Positions 1-64,000 of a DNA stretch of 64,000 nt are shown piece after piece. This DNA is from a virus, in the IMG/VR virus record IMGVR_UViG_3300044816_000082, positions 1 through 64,000 of that record, one strand, 5' to 3'. Every line of letters begins with the position of its first letter. Positions within the stretch are counted from its first letter, which is position 1. Position numbers and translations under genes: made by a program. Below the pieces are notes generated by a model. It did not search any database and was not told the origin of the DNA. It worked only from the letters and a program-made list of their open reading frames with translations.

Positions 1-9
1 GTACAGCAG

Positions 10-720
10 ATGGTCCGCGGCGAGCGACCCATGGTCCCCAACGTGTACCTGCCCGACACAGTCCCTATCCGCGTCCAGCTGAACCTCGCCTTCCCGAACG
101 GCTTGCCGCTTGCGCCGGGACACAACTCGGCCGTTGCTCTCAAGCGCCCGGGCATCGACCGCGGCGCACAGAAGCGCACCTACCTCACGCCCCTGCACAT
201 GGCCCGCTGGCTCGCCGCCGCCGACGAGTCCCCCGACGCCCTGCTGATGGGGCTGCTGCTCGGCGAGTGCGGCCTCCGCATCGGCGAGGCCACGGGGCTC
301 GACATCGAAGACCTCGGCGAGCACCGCGGCCACGACACCATGACCGTCCTCGGCAAGGGCAACAAGACCGCCGTCATCCCGATCCCCGTCCCCGTCATGC
401 GCGTCCTGCGGGACACCATCGGCGACCGGACCACCGGCCCGGTGCTGCTCAACAAGCGCGGCCGACGGATGACCCGGTCCAACGCTGGCTACCTGATCCG
501 CAAGGTCGCCCTCGCAGCGGGCGTCAGCACCGACATCAGCCCCCACACCTTCCGCAGGGTCATGATCACCACCGCCCTGCAGATGGGGATCCCCGTCCAC
601 AAGGTCCAGCTCGCCGCCCGGCACTCGAGCATCAACACCACGATGATCTACAACCGCTACGACGGCTTCGACGACCACGCCACCCACACCGTCGCCGGGT
701 TCTACAGCCAGTTCGCCTGA
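10..720 (+). pseudogene. Tyrosine recombinase (XerC/D-like) catalytic domain, N-terminally truncated or fused to unrelated sequence
   Basis: Catalytic motifs GLRIGE (R), GKG (K), HTFRR (HxxR), ARH (H), TMIY (Y); no core-binding domain; first ~40 codons look unrelated; frame is open to the window edge. Confidence 0.75.
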
Positions 721-765
721 GCCGCTCGGAGGACGTTCGGTGGGCCCCACCTCTACCTTGAGCCG

Positions 766-1533
766 GTGAGCGCGAGACTGGGATGGGGCACACCTGGCGT
801 GGCGATGCTCGGCGACCCCGGGATCGTTGCCGCCGCCGCCACGTTCGTGGCCGCATCGCTGCTGCTCGTCCCGGGCTCACTTACCGTGCAGGGGTCAGCG
901 TCACTGTCGGCGCCGACGATCCTTACGGCAACCGGGTCGAGGACCGCCGCCGCGGCTGTCGCGCTGACCGCCCCGAGCAGCCTGCAGATCACCGAGCTGA
1001 TCACCGTGGTCGTCCGCACGGGGGTCCGGTCTGAGATAGCAGTCCCGGGCTATGCGATGCCCGGCATGGCTCTGCCGGGTGACCCCGGCCTCGTGGTCCC
1101 ACCTGCGCCCTTCACCGCCCCCACGGTCCTGACCGTCACAGGTGTGACCTCCCGTTTCGGAGCGGTCGTCCTCGCTGCCCCGACGGTGCTGTCGACGTCG
1201 GGCAATGTCACGCGGCTAGGCGCGACTGTCTTGACCGCGCCGACTGTCTTGACCGCGCCACCATCGGTCACAGCTCTCGGATTCTCGGCCCTCGCGGCGC
1301 CGACGGTGCTATCGATCGCGGCCGTCCTGACCCGGCAAGGCGCTGCGGTCCTGATCAGCCCGACAGCCCTGTCGGCACTGGGCGTCGACATCGTTTCCGT
1401 CCCGGTGGCACTGTCCTCGACCTCGCGGTTGACGGTGATTCCGCACATCATCCGGCTTCGGGGACCGAGCCACGGCCGGACCTTCCCGCTCGCGGGCCGA
1501 CCCACTCACGGTGAGGTGTTCGTCGGGGGGTAG
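766..1533 (+). CDS. Probable virion structural protein with repeated L(S/T/A)APT(V/I)L motifs
   Basis: Ala/Thr/Val-rich internal repeats; position before head-tail genes; late-type promoter just upstream. Confidence 0.55.
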   Translation: MSARLGWGTPGVAMLGDPGIVAAAATFVAASLLLVPGSLTVQGSASLSAPTILTATGSRTAAAAVALTAPSSLQITELITVVVRTGVRSEIAVPGYAMPGMALPGDPGLVVPPAPFTAPTVLTVTGVTSRFGAVVLAAPTVLSTSGNVTRLGATVLTAPTVLTAPPSVTALGFSALAAPTVLSIAAVLTRQGAAVLISPTALSALGVDIVSVPVALSSTSRLTVIPHIIRLRGPSHGRTFPLAGRPTHGEVFVGG

Positions 1534-1561
1534 GCGACATACAGCGCCGCGAGGGGGCACC

Positions 1562-2527
1562 ATGGCGGGCGTGCAGACCATCGACTACGTGCCGTTCAGC
1601 GATGACGGGCTGCCGCTCGACCTTGCACCGCAGGGCGGAACGGTCGACCGGCTGCAACTGTGGTTCGACCCGGGCATGACAGGTGCGGCTGCGGTCGACG
1701 TCGGACCCGCGACCCGCGTGACAGTCGCCGTCGGCGCGGGCTTCGCGTACCGCTTCCTCGTCGCCGAGGACATCATCGGCCGGTTCTACGGGCGCGTCAC
1801 TCTCACCCCGAGCGACGACGAGGGTGAGACGACGTTCGATGACAACCTCGTCACCGCGATTGATCTACCGACCACCGCACCGGGACGAATCTCGCCGTAC
1901 AGCCTCGCGATCCGGGCAGGCATCGCCGTCCCGACGCCCGCGCAGCTCGCGTTGTGGATCGACCTCATCGACGAGGCGTACGACGAGGTCGAGACGTTCC
2001 TCAACCGGCCCGCGCGGCTCACTGTCCTCACCGAATCGCTCAACGCCGCGCCCGGCGGGTGGCAGTTCCGGCACGACCCGGTGTGGAAGATCCTCAGTGC
2101 TGTCGCCCGCGATGACGGTCTGTACGACGTCACTTACCTGTGCGGGTTGCAGGACCCGATCGCGCTCAAGGCCATCGGGACCTACGTCAAGGCGAGTGCC
2201 CTCGAGAAGGCCCGGTGGACCCCCGGCAGCGGCATGCGTCCCTACGTCAACACGGTCAGCGTCGAAGGGCAGTCGGTCACGTTCGGGGGCACCGCCGGCC
2301 CCGGTGGGGCGCACCCCACCATGGGCGCAGCAGCCGGAGCTCCCCCGACCCTGCGAACCCTGAGCAAGTGGAAACGACGAGGCGTCTACAGCCGTCCCCG
2401 GTTTAGCGGGTACGCCCCGAGCGGCAGCTCCTGGGAAGGGACGGGGCCCAACGCCGGGGACGCCCGCTACGACATCACAGGATGGGGCGGCGGTACGAGC
2501 GGCATCGTCTACGGGGGCGGACTGTGA
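1562..2527 (+). CDS. Head-tail connector/adaptor-like protein (start may be GTG 1571)
   Basis: Synteny; LIDEAYDEVETFLNRP, YDVTYLCG and SVEGQSVTF segments typical of connector proteins. Confidence 0.55.
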   Translation: MAGVQTIDYVPFSDDGLPLDLAPQGGTVDRLQLWFDPGMTGAAAVDVGPATRVTVAVGAGFAYRFLVAEDIIGRFYGRVTLTPSDDEGETTFDDNLVTAIDLPTTAPGRISPYSLAIRAGIAVPTPAQLALWIDLIDEAYDEVETFLNRPARLTVLTESLNAAPGGWQFRHDPVWKILSAVARDDGLYDVTYLCGLQDPIALKAIGTYVKASALEKARWTPGSGMRPYVNTVSVEGQSVTFGGTAGPGGAHPTMGAAAGAPPTLRTLSKWKRRGVYSRPRFSGYAPSGSSWEGTGPNAGDARYDITGWGGGTSGIVYGGGL

Positions 2528-2862
2528 TCTTCCTCCCCGACGGGCAGTACACCGTCATCCCGAACACCGAAGTGCTCACCCCCCAAGGCAACATCCGACG
2601 CAGCTACGACCCCACCACCGCACGGGGACCGTGGAACGGTCGGCGGATCCGCCAAACCGACCCGGCGAACTGGCACGTCGCGGTTGAACCCGAGGCGTGG
2701 CCGGTGAACAGGCTCGATCTAGTGCGGTTCCCCGACGGCCGGGAAGTCGTCGTGCAGACCGCGGAGTACCGCGGTCCCACCCCCGGCACGTCCGACGCTG
2801 ACATCGTGGCGTTCGTCCAGATCGAGGGCCGGATGCGTGACGCAGCGCAACAACCGACGTGA
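2524..2862 (+). CDS. Head-tail stopper/adaptor-like protein
   Basis: GTGA overlap with previous gene; size and synteny. Confidence 0.5.
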   Translation: MIFLPDGQYTVIPNTEVLTPQGNIRRSYDPTTARGPWNGRRIRQTDPANWHVAVEPEAWPVNRLDLVRFPDGREVVVQTAEYRGPTPGTSDADIVAFVQIEGRMRDAAQQPT

Positions 2863-3230
2863 GCCACTACGAACCCCCCGACCCGGCAACGCTGAACCGG
2901 GAGGTCGCCCACGGGTCGGTGCTCCCGGAGGTACTTCGTACGCAGGTCGGGATCCGCACCAAAGGGAAACGGAACGCCCGGATCCGAACGGGCCGGATGC
3001 GTTACGAGATCGAGGCTGACAAGCCCCGCGAGGAAGGTACCCGCGTCCACGGCATCGTCCACTCAAGCGCGATTGACCCTGACCGACCGACCGTCGACTA
3101 TGCCTGCTTTCAGGAGTTCGGGACTCGGTACATCACCCCGAATGCGCACATGCGGAAGGCAGCGCGGGCGGAAGCGGCCGAGCGGGGACATCGGTATGAC
3201 CCACGTCCTGATCCGTGGCCGCACCGCTAA
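2859..3230 (+). CDS. HK97 gp10-like tail-completion protein
   Basis: IRTGRMR...DYACFQEFGTRY...HMRKA motif pattern. Confidence 0.7.
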   Translation: MSHYEPPDPATLNREVAHGSVLPEVLRTQVGIRTKGKRNARIRTGRMRYEIEADKPREEGTRVHGIVHSSAIDPDRPTVDYACFQEFGTRYITPNAHMRKAARAEAAERGHRYDPRPDPWPHR

Positions 3231-3291
3231 GGCGCGACCCTGCCGATGCTTGGGCGCTACCGTCGCGGCACACCGATCCTGCGGAGGAAAC

Positions 3292-3555
3292 ATGCCCGGA
3301 CGTCGTCGTACCAGCCCAAGCGCTGCTGCTGAGGGTGATGTGACGCTCAAGCTCGCTCATCACCTCAACGAGGGGAACCCCTACACGGGGGAGGCGCAGA
3401 TCCCCGGTGACGAGGTGGTCCTTCCCCGCGCGCAGGCCGCGAGCCTGATCGCGTCGGGATACGCCGCGGTCGACGCGGAGGACCCGGTCGCGGTCGCGGT
3501 CGCGCTCGGGGACCCGGCGCCGCACGATGACGCCGGCGGAGAACCGGACGCGTGA
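3292..3555 (+). CDS. Small virion-associated hypothetical protein
   Basis: GGAGGA SD before ATG 3292; GDEVVLP..A.SLIASGYA motif. Confidence 0.55.
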   Translation: MPGRRRTSPSAAAEGDVTLKLAHHLNEGNPYTGEAQIPGDEVVLPRAQAASLIASGYAAVDAEDPVAVAVALGDPAPHDDAGGEPDA

Positions 3556-4031
3556 CCCGCCCCGGGACCGCAGCGGAAACCGACCCGCTCGCGATCGTCC
3601 GGGCGCACCTGATCGGGCACGCCGCGGTCGACGCGGAACTCGCGCGGCACATCAGCGGTGGTGACGACAGCCTCGGGGGAACCGGTGAGCGGATCCTGAC
3701 CGTCGTCCGCCCGCCGTACCCGATGCTGCGGATCGCGCTCCTCAACCACGACCCCGGGGAGATGCTGTGGCGCAGCGTGGCCGACGTCCAGATCGAGGCG
3801 TGGGGCGACACCGACGGCACCATCACCGGCGATGACCTCCGCCGGCTGCTCATGGTCGCGATGACAGCGTGCAAGGACTTGGAGACCAGGACCTACCGGC
3901 CAGACGAACCGGTGGTGAACCACGTCCAAGGCGGCGGCCCCGGCGCACCGTTGGAAGACCCCGATACCAAGCAGCTCTACTACGTCGGGTCGGTGGCGCT
4001 CACCTTGCACCCGGCGTTCGCGGTGACGTAG
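3552..4031 (+). CDS. Tail terminator-like protein
   Basis: PYPMLRI...VQIEAWG pattern; immediately upstream of the major tail gene. Confidence 0.6.
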   Translation: MTRPGTAAETDPLAIVRAHLIGHAAVDAELARHISGGDDSLGGTGERILTVVRPPYPMLRIALLNHDPGEMLWRSVADVQIEAWGDTDGTITGDDLRRLLMVAMTACKDLETRTYRPDEPVVNHVQGGGPGAPLEDPDTKQLYYVGSVALTLHPAFAVT

Positions 4032-4104
4032 GCGCGACGTTGCCCACGTCCGCGCTTTAGCCTCCCGGCGAGAGGTCCGAACCGCTAACCGGAGGTCCAC
4101 CCCG

Positions 4105-4698
4105 ATGACGACAGACGCAAACAGGATCGTGATTGCCGGTGTGGCGCGCATCCACCTCGGCCCCACAGGCACCGTCGCTCCCGTCGACGCGGTCGTCACC
4201 CCCGGCACCGGATGGCGTGAGGTCGGGCTGACCACGCAGGACAGCCTCGCGTTCACGACCGCTCCCACGTTCGGGCAGGTCCGGTCCCACCAGTCGGGCT
4301 TCCCGACCCGCAACTTCCAGCAGACCGACGCGGCCCGCGTCGACGTCGACCTGCAGGAGTTCAGCGGCGCCAACATCCTCGCCGTCAACGGCGGCGGGGT
4401 CCTGACACAGGTCGTGGCCCCGTCCGTCGGCCCGCCGGTCGTCGCTGGGGTGTGGAAGTACAGCCCCCCCGCGATCGGTGGCCGGTCCAACATCGCGGCC
4501 CTCGCGACCGTCACCGACGGCGCGAAGCACTATCGGTACGTCGTACCGCTGTGCTTCCAAGACGCCGGCGTCACCGAGAAACTCACGAAGACCGCCGAGA
4601 CAACCCTGCCTCTGCGGCTCCAAGTCATCGGATCCGACGGCGTCGACCCGTACTACATCCTTACCGATGACCCCTCGTGGAGCCCGACCGCGGGCTGA
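4105..4698 (+). CDS. Major tail (tube) protein
   Basis: IHLGPTGT.AP...WREVGLTT.D motif of actinophage tail tube proteins; GGAGG SD; followed by a terminator. Confidence 0.8.
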   Translation: MTTDANRIVIAGVARIHLGPTGTVAPVDAVVTPGTGWREVGLTTQDSLAFTTAPTFGQVRSHQSGFPTRNFQQTDAARVDVDLQEFSGANILAVNGGGVLTQVVAPSVGPPVVAGVWKYSPPAIGGRSNIAALATVTDGAKHYRYVVPLCFQDAGVTEKLTKTAETTLPLRLQVIGSDGVDPYYILTDDPSWSPTAG

Positions 4699-4711
4699 CC
4701 TCAAGCGCCGA

Positions 4712-4746
4712 GCGGCCACTGCCCCGACCGGGCGGTGGCCGTTTGT
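4712..4746 (+). terminator. Intrinsic terminator after major tail gene
   Basis: GCGGCCACTGCCC-cgacc-GGGCGGTGGCCGT hairpin followed by TTGT. Confidence 0.65.
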
Positions 4747-4825
4747 GCGCTCAGCCTCGCGACGTTCGGGGGTCGGGTGCGGCATCCTCGCCCCTGACCG
4801 ACCCACACCGGACAGGAGACATCCC

Positions 4826-5434
4826 ATGACCGAACCGACCACCACGCCGACCGTCAACGACGGCGTGATCGACCTCAACGCGAGCCGAGCAGCTCGCCGC
4901 GAAGGCAAGGCACGCGAGCTCCGCATCACCCTCGGGGACGCACACATCACCCTCCCCCCCGAGTTCCCTCTCGACGCCCTCAGCCCCCTCACCGACGTCG
5001 ACCTCGACCTCGGGATGGTGGTGGCAGCACGCGACCCTGAGCAGATGCTGAGGGACCTCGCGACGGCCCGCCCCGCGATCGTCGTGGAGGCCGTGAAAGC
5101 AGGCAAGGCCGTGCTCGAGGGCCTGTTCTGCTCCTGCGGTGCCTACGTCGCGAACCTCTCGCTGCTACCCGGGGAGGACCGTGAGGCGCACGAGGAATGC
5201 CAGTGGTCCGCGTTCATCGCGGAACGCCCGAGCGGGCAGGACCTGGCAGCGCTTGGTAAGGGCCTGCTCGCCGCGTACGGGGTGAGCCTGGGGGAAGCGC
5301 TCGCGTCCTCCGGCTCTGCTGGGAGCGGTGGGACGACGTCGAGGCAGACCTCCAGCGGTACTACCACCTCGACGCGCGCCAAGCGTGGGAAACGAACCGT
5401 GCAGGCGGTCCCCGCCTCGGTTTCCGTCGGCTAG
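4826..5434 (+). CDS. Tail assembly chaperone (gpG-like, frame 0)
   Basis: AGGAG SD; lies between major tail and tape measure genes. Confidence 0.8.
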   Translation: MTEPTTTPTVNDGVIDLNASRAARREGKARELRITLGDAHITLPPEFPLDALSPLTDVDLDLGMVVAARDPEQMLRDLATARPAIVVEAVKAGKAVLEGLFCSCGAYVANLSLLPGEDREAHEECQWSAFIAERPSGQDLAALGKGLLAAYGVSLGEALASSGSAGSGGTTSRQTSSGTTTSTRAKRGKRTVQAVPASVSVG

Positions 5435-5706
5435 TCGCGCTGCTTGACCGTCTCCCACCGGAGGCGTTGACACGACAGGAGGCCGGGGAACGTGACGAGT
5501 GGTGGAGCGTCAACACCGAACTGCTCGCGCAGCTCGTGGAGGCAGTGACCGTGCTCGCTGCTGACCGCCGGTACGAACAGCCCCGGCAGATCCCACGGCC
5601 GAGCGACCGCCGGCGACGTCGGCATGGTCCCTCGAGGCAGGGTAGTAACGGCACGTCCTCCCCCGCGGAGGTCATGGCGTTCTTTGCAGGGAAGGTCCAC
5701 GGGTGA
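4826..5706 (+). CDS. Tail assembly chaperone gpGT-like, via -1 programmed frameshift at GGGGGAA (5290-5296)
   Basis: -1 frame after CTG GGG GAA is open and reads ...WDDVEADLQRYYHLD...RRLVALLDRLPPEALTRQEAG... to stop at 5706. Confidence 0.85.
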
Positions 5707-8700
5707 CTGACTACGGCGGCGGTCGCGTCGTCATCGACGTCGTGGGGGACACGAAGAACTTCACTCGTGACCTCCAGGCGAAGGTCGACGCGGCCGTCTC
5801 CGGTGTCCACGCGCACGTCAAGGTCGGGGATGCCGGGCACGCCGCGGTCGTCCCGGTCGAACCCGAACTTGCTCACGGAGCTGAGGAACGACTCCGGACC
5901 AAGATCGAGGCTGCGGAGGCACGCCTCACGTCGCGGAGCAAAGCCGCGATCGTCAACCTCGAACTGAACAACACGAGCGCCGCTGAGCTCAACGCGAAGG
6001 TACGGGCCGCGATCGACACTGCCGACGCGGGCAGCGAGATCCACGTCAAGGCGAAGGTCGCTGACGGTAGCTACGAACGGATCCGGTTCGAGCTCGCCAG
6101 GTACCAGGAACTCGCCCGCGCGCATGACCTCACGATCAAGGTCGACATCGATCGGTCCAAGACCGACGAGGCCAAGAACGGGTTCGAGAGCCTCATCGGG
6201 GTCGTCGACAAGACCGGGGGGGTGTTCCTCGGTCTCGCGGGCGGCGGCCTACCTGGCATCGCGATGCTCGCCGGGATGACAGGAGCGATCGGGCCGCTGA
6301 TCGGTGCGCTCGGTGGACTCGTCGCGGGGATCGCCCCGGCGATCGGAGCGCTCGCCGCGATCCCCGCCGCAGTAGGTGTCGCCGGCGGGGCGATGCTGTC
6401 CCTCAAACTCGGGATCGGGGACGCCCTCAAGGGAGCGGGTGCGCTCGAGTCAGCGCAGAAGACCGCGGGGACAAGCGCACAGTCGAACGCGAACGCGCAG
6501 CGATCCGCCGCGCAGGCCGTCGTGTCAGCGAACCAAGCCGTGCAGTCCGCCGAGCAGCGGCTGCGGGACACCACGATCACGAACGCGGAGCAGATCAAGG
6601 CCGCGAAGCAGACGCTCGCGAACGCTCAGCAACAGGCATCGCTCAATCAGGTCAGCGCGATCCGGAACATGCAGAACGCCGAGTACGCGTACGCGGCGAC
6701 GACCCGGCAGGTCCGGGATGCTGTCATCGCGCTCGACAGGGCACGCCAGGACGCTGCCCGTAACCTCCAAGATCAGGCGAACGCGGCGAAGGACGCGGAC
6801 CTGAGTGCGCAGCAAGCGCAACTTGCGTTGAAACAGGCGCAACTCAATGCTGCTCAGGTCGCGGGTAACCCCAACAGCACCGCGTTGCAGATCGCTGAGG
6901 CGAACCTCGCGGTCGAGGAAGCGCAGCAGCACCTGACAGAGGCGCAGCTCGCAGCTCAACGCGCCGCGGCGGACAACACGAAAGCGCAGAAGGCGGGGGT
7001 CGACGGCAACGCGCAGGTCAAGAGCGCGACGCAGCAGCTCGCGGACGCGCAGCACAGCCAGCGGTTGCAGGAGGTCGGGCTCGCGGACCTGCGCGCCGCC
7101 AACGCCCGCCAGGCCGTTGCGGACACCCGCTCGATCGCGAACGCTCAGCAGAGCCTTGGGGACACCTACCGCACCACAAGCGAGGCGAGCGCAAGCGCGG
7201 TGCAGGCCGTCGCGAACAGCCAGCAGTCGCTCGCGAACGCGATCCGGTCGCAGCAGCAGCAGTCATCGGCGTACGCGCTCACGACGACGAACGCCCTCAA
7301 GGGCCTCGATGCGCAGCAACAGGCATTCGCGCGGACCGTCGTGGCCTTCCACGACGGTCCCCTCAAGCAGCTCAAGAAGGCCGCCGCTGACGCGCTGCTC
7401 CCCGGTCTCGGGGATGCGCTCCGGACGTTAGGACAACCAGGGGGGCTGTTCAGCGCTCTCGGGAGCGTCGTGACGTCCACAGGTGGGGCGCTAGGCGATA
7501 TGGCGCGGCAAGGCGCAACGCTGCTCTCGAGCGGCCCGTTCCACCGGGACCTGACGACGATCGGGAAGAACAACGTCGGGATCATCAACAGCGTCGGGGC
7601 GGGACTGCGGTACGTCCTCGACGCGGCCCGGTCCCTTGCGGTCGCTGGCGCGCCTCTCGTCCAGTTCTTCGCGGACACCTTCCGGGACGGAGCGAAGCAC
7701 CTCGACACGTGGGTGCAGAAGGCGCGCGGGACCGGGGCGCTCACGAAGTTCTTCGAGCAGGTGCAGCACACCCTGACCGACCTCGGACACATCCTGCGGG
7801 ACGTCACCGTCGGGATCTCACACTTCTTTGGCGCCGGGATCCCGTCCGGCACGGGGCTGCTCGACAGCCTCGCGAAGGCTGCTGCTCACTTCCGTGCCCT
7901 CACCGGAACCCCTGAGGCGCAGGCGAAGTTCGCGAAGTTCTTCGCTGACACGGCAGGTGCAGCACGTGCCCTCGGGACAGCCTTCACGACGTTGGTGGCG
8001 GACTTCTCAAAGATCAGCGGGGCGAACGCCGGGGCGCTCACCGGGATCCTGCAGGGCCTCGCGAAAGCACTACCTGCCCTGTCGGTCGCGCTGTCCGGGT
8101 TCGGGTCCGGCGCCGGTGGAGGCGCGTCCGTCATCAGCTCGCTGTTCGGGTTGCTCGGGAAGGCATCGGGGGCCTCCGGGATCCTCGGTGACGTCGTTGG
8201 GGGTCTGCTCAAGTTCGGTGGTGCACTCGCCGGCATCGCGGCCGTCGCGAAGCTCAGCGGCCTGCTCAGCATCGGGCGGTTCTTGTTCTCCCTCGGTGGT
8301 GAGGAGGGCAAGATCGCGAAGGTCGCCGCTGCGTTCACCACGCTGCGTGAGGCGCTGTTCGGGGTCGCTGCTGCGGAGGGCGTCGTCGCGAAGGAAGGAC
8401 TCCTACAGGCCATTGCAACGAAGATCATGACAGCGGCGCAGTGGGCGTTCAACGTTGCCATGGACGCCAACCCGGTAACCCTGGTCATCATCGCGATCAT
8501 CGCCTTGGCCGTCGGGCTTTACGAGCTCTACAAGCACAGCTCCGCCGTGCGTGCTGTGTTCAACGCGATCGGAGGGTTCCTCAAGGACGTGTTCCTGGGC
8601 GCGGTCCACGCTGTCGGGACGGCCTTCTCGTTCGTCACCCACCACCTCAAACTGTTCGGGGAGGTGCTGCTACTCACGCTCGGGCCGCTCGGGCTCATCA

Positions 8701-9788
8701 TCGATGTGTTCCTCAACTGGAACAAGATCGGCCCGATCGTCGGGAAGGTCCTCGACACCGTGATCGGGTTCTTCACCACCATGCCCGGCAAGATCATGGG
8801 CGCGATCGTCGGGCTGCTCGGCTCGATCGTCGATTTCTTCGGTGGGTTGTTCAGCGCGGTCGGGTCGGCTGTGCTGTCGGGGCTCGTGTCGATCGTGAAG
8901 TTCTACGCCGGGCTGCCGCTACGGATCATCACCGCGATCCTGCACCTAGACCGGATGATCGTAGAGTTCCTCGCTCGCGTGTTCGTGTCCGCGGGGAAGG
9001 CCGTGGTCCAGGGGATCGTGGCGGTCGTCGGGTTCTTCCTGGCCCTACCTGGCAAGGTCATCGGTGCTGTCGCACGCCTCGGGTCGGACTTGGCGAACTC
9101 GGCGCTGTCGTTCCTGACAAGCATGGGGAGCGCGCTCGAGCGGGGCGTCGGGCGGGTGCTGGGGTTCTTCACGAGCTTGCCGCAGCGCATGCTCAACGGT
9201 CTCGGGAACATCGGCAAGACGATGCTCGACGTCGGCACCAACATCGTGCAAGGGATCTGGAACGGGATCAGCAACGCCGGTGGGGCGTTCGGCAAGTTCG
9301 TCGAGAAGTGGGTCAAGGATCACATCCCCGGCCCGATACAGGCTCTGCTCAAGATGTTCTCCCCGTCGCAGGTCATGGCCGACATGGGTGTCAACATCGT
9401 CGAGGGACTCGCGCAGGGCATCGACGCCCACGGACCTCGAGCGGCCGATGCGAGCCGGACGGTGGCGCAGAAGGTCGCGGCGGCGGCCGCGAACGTGCAG
9501 CAGCCTGTCCTGCACGTCGGGGACGTCGCTGGCGGCGGCACGACGATGCGTCGCACGGTCGGGGGGACAGCACGGAACACCCTCGAGGGGTTGCGGAGCA
9601 AGGCGTCGCTCATGACGGCCGGGATGAGCGCTCAGGCGCAGCAGGCGATCGAACTGCTCCTCGCGGAAGGTGCAGTCAAGGTGTACGTCGACGGGGTCGA
9701 ACGGCCCGCGAGCATTCACAGCACCCTGCGCCGCGCGAACCTGCCCGGGAACCCGCCCATGGCACCCCGGACGGTTGTCCATGCCTAG
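5703..9788 (+). CDS. Tape measure protein
   Basis: 1361 aa; Ala/Gln-rich coiled coil; AAQWAFNVAMDANP and FSPSQVM motifs; follows chaperones. Confidence 0.93.
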   Translation: MTDYGGGRVVIDVVGDTKNFTRDLQAKVDAAVSGVHAHVKVGDAGHAAVVPVEPELAHGAEERLRTKIEAAEARLTSRSKAAIVNLELNNTSAAELNAKVRAAIDTADAGSEIHVKAKVADGSYERIRFELARYQELARAHDLTIKVDIDRSKTDEAKNGFESLIGVVDKTGGVFLGLAGGGLPGIAMLAGMTGAIGPLIGALGGLVAGIAPAIGALAAIPAAVGVAGGAMLSLKLGIGDALKGAGALESAQKTAGTSAQSNANAQRSAAQAVVSANQAVQSAEQRLRDTTITNAEQIKAAKQTLANAQQQASLNQVSAIRNMQNAEYAYAATTRQVRDAVIALDRARQDAARNLQDQANAAKDADLSAQQAQLALKQAQLNAAQVAGNPNSTALQIAEANLAVEEAQQHLTEAQLAAQRAAADNTKAQKAGVDGNAQVKSATQQLADAQHSQRLQEVGLADLRAANARQAVADTRSIANAQQSLGDTYRTTSEASASAVQAVANSQQSLANAIRSQQQQSSAYALTTTNALKGLDAQQQAFARTVVAFHDGPLKQLKKAAADALLPGLGDALRTLGQPGGLFSALGSVVTSTGGALGDMARQGATLLSSGPFHRDLTTIGKNNVGIINSVGAGLRYVLDAARSLAVAGAPLVQFFADTFRDGAKHLDTWVQKARGTGALTKFFEQVQHTLTDLGHILRDVTVGISHFFGAGIPSGTGLLDSLAKAAAHFRALTGTPEAQAKFAKFFADTAGAARALGTAFTTLVADFSKISGANAGALTGILQGLAKALPALSVALSGFGSGAGGGASVISSLFGLLGKASGASGILGDVVGGLLKFGGALAGIAAVAKLSGLLSIGRFLFSLGGEEGKIAKVAAAFTTLREALFGVAAAEGVVAKEGLLQAIATKIMTAAQWAFNVAMDANPVTLVIIAIIALAVGLYELYKHSSAVRAVFNAIGGFLKDVFLGAVHAVGTAFSFVTHHLKLFGEVLLLTLGPLGLIIDVFLNWNKIGPIVGKVLDTVIGFFTTMPGKIMGAIVGLLGSIVDFFGGLFSAVGSAVLSGLVSIVKFYAGLPLRIITAILHLDRMIVEFLARVFVSAGKAVVQGIVAVVGFFLALPGKVIGAVARLGSDLANSALSFLTSMGSALERGVGRVLGFFTSLPQRMLNGLGNIGKTMLDVGTNIVQGIWNGISNAGGAFGKFVEKWVKDHIPGPIQALLKMFSPSQVMADMGVNIVEGLAQGIDAHGPRAADASRTVAQKVAAAAANVQQPVLHVGDVAGGGTTMRRTVGGTARNTLEGLRSKASLMTAGMSAQAQQAIELLLAEGAVKVYVDGVERPASIHSTLRRANLPGNPPMAPRTVVHA

Positions 9789-9797
9789 GAGGCGAGC

Positions 9798-10613
9798 ATG
9801 AGCGTCAGGGAACGGTGGACCGCCAATGGGTTCGAGATCACGCACGGGTGGACCTCTGATGTGGAGACCCGCGTCGGGTTGATGCGCGTCGCTGCCCCGC
9901 GGATCACGAGTAGCCCGCAGCCCGGGGCGACCCACGGTGAACTCGTCGGTGGTCGGCGTAAGCACCTGCCGGCCGGGTTCAACCTCGCGGTGTGGTGCGG
10001 CGACGTGACTCGTGAGGCAGCGGAGCAGCGCTACGAGGAGGTCCTGCGGTCGGTTGGGCAGCAGTGGACCCCGACCGACTGGCGCCGGACCCTCGCTGAC
10101 GGCACCGTCCGGCAGGCATTCGGGCGACTCGTGAACAGCATCGCGCCCGAACCGATCGGGAGCATGGGCATGCGGTTCGGGCTCGAGGTGATGGTTCACA
10201 GCGGGTTCTGGCGCGACCTCGCCGGAACGACCGACACGACCACGGGGGCGCTGCCACGCACCCTCGCGTTGACGAGCAAGGCGCGCAGTACCGGTCCCAT
10301 GGCGGACCTCGTCTGCACGATCACCGGGCCGGTCACGAACCCGCAGGTTCTTAGCCTCGACACCGGACTGGGGTTCATCTACAGCGGGGTCGTCGCGGCC
10401 GGACAGACCCTCACCGTCGACAGCGGCACGTGGCTGGTAACCGGAACGGGGGGGTTGCTCCCGACCGTCGAGCTGCTCACCTGGACCCATGAGCGGTACC
10501 TCGAGGTTCCCGCCGCTGTCGTCGGGTCGACCCCGTCGGTGGTGTTCTCAGGGAGTGGGAGCAGCGGCGCGACGTCGTTGAGTGTGCAGGGGACGTCGTG
10601 CTTCCTGGCATGA
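9798..10613 (+). CDS. Distal tail (Dit-like) protein
   Basis: Follows TMP; ITGPVTNP...GQTLTVD pattern. Confidence 0.75.
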   Translation: MSVRERWTANGFEITHGWTSDVETRVGLMRVAAPRITSSPQPGATHGELVGGRRKHLPAGFNLAVWCGDVTREAAEQRYEEVLRSVGQQWTPTDWRRTLADGTVRQAFGRLVNSIAPEPIGSMGMRFGLEVMVHSGFWRDLAGTTDTTTGALPRTLALTSKARSTGPMADLVCTITGPVTNPQVLSLDTGLGFIYSGVVAAGQTLTVDSGTWLVTGTGGLLPTVELLTWTHERYLEVPAAVVGSTPSVVFSGSGSSGATSLSVQGTSCFLA

Positions 10614-10626
10614 CACGCTCCGGGTT

Positions 10627-13600
10627 GTGACGATCGGGGCGAGCCACCTGCGGCTCTACGACAAGACCGTCACGACCCTGCTCACGATCCTGCCCGACAT
10701 CTTGGAGTGCTCCGCGCAGGAAGAACTCAACGCGACAGGACAACTCACCGCGACCTACCCCCGTACCGGGTACGGCGCCGACACGCTCCTCGCGACCCTC
10801 ACCGGGTACCTCGGGTTGTGGGAGGACGGCGTCGACACCGGGTTGCGGTTCCGGTACGACGGGGACAGCGACGACCCGTCCGACCCGGGGCTGCTCGCAC
10901 GGAGCCTGTCGATCAGTTGCCCCGGCGCGGCCGATGCCCTCAAGGACGGCATCATCTACCCCCAGGCAGGGCTGAACACCTATCCATGGTTCGACTTCCA
11001 CACCGTCACGCCGGGCGCGATCGGGGTGACGCTCCTCGCGCAAATGCACGCCCGCGGGACCCTGACGCAAGTCACTGCCTCGTTCACGTCCTTGGTGGAC
11101 AGCAACGGGTTGGCGTGGCCCAACACAGTCTGGCTCCGCTACGACGCAGGGAAGACACTGCTCGACGTCATCACCGACCTCGCCGGCCGGGGGGTTCTCG
11201 ATTGGAAGGTGCGAGCCAACCCGTCCGGCGGGTTGTACCTCGACGCGTACGTCCCCTCGACCTACCTCGCCCGTGACCGCGGCGGCCAATGGCGCATCGC
11301 GCAGTCCACGACCACCGGGGGGGCGTACTACACCGCCGCGCAACCTCAGCTCGGGACCCTGACCCCCGCGACGATCAACCTCACCCCCGGCGCGAACACC
11401 GCGACACACGCCGAAGTCAACCTCAACGCCCCCCTCGACGGGTCCTACACGTTCTGGCTCACCAAGAGTGCCGGGGACAACGCGCAGCTCCTCGTCGACG
11501 GCACCGCGCTCGCCTCAGGCGGATCCCGGACACTCACGACCGGACTGCACCAGTTCGTCGTGGACCACGCCACCGGGGGGAGCCCCGGGTTGCTGCTCGT
11601 GGAATGGGCCGGCCCCGGGTTCGCTCGCACAGCGATAACGACCTATCCGCTCGCGAAGATCACCCGCGGTCGGGACGTGATCAAGTCACCCCGGCAACGG
11701 TCCCGAGGTGACCTCAAGACCGTCGTCCTGGTCGCCGGCGACCGGATGACCAACACCGAACGTCTCAACGCCCCGGCCGTCACCCTGTACGACCGGCGGG
11801 AGGCGTACGAGAGCGAGAGCGGGGTGTTCGACTACGGCACCCTGTCGTTGTTCGGGGACCGCACCCTGAGCCGTCTGGCGCACCCTCAGACGAAGTACAC
11901 CGCCGAGTGGGTCCGTGGGCAGGGCGACCCTGAACCGGGGGTCGACTTCGGGATCGGGGACTTCCTGCGCTGCGATTGGGTGCGGGACGACACCACGAAC
12001 CTGTTCCTGCCATTACGAGCTCGCAGTGTCGTGCGCGCGTACGACTCGACCAGTGGGACCCGGACGTGCAGCGTCGAGCTCAACGACCCGATGATCGAGC
12101 ACGACGTCGCGTTGTCACGGGCCGTCATCGCGACCAACAACGGCAGTGTCACAGGGAGCACGACAGGACCGATCGCGAAGGTCGGACCAGACATTGTCGG
12201 GCCGATTGCGCCCGCGACCGTCACGATCACCTCCGGGACGGGTGACGTCTACTTCGACAGCAACGGGCAGGTACGGGTCGGGGCGACGATCTCGTGGACC
12301 GCGGTGGTCCTCAACACCGACGGCACGGCGTTCGATGACCTCGGCGCGTACTACGTCATCTGGCGAATCGGGTCGCAGGCGTACAGCGCGGAACTATCGA
12401 CCCGAGCGACCATCACGTACCTGTCCGACCTGGCACCGGGAACGGTCATCACCGCTGGGGTCCGGGCGTCTGACGCGTCGGGGAACACCAGCGCCTTCAC
12501 CTACTCCGCCCCGACCACGATCGCGGTCGACACCACCCCGCCGCCGCAGCCCTCCGCCCCGCAGGTCACCCCTGTCCTCGGTGGGTTGCAGGTCGGGTGG
12601 GACGGCCTGGACAACACCGGCACCGCGATGGTGCCCGACTTCGACCACCTCGAGGTGCATGCCTCGACCGTCGCCGGGTTCACCCCCACGTCAGGGACGC
12701 TCAAGGATTCACTTCCTGCCCCACCCGGGGCATACCGCTCGACCCTGACAGGTCTGTTGAGCACGGTCGACTGGTACATCCGGATCGTCGCAGTCGACCA
12801 CGCTGGCAACCGGAGCGTGCCGAGCGCCGTCGCAGGTCCCTACCGGCCGATCGCGGTGACGATCCCGGCGATCACCCCAGCCGACCTCGCAGGTATTCAC
12901 ATCGGTGGACAGAACCTGTTGAGGAACTCCTCGTTTGAGGACTCGGGGATGCTCGACTGGACCTTGGCGGGGGCAGTCCGGGTCGCCGCAGATCCGCACA
13001 CTGCAGGGATCGCAGGGGTCGCGAGCCTTGAGGTCACCGCGACGGGGGTCGCCGGCGGGGCATATGCGCGGCAGGTGTTCCCGGTCGTCGACGGGCTGCC
13101 GTACGTCCTGACCGCGTGGGTACGGGTCGTGAGCGGCGCTGCGCTGCCCGTCCTGACCATCCGCAGCTCGGTGGGTGGCACGGTCAAAGCCACTGCAACC
13201 CTCGCGTCCGCTGGCGCAACGTACGCCCGCTACCGGCTCCCCTTCACCGCCGACGCGAATGGGAACTGGGTGGTGTACCTCACCACCGACGCCGGGGCTG
13301 CCGGCGGGATCCTCCACTACGACGAGACGCAGATCGAGCAGGCCGACGTCGAGACGGCCTACGCCCCCAAACCGGATGAGTTGCTCCCCAACTCGGTCAC
13401 CACGACCACGATCGCTCCCGACGCTGTCACGACCCCCAAGCTCATCACGGGGGCGATCGTCGCGGACAAGATCGCCGGGAACGCGATCACCGCGAGCAAA
13501 GTCGTCATCGGCGGGGCGGAGAACGCCGCGGAGGACCCCGACTTTGAGGACCGACCCGCTTATGCCTACGGCACCACCGACGCGACCGGACCGTTCACGA

Positions 13601-15336
13601 CGTGGACGAACATGGCGAACAGCTCGGTCGGGACTGGGACGACGACCGGCGGACCGTTTACGATCTGGCACGTCGGAGACGGCAACGGGTTCAGCCCCGA
13701 GTACGGCATCGCTGTCGCGACACACCCGGGTGGGGCAGCCGCGGCGAGCGTGAACGGCCGGCGGGTAGCGATCCGGCCCGGAGACCAGTTCTACGCCACC
13801 GCCCGGGTCTACAACACTGCGGACGGGGCGGACGCGCGGATCCGGATCTCGTGGCGGAACGCGACCGACACAGAGATCGCAGTCACCGACGCGCCGTTGC
13901 GCGGCACCACCGGGGCGTGGTCGCAGAACGAGGTCTACGGGGTTGCGCCCTCGAGCGCGGTGTGGGCACGGGTCGCGTTGCTCAACAACGGGACCACGAC
14001 CGCACGGGGCTACTGGAAGGGTGTCTTTTTCCGGCGCCGCACCGACTCCTCGCTGATCGTCGACGGGTCGATCCTGGCTCGGATGGTCGACGCGACGAAC
14101 ATCACCGCCATGGCCGCGACGATCAACAGCGCGGTCATCACCGACGCGATGATCGCGAGCCTCACCGTCACGAAGCTCGTCACGGGCACCTTGAGTGCGG
14201 ACATCACCGTGAGCGCCCGGATCAAGACCTCCAACACCGGGAACCGGGTCGAGCTCGGCGCCACCGGGCTGCTCGCGTACTGCTACTTCACGGCGACCTT
14301 GACGTCCGCGATCACGAACAGCCAGACCTCGATCCCGGTCAATGTGTCGACGAGCACGGTGCTACCAGCGGTGCCGTTCGTCATCGCGATCGACTCGGAG
14401 TTCCTCAGCGTTACCGCACGGAGCACGACGTCCTACACGGGGGCGCAGAACTGGACGGTCGCTCGAGGGATCCTCTCCACGACCGATGCGAGTCACGCCA
14501 ACGCGGCGCCCGTGATCGACTGGAACGGGACACAGACCGTCAACCTCAGCACCTCAGGAAGTGTGTCGTTCCTGGGGACCATCCTCGGTGGCAGCACCAT
14601 CACCGGCGCGCTGTTCCAAACCGCGGTGCCCAACACCGGGTCTGAGTGCATCGTGGTGTCCTCCAACCCGGGGAACGCCATCCTGTTCTACCCGTCGGTG
14701 GCAATGGCCGGACCTGCCCTGCCTGCGTCGGTGAGGGTCGCGACGAACTTCACGACGGCGTTCGGGCAACTGTTCACGTTCAGCTCGGGACGGGGATCTT
14801 CCACTGCCGGGACGGGCGGGCAGGAGTCGTTCCTGACCGTCGCGCCGGGGTACGGCGGCGCCGCCGGGTTCAGCCTGCAAGCCCCCACTTCCTTCGGGGA
14901 GATCATCGCCGGCGGTGACGTGCTGATCACCGCTGGGACCGACCCGAGCCCCAGCGAGACGGGTGGCAGCATCTTCCTCACCACACCCGCGTCGCCAGGG
15001 GGGGTGACTGTCCAGGGAGGTGACCTGAGGGTCACCAACGGTTCGATGTTCTTCCAGTCGGGCCTGAACTCTGCCAACGGCATCGCCGGGTTCGAGCGTC
15101 GCCGGTTCACGATCTCCTGGTCTGCCTCGACGACCGCCGATGTGACGTGCACCTACATCGGCTACTTCACCGGCCGACCGGTCACTGCGACGCAGATGGA
15201 CGACGGCGCCAACAGCGGCGCCCCCGACGCGTACGTGTGGGGACGGGCAGCAGGCGCGACGAGCATCATCTTGCGTGGAACGAAGGCAGCAGCGGCCACC
15301 GTGTCGAGCCAGCTCGGCATCATCGCGACAGTCTGA
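10627..15336 (+). CDS. Large minor tail protein (Tal/baseplate hub plus FN3 and carbohydrate-binding modules); ORF track start 10582
   Basis: N-terminal EELNATGQL.ATYP hub pattern; FN3 motifs VRASDASGNTS and VAVDHAGNRS; GGQNLLRNSSFE CBM-like motif; AIVADKIAGNAIT repeats. Confidence 0.85.
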   Translation: MTIGASHLRLYDKTVTTLLTILPDILECSAQEELNATGQLTATYPRTGYGADTLLATLTGYLGLWEDGVDTGLRFRYDGDSDDPSDPGLLARSLSISCPGAADALKDGIIYPQAGLNTYPWFDFHTVTPGAIGVTLLAQMHARGTLTQVTASFTSLVDSNGLAWPNTVWLRYDAGKTLLDVITDLAGRGVLDWKVRANPSGGLYLDAYVPSTYLARDRGGQWRIAQSTTTGGAYYTAAQPQLGTLTPATINLTPGANTATHAEVNLNAPLDGSYTFWLTKSAGDNAQLLVDGTALASGGSRTLTTGLHQFVVDHATGGSPGLLLVEWAGPGFARTAITTYPLAKITRGRDVIKSPRQRSRGDLKTVVLVAGDRMTNTERLNAPAVTLYDRREAYESESGVFDYGTLSLFGDRTLSRLAHPQTKYTAEWVRGQGDPEPGVDFGIGDFLRCDWVRDDTTNLFLPLRARSVVRAYDSTSGTRTCSVELNDPMIEHDVALSRAVIATNNGSVTGSTTGPIAKVGPDIVGPIAPATVTITSGTGDVYFDSNGQVRVGATISWTAVVLNTDGTAFDDLGAYYVIWRIGSQAYSAELSTRATITYLSDLAPGTVITAGVRASDASGNTSAFTYSAPTTIAVDTTPPPQPSAPQVTPVLGGLQVGWDGLDNTGTAMVPDFDHLEVHASTVAGFTPTSGTLKDSLPAPPGAYRSTLTGLLSTVDWYIRIVAVDHAGNRSVPSAVAGPYRPIAVTIPAITPADLAGIHIGGQNLLRNSSFEDSGMLDWTLAGAVRVAADPHTAGIAGVASLEVTATGVAGGAYARQVFPVVDGLPYVLTAWVRVVSGAALPVLTIRSSVGGTVKATATLASAGATYARYRLPFTADANGNWVVYLTTDAGAAGGILHYDETQIEQADVETAYAPKPDELLPNSVTTTTIAPDAVTTPKLITGAIVADKIAGNAITASKVVIGGAENAAEDPDFEDRPAYAYGTTDATGPFTTWTNMANSSVGTGTTTGGPFTIWHVGDGNGFSPEYGIAVATHPGGAAAASVNGRRVAIRPGDQFYATARVYNTADGADARIRISWRNATDTEIAVTDAPLRGTTGAWSQNEVYGVAPSSAVWARVALLNNGTTTARGYWKGVFFRRRTDSSLIVDGSILARMVDATNITAMAATINSAVITDAMIASLTVTKLVTGTLSADITVSARIKTSNTGNRVELGATGLLAYCYFTATLTSAITNSQTSIPVNVSTSTVLPAVPFVIAIDSEFLSVTARSTTSYTGAQNWTVARGILSTTDASHANAAPVIDWNGTQTVNLSTSGSVSFLGTILGGSTITGALFQTAVPNTGSECIVVSSNPGNAILFYPSVAMAGPALPASVRVATNFTTAFGQLFTFSSGRGSSTAGTGGQESFLTVAPGYGGAAGFSLQAPTSFGEIIAGGDVLITAGTDPSPSETGGSIFLTTPASPGGVTVQGGDLRVTNGSMFFQSGLNSANGIAGFERRRFTISWSASTTADVTCTYIGYFTGRPVTATQMDDGANSGAPDAYVWGRAAGATSIILRGTKAAAATVSSQLGIIATV

Positions 15337-15348
15337 GAGGGAGCGTCA

Positions 15349-15831
15349 ATGATCGAGATCATGAGCGTCGAGCTCGTCACAGACCGAGACGACCCCGGTA
15401 ACGACCACCTGCGGGTCACCTACGACAGCCCCCATGCGATCGATGACACCTCGCACGTCCATGTCATCCCCCTTGGCGCGATCGCGTCCCGCATGGCTCT
15501 CTATGGCACTGCGACCGCTGAGGCGACGGTCGAGGAGATCATCCACGAGGCACAGGTCGCGGCGATGCTCGGTGGTGGTAAGCACCCGACGAAGGCTCAG
15601 CGGGACGCCCGTCGCCGTGAACACAAGGTCGTCGGGTTGGGGAAGGCTCTCAAGCAGGCAGGGGTCACCCTTCCCGAACCGACCGAGCAGGACGTCATCA
15701 CGTGGGAGGACCAGGCGATCAAGGTGTTCGGGCGGCACCGATACGCGACGTTGCGGGGAATGTCGGTGGCGTCCATCCCCGACCCTGTCAAGCAGACCGG
15801 GCGTCGAACCAAACGGATCGGCGCGGTGTAG
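15349..15831 (+). CDS. Hypothetical protein (tail-associated)
   Basis: GAGGGAG SD; coding-like codon usage. Confidence 0.6.
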   Translation: MIEIMSVELVTDRDDPGNDHLRVTYDSPHAIDDTSHVHVIPLGAIASRMALYGTATAEATVEEIIHEAQVAAMLGGGKHPTKAQRDARRREHKVVGLGKALKQAGVTLPEPTEQDVITWEDQAIKVFGRHRYATLRGMSVASIPDPVKQTGRRTKRIGAV

Positions 15832-15902
15832 GGACGCGAGCGGCACACCGCGGTTACCCTGCGCGGCATGAGGTGGCAGCAGGTAAGGGTGGGTGGTCAC
15901 GC

Positions 15903-16247
15903 GTGACGATCGCAGCGGACGGGACCGCGACGTGCAACGTGTGCGGTGGGAGCGCTGGGAACGGGGGGGTGTTCGTCGCTGTCGTAGTAAGCACCGTCGA
16001 TGTGCTGACCTCGCAGGTCCACAACCTGCACGCCTGCCGATCCCCGAAGGGTCAAGACGGGATCGACCCGACGTGCGCTGACACCCTTCTCGCGGTGTTC
16101 ACCGACGATGCAGCGTTCCCCCACAGCCGGCATGCCGCCGACGCGGTCCTGCGCGCCGCGGGTGTCGAGCCCGTGCCGACCGAGACCCCGCTGACCGAGG
16201 CCGTCCCGGTTCCGAAACGACGACGGAAGGCAGCGAAGTCCCCGTGA
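15903..16247 (+). CDS. Hypothetical protein with CxxC
   Basis: GTG start; GTGA overlap with next gene. Confidence 0.5.
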   Translation: MTIAADGTATCNVCGGSAGNGGVFVAVVVSTVDVLTSQVHNLHACRSPKGQDGIDPTCADTLLAVFTDDAAFPHSRHAADAVLRAAGVEPVPTETPLTEAVPVPKRRRKAAKSP

Positions 16248-16534
16248 CCAGCCCCGACCCGACCCCTCCCCCCCAGCATCAACTTGCCGTCGACCCGACC
16301 AGGGTCGCCGGGAAGTGGCGCATCCGGCTCGCAGAAGCAGCCAACCGCGCCCTCGACCTCGAGGAACGGTTGTGCTTGCAGGAGAGCGCCGTTGACCAGC
16401 TCCTTGATGAGCGGGCCGTCCTCTTGCAGCGCCTGACCGATATGGAGAGCGAACTCGTGGTCCTGCGCGATGCAGCGGAGACGATCGAAGACGAGCGGGC
16501 CGCTGACATCTCCCCCAAGCGCATCAGGGCGTAA
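16244..16534 (+). CDS. Small coiled-coil protein
   Basis: Heptad Leu/Glu pattern; coupled overlap. Confidence 0.55.
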   Translation: MTSPDPTPPPQHQLAVDPTRVAGKWRIRLAEAANRALDLEERLCLQESAVDQLLDERAVLLQRLTDMESELVVLRDAAETIEDERAADISPKRIRA

Positions 16535-16654
16535 CGGCGAGGCGACGTTGCGTTGTCACGCGGGCGATCATTGCCCCCGGTGAGGTGCCGCGCCTTGGCG
16601 GTGTTGAACGGGAGGCGAGCTCCGTGAAGACGACGTGGCGAAGGGGAATGGGCC

Positions 16655-16846
16655 ATGAAAATGCCCGCATGGTTGCCCACAGGCAAGCCCTTACGCGACG
16701 GGGTCCTGTTTGTCTCGGGCATCCTTGGGTTCGCACACGAAACGTTGATTGTTGGCACCGAACGCCCGTCGTTGCTCGTCGCCTTCGGGGCAATGGTGGG
16801 ACTCCCTGCGTTCCTGCGACGGGACGACAAGGAGGGCAAACCGTGA
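16655..16846 (+). CDS. Small two-TM membrane protein (holin-like)
   Basis: RDGVLFVSGILGFAHE...LLVAFGAMVGLPAF hydrophobic segments; in lysis region. Confidence 0.6.
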   Translation: MKMPAWLPTGKPLRDGVLFVSGILGFAHETLIVGTERPSLLVAFGAMVGLPAFLRRDDKEGKP

Positions 16847-16952
16847 CGACATCACGTCGCCGTGCGGTACGCGTCGGACCGTGGACGCTCGGATACTTGA
16901 CCATCGTGTCCACCGCAGAGCTGATCATCCTGGTCGGGGACCGGTGGTGGTG

Positions 16953-17309
16953 GTGACGCCGGCGGCGGAGGAATGGCGACGTGGACAGTTGATCGCCTAC
17001 GTCCTGATCGTTCTGGTAGCAGCGCTGGGGTTCGCCGTCACCGAGCACAACATGAACGTCGCGAGCGACCGTGCGGTCGCGAGCCGACAGGCGCTGTGCC
17101 GGGTCGCGAAACAGAACAACGACGCGAGCCGCATCCTCGTGCAGCAGATCGTCGACCTCGTGGTGAAGAACTCACCACGCCGCACCCCGAGCGAGATCAA
17201 GGCTGCTGACAAGAGCACCGCGATCATCTTGCAGTTCCAGCAGACCACGCTGGAACTGCTCGGGCCGACACCGAACTGCGCGGACATCGCAGCAGGAGTT
17301 GCACCATGA
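16953..17309 (+). CDS. Single-TM membrane protein of lysis cassette
   Basis: LIAYVLIVLVAALGFAV TM segment followed by a coiled domain with two Cys. Confidence 0.6.
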   Translation: MTPAAEEWRRGQLIAYVLIVLVAALGFAVTEHNMNVASDRAVASRQALCRVAKQNNDASRILVQQIVDLVVKNSPRRTPSEIKAADKSTAIILQFQQTTLELLGPTPNCADIAAGVAP

Positions 17310-17917
17310 CCAGAGATGATCGGGCGTACAACCGCAAGGTCGACCTCGTGACGTTCGTCGCGATCGTCATCCTGATCGCGCTCGCCGCAATCGGGGTCTA
17401 CAAGGTCCAAGCGCATGACCTTGCACAAGCCGAGAAACACACAGCGGCGGTAGCGGATAAGCGGGGGCAGGACATTGATGCCCTCTCCGCTCAGGTCCGG
17501 GCGTTGTGCCGAGGCCGGGCGACGTGCCAACCGGTCCTGTCGGACGGTAAGCCTCCAGCTCCGGGCACCCCGGGTGCTCCGGGGGCGAAAGGTGATCAGG
17601 GCATCCCTGGACGCGGCATCAACGGCATCAACGGCAAGAACGGGAACAACGGCAAGAACGGGAACAACGGCAAGAACGGGAACAACGGGATCAACGGTCG
17701 AGACTCGAACGTGCCGGGAGCGACGGGATCCCCCGGCGCGGCAGGTCGGGACTCGGTCGTCCCCGGTCCCACCGGATCACCGGGAGCGAAGGGCGATCCT
17801 GCGAGTCCACAGCCTGACCCGTGCCCGACGCACTACGACGACCTGACCCACCCTGGCTATCAGGTCTGCGCCCGCCCGAGCCCGACCCCGACCCCTAGCC
17901 CGACCCCCACCCCGTAG
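17306..17917 (+). CDS. Membrane-anchored collagen-like protein
   Basis: N-terminal TM, coiled coil, long Gly-X-Y run, PT-rich tail. Confidence 0.75.
   Translation: MTRDDRAYNRKVDLVTFVAIVILIALAAIGVYKVQAHDLAQAEKHTAAVADKRGQDIDALSAQVRALCRGRATCQPVLSDGKPPAPGTPGAPGAKGDQGIPGRGINGINGKNGNNGKNGNNGKNGNNGINGRDSNVPGATGSPGAAGRDSVVPGPTGSPGAKGDPASPQPDPCPTHYDDLTHPGYQVCARPSPTPTPSPTPTP
17630..17683 (+). repeat. 3x 18-bp tandem repeat AACGGCAAGAACGGGAAC (NGKNGN)
   Basis: Three exact copies read directly. Confidence 0.9.
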
Positions 17918-17926
17918 GAGCTTGCT

Positions 17927-18943
17927 GTGCTACTCGGACCTGACACCTCCAACGTCAACGGACGCACCCTGGACAGCGCCGCAGCCGCAGCGCAACGAAT
18001 GGGATTCGGACTGTTCAAGGCGTCCCAAGGAACGGGGTTCGTCGACAGGTTGCTCCCCGGCAACATCGACGGGGCACGCGCCCACGGGCTGCTCCCCGGG
18101 GCGTACCACTTCCTCGAGGCCGGGAACGGAGCGGCGCAAGCCGATCACTTCCTCGCGTGCCTCGGCGCGGTCGGCGGGATCCGCGGGTTGCTCTGCGCCG
18201 TCGACGTCGAGCTGCAGAACAGCACCACCGGTCCCAGTCTTGCGGACGTCACCGCGTTCCGGGGCCGGTGGGAAGCGAAGGTCGGGAAGGGCCGGCTGAT
18301 CCTCTACACCGGCGGGTGGTACTGGTCCGGCCACCTGGGCAACCCCCAGCAGCACGGGGACCTCCCGTTGTGGGACAGCGCCTATGTCCCCGGGGCCGGG
18401 GATCCGTGGCAGATCGTGAAGGGCGTCACCCCCGGGTACTTCCCGGCGTTCGGGGGATGGTCGAACTACCTGCTGCGTCAGTACAGCAGCGCCGCGAGTA
18501 TCGGTGGGATCAGCCCGTGCGACGTGAGTGTCTGCTACGACGAGAACCGACTGCGCGCCGCGGCCGGGATCGTGCCGACCCCACCCCGTCCACAGCCAGC
18601 TCCGCACCCGGGACCTCCGCACCCGACCCCTAAACCGGGTGTGCCGACCCGCACGCAACAGATCCAGGCGTTACAAGGTGCGGTCCACGCCGCCAGCGAC
18701 GGAGCGTGGGGACCAGACACTGACCGGCGACTACGGCTGCTCCGCGTCCACACCCCTACCAGCGAGCTGCAGGCCATGCTGGGAGCGCACGCGGATGGGT
18801 TGTGGGGACCGGAGACCCACCGGGTCTACTTCGCGGCGCTCCACACTGTTCAGGTGGCGCTCCGCGTCCCATTGACCGCAGCGTGGGACGCTCCCACCGA
18901 CCGCGCGTTCCTGGCCCTACGCGCCGCCTGCTATCACCCCTGA
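17927..18943 (+). CDS. Endolysin, GH25 muramidase with C-terminal peptidoglycan-binding region
   Basis: GPDTS, KASQG, GAYHF, AVDVE, ILYTG, RQYSS GH25 motifs; DG.WGP.T repeats. Confidence 0.9.
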   Translation: MLLGPDTSNVNGRTLDSAAAAAQRMGFGLFKASQGTGFVDRLLPGNIDGARAHGLLPGAYHFLEAGNGAAQADHFLACLGAVGGIRGLLCAVDVELQNSTTGPSLADVTAFRGRWEAKVGKGRLILYTGGWYWSGHLGNPQQHGDLPLWDSAYVPGAGDPWQIVKGVTPGYFPAFGGWSNYLLRQYSSAASIGGISPCDVSVCYDENRLRAAAGIVPTPPRPQPAPHPGPPHPTPKPGVPTRTQQIQALQGAVHAASDGAWGPDTDRRLRLLRVHTPTSELQAMLGAHADGLWGPETHRVYFAALHTVQVALRVPLTAAWDAPTDRAFLALRAACYHP

Positions 18944-18957
18944 GAGAGGAACATGCT

Positions 18958-19440
18958 GTGAGCACACCCGACCCGAGCATCACTCCCACCCTGGACGGAT
19001 CAGCGGTTGTCGTCACTCCCGGTGTCACCCCCGGCAACCAGACGTCTGAGTACCTCAACATCCGCCTCGCGCAGCTCGTCGCGCTCATCGTGTCGATGGT
19101 CGCGCTGATCCATCCCGGGTTCAGCATCGCTGCCACCACACAGTCCATCGTGGTCAGTGTCCTCGGGCTGAGCATCCCGCTGCTGTCCACGTTGTACGCA
19201 AAGTTCCGGAAGGACGTGAAGGTCGCGGCGGTCGCGGCGACCTTCATCATCCCGCCGCCTGTCGACACTCCACCGCTACCGAGCGCGCTGCCGGTACTCA
19301 CCGACGCACCTAACGTCGCTGGCGTCGACGGGAACCTCGCGGCGAGCGCCGGGTCCCTCGGGCCGGTTGTGGCGGACCCGCCGGTGAACTTGACGCGCAG
19401 GGGCAAGGCGACGCCACGCAAGTCCGCGGCACGCAGATGA
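18958..19440 (+). CDS. Holin-like two-TM protein
   Basis: PG.QTSEY motif followed by two TM helices; directly after endolysin. Confidence 0.65.
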   Translation: MSTPDPSITPTLDGSAVVVTPGVTPGNQTSEYLNIRLAQLVALIVSMVALIHPGFSIAATTQSIVVSVLGLSIPLLSTLYAKFRKDVKVAAVAATFIIPPPVDTPPLPSALPVLTDAPNVAGVDGNLAASAGSLGPVVADPPVNLTRRGKATPRKSAARR

Positions 19441-20135
19441 TGAAGGCTGCGCTCACGGCGCTTGCACTCGTTGCGGCATGCACAGCCGGACAGCCCCCGA
19501 CACCGAGCTCGTCACCGACGCCGACGGCGCCGACACCGAGCTCGGTCTCGGCGCATCGCCCGCCCCGCCCGTCACCGACGACGGCGTCACCGACGTCGTC
19601 GCCGCCGGCGGTGACGTCCTACCCGGCGTACGCGCCCCTCCCGGGCGATCAAGGAGTCGGGTGCGGGGTGGAACGGCAAGCCGTCAAGACCCTCACCGAC
19701 CCGGCCGCGAAGCAGGTCAACTACACGCCAATGGACAGCACCGTAGCGGCGTTGCGGGCCCTTCCCGTTCCCAACCCGCCACCGACCGTGCGGGCATCTG
19801 CCGAGCTCCGCACCTACCGGGTCCACGCCGTCGTGACGTCGTACAAGGAGGAGGCCGACAGCGACATCCACCTCGCAGTGACCGACGCCGGCGTCAGCAT
19901 GATCTTCGAGCTGATCTCGCCAGCGTGCCTACCGAAGGGTGATCCGCTCATCAACGAGCTCGGATACGCGCGGAACACCTGGCTCAAGGCGCACCCGCTC
20001 GGGACATCGTTCGTGACCGTCAACCAGGCGGTCACGGTGACAGGGGTGCTGTTCTTCGACCGGATCCACGGGCAGCGGGGGGTAGCGCCCAACGGAGTAG
20101 AGATCCATCCGGTGCTGACGCTCACCCTGAACTGA
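19437..20135 (+). CDS. Secreted lipoprotein with probable OB-fold domain
   Basis: Lipobox LVAA|C, Pro/Ser/Thr linker, CGVERQAVKT...DSDIHL...GVLFFD..HGQ.GVAPN.VEIHPV. Confidence 0.7.
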   Translation: MMKAALTALALVAACTAGQPPTPSSSPTPTAPTPSSVSAHRPPRPSPTTASPTSSPPAVTSYPAYAPLPGDQGVGCGVERQAVKTLTDPAAKQVNYTPMDSTVAALRALPVPNPPPTVRASAELRTYRVHAVVTSYKEEADSDIHLAVTDAGVSMIFELISPACLPKGDPLINELGYARNTWLKAHPLGTSFVTVNQAVTVTGVLFFDRIHGQRGVAPNGVEIHPVLTLTLN

Positions 20136-20312
20136 GACGACAGGTCACCCGTCGCCTACTATGAGCGACGGCACCCCCGGTGTTCATGGTCGCTGCACGA
20201 CCGATCGGTCCTTCCTCCGGTCCTGCGAGCAACTGCCTACTGACCCGCCTCGCTAGCGGGTCGCGACGGTAGGTGGCATACCTGAGCACCGGGGGTCGGC
20301 CGTTGCCCTCAA

Positions 20313-20331
20313 CGTCAACCGGGTATACACT
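20313..20331 (+). promoter_or_regulatory. Repeated early promoter/operator motif (copy 1 of ~10)
   Basis: CGTCAACCGGGTATACACT; related copies at 22191(-), 25401, 41833, 42478, 43554, 53424, 54140, 55068, 56691. Confidence 0.75.
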
Positions 20332-20386
20332 AGGTGTGCAGGTTGGGGTAGCACCTCGACCGCTCACGGACCCGAGGAAGGACCTC

Positions 20387-21315
20387 ATGACCACCCTGAC
20401 CCCCACCGCTGAGCGTCTCGCCGCGCACATGATGGCCGCGATCAAGGTCGACATCGGGGTGGGATCGGTCCCGGTCGACGTCCCCGACTTCTCGGCGCTG
20501 CACGACACCGTCGACGCCAACACCTACGTGCTCGACGCCGCTCAGGCACTTGGGATCGAGTGGGGTGAGACCGGGATGCCGACCGAGGACGCATACGCCC
20601 TGTTCAACGCCGCTGAGAGCCTCGTTGATGAGGCGCTCAAGACGGCACTCACGGAACGGGTGCTCCTGCCGTGACCGGCCCGACCCCGGACAACCCGTAC
20701 GCGACGTCGAGTTACGCGAAGGCCGCGCGGGAGCGCAAGGCGATCTCCATAGAGACCGCCTTGCGGCTCGGGGGTTTCGACAGCGAACACACAGCGCTGC
20801 TGACCCCTGAGCAGCGCCGTCAGGTTGAACGTGCGGCGGGGACACGACCTGCCTCCGACGCCACGTGGGACCTCGTCCTGCGGTTCATGCGGGACGCTGA
20901 GCAGCGTCCCGCGCCACCCAACCCAAAAGAGGAAGTCCATGACGCCGTACCCGCCCCTACCGGACCCCGACGACCCGGAGCCGGACACACGATCTGAGGA
21001 CGTGCTGCTCGGGGCGCTCGTTCTTCTCACGACGTTCGGTGTCTTCGCCTTGTTCATCGTCAACGCCGTGCGGGGGATCCTGTGACCCGACGTCAACTCA
21101 CCGACCACGACCGAGCCCTAGCAGCGTTGGCCGTCGCGGAGTCCCGGTACGCCCGGGTGAAGGCACGCCACGACGCGGCGATCGCGGCGGCGCAGGCGAT
21201 CGAAGCTGACGTGACGGCCGCAGCGGCGGTCGTCACGTACGCCGCGGAACACCCCGCGCTGCGACAAGCCACCCTCCCGACCGCGGGGCCGCCCGACGGT
21301 TGGCCCGCAGAATGA
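20387..21315 (+). other. Operon of four small hypothetical ORFs (20387-20674, 20671-20997, 20939-21085, 21082-21315)
   Basis: GAAGGA SD, overlapping starts and stops. Confidence 0.6.
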
Positions 21316-21529
21316 CGCGATGCTCCGTTACTTCGCCCGCGAGTCCATCGAGTTCGCAGCGCCGGTAGTGGCGGCGTGGGGCGCGAGCGTCCCACGCATC
21401 AGCCGCGTCGACCTGCGGTGCCTCGGCACGACCAAGAGCGGTCACCCTCGTCACCCTCTGTACGTCAAGGGCGACCACCCGCTCGTGCCCTTCCCATCAC
21501 TCGGTAGCGGCGGTGAGGAGCATGTCTGA
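21295..21529 (+). pseudogene. C-terminal fragment of DUF1643-like protein
   Basis: Reads TVGPQNDAML...VVAAWGA...CLGTTKSGHPRHPLY; N-terminal half absent. Confidence 0.7.
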
Positions 21530-21530
21530 G
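21498..21530 (+). repeat. Gene-junction repeat CACTCGGTAGCGGCGGTG..ATGTCTGAG (copy A of 6)
   Basis: Other copies at 54246, 54529, 54732, 60363, 61168. Confidence 0.85.
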
Positions 21531-21767
21531 CAGCGCTCCTGTGTGGAGACAGAGGTCGAACTCGTCTTGCGTCAGCACCTTCCGGTCCCCCTTGAGCGCA
21601 GCGCCGGGGTTTTGTGCCTCTGCGACCTGACGCGCTCGTACAACGGTCCCGTGGGTCAGCGGCTGCACGTTGCTGCTGAACTGCGGGAGGGCTGGCTTGC
21701 TGAGCGATCTGCCTGTCGAGCCAGACGACGGGATCACTACGTGGTGACCGCGCGACTCTCTCTTTCG

Positions 21768-22139
21768 TCAGGCCGCAGCGAGCGTTCCTGCGTCACTGCG
21801 GCGGTAGTTCATCACCGCCATGCTGCCCGTCGCGGCGTTCAGCCCGTCGTCACTGAACCGCTCGCCGGGCGCAACCTGCTCGCGGGTCGGCAGGCCGTAC
21901 CCGCCGTACCGCGACGTGAGCGCACGGACCGCCACGACGACGCCGCCGGGATAGAGGTCGGAGCTACGCCCGGTGTCCGGGACGACCCACACTTCACTCT
22001 TGTGGCCGGCACCGAGTTGTGGTGCCTGACCGATGACCATGCCGGTCCGTACCTCGACGGTCCCGTTGCCGCGAACGTGCTTCCACTCGACGGTCGATCC
22101 GACACCGCCGGGTTTCGGGGTGAAAGGCTTACGGGCCAT
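21768..22139 (-). CDS. Hypothetical protein, divergently transcribed
   Basis: Minus-strand GAAGGA SD, leader hairpin and promoter motif at 22191-22209. Confidence 0.7.
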   Translation of the reverse strand: MARKPFTPKPGGVGSTVEWKHVRGNGTVEVRTGMVIGQAPQLGAGHKSEVWVVPDTGRSSDLYPGGVVVAVRALTSRYGGYGLPTREQVAPGERFSDDGLNAATGSMAVMNYRRSDAGTLAAA

Positions 22140-22234
22140 GGGGTTTCCTTCCCTCGAGGGACGGAGAGCTGCTCCGTTCCCTGCCTACTAGTTGTATACC
22201 CGCTTAGCGAGTGTGCATGCGTTCCCTGCACAAC

Positions 22235-22256
22235 TGTCGGACTCGTGTCGTACGGT
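22235..22256 (+). promoter_or_regulatory. PafBC-type (RecA-NDp) DNA-damage promoter
   Basis: TGTCGG-ACTCGTGTCG-TACGGT = TGTCGG-N10-TANNNT. Confidence 0.65.
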
Positions 22257-22305
22257 TCTACCCGCAGGCCCGCCGAGCGAGCGGGCCGCTACAGGAAGGC
22301 GTTAG

Positions 22306-24768
22306 ATGACCATGACCGATGAGGTAGCGCGGCAGGGTGCTCAGCTCACGTCCCGCGAGCACGGGGCGCTCACGATCAGTCCCGAGCAGACGTGGTGGAC
22401 TGAGGCGCAGAACGCGGCGCTTGAGAGCATCGGTCTTCGCGACACCCCGAACGGGGACAGGGTCGCGTTCCTGCACCTGTGCCAGACGACCGGCCTCGAC
22501 CCCTTCCGTCGGGAGGTCTATCTGATCGGCCGGAACGACCGCACGGCACCGAGCGGTAAGAAGTGGACCGCACAGACCGGCATCGACGGGTTCCGGCACC
22601 TCGCGGAGCGGACCGGGGTGTACGGCGGGAAGGTCGGCACGCAGTGGTGCGGACCCGACGGTGAGTGGCGCGACGTGTGGCTGTCGACCGAACCGCCGTC
22701 CGCCGCGCGGGTCGCGGTCGCCCGGACCGACCTCGAGCACCTCGTGTACGGCGTCGCTGTCTACACCGAGTTCTGCCCGATGCTCGATGTGTGGACCGGC
22801 TCAGGGAACGCTCGCCGTAAGACTGGCGAGCAGGTCCCCGGTGACATGTGGATCAAGATGCCCTCACATATGTTAGCTAAATGCACCTCGGGCGACACCG
22901 AGGTGCTGACCGATCACGGCTTCCGCCGGTTCGACTCCGTGGCCGAGCACGAGCGCATCCTCATGGTCACCGAGCAAGGGCTCGTCGCGACCGACGCCCG
23001 GCCGTTCCGTCAGCCGTACAGCGGCCCGATGGTCACCTGGCGCGCGGGAGGTGGCGCAACCATCGACCTCGTGATGTCCCCGAACCACGACGTGCTGCTC
23101 AGCTCGGGCGAGAAGGTCGAAGCCGCCGACCTGCACGCCCGTACCACGGTCCGCAGCCCGGACAGCATTCCGCTCACGGTCACCGGCTCCCGGCCCGATG
23201 CTGACGTGAAGGACGACGCGCTGTACGCCGCCGCCGTGTACCTCGCGGACGGGTCCGACTACAACAAGACCGGCTTCGTTGTCGCAGTCTCACGCCCGAG
23301 GAAGGTGGACGCAATCCGTACCTTCGGTGGCTACCTTGACGAACGAATCCGTCGCTCGGCTGGCGACACCGCGACGTCCGCGAGCGGCCGGGTCATCACG
23401 ACCCGCAGCGACAAGCGCGTATTCGTCTACGAATGGACGGCGATCGCCGGGACGCCCGTGCGCCCGGGCAAGCAGCTCGACATCGACGCTCTGCTGGCGC
23501 TATCGCCGCGGCAGGCTCGGCTGCTCGTTGACACGTGGGCATGGTTCGACGGAGACACAGCGCACCCCGGCGGGACACGACGCATCAAGGTCGGCGACCC
23601 GCACCTCGCGGACGCCTTTGAAGTCGCCGCCGTTCACGCCGGGTACTCACTGTCCCCGCGCCGCCTACGCCATTCCGACCTCGGCGACGTGTGGGAGTTC
23701 ACGCTCTCGACTAAGACCGAGGTCCACGTCCGGCGTCGGAACGAGACAGGCGCTCGCGCGCTCGCGGGGCTAGACATTGAGCCGACCAACCCCAGCGGTG
23801 AGGTGTGGTGCGTCACCGTGCCCTCTCACGTCATCGTCATCCGACGTGAGGGCCTGTCCTGCCTCACCGGCCAATGCGCGGAAGCCCTCGCGCTGCGGAC
23901 CGCGTTCCCGCGCCAGCTCGCGGGGCTGCGGACCAGCGATGAGATGCAGTTCGCTGACGCGAAGCTCCGTAACGCTGAGGCTGACCTGGCGGCGCAGAAG
24001 GCCGCGCGGGAACTCGCCCGGGCTGAGGGCGCGAGCCGGCCGTGGGCGAAGGACGCCGACACGGTCGTCGTCGATGAGAACGGGGTGGTCATCTCGGGTG
24101 GGGACGTGCCGCTCCCGAGCCATGACGAGTTGTGGCATGACCTGACCGAGCAGGCACGGGTCCTGGGCAAGACGATCACCGCCCACACGACTCGATGGGT
24201 CGCGGCGCACAAGAAGAACGCCGACGAGGCCACCGATGAGGAACTGTACGAGTTCGTCGAGAGCCGTCGGGAACAGGTTGGGCGGCACCTCGCGGAGCAC
24301 CCCGACGTCGCACCGCCGACGCCGTACGTCGCACCTGAGCAGGAGGGCACCGCTGCCTCCACCGTCCCCTCCAACGGACCGGACGAGGACCCGGCGGTGC
24401 CCTCCGACGGGCCGGCCGTGCCTGTCGGTGACCTGTCGGTGAAGCCCCCGAAGATCCCACCCGCACCGAAGACCGACGGTCACCGTTCCGAGTTCGGGGA
24501 CCCGGTCCCGGTCGACATCGATGAGCGCCGCACCGCGCGTCGGTACTACATCGACAGCACCGACGACCTGTCGCCCACCGAGGAGGCCGACGCGTGCCGT
24601 CGGTCCGCGGCGATCGACGCGATGCTCGCGGAGGACGTCGGCCCGGCTCACAAGGACTACGACACGCTCGTGGAGAGCGCCGGGTTGTGGACCACCGAAG
24701 CCGAGATGGCGGAGACACGGATCGAGGTCGATGGTCAGGAGAACCTGTTCGACCCCGACGCTGAGTAG
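22306..24768 (+). CDS. RecT/Bet-like ssDNA annealing protein containing an intein
   Basis: GLDPFRREVYLI, QTGIDGFRHLAERTG, MW.KMP.HMLAK|CAEALALRTAFP motifs flanking the insertion. Confidence 0.9.
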   Translation: MTMTDEVARQGAQLTSREHGALTISPEQTWWTEAQNAALESIGLRDTPNGDRVAFLHLCQTTGLDPFRREVYLIGRNDRTAPSGKKWTAQTGIDGFRHLAERTGVYGGKVGTQWCGPDGEWRDVWLSTEPPSAARVAVARTDLEHLVYGVAVYTEFCPMLDVWTGSGNARRKTGEQVPGDMWIKMPSHMLAKCTSGDTEVLTDHGFRRFDSVAEHERILMVTEQGLVATDARPFRQPYSGPMVTWRAGGGATIDLVMSPNHDVLLSSGEKVEAADLHARTTVRSPDSIPLTVTGSRPDADVKDDALYAAAVYLADGSDYNKTGFVVAVSRPRKVDAIRTFGGYLDERIRRSAGDTATSASGRVITTRSDKRVFVYEWTAIAGTPVRPGKQLDIDALLALSPRQARLLVDTWAWFDGDTAHPGGTRRIKVGDPHLADAFEVAAVHAGYSLSPRRLRHSDLGDVWEFTLSTKTEVHVRRRNETGARALAGLDIEPTNPSGEVWCVTVPSHVIVIRREGLSCLTGQCAEALALRTAFPRQLAGLRTSDEMQFADAKLRNAEADLAAQKAARELARAEGASRPWAKDADTVVVDENGVVISGGDVPLPSHDELWHDLTEQARVLGKTITAHTTRWVAAHKKNADEATDEELYEFVESRREQVGRHLAEHPDVAPPTPYVAPEQEGTAASTVPSNGPDEDPAVPSDGPAVPVGDLSVKPPKIPPAPKTDGHRSEFGDPVPVDIDERRTARRYYIDSTDDLSPTEEADACRRSAAIDAMLAEDVGPAHKDYDTLVESAGLWTTEAEMAETRIEVDGQENLFDPDAE
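22882..23874 (+). mobile_element. Intein (331 aa) with LAGLIDADG-type endonuclease; ends Gly-Gln before Cys+1
   Basis: N-terminal CTSGDTEVLT, block B SPNHDV, YLADGS and AWFDGD, block F VWCVTVP, C-terminal LTGQ|C. Confidence 0.88.
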
Positions 24769-24873
24769 TACCCGCGCGTTGTCCCACTGTGACAGGTACA
24801 CGGTGTGGCAGGCTGCGGCCACCTTCGCGGGTAGCACCCGCACCCGACCCGACCCCGTCCCAGGAGGACAATC

Positions 24874-25374
24874 ATGGCTGAGGCATTCAACGGACTACGG
24901 CTGCTCGCCGGGCTCCCGAAAGCGAACGGACTCGCGCCGCTCGCGGACGACCTCGTAGCAGCACCGGACAGCATCGTGGTGGTCGTCGCGACCCTCAAGG
25001 TCAAGGACCTCAACCATCACGTCGAGACGGACAGCACGACCGCGGTCACCCGTTTCCAGCAGATCGAGGCGATCGACGGCGCGGCGCGGCAGACGGTCCT
25101 CGACATCTTGACCAAGACCCGGGAGGACCGCACCGGGGAGAAGGCGATGATCTCCCCGAGTGGGGAGATCGTGGTGCAAGAAAGCCCTGCGGCGGAGCGG
25201 GTCACCGGCGGGGACAGTCCCGACGCGGCCGTCGAGGTCCCGTCATCGGCGTTGGGGGTGGCGTTCACCGAGAAGGGTGACGACGGGTGGGAAGACCCTG
25301 AGCCGCCGTTGCCCGTCAAGGATCTCGCGGCGGAGAAGGCCAAGCGGGCTGCACGGCGCCCCCCGAAGCCGTAA
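24874..25374 (+). CDS. Hypothetical protein
   Basis: AGGAGG SD; leader hairpin. Confidence 0.65.
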   Translation: MAEAFNGLRLLAGLPKANGLAPLADDLVAAPDSIVVVVATLKVKDLNHHVETDSTTAVTRFQQIEAIDGAARQTVLDILTKTREDRTGEKAMISPSGEIVVQESPAAERVTGGDSPDAAVEVPSSALGVAFTEKGDDGWEDPEPPLPVKDLAAEKAKRAARRPPKP

Positions 25375-25387
25375 TCCCAGCCTGATC

Positions 25388-25409
25388 TGTCAGCGCTAGG
25401 CGCTAACGT
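25388..25409 (+). promoter_or_regulatory. Second PafBC-type promoter overlapping an early-motif copy
   Basis: TGTCAG-CGCTAGGCGC-TAACGT. Confidence 0.55.
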
Positions 25410-25468
25410 GGTTGACGATCGACGGCCCGGCGAGCGACCGGGACGAGGAACGCACGAGGAGGACACCT

Positions 25469-26671
25469 GTGACCATCATGCCGCTGACCGAACTTCTGGC
25501 CGGCACCCCGGCGCGCTCGGAGTGCCGCGAACCTGAGTGCGACCGGCCGATCCGGCGTCGGGGCCTGTGCTCGCGGCACTATCGGCAGGCGCGGCAGGTC
25601 GAGCGTTGGCGTGAGCTGGCACCGACCGCTCCGTCGCTCAAGGACGCCATGCGCATAGCGGACGAGATGCGGGACCGGTCGATGAAGACGGCCCGGGCAC
25701 GTGCCGAAGGCCGGTTCGGAGTCGGTCCGTCGGACCTCACGACGTGCCGGAAGCAGATCGAGTACCGGGAGAACCCCCCCGAGGGCTACGTCCCTGACCC
25801 GGTCGACAAGGGCGCCGCGTACGTCGGGACCATGATCCATGAGGGGATCGCGGCGGTCCGGCGCATCCTGTACCCGTGGTGTGAGATCGAGCGGGAGATC
25901 CACGTCCCGGGACTTGATGAACCGGGGCACGCGGATGTGTGGGACCCGATCGCTCACCGGGTCGAGGACGACAAGAGCGCCGGGGAGTGGGCGTGGGAGA
26001 AGATCGGACGGGACGGCGCCCGCGAGGAAGACATCGACCAGGCGATGCTGTACGCCCTCGGGTTGGCTGAGGAAGGGCTGACCGTCGTGACGGTGCGGTT
26101 GAACTACATCCGGCGAGCCAACGGCGAAGTCGAAGTGTTCGACTTCCCCTACGACCGAGGTCGGGCGCTCACCGCCTTGGGGCGGTTGCACACCATCCTC
26201 GATGACCTGACCGACGGCCGCGAGCTGCCCCGTGATCGGGAAGGACCGAGCATCGACCCGATCTGTGCCAGGTATTGCCCGGCGGTCAGACACTGCTGGG
26301 ACCTGCCGAACGTGCCGCAAGGCCGGACACCCGAGTCGTGGGTCAAGGTCCGCGATGACGAGACGATCGCGGCGTTGCTCGTCGACTACAACACGGCCCC
26401 GACCCCGGAGGCCAAGAAGCGGATCCGGGTGCTGCTGACCGGGTTGGACGCGGGGAGGTACGGCGACTTGATCCTCGGGTGGCGGGGTGGGAAGACAACC
26501 GAGGTGCAGGACCATGAGGCACGCTTGGTGCAGCTTGAGGCGGCGCTGCTCGCAGGGACGCCGCTGTCAGAGTTGGAGTACCCGATGAAGTCTGTGACGA
26601 GCAACGTGTCGATCAGCGTCGAGGCTGTCCGGCAGGCCACCCTCGACGCCGAAGCCGCGGAGGGACAGTGA
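25469..26671 (+). CDS. Cas4/RecB-family PD-(D/E)XK exonuclease with N-terminal Cys/His finger
   Basis: GPSDLTTCRK, GTMIHE, GHAD, EDDKS, QAMLYA, C-terminal CARYCPAVRHC. Confidence 0.8.
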   Translation: MTIMPLTELLAGTPARSECREPECDRPIRRRGLCSRHYRQARQVERWRELAPTAPSLKDAMRIADEMRDRSMKTARARAEGRFGVGPSDLTTCRKQIEYRENPPEGYVPDPVDKGAAYVGTMIHEGIAAVRRILYPWCEIEREIHVPGLDEPGHADVWDPIAHRVEDDKSAGEWAWEKIGRDGAREEDIDQAMLYALGLAEEGLTVVTVRLNYIRRANGEVEVFDFPYDRGRALTALGRLHTILDDLTDGRELPRDREGPSIDPICARYCPAVRHCWDLPNVPQGRTPESWVKVRDDETIAALLVDYNTAPTPEAKKRIRVLLTGLDAGRYGDLILGWRGGKTTEVQDHEARLVQLEAALLAGTPLSELEYPMKSVTSNVSISVEAVRQATLDAEAAEGQ

Positions 26672-27563
26672 GCCGCCCGGTCCTGGTCATCGTGCCGGTC
26701 ATCATCGGGCCGGCGCTCGTCAGCGACCGGGTGTGGTGGCTCAAGCAGCACCAAGACCGGTTCGCGGAGTTCCTCGCGGCGGTCTGCCTGAACGAGGGGG
26801 TTTACGCCCCGTCCTACGTTCCGCAGTGGTGGGTGGTGCTACCCGGTGATGCGCACCCCTTCGCGGGTGTCGAGGAGGTCACAAGCCTGTTCGACGGGGA
26901 CATCGTGGAGCAGGCTCTCGAGACGATGGACGATCTGCTCCCGCAGGGCATCGGGGTCGTGTGGAGCGTCCTCGAGGTCGCGAACCGGGGGCGTGACTCG
27001 TGACCCCCGATGCGTTGCGCTGGGCCGCGCTCGGGCAGGCACTCGCGCGGCGCCTGGACCTGACGAACACCCTCAAGGCAGCGACGTGGTGGCCGCACCC
27101 GGGCGGGTTCAGCGACGGCGACGCGATCCTGGGTGTTGGGGACCTGCAGAGCATGTTGAGCTACGACTCCGGGCTGTGGGACGCCGCCGGGGCCCCGTGG
27201 GAGTTCGTCCTGCAATTCGACTTCGCCGGTTACCCACTGGGGGACCAGGAACGGGCGGTCCTGGCGTGGCTGGCCTTGAACGACCCCGCGTACGGGCACC
27301 GTGCCACTGTGGAGGCGCTAGCGCGCGCCTACCGACACCGACCTATGCACCCGACGGGATTCGGCGTCACAGAGGCGTGCTCAGCCTGTTTGGGGGGTGT
27401 TGGGGTCGGTGACCCGGGGGAGGAACGGGCGTGCGGGTGCTGGGGGTTGAGCCAACCGGTCTGCGGGACGTGCGTTGATCCGGCGAGCCACCGGCACCTC
27501 ACCCTCGCGGAGTGGCCCTGCGAGGACGCCCGGGCGCTGGTCCGGATCCACACCCCGGGATGA
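26668..27563 (+). other. Two hypothetical ORFs (26668-27003, 27000-27563)
   Basis: Coupled GTGA overlaps. Confidence 0.55.
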
Positions 27564-28156
27564 ACGCCTCCGAGGTACTCCAAGCGCTACTCACCCGGCA
27601 CGAGCCGCCTCGGTGGGCTGCCTTTCCAGAGATGCGCATGGGGAAGATCGACACGCTGCGAGGGATCGACAGCCAACGCTGCGACCTGTGGACTGTTGAC
27701 CTGTGGCCGAGTTCCCTCGAGCGGATCGCATACGAGATCAAGGTCAGCCGTGCGGACTACGTCCACGAACTCAAGCACCCTGAGAAGCGTCGGCTCGCCA
27801 TGCTCATCAGCAACAGGTACTGCTTCGCTGTCCCGGCCGGCCTGATCCGACACAACGAGGTCCCCCTCGACTGCGGATTGGTCGAGGTCCACCCGAACGG
27901 GATCCGTGAGGTCGTCAGCGCACCCTGGCGTGACATCCCCCCACCGACCGCACGTTTCATCGCAGAGCTCGCTCGGCGCGCGATCGCCCCGGAGCAGCTC
28001 AGAGCCGCGGAGGTCCGACGTCGGGTCAGCATGCTCGAGGACACCGAACGTCGTCTCAAGATCGAGATCGGCCGGCAACGCGCTGCTCTCAGCGGCGCGC
28101 TGAGCACACCCGGGCAGGTCGCTGCTGCTCGGGCTCTGTCCCACATCGACCCGTAG
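27560..28156 (+). CDS. MmcB-like PD-(D/E)XK nuclease
   Basis: RCDLW...AYEIKVSRADY..E...P.K...FAVPAGLI. Confidence 0.7.
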   Translation: MNASEVLQALLTRHEPPRWAAFPEMRMGKIDTLRGIDSQRCDLWTVDLWPSSLERIAYEIKVSRADYVHELKHPEKRRLAMLISNRYCFAVPAGLIRHNEVPLDCGLVEVHPNGIREVVSAPWRDIPPPTARFIAELARRAIAPEQLRAAEVRRRVSMLEDTERRLKIEIGRQRAALSGALSTPGQVAAARALSHIDP

Positions 28157-28165
28157 GAGCTCCGC

Positions 28166-28825
28166 GTGGAGTACACCGTCCGTCCCCACACCCCCCCGTG
28201 GCCGCAGCGCTACGCGCCGCGGCAGGGTGCCTCCACGTTCCGTGCGTCGTGGAGCGACACCCTCCGGTTGCTCAGCTCCGAGATATGGACGCTTGACGGA
28301 CGACAGGTCATCACCCAACTCGACGTCAAGGCCGATGACGTCCAGCAGGACGGGACGCTCCGCGCCGATGCCCGCGTCGGTCACCCCGGGGTGAGGATCT
28401 CGTTCCGCACCCCAGCGGCGCCCCTGATGTTCGCGACCGATGAGTACCCCGATTGGCAGATGAACGTCCGCGCGATCGCCCTCACCCTCAAAGCGCTCCG
28501 CGCCGTCGACAGGTACGGCATCATCCCCGAGGCGGCGCAGTACGCCGGGTTCCGGGCGAGCCCGACCGGAACAGGTGTGGACGAGTCACCGATGTGGACG
28601 TCAGCGGAGGCTGCCGCGCGTCACCTGGCCGACCTCGCGAACCGAGCTGGACTGTCAGTGACCAGCGAGATGCTCCTTGACAGCCCCGCGCAGCTACGCC
28701 GGGCATGGCTGGTCGTGGCGAAGACCGTGCATCCTGACGTTGGAGGGATGACCTTGGACTTCCAGAACGCTGAGGCAGCGCAGCGCAGGGTCGACGCCGA
28801 CCAGCGATCGAGGGGGGTGACATGA
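28166..28825 (+). CDS. Phage protein with C-terminal DnaJ J-domain
   Basis: W..NVRAIALTL.ALRAVDRYG then KTVHPDVGG (HPD motif). Confidence 0.75.
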   Translation: MEYTVRPHTPPWPQRYAPRQGASTFRASWSDTLRLLSSEIWTLDGRQVITQLDVKADDVQQDGTLRADARVGHPGVRISFRTPAAPLMFATDEYPDWQMNVRAIALTLKALRAVDRYGIIPEAAQYAGFRASPTGTGVDESPMWTSAEAAARHLADLANRAGLSVTSEMLLDSPAQLRRAWLVVAKTVHPDVGGMTLDFQNAEAAQRRVDADQRSRGVT

Positions 28826-29507
28826 CCTACCCCGACCCGAACAGGTTCCGGGGTCGCCTCAAGGACTACCTCGCCTGGGCCGCCGACGGGTTCCGACCGA
28901 CGCCGCTCTGGTGCGTGAAGCACTGGGTTCCGTGTCCCGTCGAGGGGAAACCGGGGCTGCTCGTCACGATCATCTTGCAGACCGAGTTGATGAGCCAGAT
29001 GCCCGCCGACGTCGGGGACGCGACCGGGATGAACTCGTGGCAGGCGAACCGGGTCACCCCGCTGTGCTGCGAACTCGGAGACGAGCTCATGGCGTGGCTG
29101 TGGGAGGAGGTCGACGCACCGCACTGCGGTGTCCGACCTCCCGCCGGCCACCGATGGCAGCACGGCCGGGTCTGCTGGTACCGCCCCGGACATCTGTTCG
29201 GCCACGAATGGGACAACCCCGGATCGATCTTCGCCCTGCGCCCTGGTGGGGCCGGCTAGTGGCGGGCATGGCCGCGGTCGCGTGCCGATCATGCCGGGCA
29301 CGGATTGTGTGGGCTGTCACGGTGAACGGAAAGAGCATGCCTGTCGACTACGAACCCAACCCCGACGGCAACGTGATCCTCGACGCTTCGACGTCTGGTC
29401 CGCCCGTCGCGATCGTCAGGAGCGCCCCCGCTGAGCCTGGGGAGATCCGTCGGATGTCACATTTCGCAACTTGCCCGCGGGCCGGGTTGCACCGCAGGTC
29501 GCGGTGA
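28822..29507 (+). other. Two small Cys/His-rich ORFs (28822-29259; 29268-29507 CRSC..IVW...MPVD...SHFATCP)
   Basis: Recurrent phage Zn-finger pattern. Confidence 0.6.
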
Positions 29508-29677
29508 GACGTGGAGGTTGCGCCAGAACGGGCGTAACGTCCCTGCGGGCAAAAGGGAGGGCCGGTCCGCTGACGACGGACCGGCCCAAAGCTCCCCACC
29601 CGTCACCCAACGGAGGAACCGGCCTTGAGCGTACCCGCCGACAGAACGCACGGACCGACTGAGCTCCGAGCGATTCG

Positions 29678-30457
29678 GTGAGCCTCCGCGCGACCCTGTG
29701 GGCTCTCGACGACGCACCGACTGACGACCCCGCGGAGGTGGTCGTCCTGCTCGCTCTAGCCGACGACGCGGACACTGAGGGCCGAAACGCGTGGCCTTCA
29801 CAGGTCCGCCTCGCGTCCCGATCTCGCTGCAGCCTGAGGACCGTGCAGCGTCGCCTCGTGGCGCTCGAGGACCGTGGCCTCATCGTCCGAAGCGAGACGA
29901 CTGACTCCCGGTACCAGTCACTCCCTGTGAGGAAACGGCCCGTCTGCTACGAGCTCTCACTGCACTTGACACGTCAGCCTGACGCGTCAGGGGAGACCGC
30001 CGACCCCTCGTCTGACACGACAGATTCCGCATTTTTGACACGACAGTCAGTGGCGGACAACCCGAAGACCAACCCGTACGTTCAAGAGCAACCCGTTAGG
30101 GCCGCGAAACGCGGCACAAGAATCGCGGATCCCTTCACGCTCACCGACGGTGACATCGCCTTCGCTCGAGAGCGTCGTGTTGTGACGAGCCGCCTCGAGC
30201 TCGAAGTGATGCGTGAGGCATTCGTGGCGCACCACGCCGCGAAGGGCACGGTCAGCAAAGACTGGCGGGCGTCATGGCGAACCTGGGTGCTGAACGCGGT
30301 GAAGTTCGGGGGCGGATCGGGTACGGTGCGCCGAGCGGTTGTGGGTGCGAACTCGCAGCACGAGGGACCGAGCAGGGCAATGACCGGAGCCGAGTGGCTC
30401 GCAGAAGGCACGGCCGGGGTAGCTCCCGGGCCGGTACAGGAAGGGCTACCGCTGTGA
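29678..30457 (+). CDS. Phage replication initiator (N-terminal wHTH)
   Basis: VLLALAD.AD..G..AWPSQ..LA......RTVQR.L..LE..GLI; C-terminal KDW.ASWRTWV. Confidence 0.8.
   Translation: MSLRATLWALDDAPTDDPAEVVVLLALADDADTEGRNAWPSQVRLASRSRCSLRTVQRRLVALEDRGLIVRSETTDSRYQSLPVRKRPVCYELSLHLTRQPDASGETADPSSDTTDSAFLTRQSVADNPKTNPYVQEQPVRAAKRGTRIADPFTLTDGDIAFARERRVVTSRLELEVMREAFVAHHAAKGTVSKDWRASWRTWVLNAVKFGGGSGTVRRAVVGANSQHEGPSRAMTGAEWLAEGTAGVAPGPVQEGLPL
29967..30046 (+). repeat. Four iteron-like repeats TGAC(A/G)CG(T/A)CAG, putative replication origin
   Basis: Copies at 29967, 29980, 30013, 30036 with a T5 run, inside the initiator gene. Confidence 0.65.
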
Positions 30458-31152
30458 GCAGCGAACCAACGTTGGTGGGCGAGAGCACCCCGGTTTGGCA
30501 GGACAGGATCCCGCCGGAGGTACGGGATCGGCTCGATGATGCTGGGTGGGATCAGGTGATGGTCGACGAGGGTCCGGCGGCGATCGCCGCAGAGGTTCGG
30601 GCCGTGCAGGAGCGGGCGCGTCGAGCGTGGTGGGAGCAGGCCGTCCCGGTCGACTTCCGGGCCGCGACCCTCGAGGCCGTGGGGATGCTCGGGGAGGGGC
30701 AGGCTGAGGCGATCCAGCGGTGGTTGCCGGGGACGACTCCGAACCTGCTGATCGTCGGTCAGACCGGGACGGGTAAGACCTACGCGGGGTATGCGGTGCT
30801 GCGGGAGGCTGCGCGCCTGGGGCAGTGGACGTGGGCATCAACTGCGTTCGAGCACGTCCGTAACAGCGGGTTCAGCGACGGCGACCCGAAGCTCGTGGAG
30901 AGGTCCTGCCGTGCTGACGTGCTGCTGCTCGACGACTTGGGGGCTGAGCGGACAACGGACTTCGCGGTGGAGTCGCTCGCGGCGCTGGTCGATGAGCGGC
31001 GGCGGGAGCACCGCCGTACGATCTTCACGACGAACCTCGGTCGGTCTGAGCTTGTGAAGCGGTACGACGACCGGATTGTGTCGCGGATCGCTGGCGGGGC
31101 ATCGGTCGTGTTGCTGAACGGGACCGACCGCCGGTTCACGCAGTCGTGGTAG
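30454..31152 (+). CDS. DnaC/IstB-like AAA+ helicase loader
   Basis: GQTGTGKT Walker A, LLLDDLGAE Walker B, TIFTTN, RIVSRI. Confidence 0.88.
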   Translation: MSSEPTLVGESTPVWQDRIPPEVRDRLDDAGWDQVMVDEGPAAIAAEVRAVQERARRAWWEQAVPVDFRAATLEAVGMLGEGQAEAIQRWLPGTTPNLLIVGQTGTGKTYAGYAVLREAARLGQWTWASTAFEHVRNSGFSDGDPKLVERSCRADVLLLDDLGAERTTDFAVESLAALVDERRREHRRTIFTTNLGRSELVKRYDDRIVSRIAGGASVVLLNGTDRRFTQSW

Positions 31153-31276
31153 CCGACGCGCCGGGGCACCCGACGGTCGAGGCGCGGTTGTTCCGCGTGT
31201 CCTTGTCGGTGTGGGCCGCGATGATCGTGGCTGCGGTGACCTGGCGGGGTTGCCGGCGGACCCGAAGGACCCGACT

Positions 31277-33172
31277 GTGACCAGCGCTGAGCTCGCCCCT
31301 GGTCCGCCTGTCGACGGTTGGGAGTTGCTCGCGCAGACCTACACAGGCGACCTGCGGATCCCGACGTTGGACAGCCCGACCGTCGTGAGCCTGTTCTCGG
31401 GCGTCGGCGGGCTCGACGCTGGATTCGAGATGGCCGGGTACCGCGTCGCGGTGCAGGTCGAGAAGGACAAGAACTGCCAGACCGTGCTGGGAGCACGGTT
31501 CCCCGATAGCCGAATCTTCGGTGACGTCACGGAGGTGTCCGTTGAGCAAGTCCTCGAGGCTTTGGGAGGACGACGACCCCACATTCTCATCGGGGGGTTC
31601 CCCTGCACAGACCTCTCTGTGGCCGGGGGCCGTGCTGGACTGGCTGGCACACGGTCCGGTCTCTACGGCGAGCTTATTCGGCTTGCTGATGGCCTCCTGC
31701 CCGAGTGGGTGGTGGTCGAGAACGTCCCCGGGCTGCTCTCTGCCGACATCGATCCCGAAGCCAACGACGGCGCCGGATGGGGACCAGGAACCGCCATGGG
31801 ACTTGTTCTCGGAGACCTCACCGGGTACCGCCCCCCCATCCCCGACGGTGGCTGGCGCAACAGCGGAGTGTGTGTGGGACCCCTCAGATCCGTCGCTTGG
31901 CGCGTCCTTGACGCTCGACACTTCGGAGTCGCCCAGCGTCGCCGCCGGGTGTTCCTTGTCGCGCACGTTGGAGACGGGACCGCACCTGCTGAGGTACTCC
32001 TTGAGCCCGAGGTCATGCGCGGGGATCCTCCGCAGGGCGTCGCGCCGCGGCCGCGCGCTTCCCGCCCAGTTGCACCGGCCGCTGTACGCGCAGGCGTCGG
32101 AACTGCTGACGGAGCAGGAGAGGGTGACGCTGGCCCCGCCCGGCCCTTGATGACCGCGGAGCAGGGCATCGTGAGCGCCCTAACGTCGAGCTTGGGTGAG
32201 GGTGGGCCGGACGCCGCGCATGCCCACGCGGGATGGTTCGTGGAGGTCGAGGAGCAGGACGTGACGAGCAGCCTGCTCGCGAGCGCCGGGGCAGGCCGTA
32301 TCCGCACTGAGGAAGCCGCCGGCGGGCAACTCGTGCCGCTCGATGAGGGAGCTGGGTTCACCCTCGAGTACCTCGCAGGGAGCTGCCCTACCCAAGCGTG
32401 GGGATGGCTGCCTGACAGCAGCCCGTTCTACTTCCGCGCTCGACACGGCCGGTGGACGATCGAGGTCGGCAACATCGGTTGGCCGCTGCTGTACGACCAG
32501 TGGCCCGAGGACCCTGAGGTGCTCACGAGCGGCGAGGACCCGACCCACGGGCACATGTCCGCTCAGGACGTGCGCCGTATCCTGAGCGAGACGTTCGCCG
32601 TCGGGGACACCCGAGCGACCGAGCTCGTCGTGGAGGCCGTGGACTTACGGAACGGCGGTCTGTCGACGGAGGTGACCAGCACCCTGCAATCACATGGCCG
32701 GTCCTACTCGCTGAACGCACAACCGACGATCCTCGAGCACGTCCCGGACGTGACCGCGACGGTCACCGCCAAATGGGCCAAGGGCAGTGGGGGGCCGGCC
32801 GGCGATGAGGCGCAGAACCTCGTCGCGACCGACCCGGAGACGTACAACCCTGTCCCGATCGACCTCAAGGCTGCGACCAAGACCGACCACCGGACCGGCG
32901 TCGGGACCGTCGGCGCTGGTTTCGGTGACCCCGGAGACCCCATCGGCACCCTCACGACCGGCTCCACGCAGGGCGTCAGCGGTCCCCGTGTGCGACGCCT
33001 GACCCCCACGGAATGCGAGCGGCTGATGGGAATGCCGGACGGATGGTGCAACCCCGACGGGAAGACCTCTGACAGCGCGGTCTACCGCGCGTGTGGGAAC
33101 GCTGTCGTGATGGCGGTCAGCGCATGGGTCGCGTGGCGCTTGGCTGCCTACGACGCCGGGTGGCGTCCCTGA
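31277..33172 (+). CDS. DNA (cytosine-5) methyltransferase with expanded variable region
   Basis: SLFSGVGG, GGFPC, ENVPG, Q.RRRVF, RRLTPTECERLMG, GNAV. Confidence 0.92.
   Translation: MTSAELAPGPPVDGWELLAQTYTGDLRIPTLDSPTVVSLFSGVGGLDAGFEMAGYRVAVQVEKDKNCQTVLGARFPDSRIFGDVTEVSVEQVLEALGGRRPHILIGGFPCTDLSVAGGRAGLAGTRSGLYGELIRLADGLLPEWVVVENVPGLLSADIDPEANDGAGWGPGTAMGLVLGDLTGYRPPIPDGGWRNSGVCVGPLRSVAWRVLDARHFGVAQRRRRVFLVAHVGDGTAPAEVLLEPEVMRGDPPQGVAPRPRASRPVAPAAVRAGVGTADGAGEGDAGPARPLMTAEQGIVSALTSSLGEGGPDAAHAHAGWFVEVEEQDVTSSLLASAGAGRIRTEEAAGGQLVPLDEGAGFTLEYLAGSCPTQAWGWLPDSSPFYFRARHGRWTIEVGNIGWPLLYDQWPEDPEVLTSGEDPTHGHMSAQDVRRILSETFAVGDTRATELVVEAVDLRNGGLSTEVTSTLQSHGRSYSLNAQPTILEHVPDVTATVTAKWAKGSGGPAGDEAQNLVATDPETYNPVPIDLKAATKTDHRTGVGTVGAGFGDPGDPIGTLTTGSTQGVSGPRVRRLTPTECERLMGMPDGWCNPDGKTSDSAVYRACGNAVVMAVSAWVAWRLAAYDAGWRP
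31521..32150 (+). CDS. Overprinted +1-frame ORF inside C5-MTase (beta-polypeptide-like)
   Basis: 209 codons; SESPSVAAGCSLSRTLETG....YSLSP.SCAGILRRA.RRG..LP. Confidence 0.55.
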   Translation: MTSRRCPLSKSSRLWEDDDPTFSSGGSPAQTSLWPGAVLDWLAHGPVSTASLFGLLMASCPSGWWSRTSPGCSLPTSIPKPTTAPDGDQEPPWDLFSETSPGTAPPSPTVAGATAECVWDPSDPSLGASLTLDTSESPSVAAGCSLSRTLETGPHLLRYSLSPRSCAGILRRASRRGRALPAQLHRPLYAQASELLTEQERVTLAPPGP

Positions 33173-33627
33173 TGGCCGGCGAGCGGGACCCGGATCTGCT
33201 CCGGATGCTCACCGTCCAACAGCCCCACGCCTACGCCCTCGCGGTCGGCCTGAAACCGGTCGAGAACAGGACGACCCGAACGCGGCACCGGGGTCCGGTC
33301 GGGATCCACGCCGGGTTGCTGTGGAGCGTCCGCGGCCACCCCGATGCCCGCCTCGCGACCTTGGAGCACGCCCGTGCGGGAGGGCTGACGACGCTGTCGC
33401 GGGGGAGCCGTCCCGGTCCTGGGTGGGCGCGCGGGGCGGTGATCGCGGTCGCGCAGATCACCGGGTGCCACCTGGACGTCGGGTGCTGCCGACCGTGGGG
33501 TGAGGAAGGCACTTGGCATTGGGAGGTCGAGACCCCCCGGTTGCTGAGCGCCCCCGTCCCAGCTCGCGGTCAACTCGGCCTGTGGCAGGCATCGAAGGCG
33601 CTGCGCGACGCGGTGTCCGCGGCATGA
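33172..33627 (+). CDS. ASCH-domain protein
   Basis: LTVQQPHA.....G.KPVENR......RGPVGIHAG...RGQLGLW. Confidence 0.85.
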   Translation: MAGERDPDLLRMLTVQQPHAYALAVGLKPVENRTTRTRHRGPVGIHAGLLWSVRGHPDARLATLEHARAGGLTTLSRGSRPGPGWARGAVIAVAQITGCHLDVGCCRPWGEEGTWHWEVETPRLLSAPVPARGQLGLWQASKALRDAVSAA

Positions 33628-33835
33628 GCGAGGCACGGTGTGAACGCACCGAGCTCCTTGTCAGCGCCTGCGGGCATTGCCGCAGCGCGGCGGATCCCCG
33701 GGTCCCGGTCATGACCGTGATCGCCGCGAACTACAACGGGCACTGCGCCGCGTGCGACGAGCTCGTGGAGGCCGGCGACGCGATCGGGCACAGCACGGAT
33801 GGGTGGGTCGGTATGCGGTGCTGCGGGATTAGGGC

Positions 33836-35008
33836 ATGACCGCGCATGTGCTCCGCGCGGATGCCCGGGCGTTGCCGCTCCCCAACGACAGCGTCGACGC
33901 TGTCGTGACGTCCCCGCCGTTCTTCTCGCTCCGTTCCTACCAGGACGGCGGGGAGCACTACGCCGGACAGATCGGGGATGAGGCCGACCCGGAGCTGTTC
34001 GTCGAGGCGCTGCTCGACGTGACCCGCGAATGCATGCGGGTCCTCAAACCGACCGGGTCGTTGTGGCTGAACCTCGGAGACAAGTACGCAGAGCGGGCCG
34101 GTCCTGCCCGGGCGGGCGGCGTCGACGATGACCCGGCCGGGCCGCGTCGCCCCGCGAACCGGCCACCTCGGGGACGGCGGGGCAGTATCCGGGCGAAGTC
34201 CCTGATGGGCATTCCGTGGCGGTACGCCCTCGGGTGCATCGATGAACTCGGCCTGATCCTGCGCGCCGAGGTCGTGTGGCAGAAACCGAACGGCCTCCCG
34301 GAGTCCGTCACGGACCGAGTCCGGCGCTCGCACGAGACGTGGTTCCATCTTGTCCAGCAGCCCCGGTACTACAGCGCCGTCGACGAGCTCCGCCAGCCTC
34401 ACCAAGCGTCGACAATGAGCCGAGCGCGGCATGCGACGGACAAGGCGATGAGTGGGCGCATGCACGGATCACCCGGGGAGAAGCGTGACCACGCGAATGC
34501 GTGGACGCCGTCCCCCCTCGGGGCGCTCCCCGGATCGGTGTGGACGGTCCCGACGTCGCCGCTCGATGTCCCCGACCACCTCGGGGTTGACCACTACGCC
34601 GCGTTCCCCCCCGAATGGCCCAAACGGTTGATCACCGGCTGGTCACCGCCGGGGATCTGCGTGCGCTGCGGGGCCGGGCGCCGCCCGGTAGCGGCCGTTG
34701 CTGTCCGGGAACCGAACGATCAGCCGGGCCGGACGATCCTCGGGTACGCCTGCGACTGCCCGACCCCTGACGCCCCGACCCGCCCCGCGGTGATCTTGGA
34801 CCCGTTCGGGGGGACCGGCACGACCGCGATGGTCGCGTCGTGCCTGGGCCGGGTTGGGATCAGCGTCGACCTGAGCCACGACTACAACCGCGTCGCCCGA
34901 TGGCGCACAGGTGATCCGCGGCAACGCGCCCGGGTCCTTGAACTCCCCCCGCCAGCCGAACAGGCTGACGGCCAAACCAGCCTGTTCGACACCGTGGAGG
35001 ACCTGTGA
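33836..35008 (+). CDS. DNA N4-C/N6-A methyltransferase (beta class)
   Basis: VTSPPF, LWLNLGD, W.KPN.LPESV.DR, HYAAFP, LDPFGGTGTT. Confidence 0.9.
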   Translation: MTAHVLRADARALPLPNDSVDAVVTSPPFFSLRSYQDGGEHYAGQIGDEADPELFVEALLDVTRECMRVLKPTGSLWLNLGDKYAERAGPARAGGVDDDPAGPRRPANRPPRGRRGSIRAKSLMGIPWRYALGCIDELGLILRAEVVWQKPNGLPESVTDRVRRSHETWFHLVQQPRYYSAVDELRQPHQASTMSRARHATDKAMSGRMHGSPGEKRDHANAWTPSPLGALPGSVWTVPTSPLDVPDHLGVDHYAAFPPEWPKRLITGWSPPGICVRCGAGRRPVAAVAVREPNDQPGRTILGYACDCPTPDAPTRPAVILDPFGGTGTTAMVASCLGRVGISVDLSHDYNRVARWRTGDPRQRARVLELPPPAEQADGQTSLFDTVEDL

Positions 35009-36817
35009 CCGTGACGAAGCCCGACTACACCGACCCGCTCATGGACGCGATCGGGTCCGCCGATTGCCACTGCGAGCCCGGCGACGGGACCTGCGCTGAC
35101 TGGCCCAACCTGCTCGAGCGGCACCGGGCGATCGGTGAGGCCGTCCGCACCCGGATCCTCGCCGCGCCCCGCGTCGTCGCGACCTTGGTCGGTGACAACG
35201 CCGGCGTAGGCGACGGCGGGTACCGCGTCATCGGGGAGCTCATCACCCCTGACGACCCCGAAGCGACCGGCGTGTTCGTCCTCGCGAAGGGCACCGTCTA
35301 CCGACTCAAGGCCGACGCCGGGTATGTCGTGAGTGTCCGGCCCGCTCCCGCAGGTGCCGAGGACGTCGCCCCGAGCGTGCCCGCATGACCGACCTGCTCC
35401 GTCCCGGGATCCCCGGTTTCCTGGCTCACCTCGACGTGTGGAACGGGCACCCGGTCGCCTGGTCTCAGTCCAGGGACGCGGACGGGAAACCGATGCTGTA
35501 CCTCGACCCCCAGCGCCGGGACACCTGCTGGGCCGAACGTAGGTGCGGCGTCTGCTACCTCGACCTCGACTACAGACTGGGGTTCCTCGTCCAAGCACCC
35601 ACCGACGAGCGTGCCCGCGCGGCCCGCTGGCACCTCCAAGCAGGGGTCCACCCACGCTGCGCGCCCTACGCCGGCCTCGACGCCCACCCCGGCATGACCG
35701 TCTACGTGTGCATCACCCGTGGGTACAAGGTCCGGATGTGGACCGACCCCACCGACCGTGGACGCCCCGCGATCCGCAAAGCACACGCCGCGCCCTACAC
35801 AAGCCTGGAGCGGCTCCCCGTCCCCACCGCAGTCCGACCCGACGGGACCCGCCGCACCCCAAGCGGGCTGGTCGTACCGTGACCCGCCCCGAACAGTTCG
35901 GGATCGCCCTGTGCAAGGAGTGCAAGCAGTACCCCGGCGAACTCTGGCCCGGTCAGCTCCACGCCTACTGCGACGCGTGTCGTGACATCCCCCCGATCCG
36001 CCGCCGGACCCCACAGACCGTCCTCGACGCCCTCGCCCTCGCTGAGGCAGCCGGACAGCCCATCCCGGGCCGGCGATGATCCGCACCGCCGGCGGCACCG
36101 CGCCCGGCAGCCGACCCCTGCACATCCTCGCCCCCGACCCCGACCACCACGGCCTCGAACGCCCGGTGTGCGGCGCCAACGAGTACGCCGTGGTGAGCCT
36201 GCGCGCTGACCTTGTCACCCTCGACCGGCGGTGCGCCGCTGACGGGTGTTACCAGGCGTGGCCCGTCACCGACACCGAACAAGCCTTCACCGCCGCCCTC
36301 ACGAGCCCGTGGGGACGCCGCTCAGCAGGAAGGACCACCCCTTGATGGATGAAGCCGAGACGCCCCGCTCGCGTTACCACCGCAAGACAGGTTTGACGAC
36401 GAGCCCCGGACTGTTCTTCTGCGACTCCTGCGGTGCCCCCAAACCCGACACCACCCCCGGCCGGGCATGCCCCGACGGGTGCGGAAGCCGCGTCACAAGC
36501 AGCCGCCCCCCAGCGACCGTCAACGCAGCCCTCGCGATCCTCGAGCACAACGGATGGACAATCCGCACCGACTACACCCGCCGCAGCGCCTCCGAGCCAT
36601 GGGAGCTCAACCCCTCTACGCTCCCCCAAAGCACCCACATCAGCGAGGAACGATGACGACCTGCACAGCCTGCGACGACCCCGACTGCTACACCCGCACC
36701 ACCGACCGCCCCCCAGCCCCCCCACCCCGCCTCGGCCGGAAACGCTGCACCACCTGCGGATACCTCATGGACATCCTCACGACCACCACCACCACCCACC
36801 CCTGCTGCACCCCATGA
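35005..36817 (+). other. Run of small hypothetical ORFs (35005-35388, 35385-35882, 35879-36079, 36076-36345, 36345-36656, 36653-36817)
   Basis: Coupled ATGA/GTGA overlaps; many CxxC motifs. Confidence 0.55.
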
Positions 36818-37530
36818 CCACCATGACCCCAACACCACCCCGCAAGACCGGCCGGACCCTTCGCCTCACCCCTGACCTCCAAGAACGACTCTGCGCCCAC
36901 CTCAGCGCCGGTCACTACCTAGACGCGTCCTGCCACCTAGAAGGCGTCGGCGCCAGCACCGTGTTCAGATGGCTCGCCCTCGGCCAAGACGAAGCCTTCC
37001 GCATCACCAACGGCATGACCGCCGCCGACCGCCGCGAACACAACGAACCGAGCGCCGCCAGCCAACGCCCCTACTTAGAGTTTCGAGAGGCCGTGCTCCG
37101 CGCACGTGCTGTTGCTGAGGACGTCGCCGTCAGTGTGGTCCGCAAGGTGATGGTCGGTGGGTTCGTCGTGGAGAAGCGCACGATCACCGAGGGTGACCGG
37201 ACCGAGTCGATCGAGCGGGTCGCGCAACCCGATGGGAAGCTCGCCCTTGAGTACCTGTCGAGGGTCGCCCCGCAACGCTGGGGACGGCAGCAACGGGTCG
37301 CGTTCACCACCGCGGAGGAACACGGCGCGACCGGCCACGACCAGCAAGACATTGCCTCTGGACGTGAGCTCCGCGCGCACCTCGACGCGTTCTATCTCGC
37401 GCGGGGTGAGGAGCCACCGCCGGCGTTGCCCCCTGGCCCGAACGAGAGCCGTCCGTGGGAGGACGCGCCGGAATGGGACGGGTACGACGGGACCGACGAT
37501 GAACCGCTCGAGGGGACCGTGGAACCATGA
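36814..37530 (+). CDS. Terminase small subunit-like HTH protein
   Basis: GR..RLTPD...L.AG.....C...GV..STVFRWL..G...Y.EFREAV..ARA.AE...ALEYL.R..P.RWGR. Confidence 0.65.
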   Translation: MTTMTPTPPRKTGRTLRLTPDLQERLCAHLSAGHYLDASCHLEGVGASTVFRWLALGQDEAFRITNGMTAADRREHNEPSAASQRPYLEFREAVLRARAVAEDVAVSVVRKVMVGGFVVEKRTITEGDRTESIERVAQPDGKLALEYLSRVAPQRWGRQQRVAFTTAEEHGATGHDQQDIASGRELRAHLDAFYLARGEEPPPALPPGPNESRPWEDAPEWDGYDGTDDEPLEGTVEP

Positions 37531-38612
37531 CCGAGCTCCTGACCGACGCTGAGCACGCGCTCCTGGGCATGCTCGCGTCCGCGATGGAGGTGTACGCCCG
37601 GGATGTCGTCGTCGGCGGCCGGACCTATGAGCGGGACGTCGCGGAGTTCGCGGTGGCTCTCCACGTGCTGCAGAACATGGTCCTAGCGCAGGCCGCAGCC
37701 CGCGCCTACCCACGCAGGTACCGCCTCGCGGGGTTGAGCGTCGTCGACCGCACCGACGGGGTGTGAGGTGCCGACCCCCGAGCAGCAGGCTGCGTTGGAC
37801 GCGCTCGTCGTCGCGTGTGGAGGTCCCGCGATCCGACCCAACACCACCCGGCGGGGTGGAAGACCCCCGCAGCACTGCTTCGCGTGCGGCGGGTATGAGG
37901 GGAAACTCAAGCGCCTCCGGGCGGGACGGTCCACGCAGGCGTGGTTCCACCCGGCGTGCCACAAACGCTGGCAGGCGGGTGCAGCGCCCGTCCCACCTGT
38001 GGTGTCGTGAACCCGCGGACGCACGCGGAGACGTTCAGCCTCGGCTCCGAGCTGACGCGCCTCACGAGCCTCGGTCTGCGCGATGACGTGCTCCTGTTCG
38101 CCCTCGGGGTGTACCTGGGGCAGCAGGAATGGACCCCGGGCACGACCCTGACGGTCGCGGGTTGCGCCCGGACCGTCCACGCCCCCCGCGTCACGTCGGT
38201 GACGATCAACGGGATCCCCGACGTTCACGACGGCGCCCTCGACTGGGCACGGAATGTCCTACGAAACGACCTGCCCCGGCACGTCCCCGAGCACGTCGCG
38301 CACCCCCGGGCGCCCCTCAAGTGTGCACGGTGTGGTGCCCCCGCGAACGGGTGGAACAGCGCCCACGCCCCCGTCATGGTCAACAACGAGGTGGTGTGGC
38401 GGCACTACTGCAAGCGCCACAAGGCAACGGCCCGGACCAACCCGACTGAGGGATGGAAGTTCGTCCGGACTCTCCCCCACAACAGCGGAGGGCTGCTCCG
38501 CACCGCCCTCCCCGACATCGACGTCGACCAGCTCTACGCATGGGCTGTCCCGGGGTGGGCCGACTCGGACGGTCGTACCCGACCTGCTCTCCTGCGGCTC
38601 GTCACATGGTGA
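37527..38612 (+). other. Small hypothetical ORFs (37527-37766, 37768-38010, 38007-38612)
   Basis: Coupled overlaps; Cys-rich. Confidence 0.5.
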
Positions 38613-38772
38613 AACGGGACGGTCCGGGTCGAGCTCCACGCTCACGCCGAGCTCCGGGTCGGGGACCCGCGAGCCGTGCATCGGGAGCCCGGTACGACGA
38701 TGCTCCCGCCGCCCTGGTCCTCGGTCTCGTCCTGAACTTCGTTCCCCTCGGGTCAGGGCCGGGTCGTCACTG

Positions 38773-39117
38773 GTGGTGATAGCCGTTGCCCGGCGCGTCG
38801 TCAACAGCGACGGGACATCGCTCGGGTATCACCTGCTGCTGTGGTGCCCGGGTTGCGACCAGCTCCACGTCATCGACTACACCGGCCCCGACGGGGTCGT
38901 CCCGAAGGTCTGCTGGGAGTGGGACGGGAACCTCACCGCCCCCACCATCAGCCCCTCACTGCTATACACGTGGACGTCCGGTCCCGAACGGGTCGAGCAC
39001 GTCTGTCATTCCCACATCGTCGCCGGGTCGTGGCAGTTCCTCGCGGACTGCACGCACACCCTTCGGGGTCAGACCGTGCCGCTCCCCGCCCTGCCCACAT
39101 GGGTCACCCGCGAGTAG
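38773..39117 (+). CDS. DUF6527-like small Cys/His protein
   Basis: WCPGC..LH...WEWDGN..APTISPSLL...CHSHI..G..QFLADCTH.L.GQTV. Confidence 0.7.
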   Translation: MVIAVARRVVNSDGTSLGYHLLLWCPGCDQLHVIDYTGPDGVVPKVCWEWDGNLTAPTISPSLLYTWTSGPERVEHVCHSHIVAGSWQFLADCTHTLRGQTVPLPALPTWVTRE

Positions 39118-39294
39118 TATCACCACCCGTCGAGGGCACCTTGGTGGCGGTCCACGGCCGGGGCACCTGCCCCGTGCACGGCGAGGCCCCCGGGCAGCGC
39201 GGAGGCGCGGCGCTCGGGGATCCTCGCGACACGCGGACCCGCGCGGTGGTGGGAAGACAGCCAGCACCGGCGGGTCCGTTCTACGCTGCGACCC

Positions 39295-39984
39295 ATGACG
39301 ACACCTGAGGTCCTCCCCGAAGCTGTGATACCCGGCCGTCGCCTCGGCCGGCACATCGAACACGATGAACGGTCCCGCGCCTACGCGGTCACGACTCGGC
39401 GGAAGAAACCCATCAGCCGCCGGTGGGCACGACGCAGCCCCGTGCTGGACCAGGGTCAGGTCGGAAGCTGCGTCGGGAACACGTTCGCGGGGTGGCTCGC
39501 GACCGACACCGCCCTTCGGCAGGGCACCACGACCGTCGATGAGTCCCTCGCCGTCGAGGTCTACGGACGCGCGACAGCCCTGGACAGGATCCCCGGGACA
39601 TACCCGCCCGACGACACCGGGTCGACGGGGCTCGCGGGCGCGAAGGCGATGGTCGCCCTCGGCCTCGCGAAGGGCCCCTACCACCACGCGTTCAGCGTGG
39701 CCGACGCCCTGCTGGCTCTGTCCTACGTCGGCCCGTTGTGCGTCGGGATCGAGTGGCGTGAGGGACTCGACACCCCCGACCCGTCCGGGATGTGCACGTT
39801 CAGCGGCGCCGTCCGGGGTGGCCACGAGCAGTTGTGGGACGAGCTCGACGTGGAACACGGCGTCGTGTGGTTCACGAACTCCTGGTCAGACACTTGGGGC
39901 GTCGCCGGTCGGGCATGCCTGTCGATCGCGGACTTCGGCCGCGCGCTCGCTGCGCAGGGCGACGTGGTGGTCCTGACCGGATGA
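39295..39984 (+). CDS. Papain-like (C1) cysteine peptidase
   Basis: LDQGQVGSCVG (Q/C), GGHE (H), NSWSDTWG (N). Confidence 0.85.
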   Translation: MTTPEVLPEAVIPGRRLGRHIEHDERSRAYAVTTRRKKPISRRWARRSPVLDQGQVGSCVGNTFAGWLATDTALRQGTTTVDESLAVEVYGRATALDRIPGTYPPDDTGSTGLAGAKAMVALGLAKGPYHHAFSVADALLALSYVGPLCVGIEWREGLDTPDPSGMCTFSGAVRGGHEQLWDELDVEHGVVWFTNSWSDTWGVAGRACLSIADFGRALAAQGDVVVLTG

Positions 39985-40164
39985 GTACCTCCGATGACGA
40001 CGACCTGACGGGGATCCTCAACGTCGAGGGGATCCGTGCGTACGCGGCAGGCAACGACGTCGCATCAGGGTCGACCGTCATCGACGCGGTCAAGGCCGCG
40101 TTGGAGGACAGGTTGCGGCACCCCCGGACGATCCCGACCTCCCTCACGTCACCTGGCACCTGAC

Positions 40165-40593
40165 GTGGAACTCCACCGGGGGATCTGCCGAACAGTGCTC
40201 CTCATCGGCCCGTACGCGGTCAAGGTCCCCACGACCCGCCCCTACGGGCACCGCGGTGGTCTCAGCGAACGCCTCACAGCCCTCGCCCGCGGTGTCCTGG
40301 CGAACCAAAGCGAATACGCATGGCGGGGGCAGGACGGGCTCTGCCCGATCGTGTTGAGCCTCGCGAGCATCGTCCAGGTCTACGTCCGTTGCCGGCCCGT
40401 CACCGACGAGGAAGTCCCCGACCCCGAGCTCGACCCGGCGTGGTGGCGTGCGATCGCCCCGACGGTCCCGTTCGGGGACAAGAAGGCCGCGAACCTTGGG
40501 TGGCTCGGGGACCACCTCGTGTGGGTCGACTTCGATTCGACCTGGAATGGGTGCCCGCACACCCCTTGGAATGCCTTCCTCGACGATGACTGA
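40165..40593 (+). CDS. Minimal protein-kinase-like protein
   Basis: G.CR.V......AVKVP, N..E, GDKKAANLG, VWVDF pattern. Confidence 0.5.
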   Translation: MELHRGICRTVLLIGPYAVKVPTTRPYGHRGGLSERLTALARGVLANQSEYAWRGQDGLCPIVLSLASIVQVYVRCRPVTDEEVPDPELDPAWWRAIAPTVPFGDKKAANLGWLGDHLVWVDFDSTWNGCPHTPWNAFLDDD

Positions 40594-40889
40594 CGGGTTC
40601 GTGCGGCTGACATACGACGCGACCCGGACCGTCCACCCGGGGGACGTCCTCGCGACCCGCCACGGCACCCGGTACCTGTGTGTCCGTAGCCGGGACGTCC
40701 AACGCCGCGACCCGCGCGCGGGCCGGCGGCAGGCACTGACCTGCGAGCGGCTCCCACCCGGGCACGATCTGGACACCGACACGGTGGTGCACCTCGTGAT
40801 CTGGCACTCCCGGTCCCGGCGGGGGCGTACCCTGCCCGTCTAGTCGCCGGGTAGCCACCGGGCGATGAGCAGCACGATGAGGAGGACAA

Positions 40890-41348
40890 GTGAACGAGTT
40901 GCTCGCGCACCTACTCGGGGACTACGTGATCCAGACCGATCACATGGCCGCGCGTAAGACCGTCGCCCACGGCCCGGCCGTCGCCCACGCCGTCACGTAC
41001 ACCCTGCCGTTCCTGGCACTGACCCGTCGCCCGCAGGCACTCGCTGTCATCGCCGGCACGCACTTCGTCATCGATCGGTGGCGCCTCGCTAAGTACGTCG
41101 TGTGGGCCAAGAACCAAGCCGCCCCGGCGGCGTGGCGACACAGCTACGACGAGCACGTCGTGGGCACCGGCTACCACCGCGAGCGAGGTGACTGGGATGG
41201 TCCCACCGGGGATGACTGGGATGATGCGAAGTGCTCGGTGCAGGCCAAGCCCGCGTTCCTGGCCGTCTGGCTGCTGATCATCGCTGACAACACCCTGCAC
41301 GGCTGCCTGAACGCGTGGGCGCTGCGCCGCTGGCCCTCCCGTGCCTGA
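40890..41348 (+). CDS. DUF3307-like membrane protein
   Basis: AHLLGDYVIQTD.MA..K...H...Y...THFVIDRW...DNTLH. Confidence 0.8.
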   Translation: MNELLAHLLGDYVIQTDHMAARKTVAHGPAVAHAVTYTLPFLALTRRPQALAVIAGTHFVIDRWRLAKYVVWAKNQAAPAAWRHSYDEHVVGTGYHRERGDWDGPTGDDWDDAKCSVQAKPAFLAVWLLIIADNTLHGCLNAWALRRWPSRA

Positions 41349-41509
41349 GGACCGACCCGACCCGAGCAGGTTGTGGCTGTGGGCTGCCCTGTCGTTCCCC
41401 AACTCACCTGATGAGCGCCGCACCCGCTACCTCGAACTGATGCGCGAGCACGGGCACCTCGAGCCCGCCGAACCGGGGGAGGACAGCGACCTGCCGTGCG
41501 GGTGGCCCG

Positions 41510-41809
41510 GTGCCTGAGCGGATCCAGCGCAAGCGCACGAAGGGCTACCGCCTGCCACCCACTGCGGTGTACGTCGGCCGGCCGAGCAGGTGGGGCAACC
41601 CCTACCGGGTCGGTGACGACGGCACCGCCGAGCGGTGTGTGGAGCTGTACCGCGTCAGCGCCCTCGGGTGGTGGACAACGGGTTGGCGTGAGCACGTCCG
41701 CGCTGAACTCGCCGGGCGCGACCTGGCGTGCTGGTGTCCGCTGACGGACGCCAGCGGCAACCGATTCCCCTGTCACGCCGACGTCCTACTCGAACTCGCC
41801 AACGAGTAA
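41510..41809 (+). CDS. DUF4326-like protein
   Basis: YVGRPSRWGNPY...ELAGRDLACWCP...CHADVL. Confidence 0.85.
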   Translation: MPERIQRKRTKGYRLPPTAVYVGRPSRWGNPYRVGDDGTAERCVELYRVSALGWWTTGWREHVRAELAGRDLACWCPLTDASGNRFPCHADVLLELANE

Positions 41810-41899
41810 CGTTCACCGACCGCATAGAACCCTGCTAACCGGGTATACACTTAGTGCAGGGGCCGGACGTGCGATCCGGTCCCGCTGGAAGGACCCAAG

Positions 41900-44800
41900 A
41901 TGACCACCATGGCCAAGCCCACCGTCGAGCCCTACCAACTCAAGAACGCGGCCGGCTCCTTGCGGGGTTACGCCGCGATGCAGGCCGATGACTGGCAGCC
42001 GGAGTACGAGGCATGGCGACACGGCGGGTGGTACGTCATCACCGTGCGGTACCCCTCCGGGGCCGTGGGCTGCGTGAGCCGCAACTACCCGGACGGGAAG
42101 TGGCGGGTGGTGTGCGGTGACCACGACATCACCTACCCGAACCGGACCGCCGCCGCCAAGGCCGAGCGGGACATCGCCACCCTTGAGTGGCACACCCTGA
42201 TCGCCACTGCCTCGTGAGCGCCGCGGTCAGGATCGTGAAGCTCTACCTACGGGCCGACGGGACCGTCCGGTCCGCGACGGTGTTCCTGCCCGGCTACGTC
42301 GAGGTCACCGTCGATGTCACCACGGGCGTTGTCAGCTACGCCTCGGACTGGACCGTGGACGGCGACACCCTGGCCTGGGGCCGTAACTACGGCCCCAGCA
42401 CGTACGGCCACACTGACGTTGTGCTCGTCCCGTCGCTCCTCAAGGCTGTGCAGGCCGCGGTGGAAGCGTAGGAACAGCGCTTACCGGGTATACAATCAGT
42501 AGGCAGGGTTGCTCCCCGCCACGACGGAAGGACCATCATGTACGTGACCGCGAAGCTCCACACGATGCGCAAACCGCAGCGCTTCCACGTCAGCCCCATG
42601 AGCGACGGCCGGATCCTCGTCCAGAGCGACAAGAGCATCGGGGTGTTTGACTTCCGCACCTGCGAGGGTGTCCTGAACGTGAAGGGCCACTACTTCCCGC
42701 ACCTCAACCGTGCGCTCGGCGCGATGGCGTTCACGTTCCCGCTCGAGTTCGTCACCGAGTGCCTCGAGGCATCGCCGGCGCTCGACAGCGTCACCCACAT
42801 GGGCGGCGTGACGTTCGTCAACACGATCGAGGTGATCTGATGGACTACGGGATCCTGTTCAGCCACGCGTCCGAGGACACCATCCCCGGTCTCGTGTCGG
42901 GATCGTTCCCGAACATGGTCGCAGCCAGCAACGCGGCCATAAAGGTCACCCGCGCGGCGGGGGTCCGTTTCACCCTGGTGCAACGCTCGTCCCCCGACGC
43001 CCCGTGGCTGTCCCGGAAGGGACTGACCCCACGGGAGCGTCTCCACGAGGGGATCAACGCGGACTGGCACGGCTGGTCCCGCTGACCCCACCCGGGGGCG
43101 GGTAGCTACCCGCCCCCCCAACCCAAGGAAGGACCATCATGATCGCGATTCTCGACCTCGTCGCCCGCAACGGCATCCCGTTCCGGGTCGTGTTCTACCA
43201 CCCCGGCGAGTCAGGGCCCTACCCGGCCGCGGCTGACCCCGAGCACCCGATCGTCGAGTTCTACGTCCGGCGTTTCCCCCACACCGACCACGGTCAGTTC
43301 GTGTCCCGGTACTACGCCGACACGATCCTTCGTCGGGGGTCGTTCCCGATGGGTCCCGGTCCGCTCAACCTCGACGGGGGTATCCCTGCGTGGAACATCG
43401 ACGCGGACAGCATGGTGCTCGTCAGGGACTTCCTGACCCACCACCACCCCGCTGTGGTCGACTGCTGCCTCCGAGCCGGTCACGTCCCGCCCTGCACCGA
43501 AGGGGTCGCGCAGGTACCCCCCGCGAACCTGTGCAGAATCACCTGACACAGCACGTCAACCCGCTATACAATGAGGGTGAGAGGGGTAGCGCCCCTCCCC
43601 GATGGAAGGACTGATCATGACCACAAGCACCGTCCACATGGACACGCTGAACGCTGTCCTCAACGCCTACGTCACCGAGACCAGCGGCGACGCGTGGCTC
43701 GAGGGCGGCGGGGGTGCCGGCCCGTGGATCTACGCACCCACCATGAACGGGTGGACCGTCGTCATCGACGTCACCCTCGAGCGGTGGGAAGCGTCCCGGC
43801 AGCACGACGACTACGACCCGGTGGCGCTCCCCGACGGCCCGGCCATCGACGCGCCCGTCACGGACGTCGTCGCGTGGATGCGACGTTGCTGCGACGCCGA
43901 ACCGGACCGGGACTCGCGGCAGTACGTGATCGGTCTTCCCGTCGTCATCACCGTCGCGAGCGACGGGACCGTGACGGCGGAGGTCGACCTGAGCGAGGCC
44001 GACGACATCTACGACGTGTCAGTCCCCGAGGGGCAGGACACGAGCGCGTCAGCCCTCGACCACGACGCGTCCCGGATCGCGCACGCAGCCAGCACCGGGC
44101 AGGTCACGGTCCGATGATCACCCCGGGCCTCGTCAAGGGTCGCGCTGAGAGCCACCCATGTACTCGCTGCGACCACCTTGGGCGGGTGACCTACCTCGCG
44201 TTCGGCACGTTCGTGTCGACCAAGACCTGCCCGGCGTGCGGTGGGCTCGGCATGGTCACCCTTCCCCGCGCCCCCCTCGTCCTTGCCCCGCACGTCCTCG
44301 ACACGATCACCGAGCTTGACCTGATCGACGGTGGGTGGACGACACGTTGCACTGCCTGCGGGGACCTGCTTGACGACCCGGTCGACGCCTCCCGGTACAG
44401 CACGCTGTGCGCCGGGTGCCGCGCTGAGGAAGCATTCCGCGACGGCGACCACGATGCCTACGATCGCAGGGGAGACAGGTAATGGAACCGCTCAACGGCG
44501 CCGGCCACTACCGCGAGGCTGAGCGGCTCCTGAACGACGCCGCGAGGATCGCCCACGAGGGGGAGCCTCAGACCTACTGGTACTCGGAGCAGGTCCAGGG
44601 CCGGGTCCAGGCAGCGGCCGTCCACGCGCAACTCGCGACGGCCGCCGCGCTGCTCGGTGAGTTCGAGCAGGGACACGACACGTGAACCGGCACGACGCTG
44701 AGCACCTCAACCGTTGGCATGATGACGGGACCTACCTTGAGCGGTTGTGGGCCGCGTTGACCCGCGAACCTCTCCCACCGATCCCCCGACCCCGAGCTGA

Positions 44801-45223
44801 GGCCGAAGTGACCGCGACGGACGAGCCCCGCGTGAGCAGGAGCACCCGATGAGTGGCCGACGATCCCGGCAACAACGCACCCTCGTCGCGGTCGTTGAGG
44901 AGCATTACGACACCGCCGCGTCCCCCGGGTTGTGCGTGAACACCCCCGAGGCGATCGCGGAGATGAAGCAGCTCACCCACGATGGGATCATCGCGGAGGC
45001 CGGGCACCGGAGGCGCTCCGGGGTCCGCTGGGGGATCTGGTACGGCGCTGAGGCAACGTCCATGTACGAGGAGATGATCAGCGAAACGGACACCCAACCC
45101 GACCCCAGGACCGTCGAGGTGTACCGCGCGTACCTCGCTGAGCACGGTCCGAACGCCGTCCTGGTCGTCGCGATGATCGACGTCGTCCCGCCCTCCGGTC
45201 GGGTCCTGCTGGGACCGGGATGA
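41900..45223 (+). other. Early small-ORF modules each headed by a promoter motif and/or hairpin (41900-42217, 42214-42471, 42538-42840, 42840-43085, 43139-43546, 43617-44117, 44114-44482, 44482-44685, 44849-45223)
   Basis: GAAGGA SDs; motif copies at 41833, 42478, 43554. Confidence 0.65.
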
Positions 45224-45582
45224 GTGCCCTCCCGCACGCGAAACGGCCCTGCGGTGCGTGCCCATGGCGCGTCGACGTCGACCCGGGCGAGTTCCCCCCC
45301 GACAGGTACGCGTGCCTCGCTCGGACCTCCGCGGATCAACGGACCGGCGCGAGCGCGAGCGTCGAGGCACCGATGTTCGCGTGCCACCTGTCCCCTGACG
45401 GGAAGGAACGAGCATGCGCCGGGTGGCTCGCTGTTGAGGGCGCGGGGCACGTCGGGGTGCGACTCGCGGTCGTGACCGGCCGGCTCCCGAGCACGACCCT
45501 TCGCCCGGGGAAGGGCTGGCCCGAGCTGCACCCTGACTACGCCACCTTGGCAGCGATCAATGGACTAGGAGAGATCCCATGA
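45220..45582 (+). CDS. DUF6283-like Cys-rich protein
   Basis: PCGACPWRVD...FACH......CAGWL. Confidence 0.7.
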   Translation: MSALPHAKRPCGACPWRVDVDPGEFPPDRYACLARTSADQRTGASASVEAPMFACHLSPDGKERACAGWLAVEGAGHVGVRLAVVTGRLPSTTLRPGKGWPELHPDYATLAAINGLGEIP

Positions 45583-48500
45583 CAGACGGCGACCCCGTCG
45601 ACGAGCTCGACGTCATCGAGGCTGTGGTGGAGGACCTGGAGGACTTGTATAGCGATGCCGAACGTATCGGTAGGCGTCCCGTCGGCCTGGTACGGGACGC
45701 TGTCCACGATCGCGGGTGTCCTGGCGATGCCCGTGAGGCACGCCTCGAGCGGGACCTCGACAACGCCCGGGAGCGCCTCGCGACAGCCCTGAACGGCAGG
45801 AAGTGGAGCGCCGACGTGATCCCGCCGCCCCTCGAGGAATCACTGCGGCGCGTCGAGGCACTCCTCCTGATCGCACCCGACAGCCCGGAGCATAGATGAG
45901 CAAAGGCCGGTCCCGTGCGACGGTGACGCCAGCAGCACCGGACTTCCACCGGGTCCGGCACTTCGGGTACAGCCCGGTTGGGACGGAGGTCTGCCTGTAC
46001 TGCGCGGTCATGTTCGACCCCGGTGAGATGCGCTACCAACTCGTCGATACCCGGTTCGTGTACCCAATGGGAGCGATCTTGCCGCTGCACCTGTCGTGCG
46101 CCCGTGCGCGTAAGGCCAACCCGCCACCGCCCCGCGAAAGGATCTGGCATCAGTAGATGAACACCGACCCGACCCGACCCTGCTGCGACCTTCACTGGAA
46201 CGGCGGCATCAACTGGTGGGGAACCACCCATGACTGTCCGCGTGACGGGGAGGGCATGACGCTCTGCTGCGGGCGGACGCCCTTCGACCTGCCCCGTTCC
46301 GACCACATGACGATCGACGCCACACTCGTCACTTGCACCGGGAACCGTCATCTCTGACTTCGAGGCCACCGCCCTGCAGGACCTGCTCACCAAGGCCAAG
46401 GCGCTCGGCGTCCCGGACGACCACCCGCGCGTGTTGGAGGTACAGGCCATGCTCGAGCACGGACCCGGGTCGTGGGCTGCCCGACGCTGGCACGAACTCC
46501 ACCCCGACGAAGGCCCGAATATTATTCGAGGCTGCTGTTACGGCGAGCTCCAGTCCTGGGACCGCTGCACATGCTGGACGCCGGTGTTCGACACCGAGCA
46601 GGCGATTCCTCAAGTCATCACCGACCGCGCCGAGCTCGTCGCTGCGGACACGCTGTGCGGGGACTGCGCCTACCGACCCGGGTCGCCCGAGCGGGAGGAC
46701 ACGTACACCCGCGAGACGCTCTACAGCCTCGCGTCCCGCGACCAGGCGTTCTACTGTCACCGCGGAATGCGCCGCCCTGTGGCGTACGAGCATCCGGACG
46801 GGCGCCGGGTGGAGAGCTCCGGGGATGACTGGACACCCGCGATCGTGGACAGCGTCCCGTACCAGGCCGACGGGACGCCGGGGGTGCTGTGCGCTGGGTG
46901 GGCCGCGCAGCGCCGCCGGGTCACATGACGCTGCTCGCGCCGTTCGAGGAGGACGCCCTCGAACGATGGGCCGACCACGGCGGGGCGCTCGTGGTCTGCA
47001 TCGATGACGCCGAGGACCCGACCCGGGCTAGCGTCATCGCGCTGCGCCCCGGCGCGGACCCGGCCGACTCCCTGCTGCACTGGCGCAAGTGGGTCGCTCG
47101 GCACTACGACCGGGTCCTGACGGAGGTTGTGGTTGTGCGGTGCGAGTGGCGAAACACCTGGGTTGACGTCGCCCGCGCCGGGATCATCAGCGAACCCGCG
47201 ACCGCGACCTGAGCACCGGGCCGGCGTTAGCCTGCCGTTCAACACCGACCCGTCGGAGGACCTCATGGCATCAACCCGCGCAGCGCTCGGCAAGACGGTC
47301 CGCGTCATCGCCGTGTCGTTCACCAAGAACTAGCCGAGCTCGGCGTAGCGTCCCCGGCCATGACAACACAGATCGCCCTCGAAACCGTCACCGCGGTGAT
47401 GATCAACACCGATGAGTGGGTCGAGGTTGAGGTCGGTCATACGACCGTCGACACGGTCGCGATCACGAGCCCCGGTCCGCGAGACGGGCAGCGCACTATG
47501 CACCTGGACGCGCAGGCAGCGGGAGGTCCGCACCTGGCGTTCACCGACAAGCACGGAGCGCGGGTCGTCGTCCCCGTGTCCGCTGTGCAAGCGTGGCGTC
47601 TGCGCTGAGCACCCCCAACCCCGGCCGGTAGGCGACCCGGCCTTCATGGAAGGACCAAGCATGCGTGTGACCACGTTCAACTACCGCCGCGACGGCAGCC
47701 GCGAGTATCGGATCCACCGAGCATGGACGGTCCGGGACATCCCCCGCTGGGCGTTGCTGCTGTGCCGCCTGTTCGGTCATCGGCCTGTCACCGCCGGGTT
47801 CGACAGCAAGCACATCCCGCCGAGCCGGTGGGTCGAGTGCCGACGCTGCGGATCCCGTCCCCAATGGCAAGGCCGGTTGAGCGCCCTGGCTCACCCCCAT
47901 ATCGGGAAGCGGTACCGCGGTCAGTGGGCACCGGACGACACCGCCGACCTGATCCTGCGCGCTGGGGAACTCACCCATCCCCGGTACAAGATCAAGGACG
48001 ATGAACTGCCCTCCTTGCCGTGCAAACCATGGAGCGCCTCTCCCCGACGGGCCACGTTCCGCACTGAACTGAGCATGCGGCGCCGATGGTTACGCGACGG
48101 GCTGCTAGACCTGACGTTCCGGTTCACCACCGACGCGTACGACGGTGGCATGGGGATCTGGCTGACCATCGGGCCGTTGTTCATCAGCGCCGACCTTGAG
48201 CATGCGTTCGAGCGGTTCCACCGCTGGCTCAAGCACGGGTCGTTGGATGAACGCGAGTTCGAGGTCGGGATACGAGGCTGGACTCTGCACCTCACCCCGT
48301 GGGGCGTCGCGCATTCGTGGACCCGGGCGGATCCGTGGTGGAAACGTGGCGTGTCGATCGACCTCAAGGACAGGATCCTCGGCCGGCCGATCTACACCAC
48401 CGTCACGGTCGAGGAACCAACGAGCGTGATCGTTCCCATGCCGGAAGGTCCCTACGCTGCGACGATCACTCTCGAGCGGGCCATGTGGGAACGCCCGCGC

Positions 48501-50048
48501 CTGACCCGCCTGACCCGGAACGTCGTGTACCGGTACGACCTGACGCCGGCCCATCACATCCCCGCACCGGGGAAGGGCGAGAACTCGTGGGACTGCGGTG
48601 ATGACGGGACGTGGTCGATAAGCGGTCCTTGCGCAGGACCGGACACGGAGTGGAAAGCGAAGGCTGTGGGCGATCTCGTCGCGTCGTGCTTGCGTAGTCG
48701 TGAGCGGTACGCGTCATCGTCGTGGGTACCGGACGCGGGGTGGCCGAGCGAGGACGAGCGACTCGGTCGCGTCCCGGCGTGAGCCCGGCAACCCGCAACC
48801 CGGGTGTGCCGTCGAAAGCGGGTGCTCCCCGTCCTGACGGGTTCCTGCTCCGCCCCGCCCCGACCGCGGAGCACCTGTGCACCCCACCCATGCGGGAAGT
48901 CCGGATCTACGCCCCCCGCGGGCCGGCCGTCGGGGAGCGCTGCACATGCCGGGCTGACACCGGGGAGGTCGATGTCGAGTGTCCCGCCGACGGCACCCCC
49001 ACGCCCCGCGCATACCACCCTGAGGACGTCCCCGACGGTGAACCTGGGACGTTGTGGCGATGCAGGTGCGGCCAACCGTGGCAGCTCCGGGTCCGGCAGG
49101 TCGAGCGGGATCGTGGGGTGTATCACGGGGTGCGGGTGTGGGACCGGACCTCCGAACGACAGGTCAGGCGAGCGCTGCGCCGCGCCCGCCGGCGAGGGTG
49201 GTGGCGACGTGGCTGACACTGTCGACCGCCGGGTCGTGGAGCTAACGGCCCGTGCCCGCGCCCAAGCGCAGCACAGGTACCGCACCGGGCGGATACTCCC
49301 CGACCCTGCTCTGAACGGTCGCGGACGGGTGCTGTTCACTGTGCTCTGCACCTGCGGGGAACAGACGGAGAGCCTGCACGAGCCGGACCTTGAACCGTGG
49401 ATCGCGCGGCATGTCGAGAACAACGCCCGCGTCGCCGCGGCCTCGGCGCTCGCTGATCTCGGACAGGAGGGCCATGAGTGACCATCCCTTGCCGCTCGGG
49501 GCATGCCCGATCCCCGGGTGCAGCAGTTTCGGGGGAAGCCTCCACGACGCCCCGGCGCATGAGCGGTGGGCGATGACCGGGGCACCCCTCTCCGTCAACA
49601 CGCCGGTGGTCGCGGCCGTGTCCTCAACGATCTTGTCGCCGCGCTGCGGGCACCCCGGTCCCCTGGTGCTCAACGGAGGGGGGTACGCCGGGTGTGACCT
49701 CCCCTTTGACCACGAGGGGGATCAGCACAGTTTCACCGTGAAGTGGGCACGAGGATGAACAGATGGACGCAGGTCTTGCCGTGGATCCCGGTCGACGTCG
49801 CGGACGCCCTCCGCACGGGGTGCATCACCGTCGCGGGCATCATCGTCGTGACCGCGTTGTGGTCTATGCGGACACGGTCCACGTCGCACCGGCAACAAGC
49901 CCGGTACCTCGGGCTCGCGCTGTTCGCGGTCGCTGCGATCTACACCGAGATCGATCGGTTCCACACAGGGGCGACGATCAGGCTCCCCGTGACGGTCTTC
50001 GCGGTCCTCGCGTCGATGTACGGGCTCAGCCACGAACGGCAATCCTGA
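45579..50048 (+). other. Array of small hypothetical ORFs including 47661-48782 (N-terminal LLC..FGH..CxxC) and TM protein 49755-50048
   Basis: Coupled overlaps; coding-like codon usage. Confidence 0.5.
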
Positions 50049-50617
50049 TGACCCAACCCGCGCCCGAGCGCGGCCGGACCGTGACTGGCCCTGGCGGGAT
50101 CCCCTTCCCTGCCTCGCAGGTCCTCGATCAGTCGGGGCCGGCGAACCTGCTCGGGGGCTGCGCCGGGTGCGGGAGCTGCTGCAGCAACCTGACCATCTCG
50201 TTCAGCCCCGACCAGATCCGCGAAGCCGTCCTGCTCCTCGACGCCGCCGACGCTGACGCAGCCGCAGGGGAACCCCACCCGGACTACAGCGAGCAGGAAC
50301 GCCGCAACATTCGGTGGCTCGGGCAGCTCATCGAGAAGGGACCTCGTGTCCTCGGGCAGCATGCCTACTCCTGCCCGATGCTCGACCCGATCAGCCGCTT
50401 GTGTACCGCCCATGAACGCCGCCCGCAGGTGTGCATCGGGTTCCCGTTCTACGGGAGGTCCCCGGCCGATGACCCGGCCGAGATGAGCGACGGGTGTTCC
50501 TACCAGTGGGAACTTCCCGTCGAGCTCCGCGCACCCCTGACAGGTGGTCTCGGCACGGCAGGGTGGGAGGGCCCCACAGGTCCCGTTGGGCGCCTGATCC
50601 CGCTCTGGCCGGCGTAG
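50048..50617 (+). CDS. YkgJ-like CxxCxxCC cysteine-cluster protein
   Basis: CAGCGSCC...CPMLD....LCTAHERRPQVCIGFPF. Confidence 0.8.
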   Translation: MTQPAPERGRTVTGPGGIPFPASQVLDQSGPANLLGGCAGCGSCCSNLTISFSPDQIREAVLLLDAADADAAAGEPHPDYSEQERRNIRWLGQLIEKGPRVLGQHAYSCPMLDPISRLCTAHERRPQVCIGFPFYGRSPADDPAEMSDGCSYQWELPVELRAPLTGGLGTAGWEGPTGPVGRLIPLWPA

Positions 50618-50685
50618 GCGCGACCCTGCCACGGGTCGGGTCGTAGCCTGCCCCCGAGTAGCCCACACAGCTTCGGAGGAACCTC

Positions 50686-51105
50686 ATGACCGTTCGCCAG
50701 TACGGCCCCTCGGCTCAGACGGTCGTACCGACCGCGGCCAACAAGGTCACCGTCAAGGACAAGGCTGGCAGCGCGGTGACGCTGTCGACGGCCGTCGCGC
50801 TCGACGGAAGCGGGAGGGTGTCGTTTGCGGTCGACGACGCGGTCGTGACCGCTCGGGACCTGTACGTGACGGTCCTCAACGACGACGGGAAGACCAGCAC
50901 CGACCGCTGGCACATCGGGTCGGCCGCGACCGCGGGGCAGCTCCGGAAGGACATCGCGGCGGCGACCGCCGGGTTGCAGACCGCGATCAGCGGCTGGGGC
51001 GCCCCGTCGGGGACGTACACGGTCGGGAAGGACACGGCGATCCTCGCAGCGCTTAAGGTCGTCGCGTCCCTCGCGCAGCACGACAGCGCTGCGACTGCTG
51101 GCTAA
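50686..51105 (+). CDS. Probable late/virion-associated protein
   Basis: GGAGGA SD, late-type promoter at 50617, Ala/Thr/Val-rich beta-type composition. Confidence 0.5.
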   Translation: MTVRQYGPSAQTVVPTAANKVTVKDKAGSAVTLSTAVALDGSGRVSFAVDDAVVTARDLYVTVLNDDGKTSTDRWHIGSAATAGQLRKDIAAATAGLQTAISGWGAPSGTYTVGKDTAILAALKVVASLAQHDSAATAG

Positions 51106-51314
51106 CGGAGCGGGCGTGCTCGTGCGGGGTTCCACGCCCTCGCACGAGCACGACCTCACCCCTATCCTGCAGGGGATGAAGGTCACGAAGTGGGGACGGC
51201 TGTGGCGTGGACACATCCGGGTCGTCCCACCACATCGCTCCCGAAACGTCGCCGGGCCGTTGTACTCTGCGGCGATGTCGGGCGAGCGACCCGACGTGGA
51301 GGAAGGCACCTGCC

Positions 51315-53036
51315 ATGGGAACGAGGACGACCCGCGTAGGCGGAGGTAAGGTCCCGACCGGATCGGTGGCTGCTGCTCAACCCCCGGTGGGGGGGAGCAA
51401 GACCAAACCGATCGCGATAGATGACCCGGCCGATCGTGCCCGGCGTGCTCAGCTCTACCGTGAACGCACAGGTCGGGTCGTGTCCGTGGCGCTCAGCACC
51501 GGGGTCCCCCACTGGTTGACGGTCCTGCTCGAGGCGTGCGTCAAGCCCGCCCGGCGTAACCCCACACTCGCGGACGCCCTCGCCGGCGTACCGGAGAAGT
51601 ACCGCGCGGCACCGGCCGTGCCCGACCCGAAGGACAGCCATGACCGAAACCAAGACAGCCCTCGACCCCGCAGTCCTCGGGCTCAGCGAAAGGGCGAATG
51701 AGGAGACCGTCACGGCGCTGGCTGCAAACGCCGTCGCGATCAGCGATCGCCTCCTGCTCCTCGCGGACGGCGGAGGTGATGACCTGATGCTCGCGGAGCT
51801 GCAGACCCTTCGTACCCGCCCCGCTGTCGAGCTCCGCGACCTCGCGGCCGTCGCCCGACACCTCGGGCTGGCCGACGTCGTGACGACCGCCGACGACGCG
51901 TACAGCGTCCGGACCACCTCAGGTGGCCCAGCGCGGCCGCCGTTGTGGTTCACCGTCCCGCCCTACGCGCCCCCATCGGCGCTCGCGGTCCCCGACCCGA
52001 CCGGGCCCGACGTCCAGGCGTACCTCGAGGTCGTTCTGGCGGAGGCCGACGACGCCCTCGACGGTGGTCTGGTCAGGACCCTCGCGACAGGGTGGGTGCA
52101 GGTCCTGTTCCTGCACGGCGCCGACAGTTCGAGTGACGATGCGCACCGCGCGGGCCGGGCGTTGTGCTCCGCCCCGGGATGTACCACCAAGCATGGGGTC
52201 CGGTCGGTGTATCCGTGCGCGACGCGTGAGGTACTCACCGCCACCCTCCCCGAATGACCGGGTTCGACGAGGAACGGTTACTCGCCGCTGTCCTTCTGGT
52301 AGGCCACACAGGAGCCAAGGACTTCGAGGTCGGGTTCCTGTACGACGACGTTCCCATCGACAAGGCCGACTGGTGGGCCAAAGCTCAGTACCAGGGCACC
52401 CGGATCACCGTCGAGCACCACGACGGTCCCGTCGCCGCCGCTGAGGCGCTCGCAGGACGGTTGTTGACGAGCGCCAAGTGCATGTGGTGCGACGGTCTGA
52501 TCACGCTCAACCCGGCCGGCGCCGTGGCGTGGCCGAGCGCGGTGCTCGGTGACGGCTCGGTGCTGCCTGACAGTCAGGCTGGCTTCGAGGCGATGGGACA
52601 GTGTTTCTGGCGTCGCGAGGGAGCGCGGTGGGAACCGGGGTGCATCCACGGTGCCAGCACCGCACCCAAGGCGCCGAAGAACCGTGCTGACCGACGTCGC
52701 CTCCACCGCGACTACGAAGCATCCCGGTGAGCGAGAGGCCGGGTTGTGGCTGAGCTCGACCCCGACGTCGTGGCACGCGCTGTCCTGGCGTGGAACACCG
52801 AACCGACCGGGACTCACCCCAGCGCGGAACTCGTCGCGCTCGCGTCGGCTGTCCTTGCCCGCCGGCCCCGCGCCCTCGTCCAGATCCACGCGCTATACGC
52901 GGTCACCGACAGCCTCACCGGACTCACCACACCGTGCTGTACCTGCGGGTGGACGTCACCGCAGACCGTCCCCTACGACCCCCCGAGCTCGGTCGAGAAG
53001 CGGTACCTCGCCCTCGGCGTCGCTACCCACCCGTGA
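51315..53036 (+). other. Small hypothetical ORFs (51315-51701, 51640-52257, 52254-52730, 52746-53036)
   Basis: SDs and overlaps. Confidence 0.5.
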
Positions 53037-53410
53037 CCGCTGAGTCCTCTACACGCGCGGCCGTCGCGGACCGCAGCCAAGGTCGCTGCGAAATGGGGTG
53101 CGGGCAGCGGGCAGTGAACGTCCACCACCGCCTCAACCGATCTCAGGGTGGGGTGTGGTGCCCCAGCAACGCCCTCCACCTCGACGGGAGCGGGACGACC
53201 GGGTGCCACGGGAGGATCGGCGCGAACCCCGAGTGGGCGTACGCAGAGGGACTCCTCATCCACAGGGGGCAGGACCCGCGACTGGTCCCTGTCCGCCTCC
53301 AACACCCCGTGTACCTGGCGTGGTGGTTCCTTCTGGACGCAGGGGGTGGGGTGGTGTTCCACGAGGACTACCCAACCCCGTCAGCACAGGTCACCGGACT
53401 CATCGCCTGA
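53033..53410 (+). CDS. HNH-like endonuclease
   Basis: RSQGRCE..C....HHR..RSQGG.....N...L.GSGTTGCHG. Confidence 0.75.
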   Translation: MTAESSTRAAVADRSQGRCEMGCGQRAVNVHHRLNRSQGGVWCPSNALHLDGSGTTGCHGRIGANPEWAYAEGLLIHRGQDPRLVPVRLQHPVYLAWWFLLDAGGGVVFHEDYPTPSAQVTGLIA

Positions 53411-54205
53411 ACAGGACCTAGCGCGCTAACGTGGTTGACAATGAGGGGGCAAGCGGCCCCTTCCGTCGAGGAGGACACCCATGAGACACCACCACTACCC
53501 GCACCACCCGCGGGTACTCGACCTCATCCACCACGCCGTGTCGCACCGTAAGCCCCGGCCACCGTCGTACGCGTCGGTAGCGTTCAGCGCCCCCGTGCTG
53601 CTGTGGAGCTTCCTTCTCGCCGCGATCCCCGGTGCCGGTGCCGCGTGGCTGTGGCAGCCCCTCGGCCCGATCGTCCTGATCATCGTCGCGGTGTACCTCA
53701 TCGACCTGTTCGGCAGGCTCGGCCGGCGTGAACAGCAACGGCAACGACGATGAGTCTGCTGCACGGGCGGTCCCCCGCTGATCGGGTCGAGCAGGCGAAG
53801 GCGCACTGTGAGTACCTGCGGGTCGCGATCCTGCGCGCCCCGTGGGCGCACCTCGAGAAGACCGCGGACCATCCGACGAACTGCCCGACGCCGTGTGCGC
53901 ACGAGCAGCGGCTCCGCGCACAGCTCGACGTGTACCTCGACGCGTTCCTCGAGGAACACCCCCACCCGACCGGGTGAACGTCGGTGTGTCACGGCACCCG
54001 CCGGGGTTAGGGTCGTGTCACCCTTCCCGGATGAACGTCACCGACCTCCGGGGAGCACGCCTAGCCCGGCTGCGCCGGATCGCCCCGACGCACCCGGTCT
54101 TCCGCGTCCCCACCCAGCGGGACACCCCGGTTACACCGACGCTAACCGGGTATACACTTGTTGTAGGGGACCGGGTAGCCACCGGGTCCCGCGAGGAGGT
54201 TCCTG

Positions 54206-55046
54206 ATGACCCTGACCTACGGCTGGTGTGGAACCACCATGCATCCACTCGGTAGCGGCGGTGGGCACGATGCCTGAGCAGCCTTCCCGTGTGGTTGCTG
54301 AGACGTGCGCCAGCCTGCTCACCGACCCGAACAGACACCATCACCGCTGCGACCTAGCCCCTGGACACGACGGGGACGAGCATCGCCATCAGATGCCCGG
54401 CTACGCGCTGACCTGGCTAACAAGGGACGAGTCGTCCCTCACCGGACGACTCGAAGGGTTCTGTGGACAGGAGCCCGACCACGGCCCGCACACCACTCGT
54501 TTCATGTGGTGCATCGGTCACGGACCAACGCCCGGTAGCGGCGGCACGGAGGGCGAGCGGTGAGCGCCCGAGCGTGGATTGCGCGCAAGAACGGGCAGCA
54601 CAGCGACCAGGCCAAGGCCGACCGCAAGGAGGCCAAGAGGCGTTGTCGTCACTGCCCGGAGCCGTGGTACGACCATGCCTACGGCGACACTGGCAAGCGC
54701 GGCCTGACCCATCGACTGGACGCGCAGCCAGCACCCGGTAGCGGCGGTGGGTCCGATGTCTGAGGGGAGCACGCCGAAGCCCATAACGAGCGACAACGTA
54801 GACACCTGGCTCTGCACCGTCCAGGGGGTTGCGCACGACTTCCGGCTCCGCGAGTGGCAAACCGCTTGGAACACTGTTCGCACTTCCTGGGTGTGCATCT
54901 GGTGCAACGGGATCGCCTGTGGCGACCACGACGAGGTCGACCCGTGCTGGCTCATCTACCACCACCCGACTGCGCACAAGACACGTTCTGGTGTCGTCTG
55001 GCCGCTAGGAGGAGCGCGCCCGCGACCGACCGCTAAGGCGGGCTGA
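54206..55046 (+). other. Cassette-like array of 4 small ORFs separated by junction repeats B, C, D
   Basis: ORFs 54206-54277, 54270-54563, 54560-54763, 54756-55046; repeats at 54246, 54529, 54732. Confidence 0.7.
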
Positions 55047-55138
55047 AAGCGGGTTCGTGGCGCACCCCGTCAACCGGGTATACGATGGTGGGCAGCCCGG
55101 TCGGGATAGCCACCCGACCCGAACGCTAGGAGGACCTC

Positions 55139-55276
55139 ATCGCATACCTACGGCGCCTGCTCTGCGGTGCCCTCGGCCACCGTCCGTCCCTAACCGAATG
55201 GGTCACCACCGACAAGCGCAGCGTGCTCCGTCCCTGCACACGTTGCGGTGCCTACCTCAAGAGAGAAGCCCGATGA
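55139..55276 (+). CDS. DUF1660-like small ORF with ATC at the expected start position
   Basis: GGAGGA SD, then IAYLRRLLCGALGH...CTRCG; overlaps next ATG. Confidence 0.5.
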   Translation: MAYLRRLLCGALGHRPSLTEWVTTDKRSVLRPCTRCGAYLKREAR

Positions 55277-56140
55277 CGACTGATGTACCCCCTGACGCCG
55301 GCCGTGCTGTCCTCGACGTCGAGCTCGTCCTGATGGACGCCGCCGCGAAGTTGTACGGGAGCTTCCGTGACGCCGCAGAGGCGCAACCCGATGCCAGGGT
55401 GACTCCGGAAACCATCGACGCGCTGCGGATCAGGACCGCCGATGAGATCGAGACAGGAGCGAGTGAGGTCGCCCTGAAACTCCGCAACGCGGTCCGGGAC
55501 CGGATCCGGGAACGCAGGACGAGGGACGGACTCGAGTGGCATGAGGACGCATGCAACCTGCCTACGTCCGAGACCGAGGTGCTGTGCATCCTCGCGGTCG
55601 GGCACGTCGGTGCTCACCTACCGGAGGTCTGACCCGTGGCGACGTTCACGCACAATCGGTGGGTCGAACGACGCGCCGTCGCCCACCTCGGTAGCTCTGA
55701 CGACCTGTCGCGTGGGTACTTCCAACTCGCCGTCGACGCCGCGGCCGAAGCCGGGCTGTCCCCCACAGGCAAGTGCACCGGCCACGTCCGCGACAGTGAC
55801 CCGAGCAAGGGCGAGACACCCGACGGTGTGATCATCACGATCGACGTCCAATGCGAGGACCACGACGAGAAGGCTCCCGCCATGGTGGCCGCGTTCAGCC
55901 CCGACGAGCTGCTCCGGGAGGCACTGTTCAACCCTGGACAGGTATGTGTCGACACCGGCCGGCACACGTTCCTCCCCGCCGACAGCGAACGGTTCCGGAC
56001 CTACCCCGAGTCGTTCGCGACGTGCCTCGCGTGCGGGGCCGTCGTCACCGCCTACGCGATCGCGACCTCCGCCGGCCTCGCCTGGTGCGCCTGCTCCCGT
56101 TGGGAACAGGCCGACCTGATCAAGGCCGGGTGCATCCACG

Positions 56141-56785
56141 GTGTCTGACGCGCTCCTCGAGCGGGCTCTCGCTCCCGTCCAAGCTCTCGCCTTCGCGGTT
56201 CACACCCTGGACGCGGCGGAGGTTGAACGGACGATCGGGTGGCTCCGTCAACACGCACTCGCGGACGCCGCCCTGGTCCTGCTCGCGGGGATGGTCGACA
56301 TCGACCGCCCGGTCAGCGATCTCCTCGCGTGGAAGGACGAGCAGATCGCAGCGCAAGCCCGCGCAACCGCGCGCCGGGGCGCACGGCTCCTACCGTGCGG
56401 GACCCCAGCGGCGTACGCCCGGCACCGCAAGCACGGTGAGGAGCCATGCGAGGCGTGCATGATCGCGAACCGGCTCAGGAACCGAGACCGCTACCAGCAG
56501 CAACTGCTCGGCGGGAAGGTCGTTCGTAAGCCCCTCGCTCCGTGCGGGACCCACGCCGCGTACACCCGGCACAAGAAACGAGGGGAACCTATCGATGAGG
56601 TCTGCGACCTCGGGGAGAGCGCCTACCAGCACGAGCGGTACGTCGCCCGGACCGGTCGAGATGATGCCCCTCGACGCCCCCGAAACCGCCCGCTAACCGA
56701 CTATACTCCGGTGGTCGGGTCGAGCGAACCGTCGGAGGAAGGACACCCCCGCATGACCATCACCTCGTCAAGGAGCTCCCCATGA
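56141..56785 (+). CDS. Protein with two PCGT.AAY.RH...GE..C zinc-binding repeats
   Basis: Motif duplicated in the translation. Confidence 0.65.
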   Translation: MSDALLERALAPVQALAFAVHTLDAAEVERTIGWLRQHALADAALVLLAGMVDIDRPVSDLLAWKDEQIAAQARATARRGARLLPCGTPAAYARHRKHGEEPCEACMIANRLRNRDRYQQQLLGGKVVRKPLAPCGTHAAYTRHKKRGEPIDEVCDLGESAYQHERYVARTGRDDAPRRPRNRPLTDYTPVVGSSEPSEEGHPRMTITSSRSSP

Positions 56786-57012
56786 TCGATCCGGCTGTTG
56801 TGGCGAAGATGACCGACGCTGAAATGAGGGGCGCAGCAGCAGCGCGGGGGGCCGCGGAGGCCGATGCGCTCGGGGACGAGTTCAGGGTGATCCGTGACAA
56901 GGCTGTCGTGGCGATGCTCAAGGGCGGGAAGCGACCGGCGGAGGTCGCCCGGGTCATTGGGGTGACCCGCGCGTACATGGCACGTTGGCGTGGGGTCAAC
57001 GCCGATGGCTGA
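56782..57012 (+). CDS. Small HTH DNA-binding protein
   Basis: RPAEVARVIGVTRAYM. Confidence 0.65.
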   Translation: MIDPAVVAKMTDAEMRGAAAARGAAEADALGDEFRVIRDKAVVAMLKGGKRPAEVARVIGVTRAYMARWRGVNADG

Positions 57013-58754
57013 GGTCGTGCTCTACGAGGTCCCCCTCACAGTCTGCTGGGCATGCCTGAGCGGCGAGGAAGGTGAGTGTCACAGCCCCGGGTGCGCGTTC
57101 TTCATCTGCCCGGCCCCGACCGCTGAGCAGGCCGAGCGGCTGCTGTCCGCCATGGCGAACGCGACGTGCGTCGAGTGCGGCCACGAGCGCGGGCAGCACT
57201 GGCAGTACCACCACACCTGCCAGCTCTGTCAGGACGACGGGCAGCGGTGCTCCGCGTTCAGCGGCGGCCACGGATGACGCCTGAGCAAGAGACCGCAGGG
57301 GGGTCTCTCGTGGCTGATGAGCACAGGTACCCGGATCGCGTCGAGAGGGCACGGGCGGTCCTCACGAGCGAGTGGCAGACGTTTCACGAACTGTTCCCCG
57401 GCATATGGGGGCTGGACGCGAAGTGGGAGACGGGCGCTCTGGTATGGCTACGGAACCGGCGCCTCGTGGAATCCCGCTTCACCGCCGCTGGCGTCACGCA
57501 GTGGAGGACTCGTGGCTGACGTCAGGGCTCGTGCTGTCGACGCGGTCTTGGCGTTGTGGCGTACGAGCGGGGAGGACGACCCGTCGTGGCCCGACCACGC
57601 CGGCCGGATCGTCGACGTCGTCATCGCAGCTCTCCCCCCTGTCCTCGCCCCGGGGGAGTCCCCGCTGATCGACCTGCTCGCAGCGCTCAAGGTCGCGCCG
57701 GGGAACCTCGAGCGGGTACGCATGGCGCAGGTCGTGATCGACCGGGTCGCGGAGGTACGGGACTTGTCGATCAAGGCGGTGTGGGCGACCCGCCCTGACG
57801 GCGCGACCGCGTCGGGCCTCGCCCGGCACACAGGTGTCCCGGTAGGTATCGTGAACGTCGTCATACACGGAAGGGACCGACGATGAGGGCAGACCTCCCC
57901 GACCCTGCAAGCGCGTGGAAGCGATACGAGAACGGCGCTGGGCCGATGCACGAACTGACCGTCACGATCGCTCGTGTCCTCCACAACACCTTTCGCTCGG
58001 ATGGTTCGATCCGCAAGTCGTGGGACGAGGACGTGGTCACAGACCAGTGGCTCGCGGTTGGCTCCTGGCAGGCCGCTGAGCGTGTCGTTGCCGTGCTGCC
58101 GATGGTGGTGAAGCCATGACCAGCGAGGGGGGTCCATCCCGTGTGGCCGTCCCGCTCGTCCTGCTCCGCGAGGTTCTCGCGCTTAGCCCTCGGACTATGG
58201 ACCGTCCCAAGCCGCATCGCCAACCAACTCGTCACGGAAGGTGCACGATGACAGACCAAGACGTCACCGAAGGTCGAGAACAGTGCGAGAACATCCTCGC
58301 CACAGTCCACATCGCACGGCAACAGATCTACGAGCTCGTCGCTGCGAATCGACTCACGCGCATTGACGCCGCGAAGCTCCTCGTCGATTCGTATGCCGTT
58401 GAGGGTGAAGCGCAGGGCGCGTTGTTGCTGTACGGCGGTGCTGCATGACGTGCCGGGGGTTGCAACGGAATGTTCATGTCTTTCCGTTGTTCCTCGTCAC
58501 GTTGCCGATGTGCTTGCTGTTGATCGTTCTCATCTTTCTCGCGGCGACTGGACATCACCCGACGTCGTGCGGTGCCCGATGAATACGGGTTCTTGTTGCG
58601 CTCACTCTGACGATGAGCACACCGGAGTTGAGGGCGACTGTTGCCGCTGTAGCTGCGTGAGGTGGGCGCACGGAAAGGGTCCTTCTATGCCGGTTGAGCC
58701 GGGGCGTTCTCTCTCACCTGAACCCACCCCATCGGATGAGCGGGTGTCGTCGCC

Positions 58755-59573
58755 ATGAAGGTGGTCGCAGCCACCTCGGGCGGCCTGGGGAGCTTCGGGG
58801 CCAACGTCCGCGCCGTCGAGCGGTACGGCGCAGAGAACGTCACTGCTCTGTTCACCGACGTGCTCATGGAGGACCAGGACGTCTACCGCTTCCTGGTGGA
58901 GTCGTGCGAGGCGCTGGGGATCAAGTTGGAGATCGCCTGCGACGGGCGCACGCCCTGGGACGTCGCCCACGAGGAAGGCTTCATCCCGAACAACATGGTG
59001 CCGCTGTGCTCCCGCATCCTCAAGATCGAGCCTGCCCGACGCTGGATCGAGGCCAACGCCCCCGATGCCCTGCTCGTCTACGGCATCGGCTGGGACGAGG
59101 CGCACCGCGCCGGACCCATCGCGGAGGCCCAGCGCCCACGTGATGTGTGGTCGCCAATGCTCGAAGCGCCCTACTTCGACAATGACGACCTAGCCCGCCT
59201 CGCACGCTCCTACGGCATCGAGCCGCCCCGCATGTACGCCGCTGGCTACGCCCACGCCAACTGCGCCGGAGCCTGCTTCCGGGCCGGTCACGCAGCCTGG
59301 CGGCTCGTGCTCCGCGACAGCCCCGACCTGTTCCTCTGGCACGAGTGGCAGGAGCACCACTGGCGGCGCACCTGGGGACGATGGGCAGCGGTGCTCAAGT
59401 GGCGCACCAAGGAGCGCGACGGCCAGCCCATGACGCTGCAGACCTTCCGGCACCTCATCGAGGCCGAGGACTACGGCCAGCTCGACCTTATGGACTTCGG
59501 CGGCTGCGGCTGCAACCCCGGCGACAGCGCAGGGCTGTTGCTCCAGATTGGCTCACGAAGGGACGCGGCATGA
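58755..59573 (+). CDS. PAPS-reductase-like / adenine nucleotide alpha-hydrolase protein
   Basis: SGG.GS PP-loop, EDQDVYRFL, CSRILKIEP, HANCAGACFRAG, GGCGC. Confidence 0.75.
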   Translation: MKVVAATSGGLGSFGANVRAVERYGAENVTALFTDVLMEDQDVYRFLVESCEALGIKLEIACDGRTPWDVAHEEGFIPNNMVPLCSRILKIEPARRWIEANAPDALLVYGIGWDEAHRAGPIAEAQRPRDVWSPMLEAPYFDNDDLARLARSYGIEPPRMYAAGYAHANCAGACFRAGHAAWRLVLRDSPDLFLWHEWQEHHWRRTWGRWAAVLKWRTKERDGQPMTLQTFRHLIEAEDYGQLDLMDFGGCGCNPGDSAGLLLQIGSRRDAA

Positions 59574-59575
59574 CG

Positions 59576-59975
59576 CTAGCCCGTCATCCCGGCCAGGAAG
59601 GACGCCACCCGGTGCGAGGCGTGCCGGTCGCGGTTGTTCTTCGCCATGTCGTACAGCCCGGTCGTGCGCGGGTCGGCGTGCCGCATGGCGATCTGCATGT
59701 CCCTCATCGGCACACCGCTGACCAGGCCGCTCGTGCAGAACGTGCGCCTGAGCCCGTGCGGGGTGATGTGGTGGCAGCCGGCGACCTGCCCGATGCGCGT
59801 GACGAGGCGTCGGGCGTCCTGCTCGGTGAGCGCGTTCCCCGCCTGGTTGTGGAGCAGCGGTCCGCTCGTCCGCGTGCCGACGACCTCACGGACGGCCCGC
59901 ATGACTGGGATGGGGAGCGGGATCGTCGCGGGCTTGCTGCCCTTCCCGATGAAGGTGAGCATGTCGTACCCGCCG
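59576..59975 (-). pseudogene. Second truncated tyrosine recombinase (C-terminal part only)
   Basis: GKG, PHGLRRTF, MRHADPRTTGLYD; lacks first catalytic Arg region. Confidence 0.8.
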
Positions 59976-60402
59976 AAGGGTGACCGGCCTCCATTCGGCT
60001 GCTGCCTGCTCATCTTCACATCCACCGCCGAGGAGGCTGCCACATGACCGCTGAGGGGCGTACTCGCTCACCATGCCCAAGCATCTACCCGCCGAGCGCC
60101 GACGCACCTCACGCGGGCACCGGCTGGTCCAGGCCGCTGCGATGCGTGATGAGCACGGACCACTGGCCCGAAGGTGTGACGCCCCCGGTCCACTGGAACG
60201 GCGGCATCTCCTGGCGCGACGAGCCCACCCCGACGCCCGGAACGACGTGCGGCACGTTCGGCTGCGACGAGCCCGCCGTGGTCCGCATCATCAGGGGCGA
60301 GGAGTGGTTCCCCGGCTGGTACTGCGCCGAGCACGGCGAGACAGCACCCGCCAGGACTCCGTCACTCGGTAGCGGCGGTTCGGATCAGGCTGGGCAACCC
60401 GG

Positions 60403-61026
60403 ATGAGTGAGCGTGACCACGTGACTCCGAAGCGAACATGCGAACGGGCTGGATGCACCGAGCCCCACAAGGCGAACGGGCTGTGCCACAAGCACTACAA
60501 CCGAGAACGGGACCGCACCGGGCGAGAGCGGCCCGATCGGGTACTCGCCTGTCGGGCACGCGGTCGAGCGGTCGCCGCCCTCATCAAGGCTCATCCGGGT
60601 GAGTACGCCGAGTTGCTTACAGAAGCAACCGCCAGCGTGCACGAGGAGCACCTGCACCTCGCGGCCTTAGCAGCAGAGGCCGGCCTCGACCCGAAGCAGG
60701 GCATCGTGCGCCTGCGAAAAGGGCCACGCCCGACAGACCAGGAGGTCGAAGACCGTATCGACTTGAGCGTGACCTCATCCTGTGACGCCTGCGCGAGCTT
60801 CCACCGCACCGACCACTCCTGCTCATCCTGCGAGGACCGCACTTGGCAAGCCGCTTGCCAAGTGCGGCCGACATCGACGCCGCTTGCCAAGTTGAGCCCG
60901 GAGCAACGGATCGAGCGGGCACTGCGCGCGGGCAAGTCGGCACGCTGGATCGCTGACAACCTTGCCGAACCGATACAGCTCATCCTGCGTGTCCTCGATC
61001 GACTCCGATCGGAGAATTGGTCATGA
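60403..61026 (+). CDS. Zn-finger plus C-terminal HTH protein
   Basis: C...GC......GLC.KHY; GKSARWIADNL. Confidence 0.6.
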   Translation: MSERDHVTPKRTCERAGCTEPHKANGLCHKHYNRERDRTGRERPDRVLACRARGRAVAALIKAHPGEYAELLTEATASVHEEHLHLAALAAEAGLDPKQGIVRLRKGPRPTDQEVEDRIDLSVTSSCDACASFHRTDHSCSSCEDRTWQAACQVRPTSTPLAKLSPEQRIERALRAGKSARWIADNLAEPIQLILRVLDRLRSENWS

Positions 61027-61348
61027 CGCAGGTACAGGCAGCCGTCCGGCGGATTGAGGCGTTGCTGGACTCCTACACCCGCGCGGGCGGCAACCTCGAC
61101 CCTGAACTCATCTACGCCCACAACGACAACGAGTTGCGCGTGAGTGACCTGCGTCTACTTCTGGCGACACTCGGTAGCGGCGTTCCGATGTCTGAGGGGC
61201 ACGCTCCGGTTGTCTGCCGGTGCATCGAGATCGAGGGTGGCATGGACCGGACGGTGTGCCGTGCGGACGAGCACCGCGACTACTGCGAGAACCGAGCTTG
61301 TTGCGCAGAACGCGGACACGAAGGCGACTGCGACGAGACGGCTGCGTT

Positions 61349-61705
61349 GTGACTGAGGCGGCGGTGCCGGTGCAGGACGCGTTGTGGGACGAACCACCCC
61401 CACCCGTCGTGAACATCGAATACCGAGGGCTGACACTGCAGGAGCAGTTCGAGGCGTTCCACAACGCGAACCCGTGGGTCATGCAGGCACTCGTAAGGCT
61501 GTCGTTGCAGGCACTCGCGGACGGCCGGCGTCGCCTCGGGATCAAGATGCTCGTCGAAGTCCTGCGCTGGCAGTATGGGCGGGCCACGACCGGGTCCGAC
61601 TTCCGGCTCAACAACAACTACTCATCGAGGTACGTCCGCGCGATCATCGGGGCGCACCCCGAGCTCGCTGACCTGTTCGCGACCCGAGAACTGAGGACAC
61701 CATGA
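61349..61705 (+). CDS. Conserved phage hypothetical protein
   Basis: FEAFH.ANP.V...E.LRW...LNNNY.S.Y.R...LF.TR. Confidence 0.65.
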   Translation: MTEAAVPVQDALWDEPPPPVVNIEYRGLTLQEQFEAFHNANPWVMQALVRLSLQALADGRRRLGIKMLVEVLRWQYGRATTGSDFRLNNNYSSRYVRAIIGAHPELADLFATRELRTP

Positions 61706-62082
61706 GTAGGAACCTCCGATCAGGAGTCCCCGTCGGGCAGCAACTCGCGCTCCTCGTCGACGTCACCCCCGCCGCCGAACCTGCCGTCGCGGACATCCTG
61801 ACCGAACGTCTCCGACAGGTCGCTCTGTGGGGCGGTCCCGACGCTGACGACAAACGAGACGCCGATCAGTGGCTCGCGCTCACAGGTGGCTACCTCGGGA
61901 AGGCACACGAGGCGAGCATCGCTGTGCACGACGCCACCGTGTACGGCGCTGATCCCGAGCAACAAAACGCGGCCGTCGCTGAGTACCGCCGGCGCCTCGT
62001 CCAGGTCGCGGCCCTCGCGACTGCGGCCGTCGAAAGCCTTGATCGTCTGATCGCCCACGAGTCCCTCACCGACAAGGAATGA
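61702..62082 (+). CDS. MazG-like all-alpha protein (degenerate)
   Basis: ER.RQ..LWG...LVQVAALA.AAVE.LDR; EE motif absent. Confidence 0.5.
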   Translation: MSRNLRSGVPVGQQLALLVDVTPAAEPAVADILTERLRQVALWGGPDADDKRDADQWLALTGGYLGKAHEASIAVHDATVYGADPEQQNAAVAEYRRRLVQVAALATAAVESLDRLIAHESLTDKE

Positions 62083-62593
62083 ACCTGATGCCCCTGCTGA
62101 CCTGCACCGAATGCCTCGACACCGGATTCCGTAGCTGGGACGGAGTCCCACGAGCATGCCCGTCGTGCGACATCGGCCGGGCGTGGGAAACGAACCGTCG
62201 CCGCGCCCTCGACCCCAGCACCGGGAACAGCGAGGGGCGGCAACTCCTCCCCCCAGGTGGCGATGTGCTCCTCGCCCAAGCTCGCCGCGATGCTGTCGGG
62301 CTCCCCCTCGGCGCGATCGAGGAAGGACTACCCGTCCGCGGGGTCGTCCCCGCGCATGTGTTGCTCGCGACCGAGCAGGCCGTGCAGGAGGCACGTGCGA
62401 CTGCGGTGTCGCTGAGCTCAGCGTTCGCGGCGTGCCTCGCTGACCTCGAGGAAGGTGTCGCGGTATCGAACGTGCTCGACAGGTGGAAGCCAGCGCTCGT
62501 TGACCTCCCCGAGTGGGCCGAACCGATGATGAACCGCTCAGCCGGCCGGAACCGGACACGGAAGGCGACCGCGATCGCGGCGCCCCTCACCCC

Positions 62594-63296
62594 ATGATCG
62601 AACAGCACTACCGAGTGCTCGACCTGTTTAGCGGAGCTGGCGGTGCCGGCATGGGCTACTACCGGGCGGGCTTCGACGTGTACGGGGTGGACATTGAGGA
62701 CCACGCCGACTACCCCTTCGACTCGGCTATCGCGGACGCGCTCGACTTCATGGCCGAGCCCGGCTGGGGCTGACCCATTCGACGCGATCCACGCCTCCCC
62801 GCCTTGCCAGGCCAAGACCACCATGAGCAACAGATACCGCGGCAAGGGCGGGTACACCGACAGCCACGTGAGCCTCATCACGCCCGTTCGTGAGCGGCTT
62901 GAGGCGACCGGGAAGCCCTACGTCATCGAGAACGTGTGCGGTGCACGGCCTGAGATGCGCGCTCCGATCACGCTCAGGGGGGGCATGTTCGGGCTCCGCG
63001 TCGAGCGTCCTCGCCTGTTCGAGAGCAACGTGCCGCTGACCGCCCCGCCGGCTCGTAAGGTTGTCGACCCGATCGGCATCTACGGCAAGCGACAGGGACC
63101 GGACGGTCGGCGTCTGTGGACCCGCAAGGACGGCTCGATCCAGCGCGCCCCTCGGACGCTCGCGGAGGCGCAGGAGGCGATGGATGTGGGCTGGATGACG
63201 GTATGGGAGGACATCACCGAGTGCATCCCGCCTGCGTACACCGCGCACATCGGGATCCAACTTCTCGACTACTTAAGCTATGAGGCAGCAGTATGA
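62594..63296 (+). pseudogene. Short C5 DNA methyltransferase interrupted by a 1-nt frameshift at GGGG 62766-62769
   Basis: VLDLFSGAGG in one frame; HASPPCQ, YVIENV, ECIPPAYT in the next. Confidence 0.85.
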
Positions 63297-63356
63297 CCGG
63301 GCTGTTCTGACACACCGAGTCACCACAGAACACGGTCTGTTAAGCCACTACGGGGC

Positions 63357-64000
63357 ATGATCTGCGATGCGATGCCTGCCCCGACCTCAACGATCGCCCG
63401 TGACGTCCTCTGGACCCTTGTCCGAGAGCGACGTCCTGAGTTCGTGCGTGCCTGGTGGAGAGCAGCCGGCCCACGGGAACGCGCTGCTGTCCAAGCGAGC
63501 GCGTTGCATGAGATGGGCGCGGAACACGCGGTGTGGCGCAACGACCCCCGCGGGTTCACCGAGTGCGTCCTCGGGCAAGGGCTGTGGAGCAAGCAACGAG
63601 CGATCCTCGACAGCGTCGGGCGGAACAAACGGACCGCGGTCCCGAGCTGTTTCGGTGTTGGCAAGACGCTTGCGGCGGCCGCCGCGACGTGCCATCACGT
63701 CTGCGTCTACCCGCCCGGGACGGCACTCGCGATCACGACCGCGACCCGGTTCCGTCAGGTCAAACGGCAGATGTGGCCTGAGATTCGTAAGCTCGCGAAC
63801 CGAGCTGGGTTGCCGGGGCAGGTCGATACGACGCAGTGGAAGATGACGACAGGTGCGGGGGTCGAGACCGTCGTCGCGTACGGGTTCTCAGCTCCCCCGA
63901 ACGATGAGGCCGCGACGCATGGGATCCACGCTCCGCACATCCTGCTCGTCGTTGATGAGGCCGGTGGTATCGGTAAACCGCTCGGTCGGGGGATGCGAGG
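63357..64000 (+). CDS. terL: Terminase large subunit (partial, runs off window; not in ORF track)
   Basis: Translated by hand: DPRGF..CVLG..LWSKQRAIL...AVPSCFGVGKT (Walker A)...GIHAPHILLVVDEAGG (Walker B). Confidence 0.9.
   Translation, partial: MICDAMPAPTSTIARDVLWTLVRERRPEFVRAWWRAAGPRERAAVQASALHEMGAEHAVWRNDPRGFTECVLGQGLWSKQRAILDSVGRNKRTAVPSCFGVGKTLAAAAATCHHVCVYPPGTALAITTATRFRQVKRQMWPEIRKLANRAGLPGQVDTTQWKMTTGAGVETVVAYGFSAPPNDEAATHGIHAPHILLVVDEAGGIGKPLGRGMR

Follow-up and report, generated by a model that had tools for sequence, protein, structure and literature searches.

Mosaic phage genomes have long been the subject of a debate on how their modules are joined, and in one view random illegitimate events are followed by selection (PMC3029335). 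Several kinds of repeats are found at gene boundaries in such genomes. The SAS of Cluster K mycobacteriophages, with the sequence GGGATAGGAGCCC, occurs at 93 sites across the Cluster K genomes, several to many in each, and its function is likewise unproven (Pope et al., 2011; PMC3203893). The PeSL of T4-type phages are about 100 bp long and combine a sigma-70 promoter with a terminator hairpin; PeSL-bounded indels and mini-circles have been demonstrated (Arbiol et al., 2010; PMC2839356). Among Cluster I mycobacteriophages, the Island3 gp67/gp68 case is a single, two-copy event seen between two close genomes, in which an inserted ORF without homologues has its C-terminal residues and about 50 bp in common with the upstream gene, and the duplication was read as recombination between short gene-end repeats (Pope et al., 2011; PMC3029335). 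The stoperators of Cluster A mycobacteriophages are 13-bp sites, mostly intergenic, which are present at 24-34 per genome and are bound by a known repressor (PMC3029335).

The repeat studied here belongs to an uncultured, high-GC phage with a complete genome of 90,880 bp (~91 kb), of which a stretch of 64,000 nucleotides was analysed as the window. It is not a new category, as comparable repeats have already been published (SAS, PeSL, Island3), and by analogy it would best be filed with SAS, the PeSL cassettes and the Island3 gp67/gp68 junction repeat. Like SAS, it is a short, asymmetric, one-orientation repeat limited to the non-structural half, and at least in copies A, B, D and F it lies just upstream of an ATG, as SAS does at mostly ATG starts. 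Each combines a Shine-Dalgarno-like part with conserved positions that are unable to pair with rRNA, may take in the stop of the preceding ORF, and is associated with genes from unrelated families. However, the two differ in sequence (GGGATAGGAGCCC versus CRCYCGGTAGCGGCGK) and in number (93 sites versus 6 copies here), and SAS lies 3-7 nt from the start, whereas the core described here ends 8 nt (copies A, B and D), 4 nt (F), or 15 and 24 nt (C and E) before it. In addition, our repeat always occupies one frame of the upstream ORF and has a second block over the start codon.

PeSL resemble the junction repeat in that repeated regulatory sequences flank small ORFans in a plastic part of the genome, and they are proposed to serve homologous exchange, by which single ORFs would come and go without loss of expression. 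The junction repeat, in contrast, has neither promoter nor terminator hairpin, and the closer structural analogue of PeSL in this phage is its promoter-plus-hairpin family, marked by the word AACCGGGTATAC. Island3 differs in that six copies are present in one genome here, with no comparator genome. Stoperators are also short, asymmetric, transcription-oriented sites near gene boundaries, but the six copies of this phage lie within ORF tails and in a fixed frame. The phage offers a clear case of a junction sequence kept at the DNA level, at which the homology of upstream families stops and which is accompanied by a visible gene fusion.

Copies of the repeat and their reading frame

A pattern scan of the window with the 16-nt core CRCYCGGTAGCGGCGK returned six exact matches, all on the + strand: copy A at 21498..21513, B at 54246..54261, C (the CGCC variant) at 54529..54544, D at 54732..54747, E at 60363..60378, and F at 61168..61183. 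No match was obtained in 100 rounds of shuffled sequence, and the complete 90,880-bp genome holds these six and no more, so the positions given in the earlier note were exact and the copies are the only ones in the genome. The next-best core-like sites were two with one mismatch, neither of them at a gene junction (the + strand one, at 34682, lies within a gene and out of frame), and all the others had at least 3 mismatches, indicating that the core family is discrete. No other direct-repeat family of the early region ranks above it. All six copies fall between 21.5 and 61.2 kb, in the non-structural region, and none was found in the virion genes (63-90 kb and 1-20 kb). Similarity extends beyond the core to varying degrees. 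The wider module of copy A (21494-21546) is 84% identical to that of copy B over 49 nt, and copies D and F have TCCGATGTCTGAGGGG in common. The 3' extents differ between A/B and D/F. The 5' edge of the core is sharp.

As the earlier note had observed, every copy lies at the 3' end of a small ORF and in the same frame, and all six translate as (L/P)-G-S-G-(G/V) near the ORF end. The codons GGT-AGC-GGC were used in all six copies and in none of the 11 other G-S-G peptides of the proteome, and five further copies with identical codons would be expected by chance at about 7e-9. The motif is thus conserved as DNA, not as peptide; the free synonymous variation that had been set beforehand as refuting the junction reading was absent. 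This bears on the possibility that the peptide itself matters, the C-terminal P-x-(L/P)-G-S-G-G tail being a processing, degradation or targeting tag. A tag would account for the shared frame of the six copies, and also for the two codons 5' of the core, which vary in sequence and still mostly encode P-(S/T/A). However, it does not sit with the lack of any synonymous variation in G-S-G, with the sequence and length after GSGG, which differ between ORFs, or with copy F, where the 'tail' is internal. The outside homologues of the ORFs upstream of copies E and F also do without the LGSGG peptide. We regard a peptide tag as very unlikely.

Junction geometry and a probable role on the mRNA

In copies A, B and D, the ATG of the next ORF begins exactly 24 nt after the start of the motif (at 21522, 54270 and 54756), and the upstream TGA is contained in ATGYCTGA, confirming the claim that ATG(T/C)CTGAG overlaps the upstream stop at this spacing. 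The next start is a GTG at +31 (54560) with a GTGA overlap in copy C, and an ATG at +40 with an ATGA overlap in copy E, so stop and start overlap at five of the six copies. In copy F the ATG lies at +20, and both ORFs read through (...LGSGVPMSEG...). Measured from the core end, the start is 8 nt away in A, B and D, 4 nt in F, 15 nt in C (to the GTG) and 24 nt in E (to the ATG). Copies A, B and D are bipartite, with the core, 8 variable bases and then ATGYCTGAG over the upstream stop. Among the three, 15-16 of the 16 core positions and 8-9 of the 9 in ATGYCTGAG are matched, while only 3-6 of the 8 spacer positions are. That the spacer has diverged between them argues that both blocks are under constraint, and against a recent copying event.

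Pairing between the 3' half of the core and the anti-Shine-Dalgarno tail is about as strong as at ordinary ribosome sites. With a 16S 3' tail that we take, from general knowledge, to be the actinobacterial one, GGCGGUG(A/G)G gave -9.6 to -10.9 kcal/mol, compared with a genome median of -8.8, at a spacing of 8 nt in A, B and D. This pairing is lost in copy F (-3.5), where the ORFs are fused. Because conservation is bipartite and a Shine-Dalgarno-like 3' half stands at the right distance from the start, a role in translation in cis comes first. We therefore favor, at roughly even odds (about 0.5), the view that the repeat is a portable module, of a gene-junction or start-associated kind, with a cis action on the mRNA. 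It is most likely a reusable adaptor of stop, ribosome site and start, which marks places of gene joining.

Such a module would consist of the last codons of the upstream ORF, giving unrelated proteins a common (P-x)-L/P-G-S-G-G tail, GGCGGTG, a Shine-Dalgarno-like stretch with which the core ends, an 8-nt variable spacer, and a further conserved block, ATG-YCT-GAG, which is present in A, B, D and F. Read in one frame, this block would provide the start codon of the following ORF in A, B and D and, read in another, the stop of the preceding one; copy F would lack a separate stop, leaving its ORFs fused. The likely job of the module is to pass ribosomes between consecutive small early cistrons, whichever ORF follows, and the ORFs at the junctions would accordingly be translationally coupled. 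Two features of the repeat count against this adaptor. In copies C and E, 15 and 24 nt separate the core from the next start, too great a distance for a ribosome site. Nor does ribosome binding account for the invariant 5' half, CRCYCGGTAGC, which takes no part in 16S pairing; any role for it is putative.

The same features could be read as those of an operator for a trans-acting factor. As DNA, the repeat might be the site of a phage regulator that modulates or blocks transcription through small-gene units, as stoperators do; as mRNA, it might be bound by a translational repressor or a small RNA that covers the ribosome-binding region in a RegA-like manner. All copies of the asymmetric 16-nt word point in the direction of transcription, its 5' half is inexplicable by 16S pairing, and it is kept even in C and E, away from the start. 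The conserved stretch, from about -24 to +9 around the start, is roughly the footprint of a ribosome-site binder, and factor binding was left open by the authors for SAS (PMC3203893). However, there are only six copies, all in one frame of ORF tails, and a binding site needs no fixed frame. Dyad symmetry and a conserved fold are lacking, no candidate binder was found, and stoperators differ in being mostly intergenic, with 24-34 in each genome (PMC3029335). An operator is unlikely on balance.

The phage also carries a leader-hairpin family, a stem with an xAGCx loop that follows each early promoter word, and the core might be a small member of it, bound by the same RNA-binding factor. A short bulged stem closed by a GUAGCGG loop can be drawn for it, GUAGC also occurs in the loop of three leader hairpins, and copy C is altered on both sides of one proposed pair, from A:U to G:C. 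However, the covariance model R1, which was built from ten leader hairpins and recovers those and new ones, matched none of the six junctions even with filters off and E values up to 10. Folding of the individual copies is predicted to be weak and to differ between them, with z-scores of -0.6 to +1.2. The core as a leader hairpin was thus largely refuted by R1, which matched no junction copy, and we consider this reading extremely improbable.

Flanking ORFs and the end of family homology

Comparison of the flanking ORFs found nothing in common beyond the motif-encoded tail, in agreement with the claim that they are otherwise dissimilar. In the three upstream ORFs where this is testable (A, E and F), family homology reaches no further than the motif's 5' edge. 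The ORF upstream of copy A (21320..21529, +, 69 aa) corresponds to the C-terminal third of phrog_3230/DUF1643, its N-terminal part having been truncated; it matches the profile at 113-164 of 167 (E 4.8e-10), with homology up to P59 and then the motif tail SLGSGGEEHV. The ORF after this copy (21522..21662, +) begins ATGTCTGAG. Its first ~9 codons are similar to those of the ORF after copy B, and it is probably a remnant, since its coding signal is lost after ~45 codons.

Upstream of copy E, the ORF at 60149..60406 (+; start uncertain, 60044 or 60149) matches its homologue P0004 through ...APARTPS, after which P0004 continues with PADSD and the phage ORF with LGSGG. Divergent from it lies a tyrosine-integrase fragment (59576..60019, -), which covers Pfam positions 60-168 of 172 and has a GC3 of 0.92. 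The ORF downstream of copy E (60403..61026, +, 207 aa) has homologues at 62-67% identity; these and phrog_5351 can be aligned only from about residue 10, and the N-terminus MSERDHVTP is unique to this phage. Copy F lies within a 109-aa ORF (61023..61352, +), which by its sequence matches is a real in-frame fusion of two ORF families found separately elsewhere. The ATG at +20 instead of +24 bears out the claim that a shorter spacing fuses two genes here. The upstream part of this ORF provided the third breakpoint, against P0013 and P0007. The two homologues also differ from each other beyond the last conserved residue, so the end of homology at the motif may simply reflect a naturally variable tail. 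The tail of the ORF upstream of copy E is perhaps weakly alignable past the motif, which would suit a small patch of conversion rather than a breakpoint.

Copies B, C and D form a tandem array (54206-55046) that starts 50 nt after a copy of AACCGGGTATAC at 54144 and its leader hairpin (54144..54191, +), members of the separate repeat family, and ends 26 nt before the next copy of the word, at 55072. The word is a putative promoter, and the array lies behind it as had been claimed; a scan of 53400-55700 for promoter-like or terminator-like sites found none. The array begins with a 23-codon ORF (54206..54277, +) ending ...PLGSGGGHDA, followed by an ORF of 97 aa (54270..54563, +) that starts with MPEQ, ends in ...PTPGSGGTEGER, and matched only itself in the homologue search. 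The last two ORFs encode 67 aa (54560..54763, +; end ...PAPGSGGGSDV) and 96 aa (54756..55046, +).

Another reading takes the repeat as an inert scar with no present function, its six junctions coming from one foreign donor lineage or from local duplication. Truncated neighbours, which the earlier note had mentioned, do exist, namely the phrog_3230 fragment and the decaying ORF at copy A and the integrase fragment beside copy E, and the motif occurs nowhere else in the genome. The composition of the flanking ORFs, which counts for the adaptor as well, is also atypical and falls below that of other small early genes (median GC3 0.77 versus 0.84; codon score 0.06 versus 0.27), although this comparison is biased, as its reference set consists of ORFs with positive codon scores according to the gene caller. 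An inert scar, however, hardly explains a spacer matching at 3-6 of 8 positions beside a core at 15-16 of 16 in the absence of constraint or ongoing conversion, and no motif-bearing donor was present in 2.9 million viral contigs, JGI metagenomes and GTDB genomes. We judge it distinctly unlikely.

Proposed recombination at the junctions

Under the adaptor reading, recombination would be a consequence of the role in translation or a means of spread. As the motif is the sole sequence common to these ORFs, it would be a homology patch or scar of general recombination, carried out by the phage RecT/exonuclease or the host RecA. Recombination at the motif would insert, delete, truncate or fuse accessory ORFs within the lineage, much as some published inserted ORFs bear a duplicate of the 3' end of the gene before them. 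The expected pair of RecT and exonuclease is indeed encoded and starts ~0.8 kb downstream of copy A. The RecT-family gene (22306..24768, +), whose RecT domain is split by a long insert, is a candidate general recombinase by sequence, and an exonuclease-like gene (25469..26671, +) is its presumed partner. An identity of 16 to 50 nt is a short substrate for homologous recombination, which weighs against this part of the explanation.

The earlier note had gone further and proposed a dedicated, integron-like system in which a site-specific recombinase recognises the motif and excises or inserts single ORFs. An attC site forms a hairpin from an imperfect inverted repeat and has a GTTRRRY core, and the promoter of an integron adjoins the integrase gene. 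The likeness would lie in an array of single ORFs, presumably promoterless, in the same orientation behind a promoter-like word, with a recurring sequence between them, and in the sharp 5' edge of the core. A small tyrosine recombinase is also encoded, at 10-720. However, this ORF and the one at 59576-60019 reached only 47.6 and 29.7 bits against the integron-integrase model TIGR02249 (cut-off 265), both through the shared catalytic end alone, and the gene at 10-720 adjoins no copy. Searches of the phage found neither an integron-type integrase nor a serine recombinase. The attC-like inverted repeat, a stable fold and the GTTRRRY core are absent from the junctions: 83-nt windows around the copies folded no better than shuffles (z -0.6 to +1.2), and an alignment fold gave no consistent structure. 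The B-C-D array has no adjoining integrase gene, and there is no attI beside an integrase. The unequal 3' extents of A/B and D/F look more like products of homologous exchange and decay than of crossover at one fixed point. No other record in the scanned collections carries the site. An integron-like system is therefore highly improbable. What stands of the gene-joining proposal is the DNA-conserved junction between unrelated ORFs of atypical composition and the captured fusion; its dedicated machinery is not supported. It is also very improbable that the core is the recognition site of a phage-encoded factor promoting the capture, excision or fusion of ORFs at coupled junctions. Candidates for such a factor would be the tyrosine recombinase at 10-720 or RecT/exonuclease together with an accessory protein. 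If true, the phage would carry a gene-cassette system that works by a mechanism other than that of integrons.

The motif search in phage and metagenomic contigs that the earlier note had called for returned no carrier besides the source genome in those viral contigs, JGI metagenomes and GTDB genomes, so no exchange partners are visible. The sole relatives found have a TerL 46% identical to that of this phage and no early genes in common, and the motif is absent from them. A swap, insertion or deletion at the motif of this phage is thus seen in no relative, which also counts against recombination as proposed under the adaptor reading. The last ORF of the array (54756..55046) is 48.8% identical to an unannotated ORF of the Gordonia phage Squiddly. 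There, the homologue is bracketed by a different 18-nt junction repeat, GGTGGTCGSGGTGAGTAR, which gives the tail GGGRGE to both the homologue and the upstream gene. The phage PhorbesPhlower has one copy of the GGTGGTCGSGGTGAGTAR junction and no cassette. The topology of this pair is the same as that of Island3 gp67/gp68, with a repeat that differs from that of the source phage.

Conservation and placement of the junction repeat

The pattern CRCYCGGTAGCGGCGK has six matches, all located on the + strand, and was found in none of 100 shuffled sequences. No further copy exists anywhere in the 90,880-bp genome. The 16-nt cores start at 21498, 54246, 54529, 54732, 60363, and 61168 (copies A to F, respectively). 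A relaxed pattern returned only two sites with one mismatch, both away from gene junctions, and the remaining sites had at least three mismatches, indicating that the motif family is discrete. Among the direct-repeat families of the early region, the junction motif ranks first. All six copies are read as (L/P)-G-S-G-(G/V) within the tail of an ORF. Copies A, B, and D are followed by an ATG at +24, counted from the motif start, and the TGA of the upstream ORF lies inside ATGYCTGA. Copy C has a GTGA overlap at +31 and copy E an ATGA overlap at +40. Copy F is 4 nt shorter, and its ATG at +20 joins the upstream and downstream frames. These results bear out the earlier note, which had described six copies, GSG(G) tails in the same frame at the 3' ends of ORFs, and the 24-nt spacing with overlapped upstream stops in A, B, and D. 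The tandem array of small ORFs around copies B, C, and D (54206-55046) is flanked by two promoter-like words AACCGGGTATAC (54144 and 55072), each followed by a leader hairpin.

It had also been considered that only the GSGG peptide might be kept, with free synonymous variation. This is not the case, as G-S-G is encoded by GGT-AGC-GGC in 6/6 copies, and by other codon combinations in the 11 other G-S-G peptides of the predicted gene set. Given the codon usage of the same genome, agreement of five further copies by chance has a probability of about 7e-9. Judged from its codons, the motif is conserved as DNA and not as peptide. Copy A is 84% identical to B across 49 nt and has the four bases 5' of the core in common with E, and D and F share TCCGATGTCTGAGGGG; 5' of the core, identity between copies drops immediately to the background of 17-35%. 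Matches among A, B, and D cover 15-16 of 16 core positions, only 3-6 of the next eight bases, and 8-9 of 9 positions in ATGYCTGAG. A recently copied segment would not show such a diverged middle, so the core and the ATGYCTGAG block appear to be constrained, or to have been converted repeatedly.

We put the probability at roughly one half that the motif is a start-associated junction adaptor, which is also a homology patch through which ORFs were inserted, deleted, and fused, or a scar of these events. At its 3' end the core reads GGCGGTG(A/G)G, whose pairing with the 16S rRNA 3' tail, for which we take the general actinobacterial sequence, has an energy of -9.6 to -10.9 kcal/mol, compared with a median of -8.8 for all + strand genes. 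The distance from the core end to the ATG is 8 nt in A, B, and D. In copy F this pairing is lost (-3.5), and the downstream ORF there needs no initiation of its own. Stop and start overlap at five of the six copies, which is the usual signature of translational coupling. The 5' half of the core, CRCYCGGTAGC, is unaccounted for by 16S pairing. The main rival reading, in which a trans-acting regulator binds at the motif, would explain the invariance of this half; we consider that reading unlikely overall.

RNA folds around the copies were no more stable than those of shuffled sequences and differed from copy to copy, and comparison of the region of copies B to F (53.9-61.5 kb) with Rfam found nothing. 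A frameshift site was rejected, since a slippery sequence is absent and stop and start overlap in the ordinary way. Contamination by adaptors or synthetic linkers was likewise rejected, as the ORFs that hold the copies in frame are natural and have homologues elsewhere.

Flanking ORFs and the fusion at copy F

The motif tail is the only common part of the flanking ORFs, which agrees with the claim that they share no other similarity. They are also outliers in composition, with a median GC3 of 0.77 vs 0.84 and a codon score of 0.06 vs 0.27 in other small early genes, a set that is biased because it was pre-filtered for positive scores. Truncation of some neighbours, as noted before, was found in the ORF upstream of copy A, which matches the DUF1643-like family phrog_3230 over its C-terminal third only (profile 113-164 of 167, E 4.8e-10), and in an integrase fragment at 59576-60019. 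The phrog_3230 match stops at P59, and the motif tail begins at S60. The ORF upstream of copy E has one outside homologue, P0004, which is identical up to ...APARTPS and then continues with PADSD vs LGSGG here. For each of the three upstream ORFs that could be compared (those before A, E, and F), the 5' edge of the motif is where family homology stops, and the LGSGG peptide is absent from the outside homologues of the latter two. Since the tails of the homologues differ among themselves, part of this pattern may be no more than normal variation of tails. On the downstream side of copy E, homologues and phrog_5351 align only from about residue 10, and the MSERDHVTP start is private to the phage.

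The ORF that contains copy F (61023..61352, +) matches different proteins in its two halves. Residues 3-57 match small proteins that stand alone (P0013, 63 aa, as well as P0007 and P0009) and diverge from the ORF immediately after ...LLLAT, and residues 69-109 match a C-terminal module, YCENxACCxERGHEGxCDERAAL, carried by proteins with unrelated N-termini. The in-frame fusion claimed for this copy was thereby confirmed, with both halves found separately elsewhere, and the homology pattern indicates a genuine fusion of two once-separate ORFs. The module lies at 61265-61352 (the last ~27 codons), and the proteins that share it are the metagenomic P0011, P0012, P0014, P0015, and P0016; it may represent a small Cys/His domain, or else one more gene end that is mobile.

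Recombinases, relatives, and probable host

The earlier note had proposed an integron-like gene-shuffling system. Two tyrosine recombinase ORFs are present: a small XerC/D-like protein of 236 aa (10-720, +) at the left end of the record, adjoining the terminal repeat, and the fragment at 59576-60019 (-), which is without the N-terminal part. They score 47.6 and 29.7 bits, respectively, vs an integron-integrase cut-off of 265, and neither adjoins a motif copy in an attI-like manner. The fragment has a GC3 of 0.92, clearly exceeding the phage average, suggesting that it was captured from host or prophage DNA. The genome lacks a serine recombinase, the motif copies show no attC-like fold, and the junction is absent, chance matches aside, from the other viral, metagenomic, and genomic contigs scanned. 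The observation stands and its interpretation holds in part: junction conservation at the DNA level and the fusion at copy F are retained, and the integron-like system is not. RecT and exonuclease genes are present and would provide a general means of exchange between repeats of 16-50 nt, lengths that are probably short for such enzymes. The RecT ORF (22306-24768, 820 aa) matches its family at residues 49-193 only (profile 21-164 of 198), followed by a long insert beginning C-T-S-G-D-T-E-V-L. This insert looks like a putative intein; it had no Hint-domain match in Pfam at E 0.001.

In viral contigs, the 14-mer core gave single chance matches only, and the full junction pattern (core, N8, ATGYCTGAG) gave none; the latter had one chance match in metagenomes and one in a Chloroflexi genome. 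The 18-mer CACYCGGTAGCGGCGGTK had 10 unrelated single matches in viral contigs, none at junctions and none with proteins common to the phage. Relatives were sought with a PAPS-reductase-like protein (33% identity) and with TerL (46%); in these, the motif was not enriched and no early genes were in common with the phage. A profile-guided locus search of viral contigs for the families of the ORFs after copy E and before copy F found nothing, nor did tblastn against GenBank phages with the ORFs before and after copy E, the ORF between B and C, and the ORF of copy F.

The complete IMG/VR record, whose first 64 kb make up the window, has direct terminal repeats, and the phage DNA has a GC content of ~68%. 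As judged from tape measure, portal-MuF fusion, major head protein, and terminase, the virion genes lie at 63-90 kb and 1-20 kb; the non-structural genes occupy ~20-63 kb, nearly all on the + strand. Megablast with 53.5-62 kb had no match among GenBank phages, none of which is close. For the RecT gene and one small ORF, the best protein matches come from Gordonia and Mycobacterium phages, so the host is likely actinobacterial. In addition, ARAGORN called a tRNA-Arg (gcg) at 10812-10898, inside a 1569-aa ORF, which is probably a false positive.

Leader hairpins, and parallel junctions in Gordonia phages

The promoter-like word AACCGGGTATAC has about 11 copies, at 20317, 41837, 42482, 43558, 54144, 55072, 56695, and 22205 (-) in the window and at genome positions 71514, 72062, and 75418. 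In most cases a hairpin comes next, its loop being xAGCx and its stem variable and covarying, and is in turn followed by GGAAGGA and ATG (mostly ATGACC). These leader hairpins are real, with 79% of cells paired vs 64% in shuffles, and with covariation. Covariance model R1 gave further candidates at 43093, 51273, 22264, 49228, 41473, and 25421. The junction core was rejected as a member, as the covariance model from the leader hairpins finds 0/6 copies even at E up to 10. The word and hairpin at 22205 (-) belong to a 123-codon ORF (21768-22139, -) that has no family match and is convergent with the decayed ORF behind copy A.

Similar junction repeats are already in the literature. The ORF after copy D is 48.8% identical to an unannotated 86-codon ORF of Gordonia phage Squiddly (MN096370.1, about 48268-48528), between genes 78 and 79. 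This homologue is flanked by two copies of an 18-nt junction, GGTGGTCGSGGTGAGTAR, which differs from the phage motif and has no other exact copy in Squiddly. It gives the tail GGGRGE to the upstream gp78 and to the bracketed ORF, and supplies the overlapping GTG with which the next gene starts. PhorbesPhlower lacks the cassette and carries the gp78 homologue, a single copy of the junction, and the beginning of the next gene; in Malisha, a related junction precedes a third gene. The same topology is seen in PeSL (PMC2839356) and Island3 gp67/gp68 (PMC3029335), two published phage repeats. In structure, PeSL is nearer to the AACCGGGTATAC-plus-hairpin family than to the junction motif. Comparison of the Gordonia phage genomes shows a real junction-repeat process in actinobacteriophages, seen at the Squiddly-type junction rather than at the phage's own motif; the Squiddly case involves a homologue of an ORF that flanks the motif.

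For Squiddly gene 79, the true start may be the GTG within the second GGTGGTCGSGGTGAGTAR copy and not the annotated one. Gene starts in Squiddly (2342-2382 and 1984-2018 of the stretch examined) carry blocks of 35-58 bp that are 90-100% (mostly 97-100%) identical in many Gordonia phages that show little other similarity, among them BritBrat, Attis, Lahirium, and ParvusTarda; they are short blocks conserved at mosaic boundaries.
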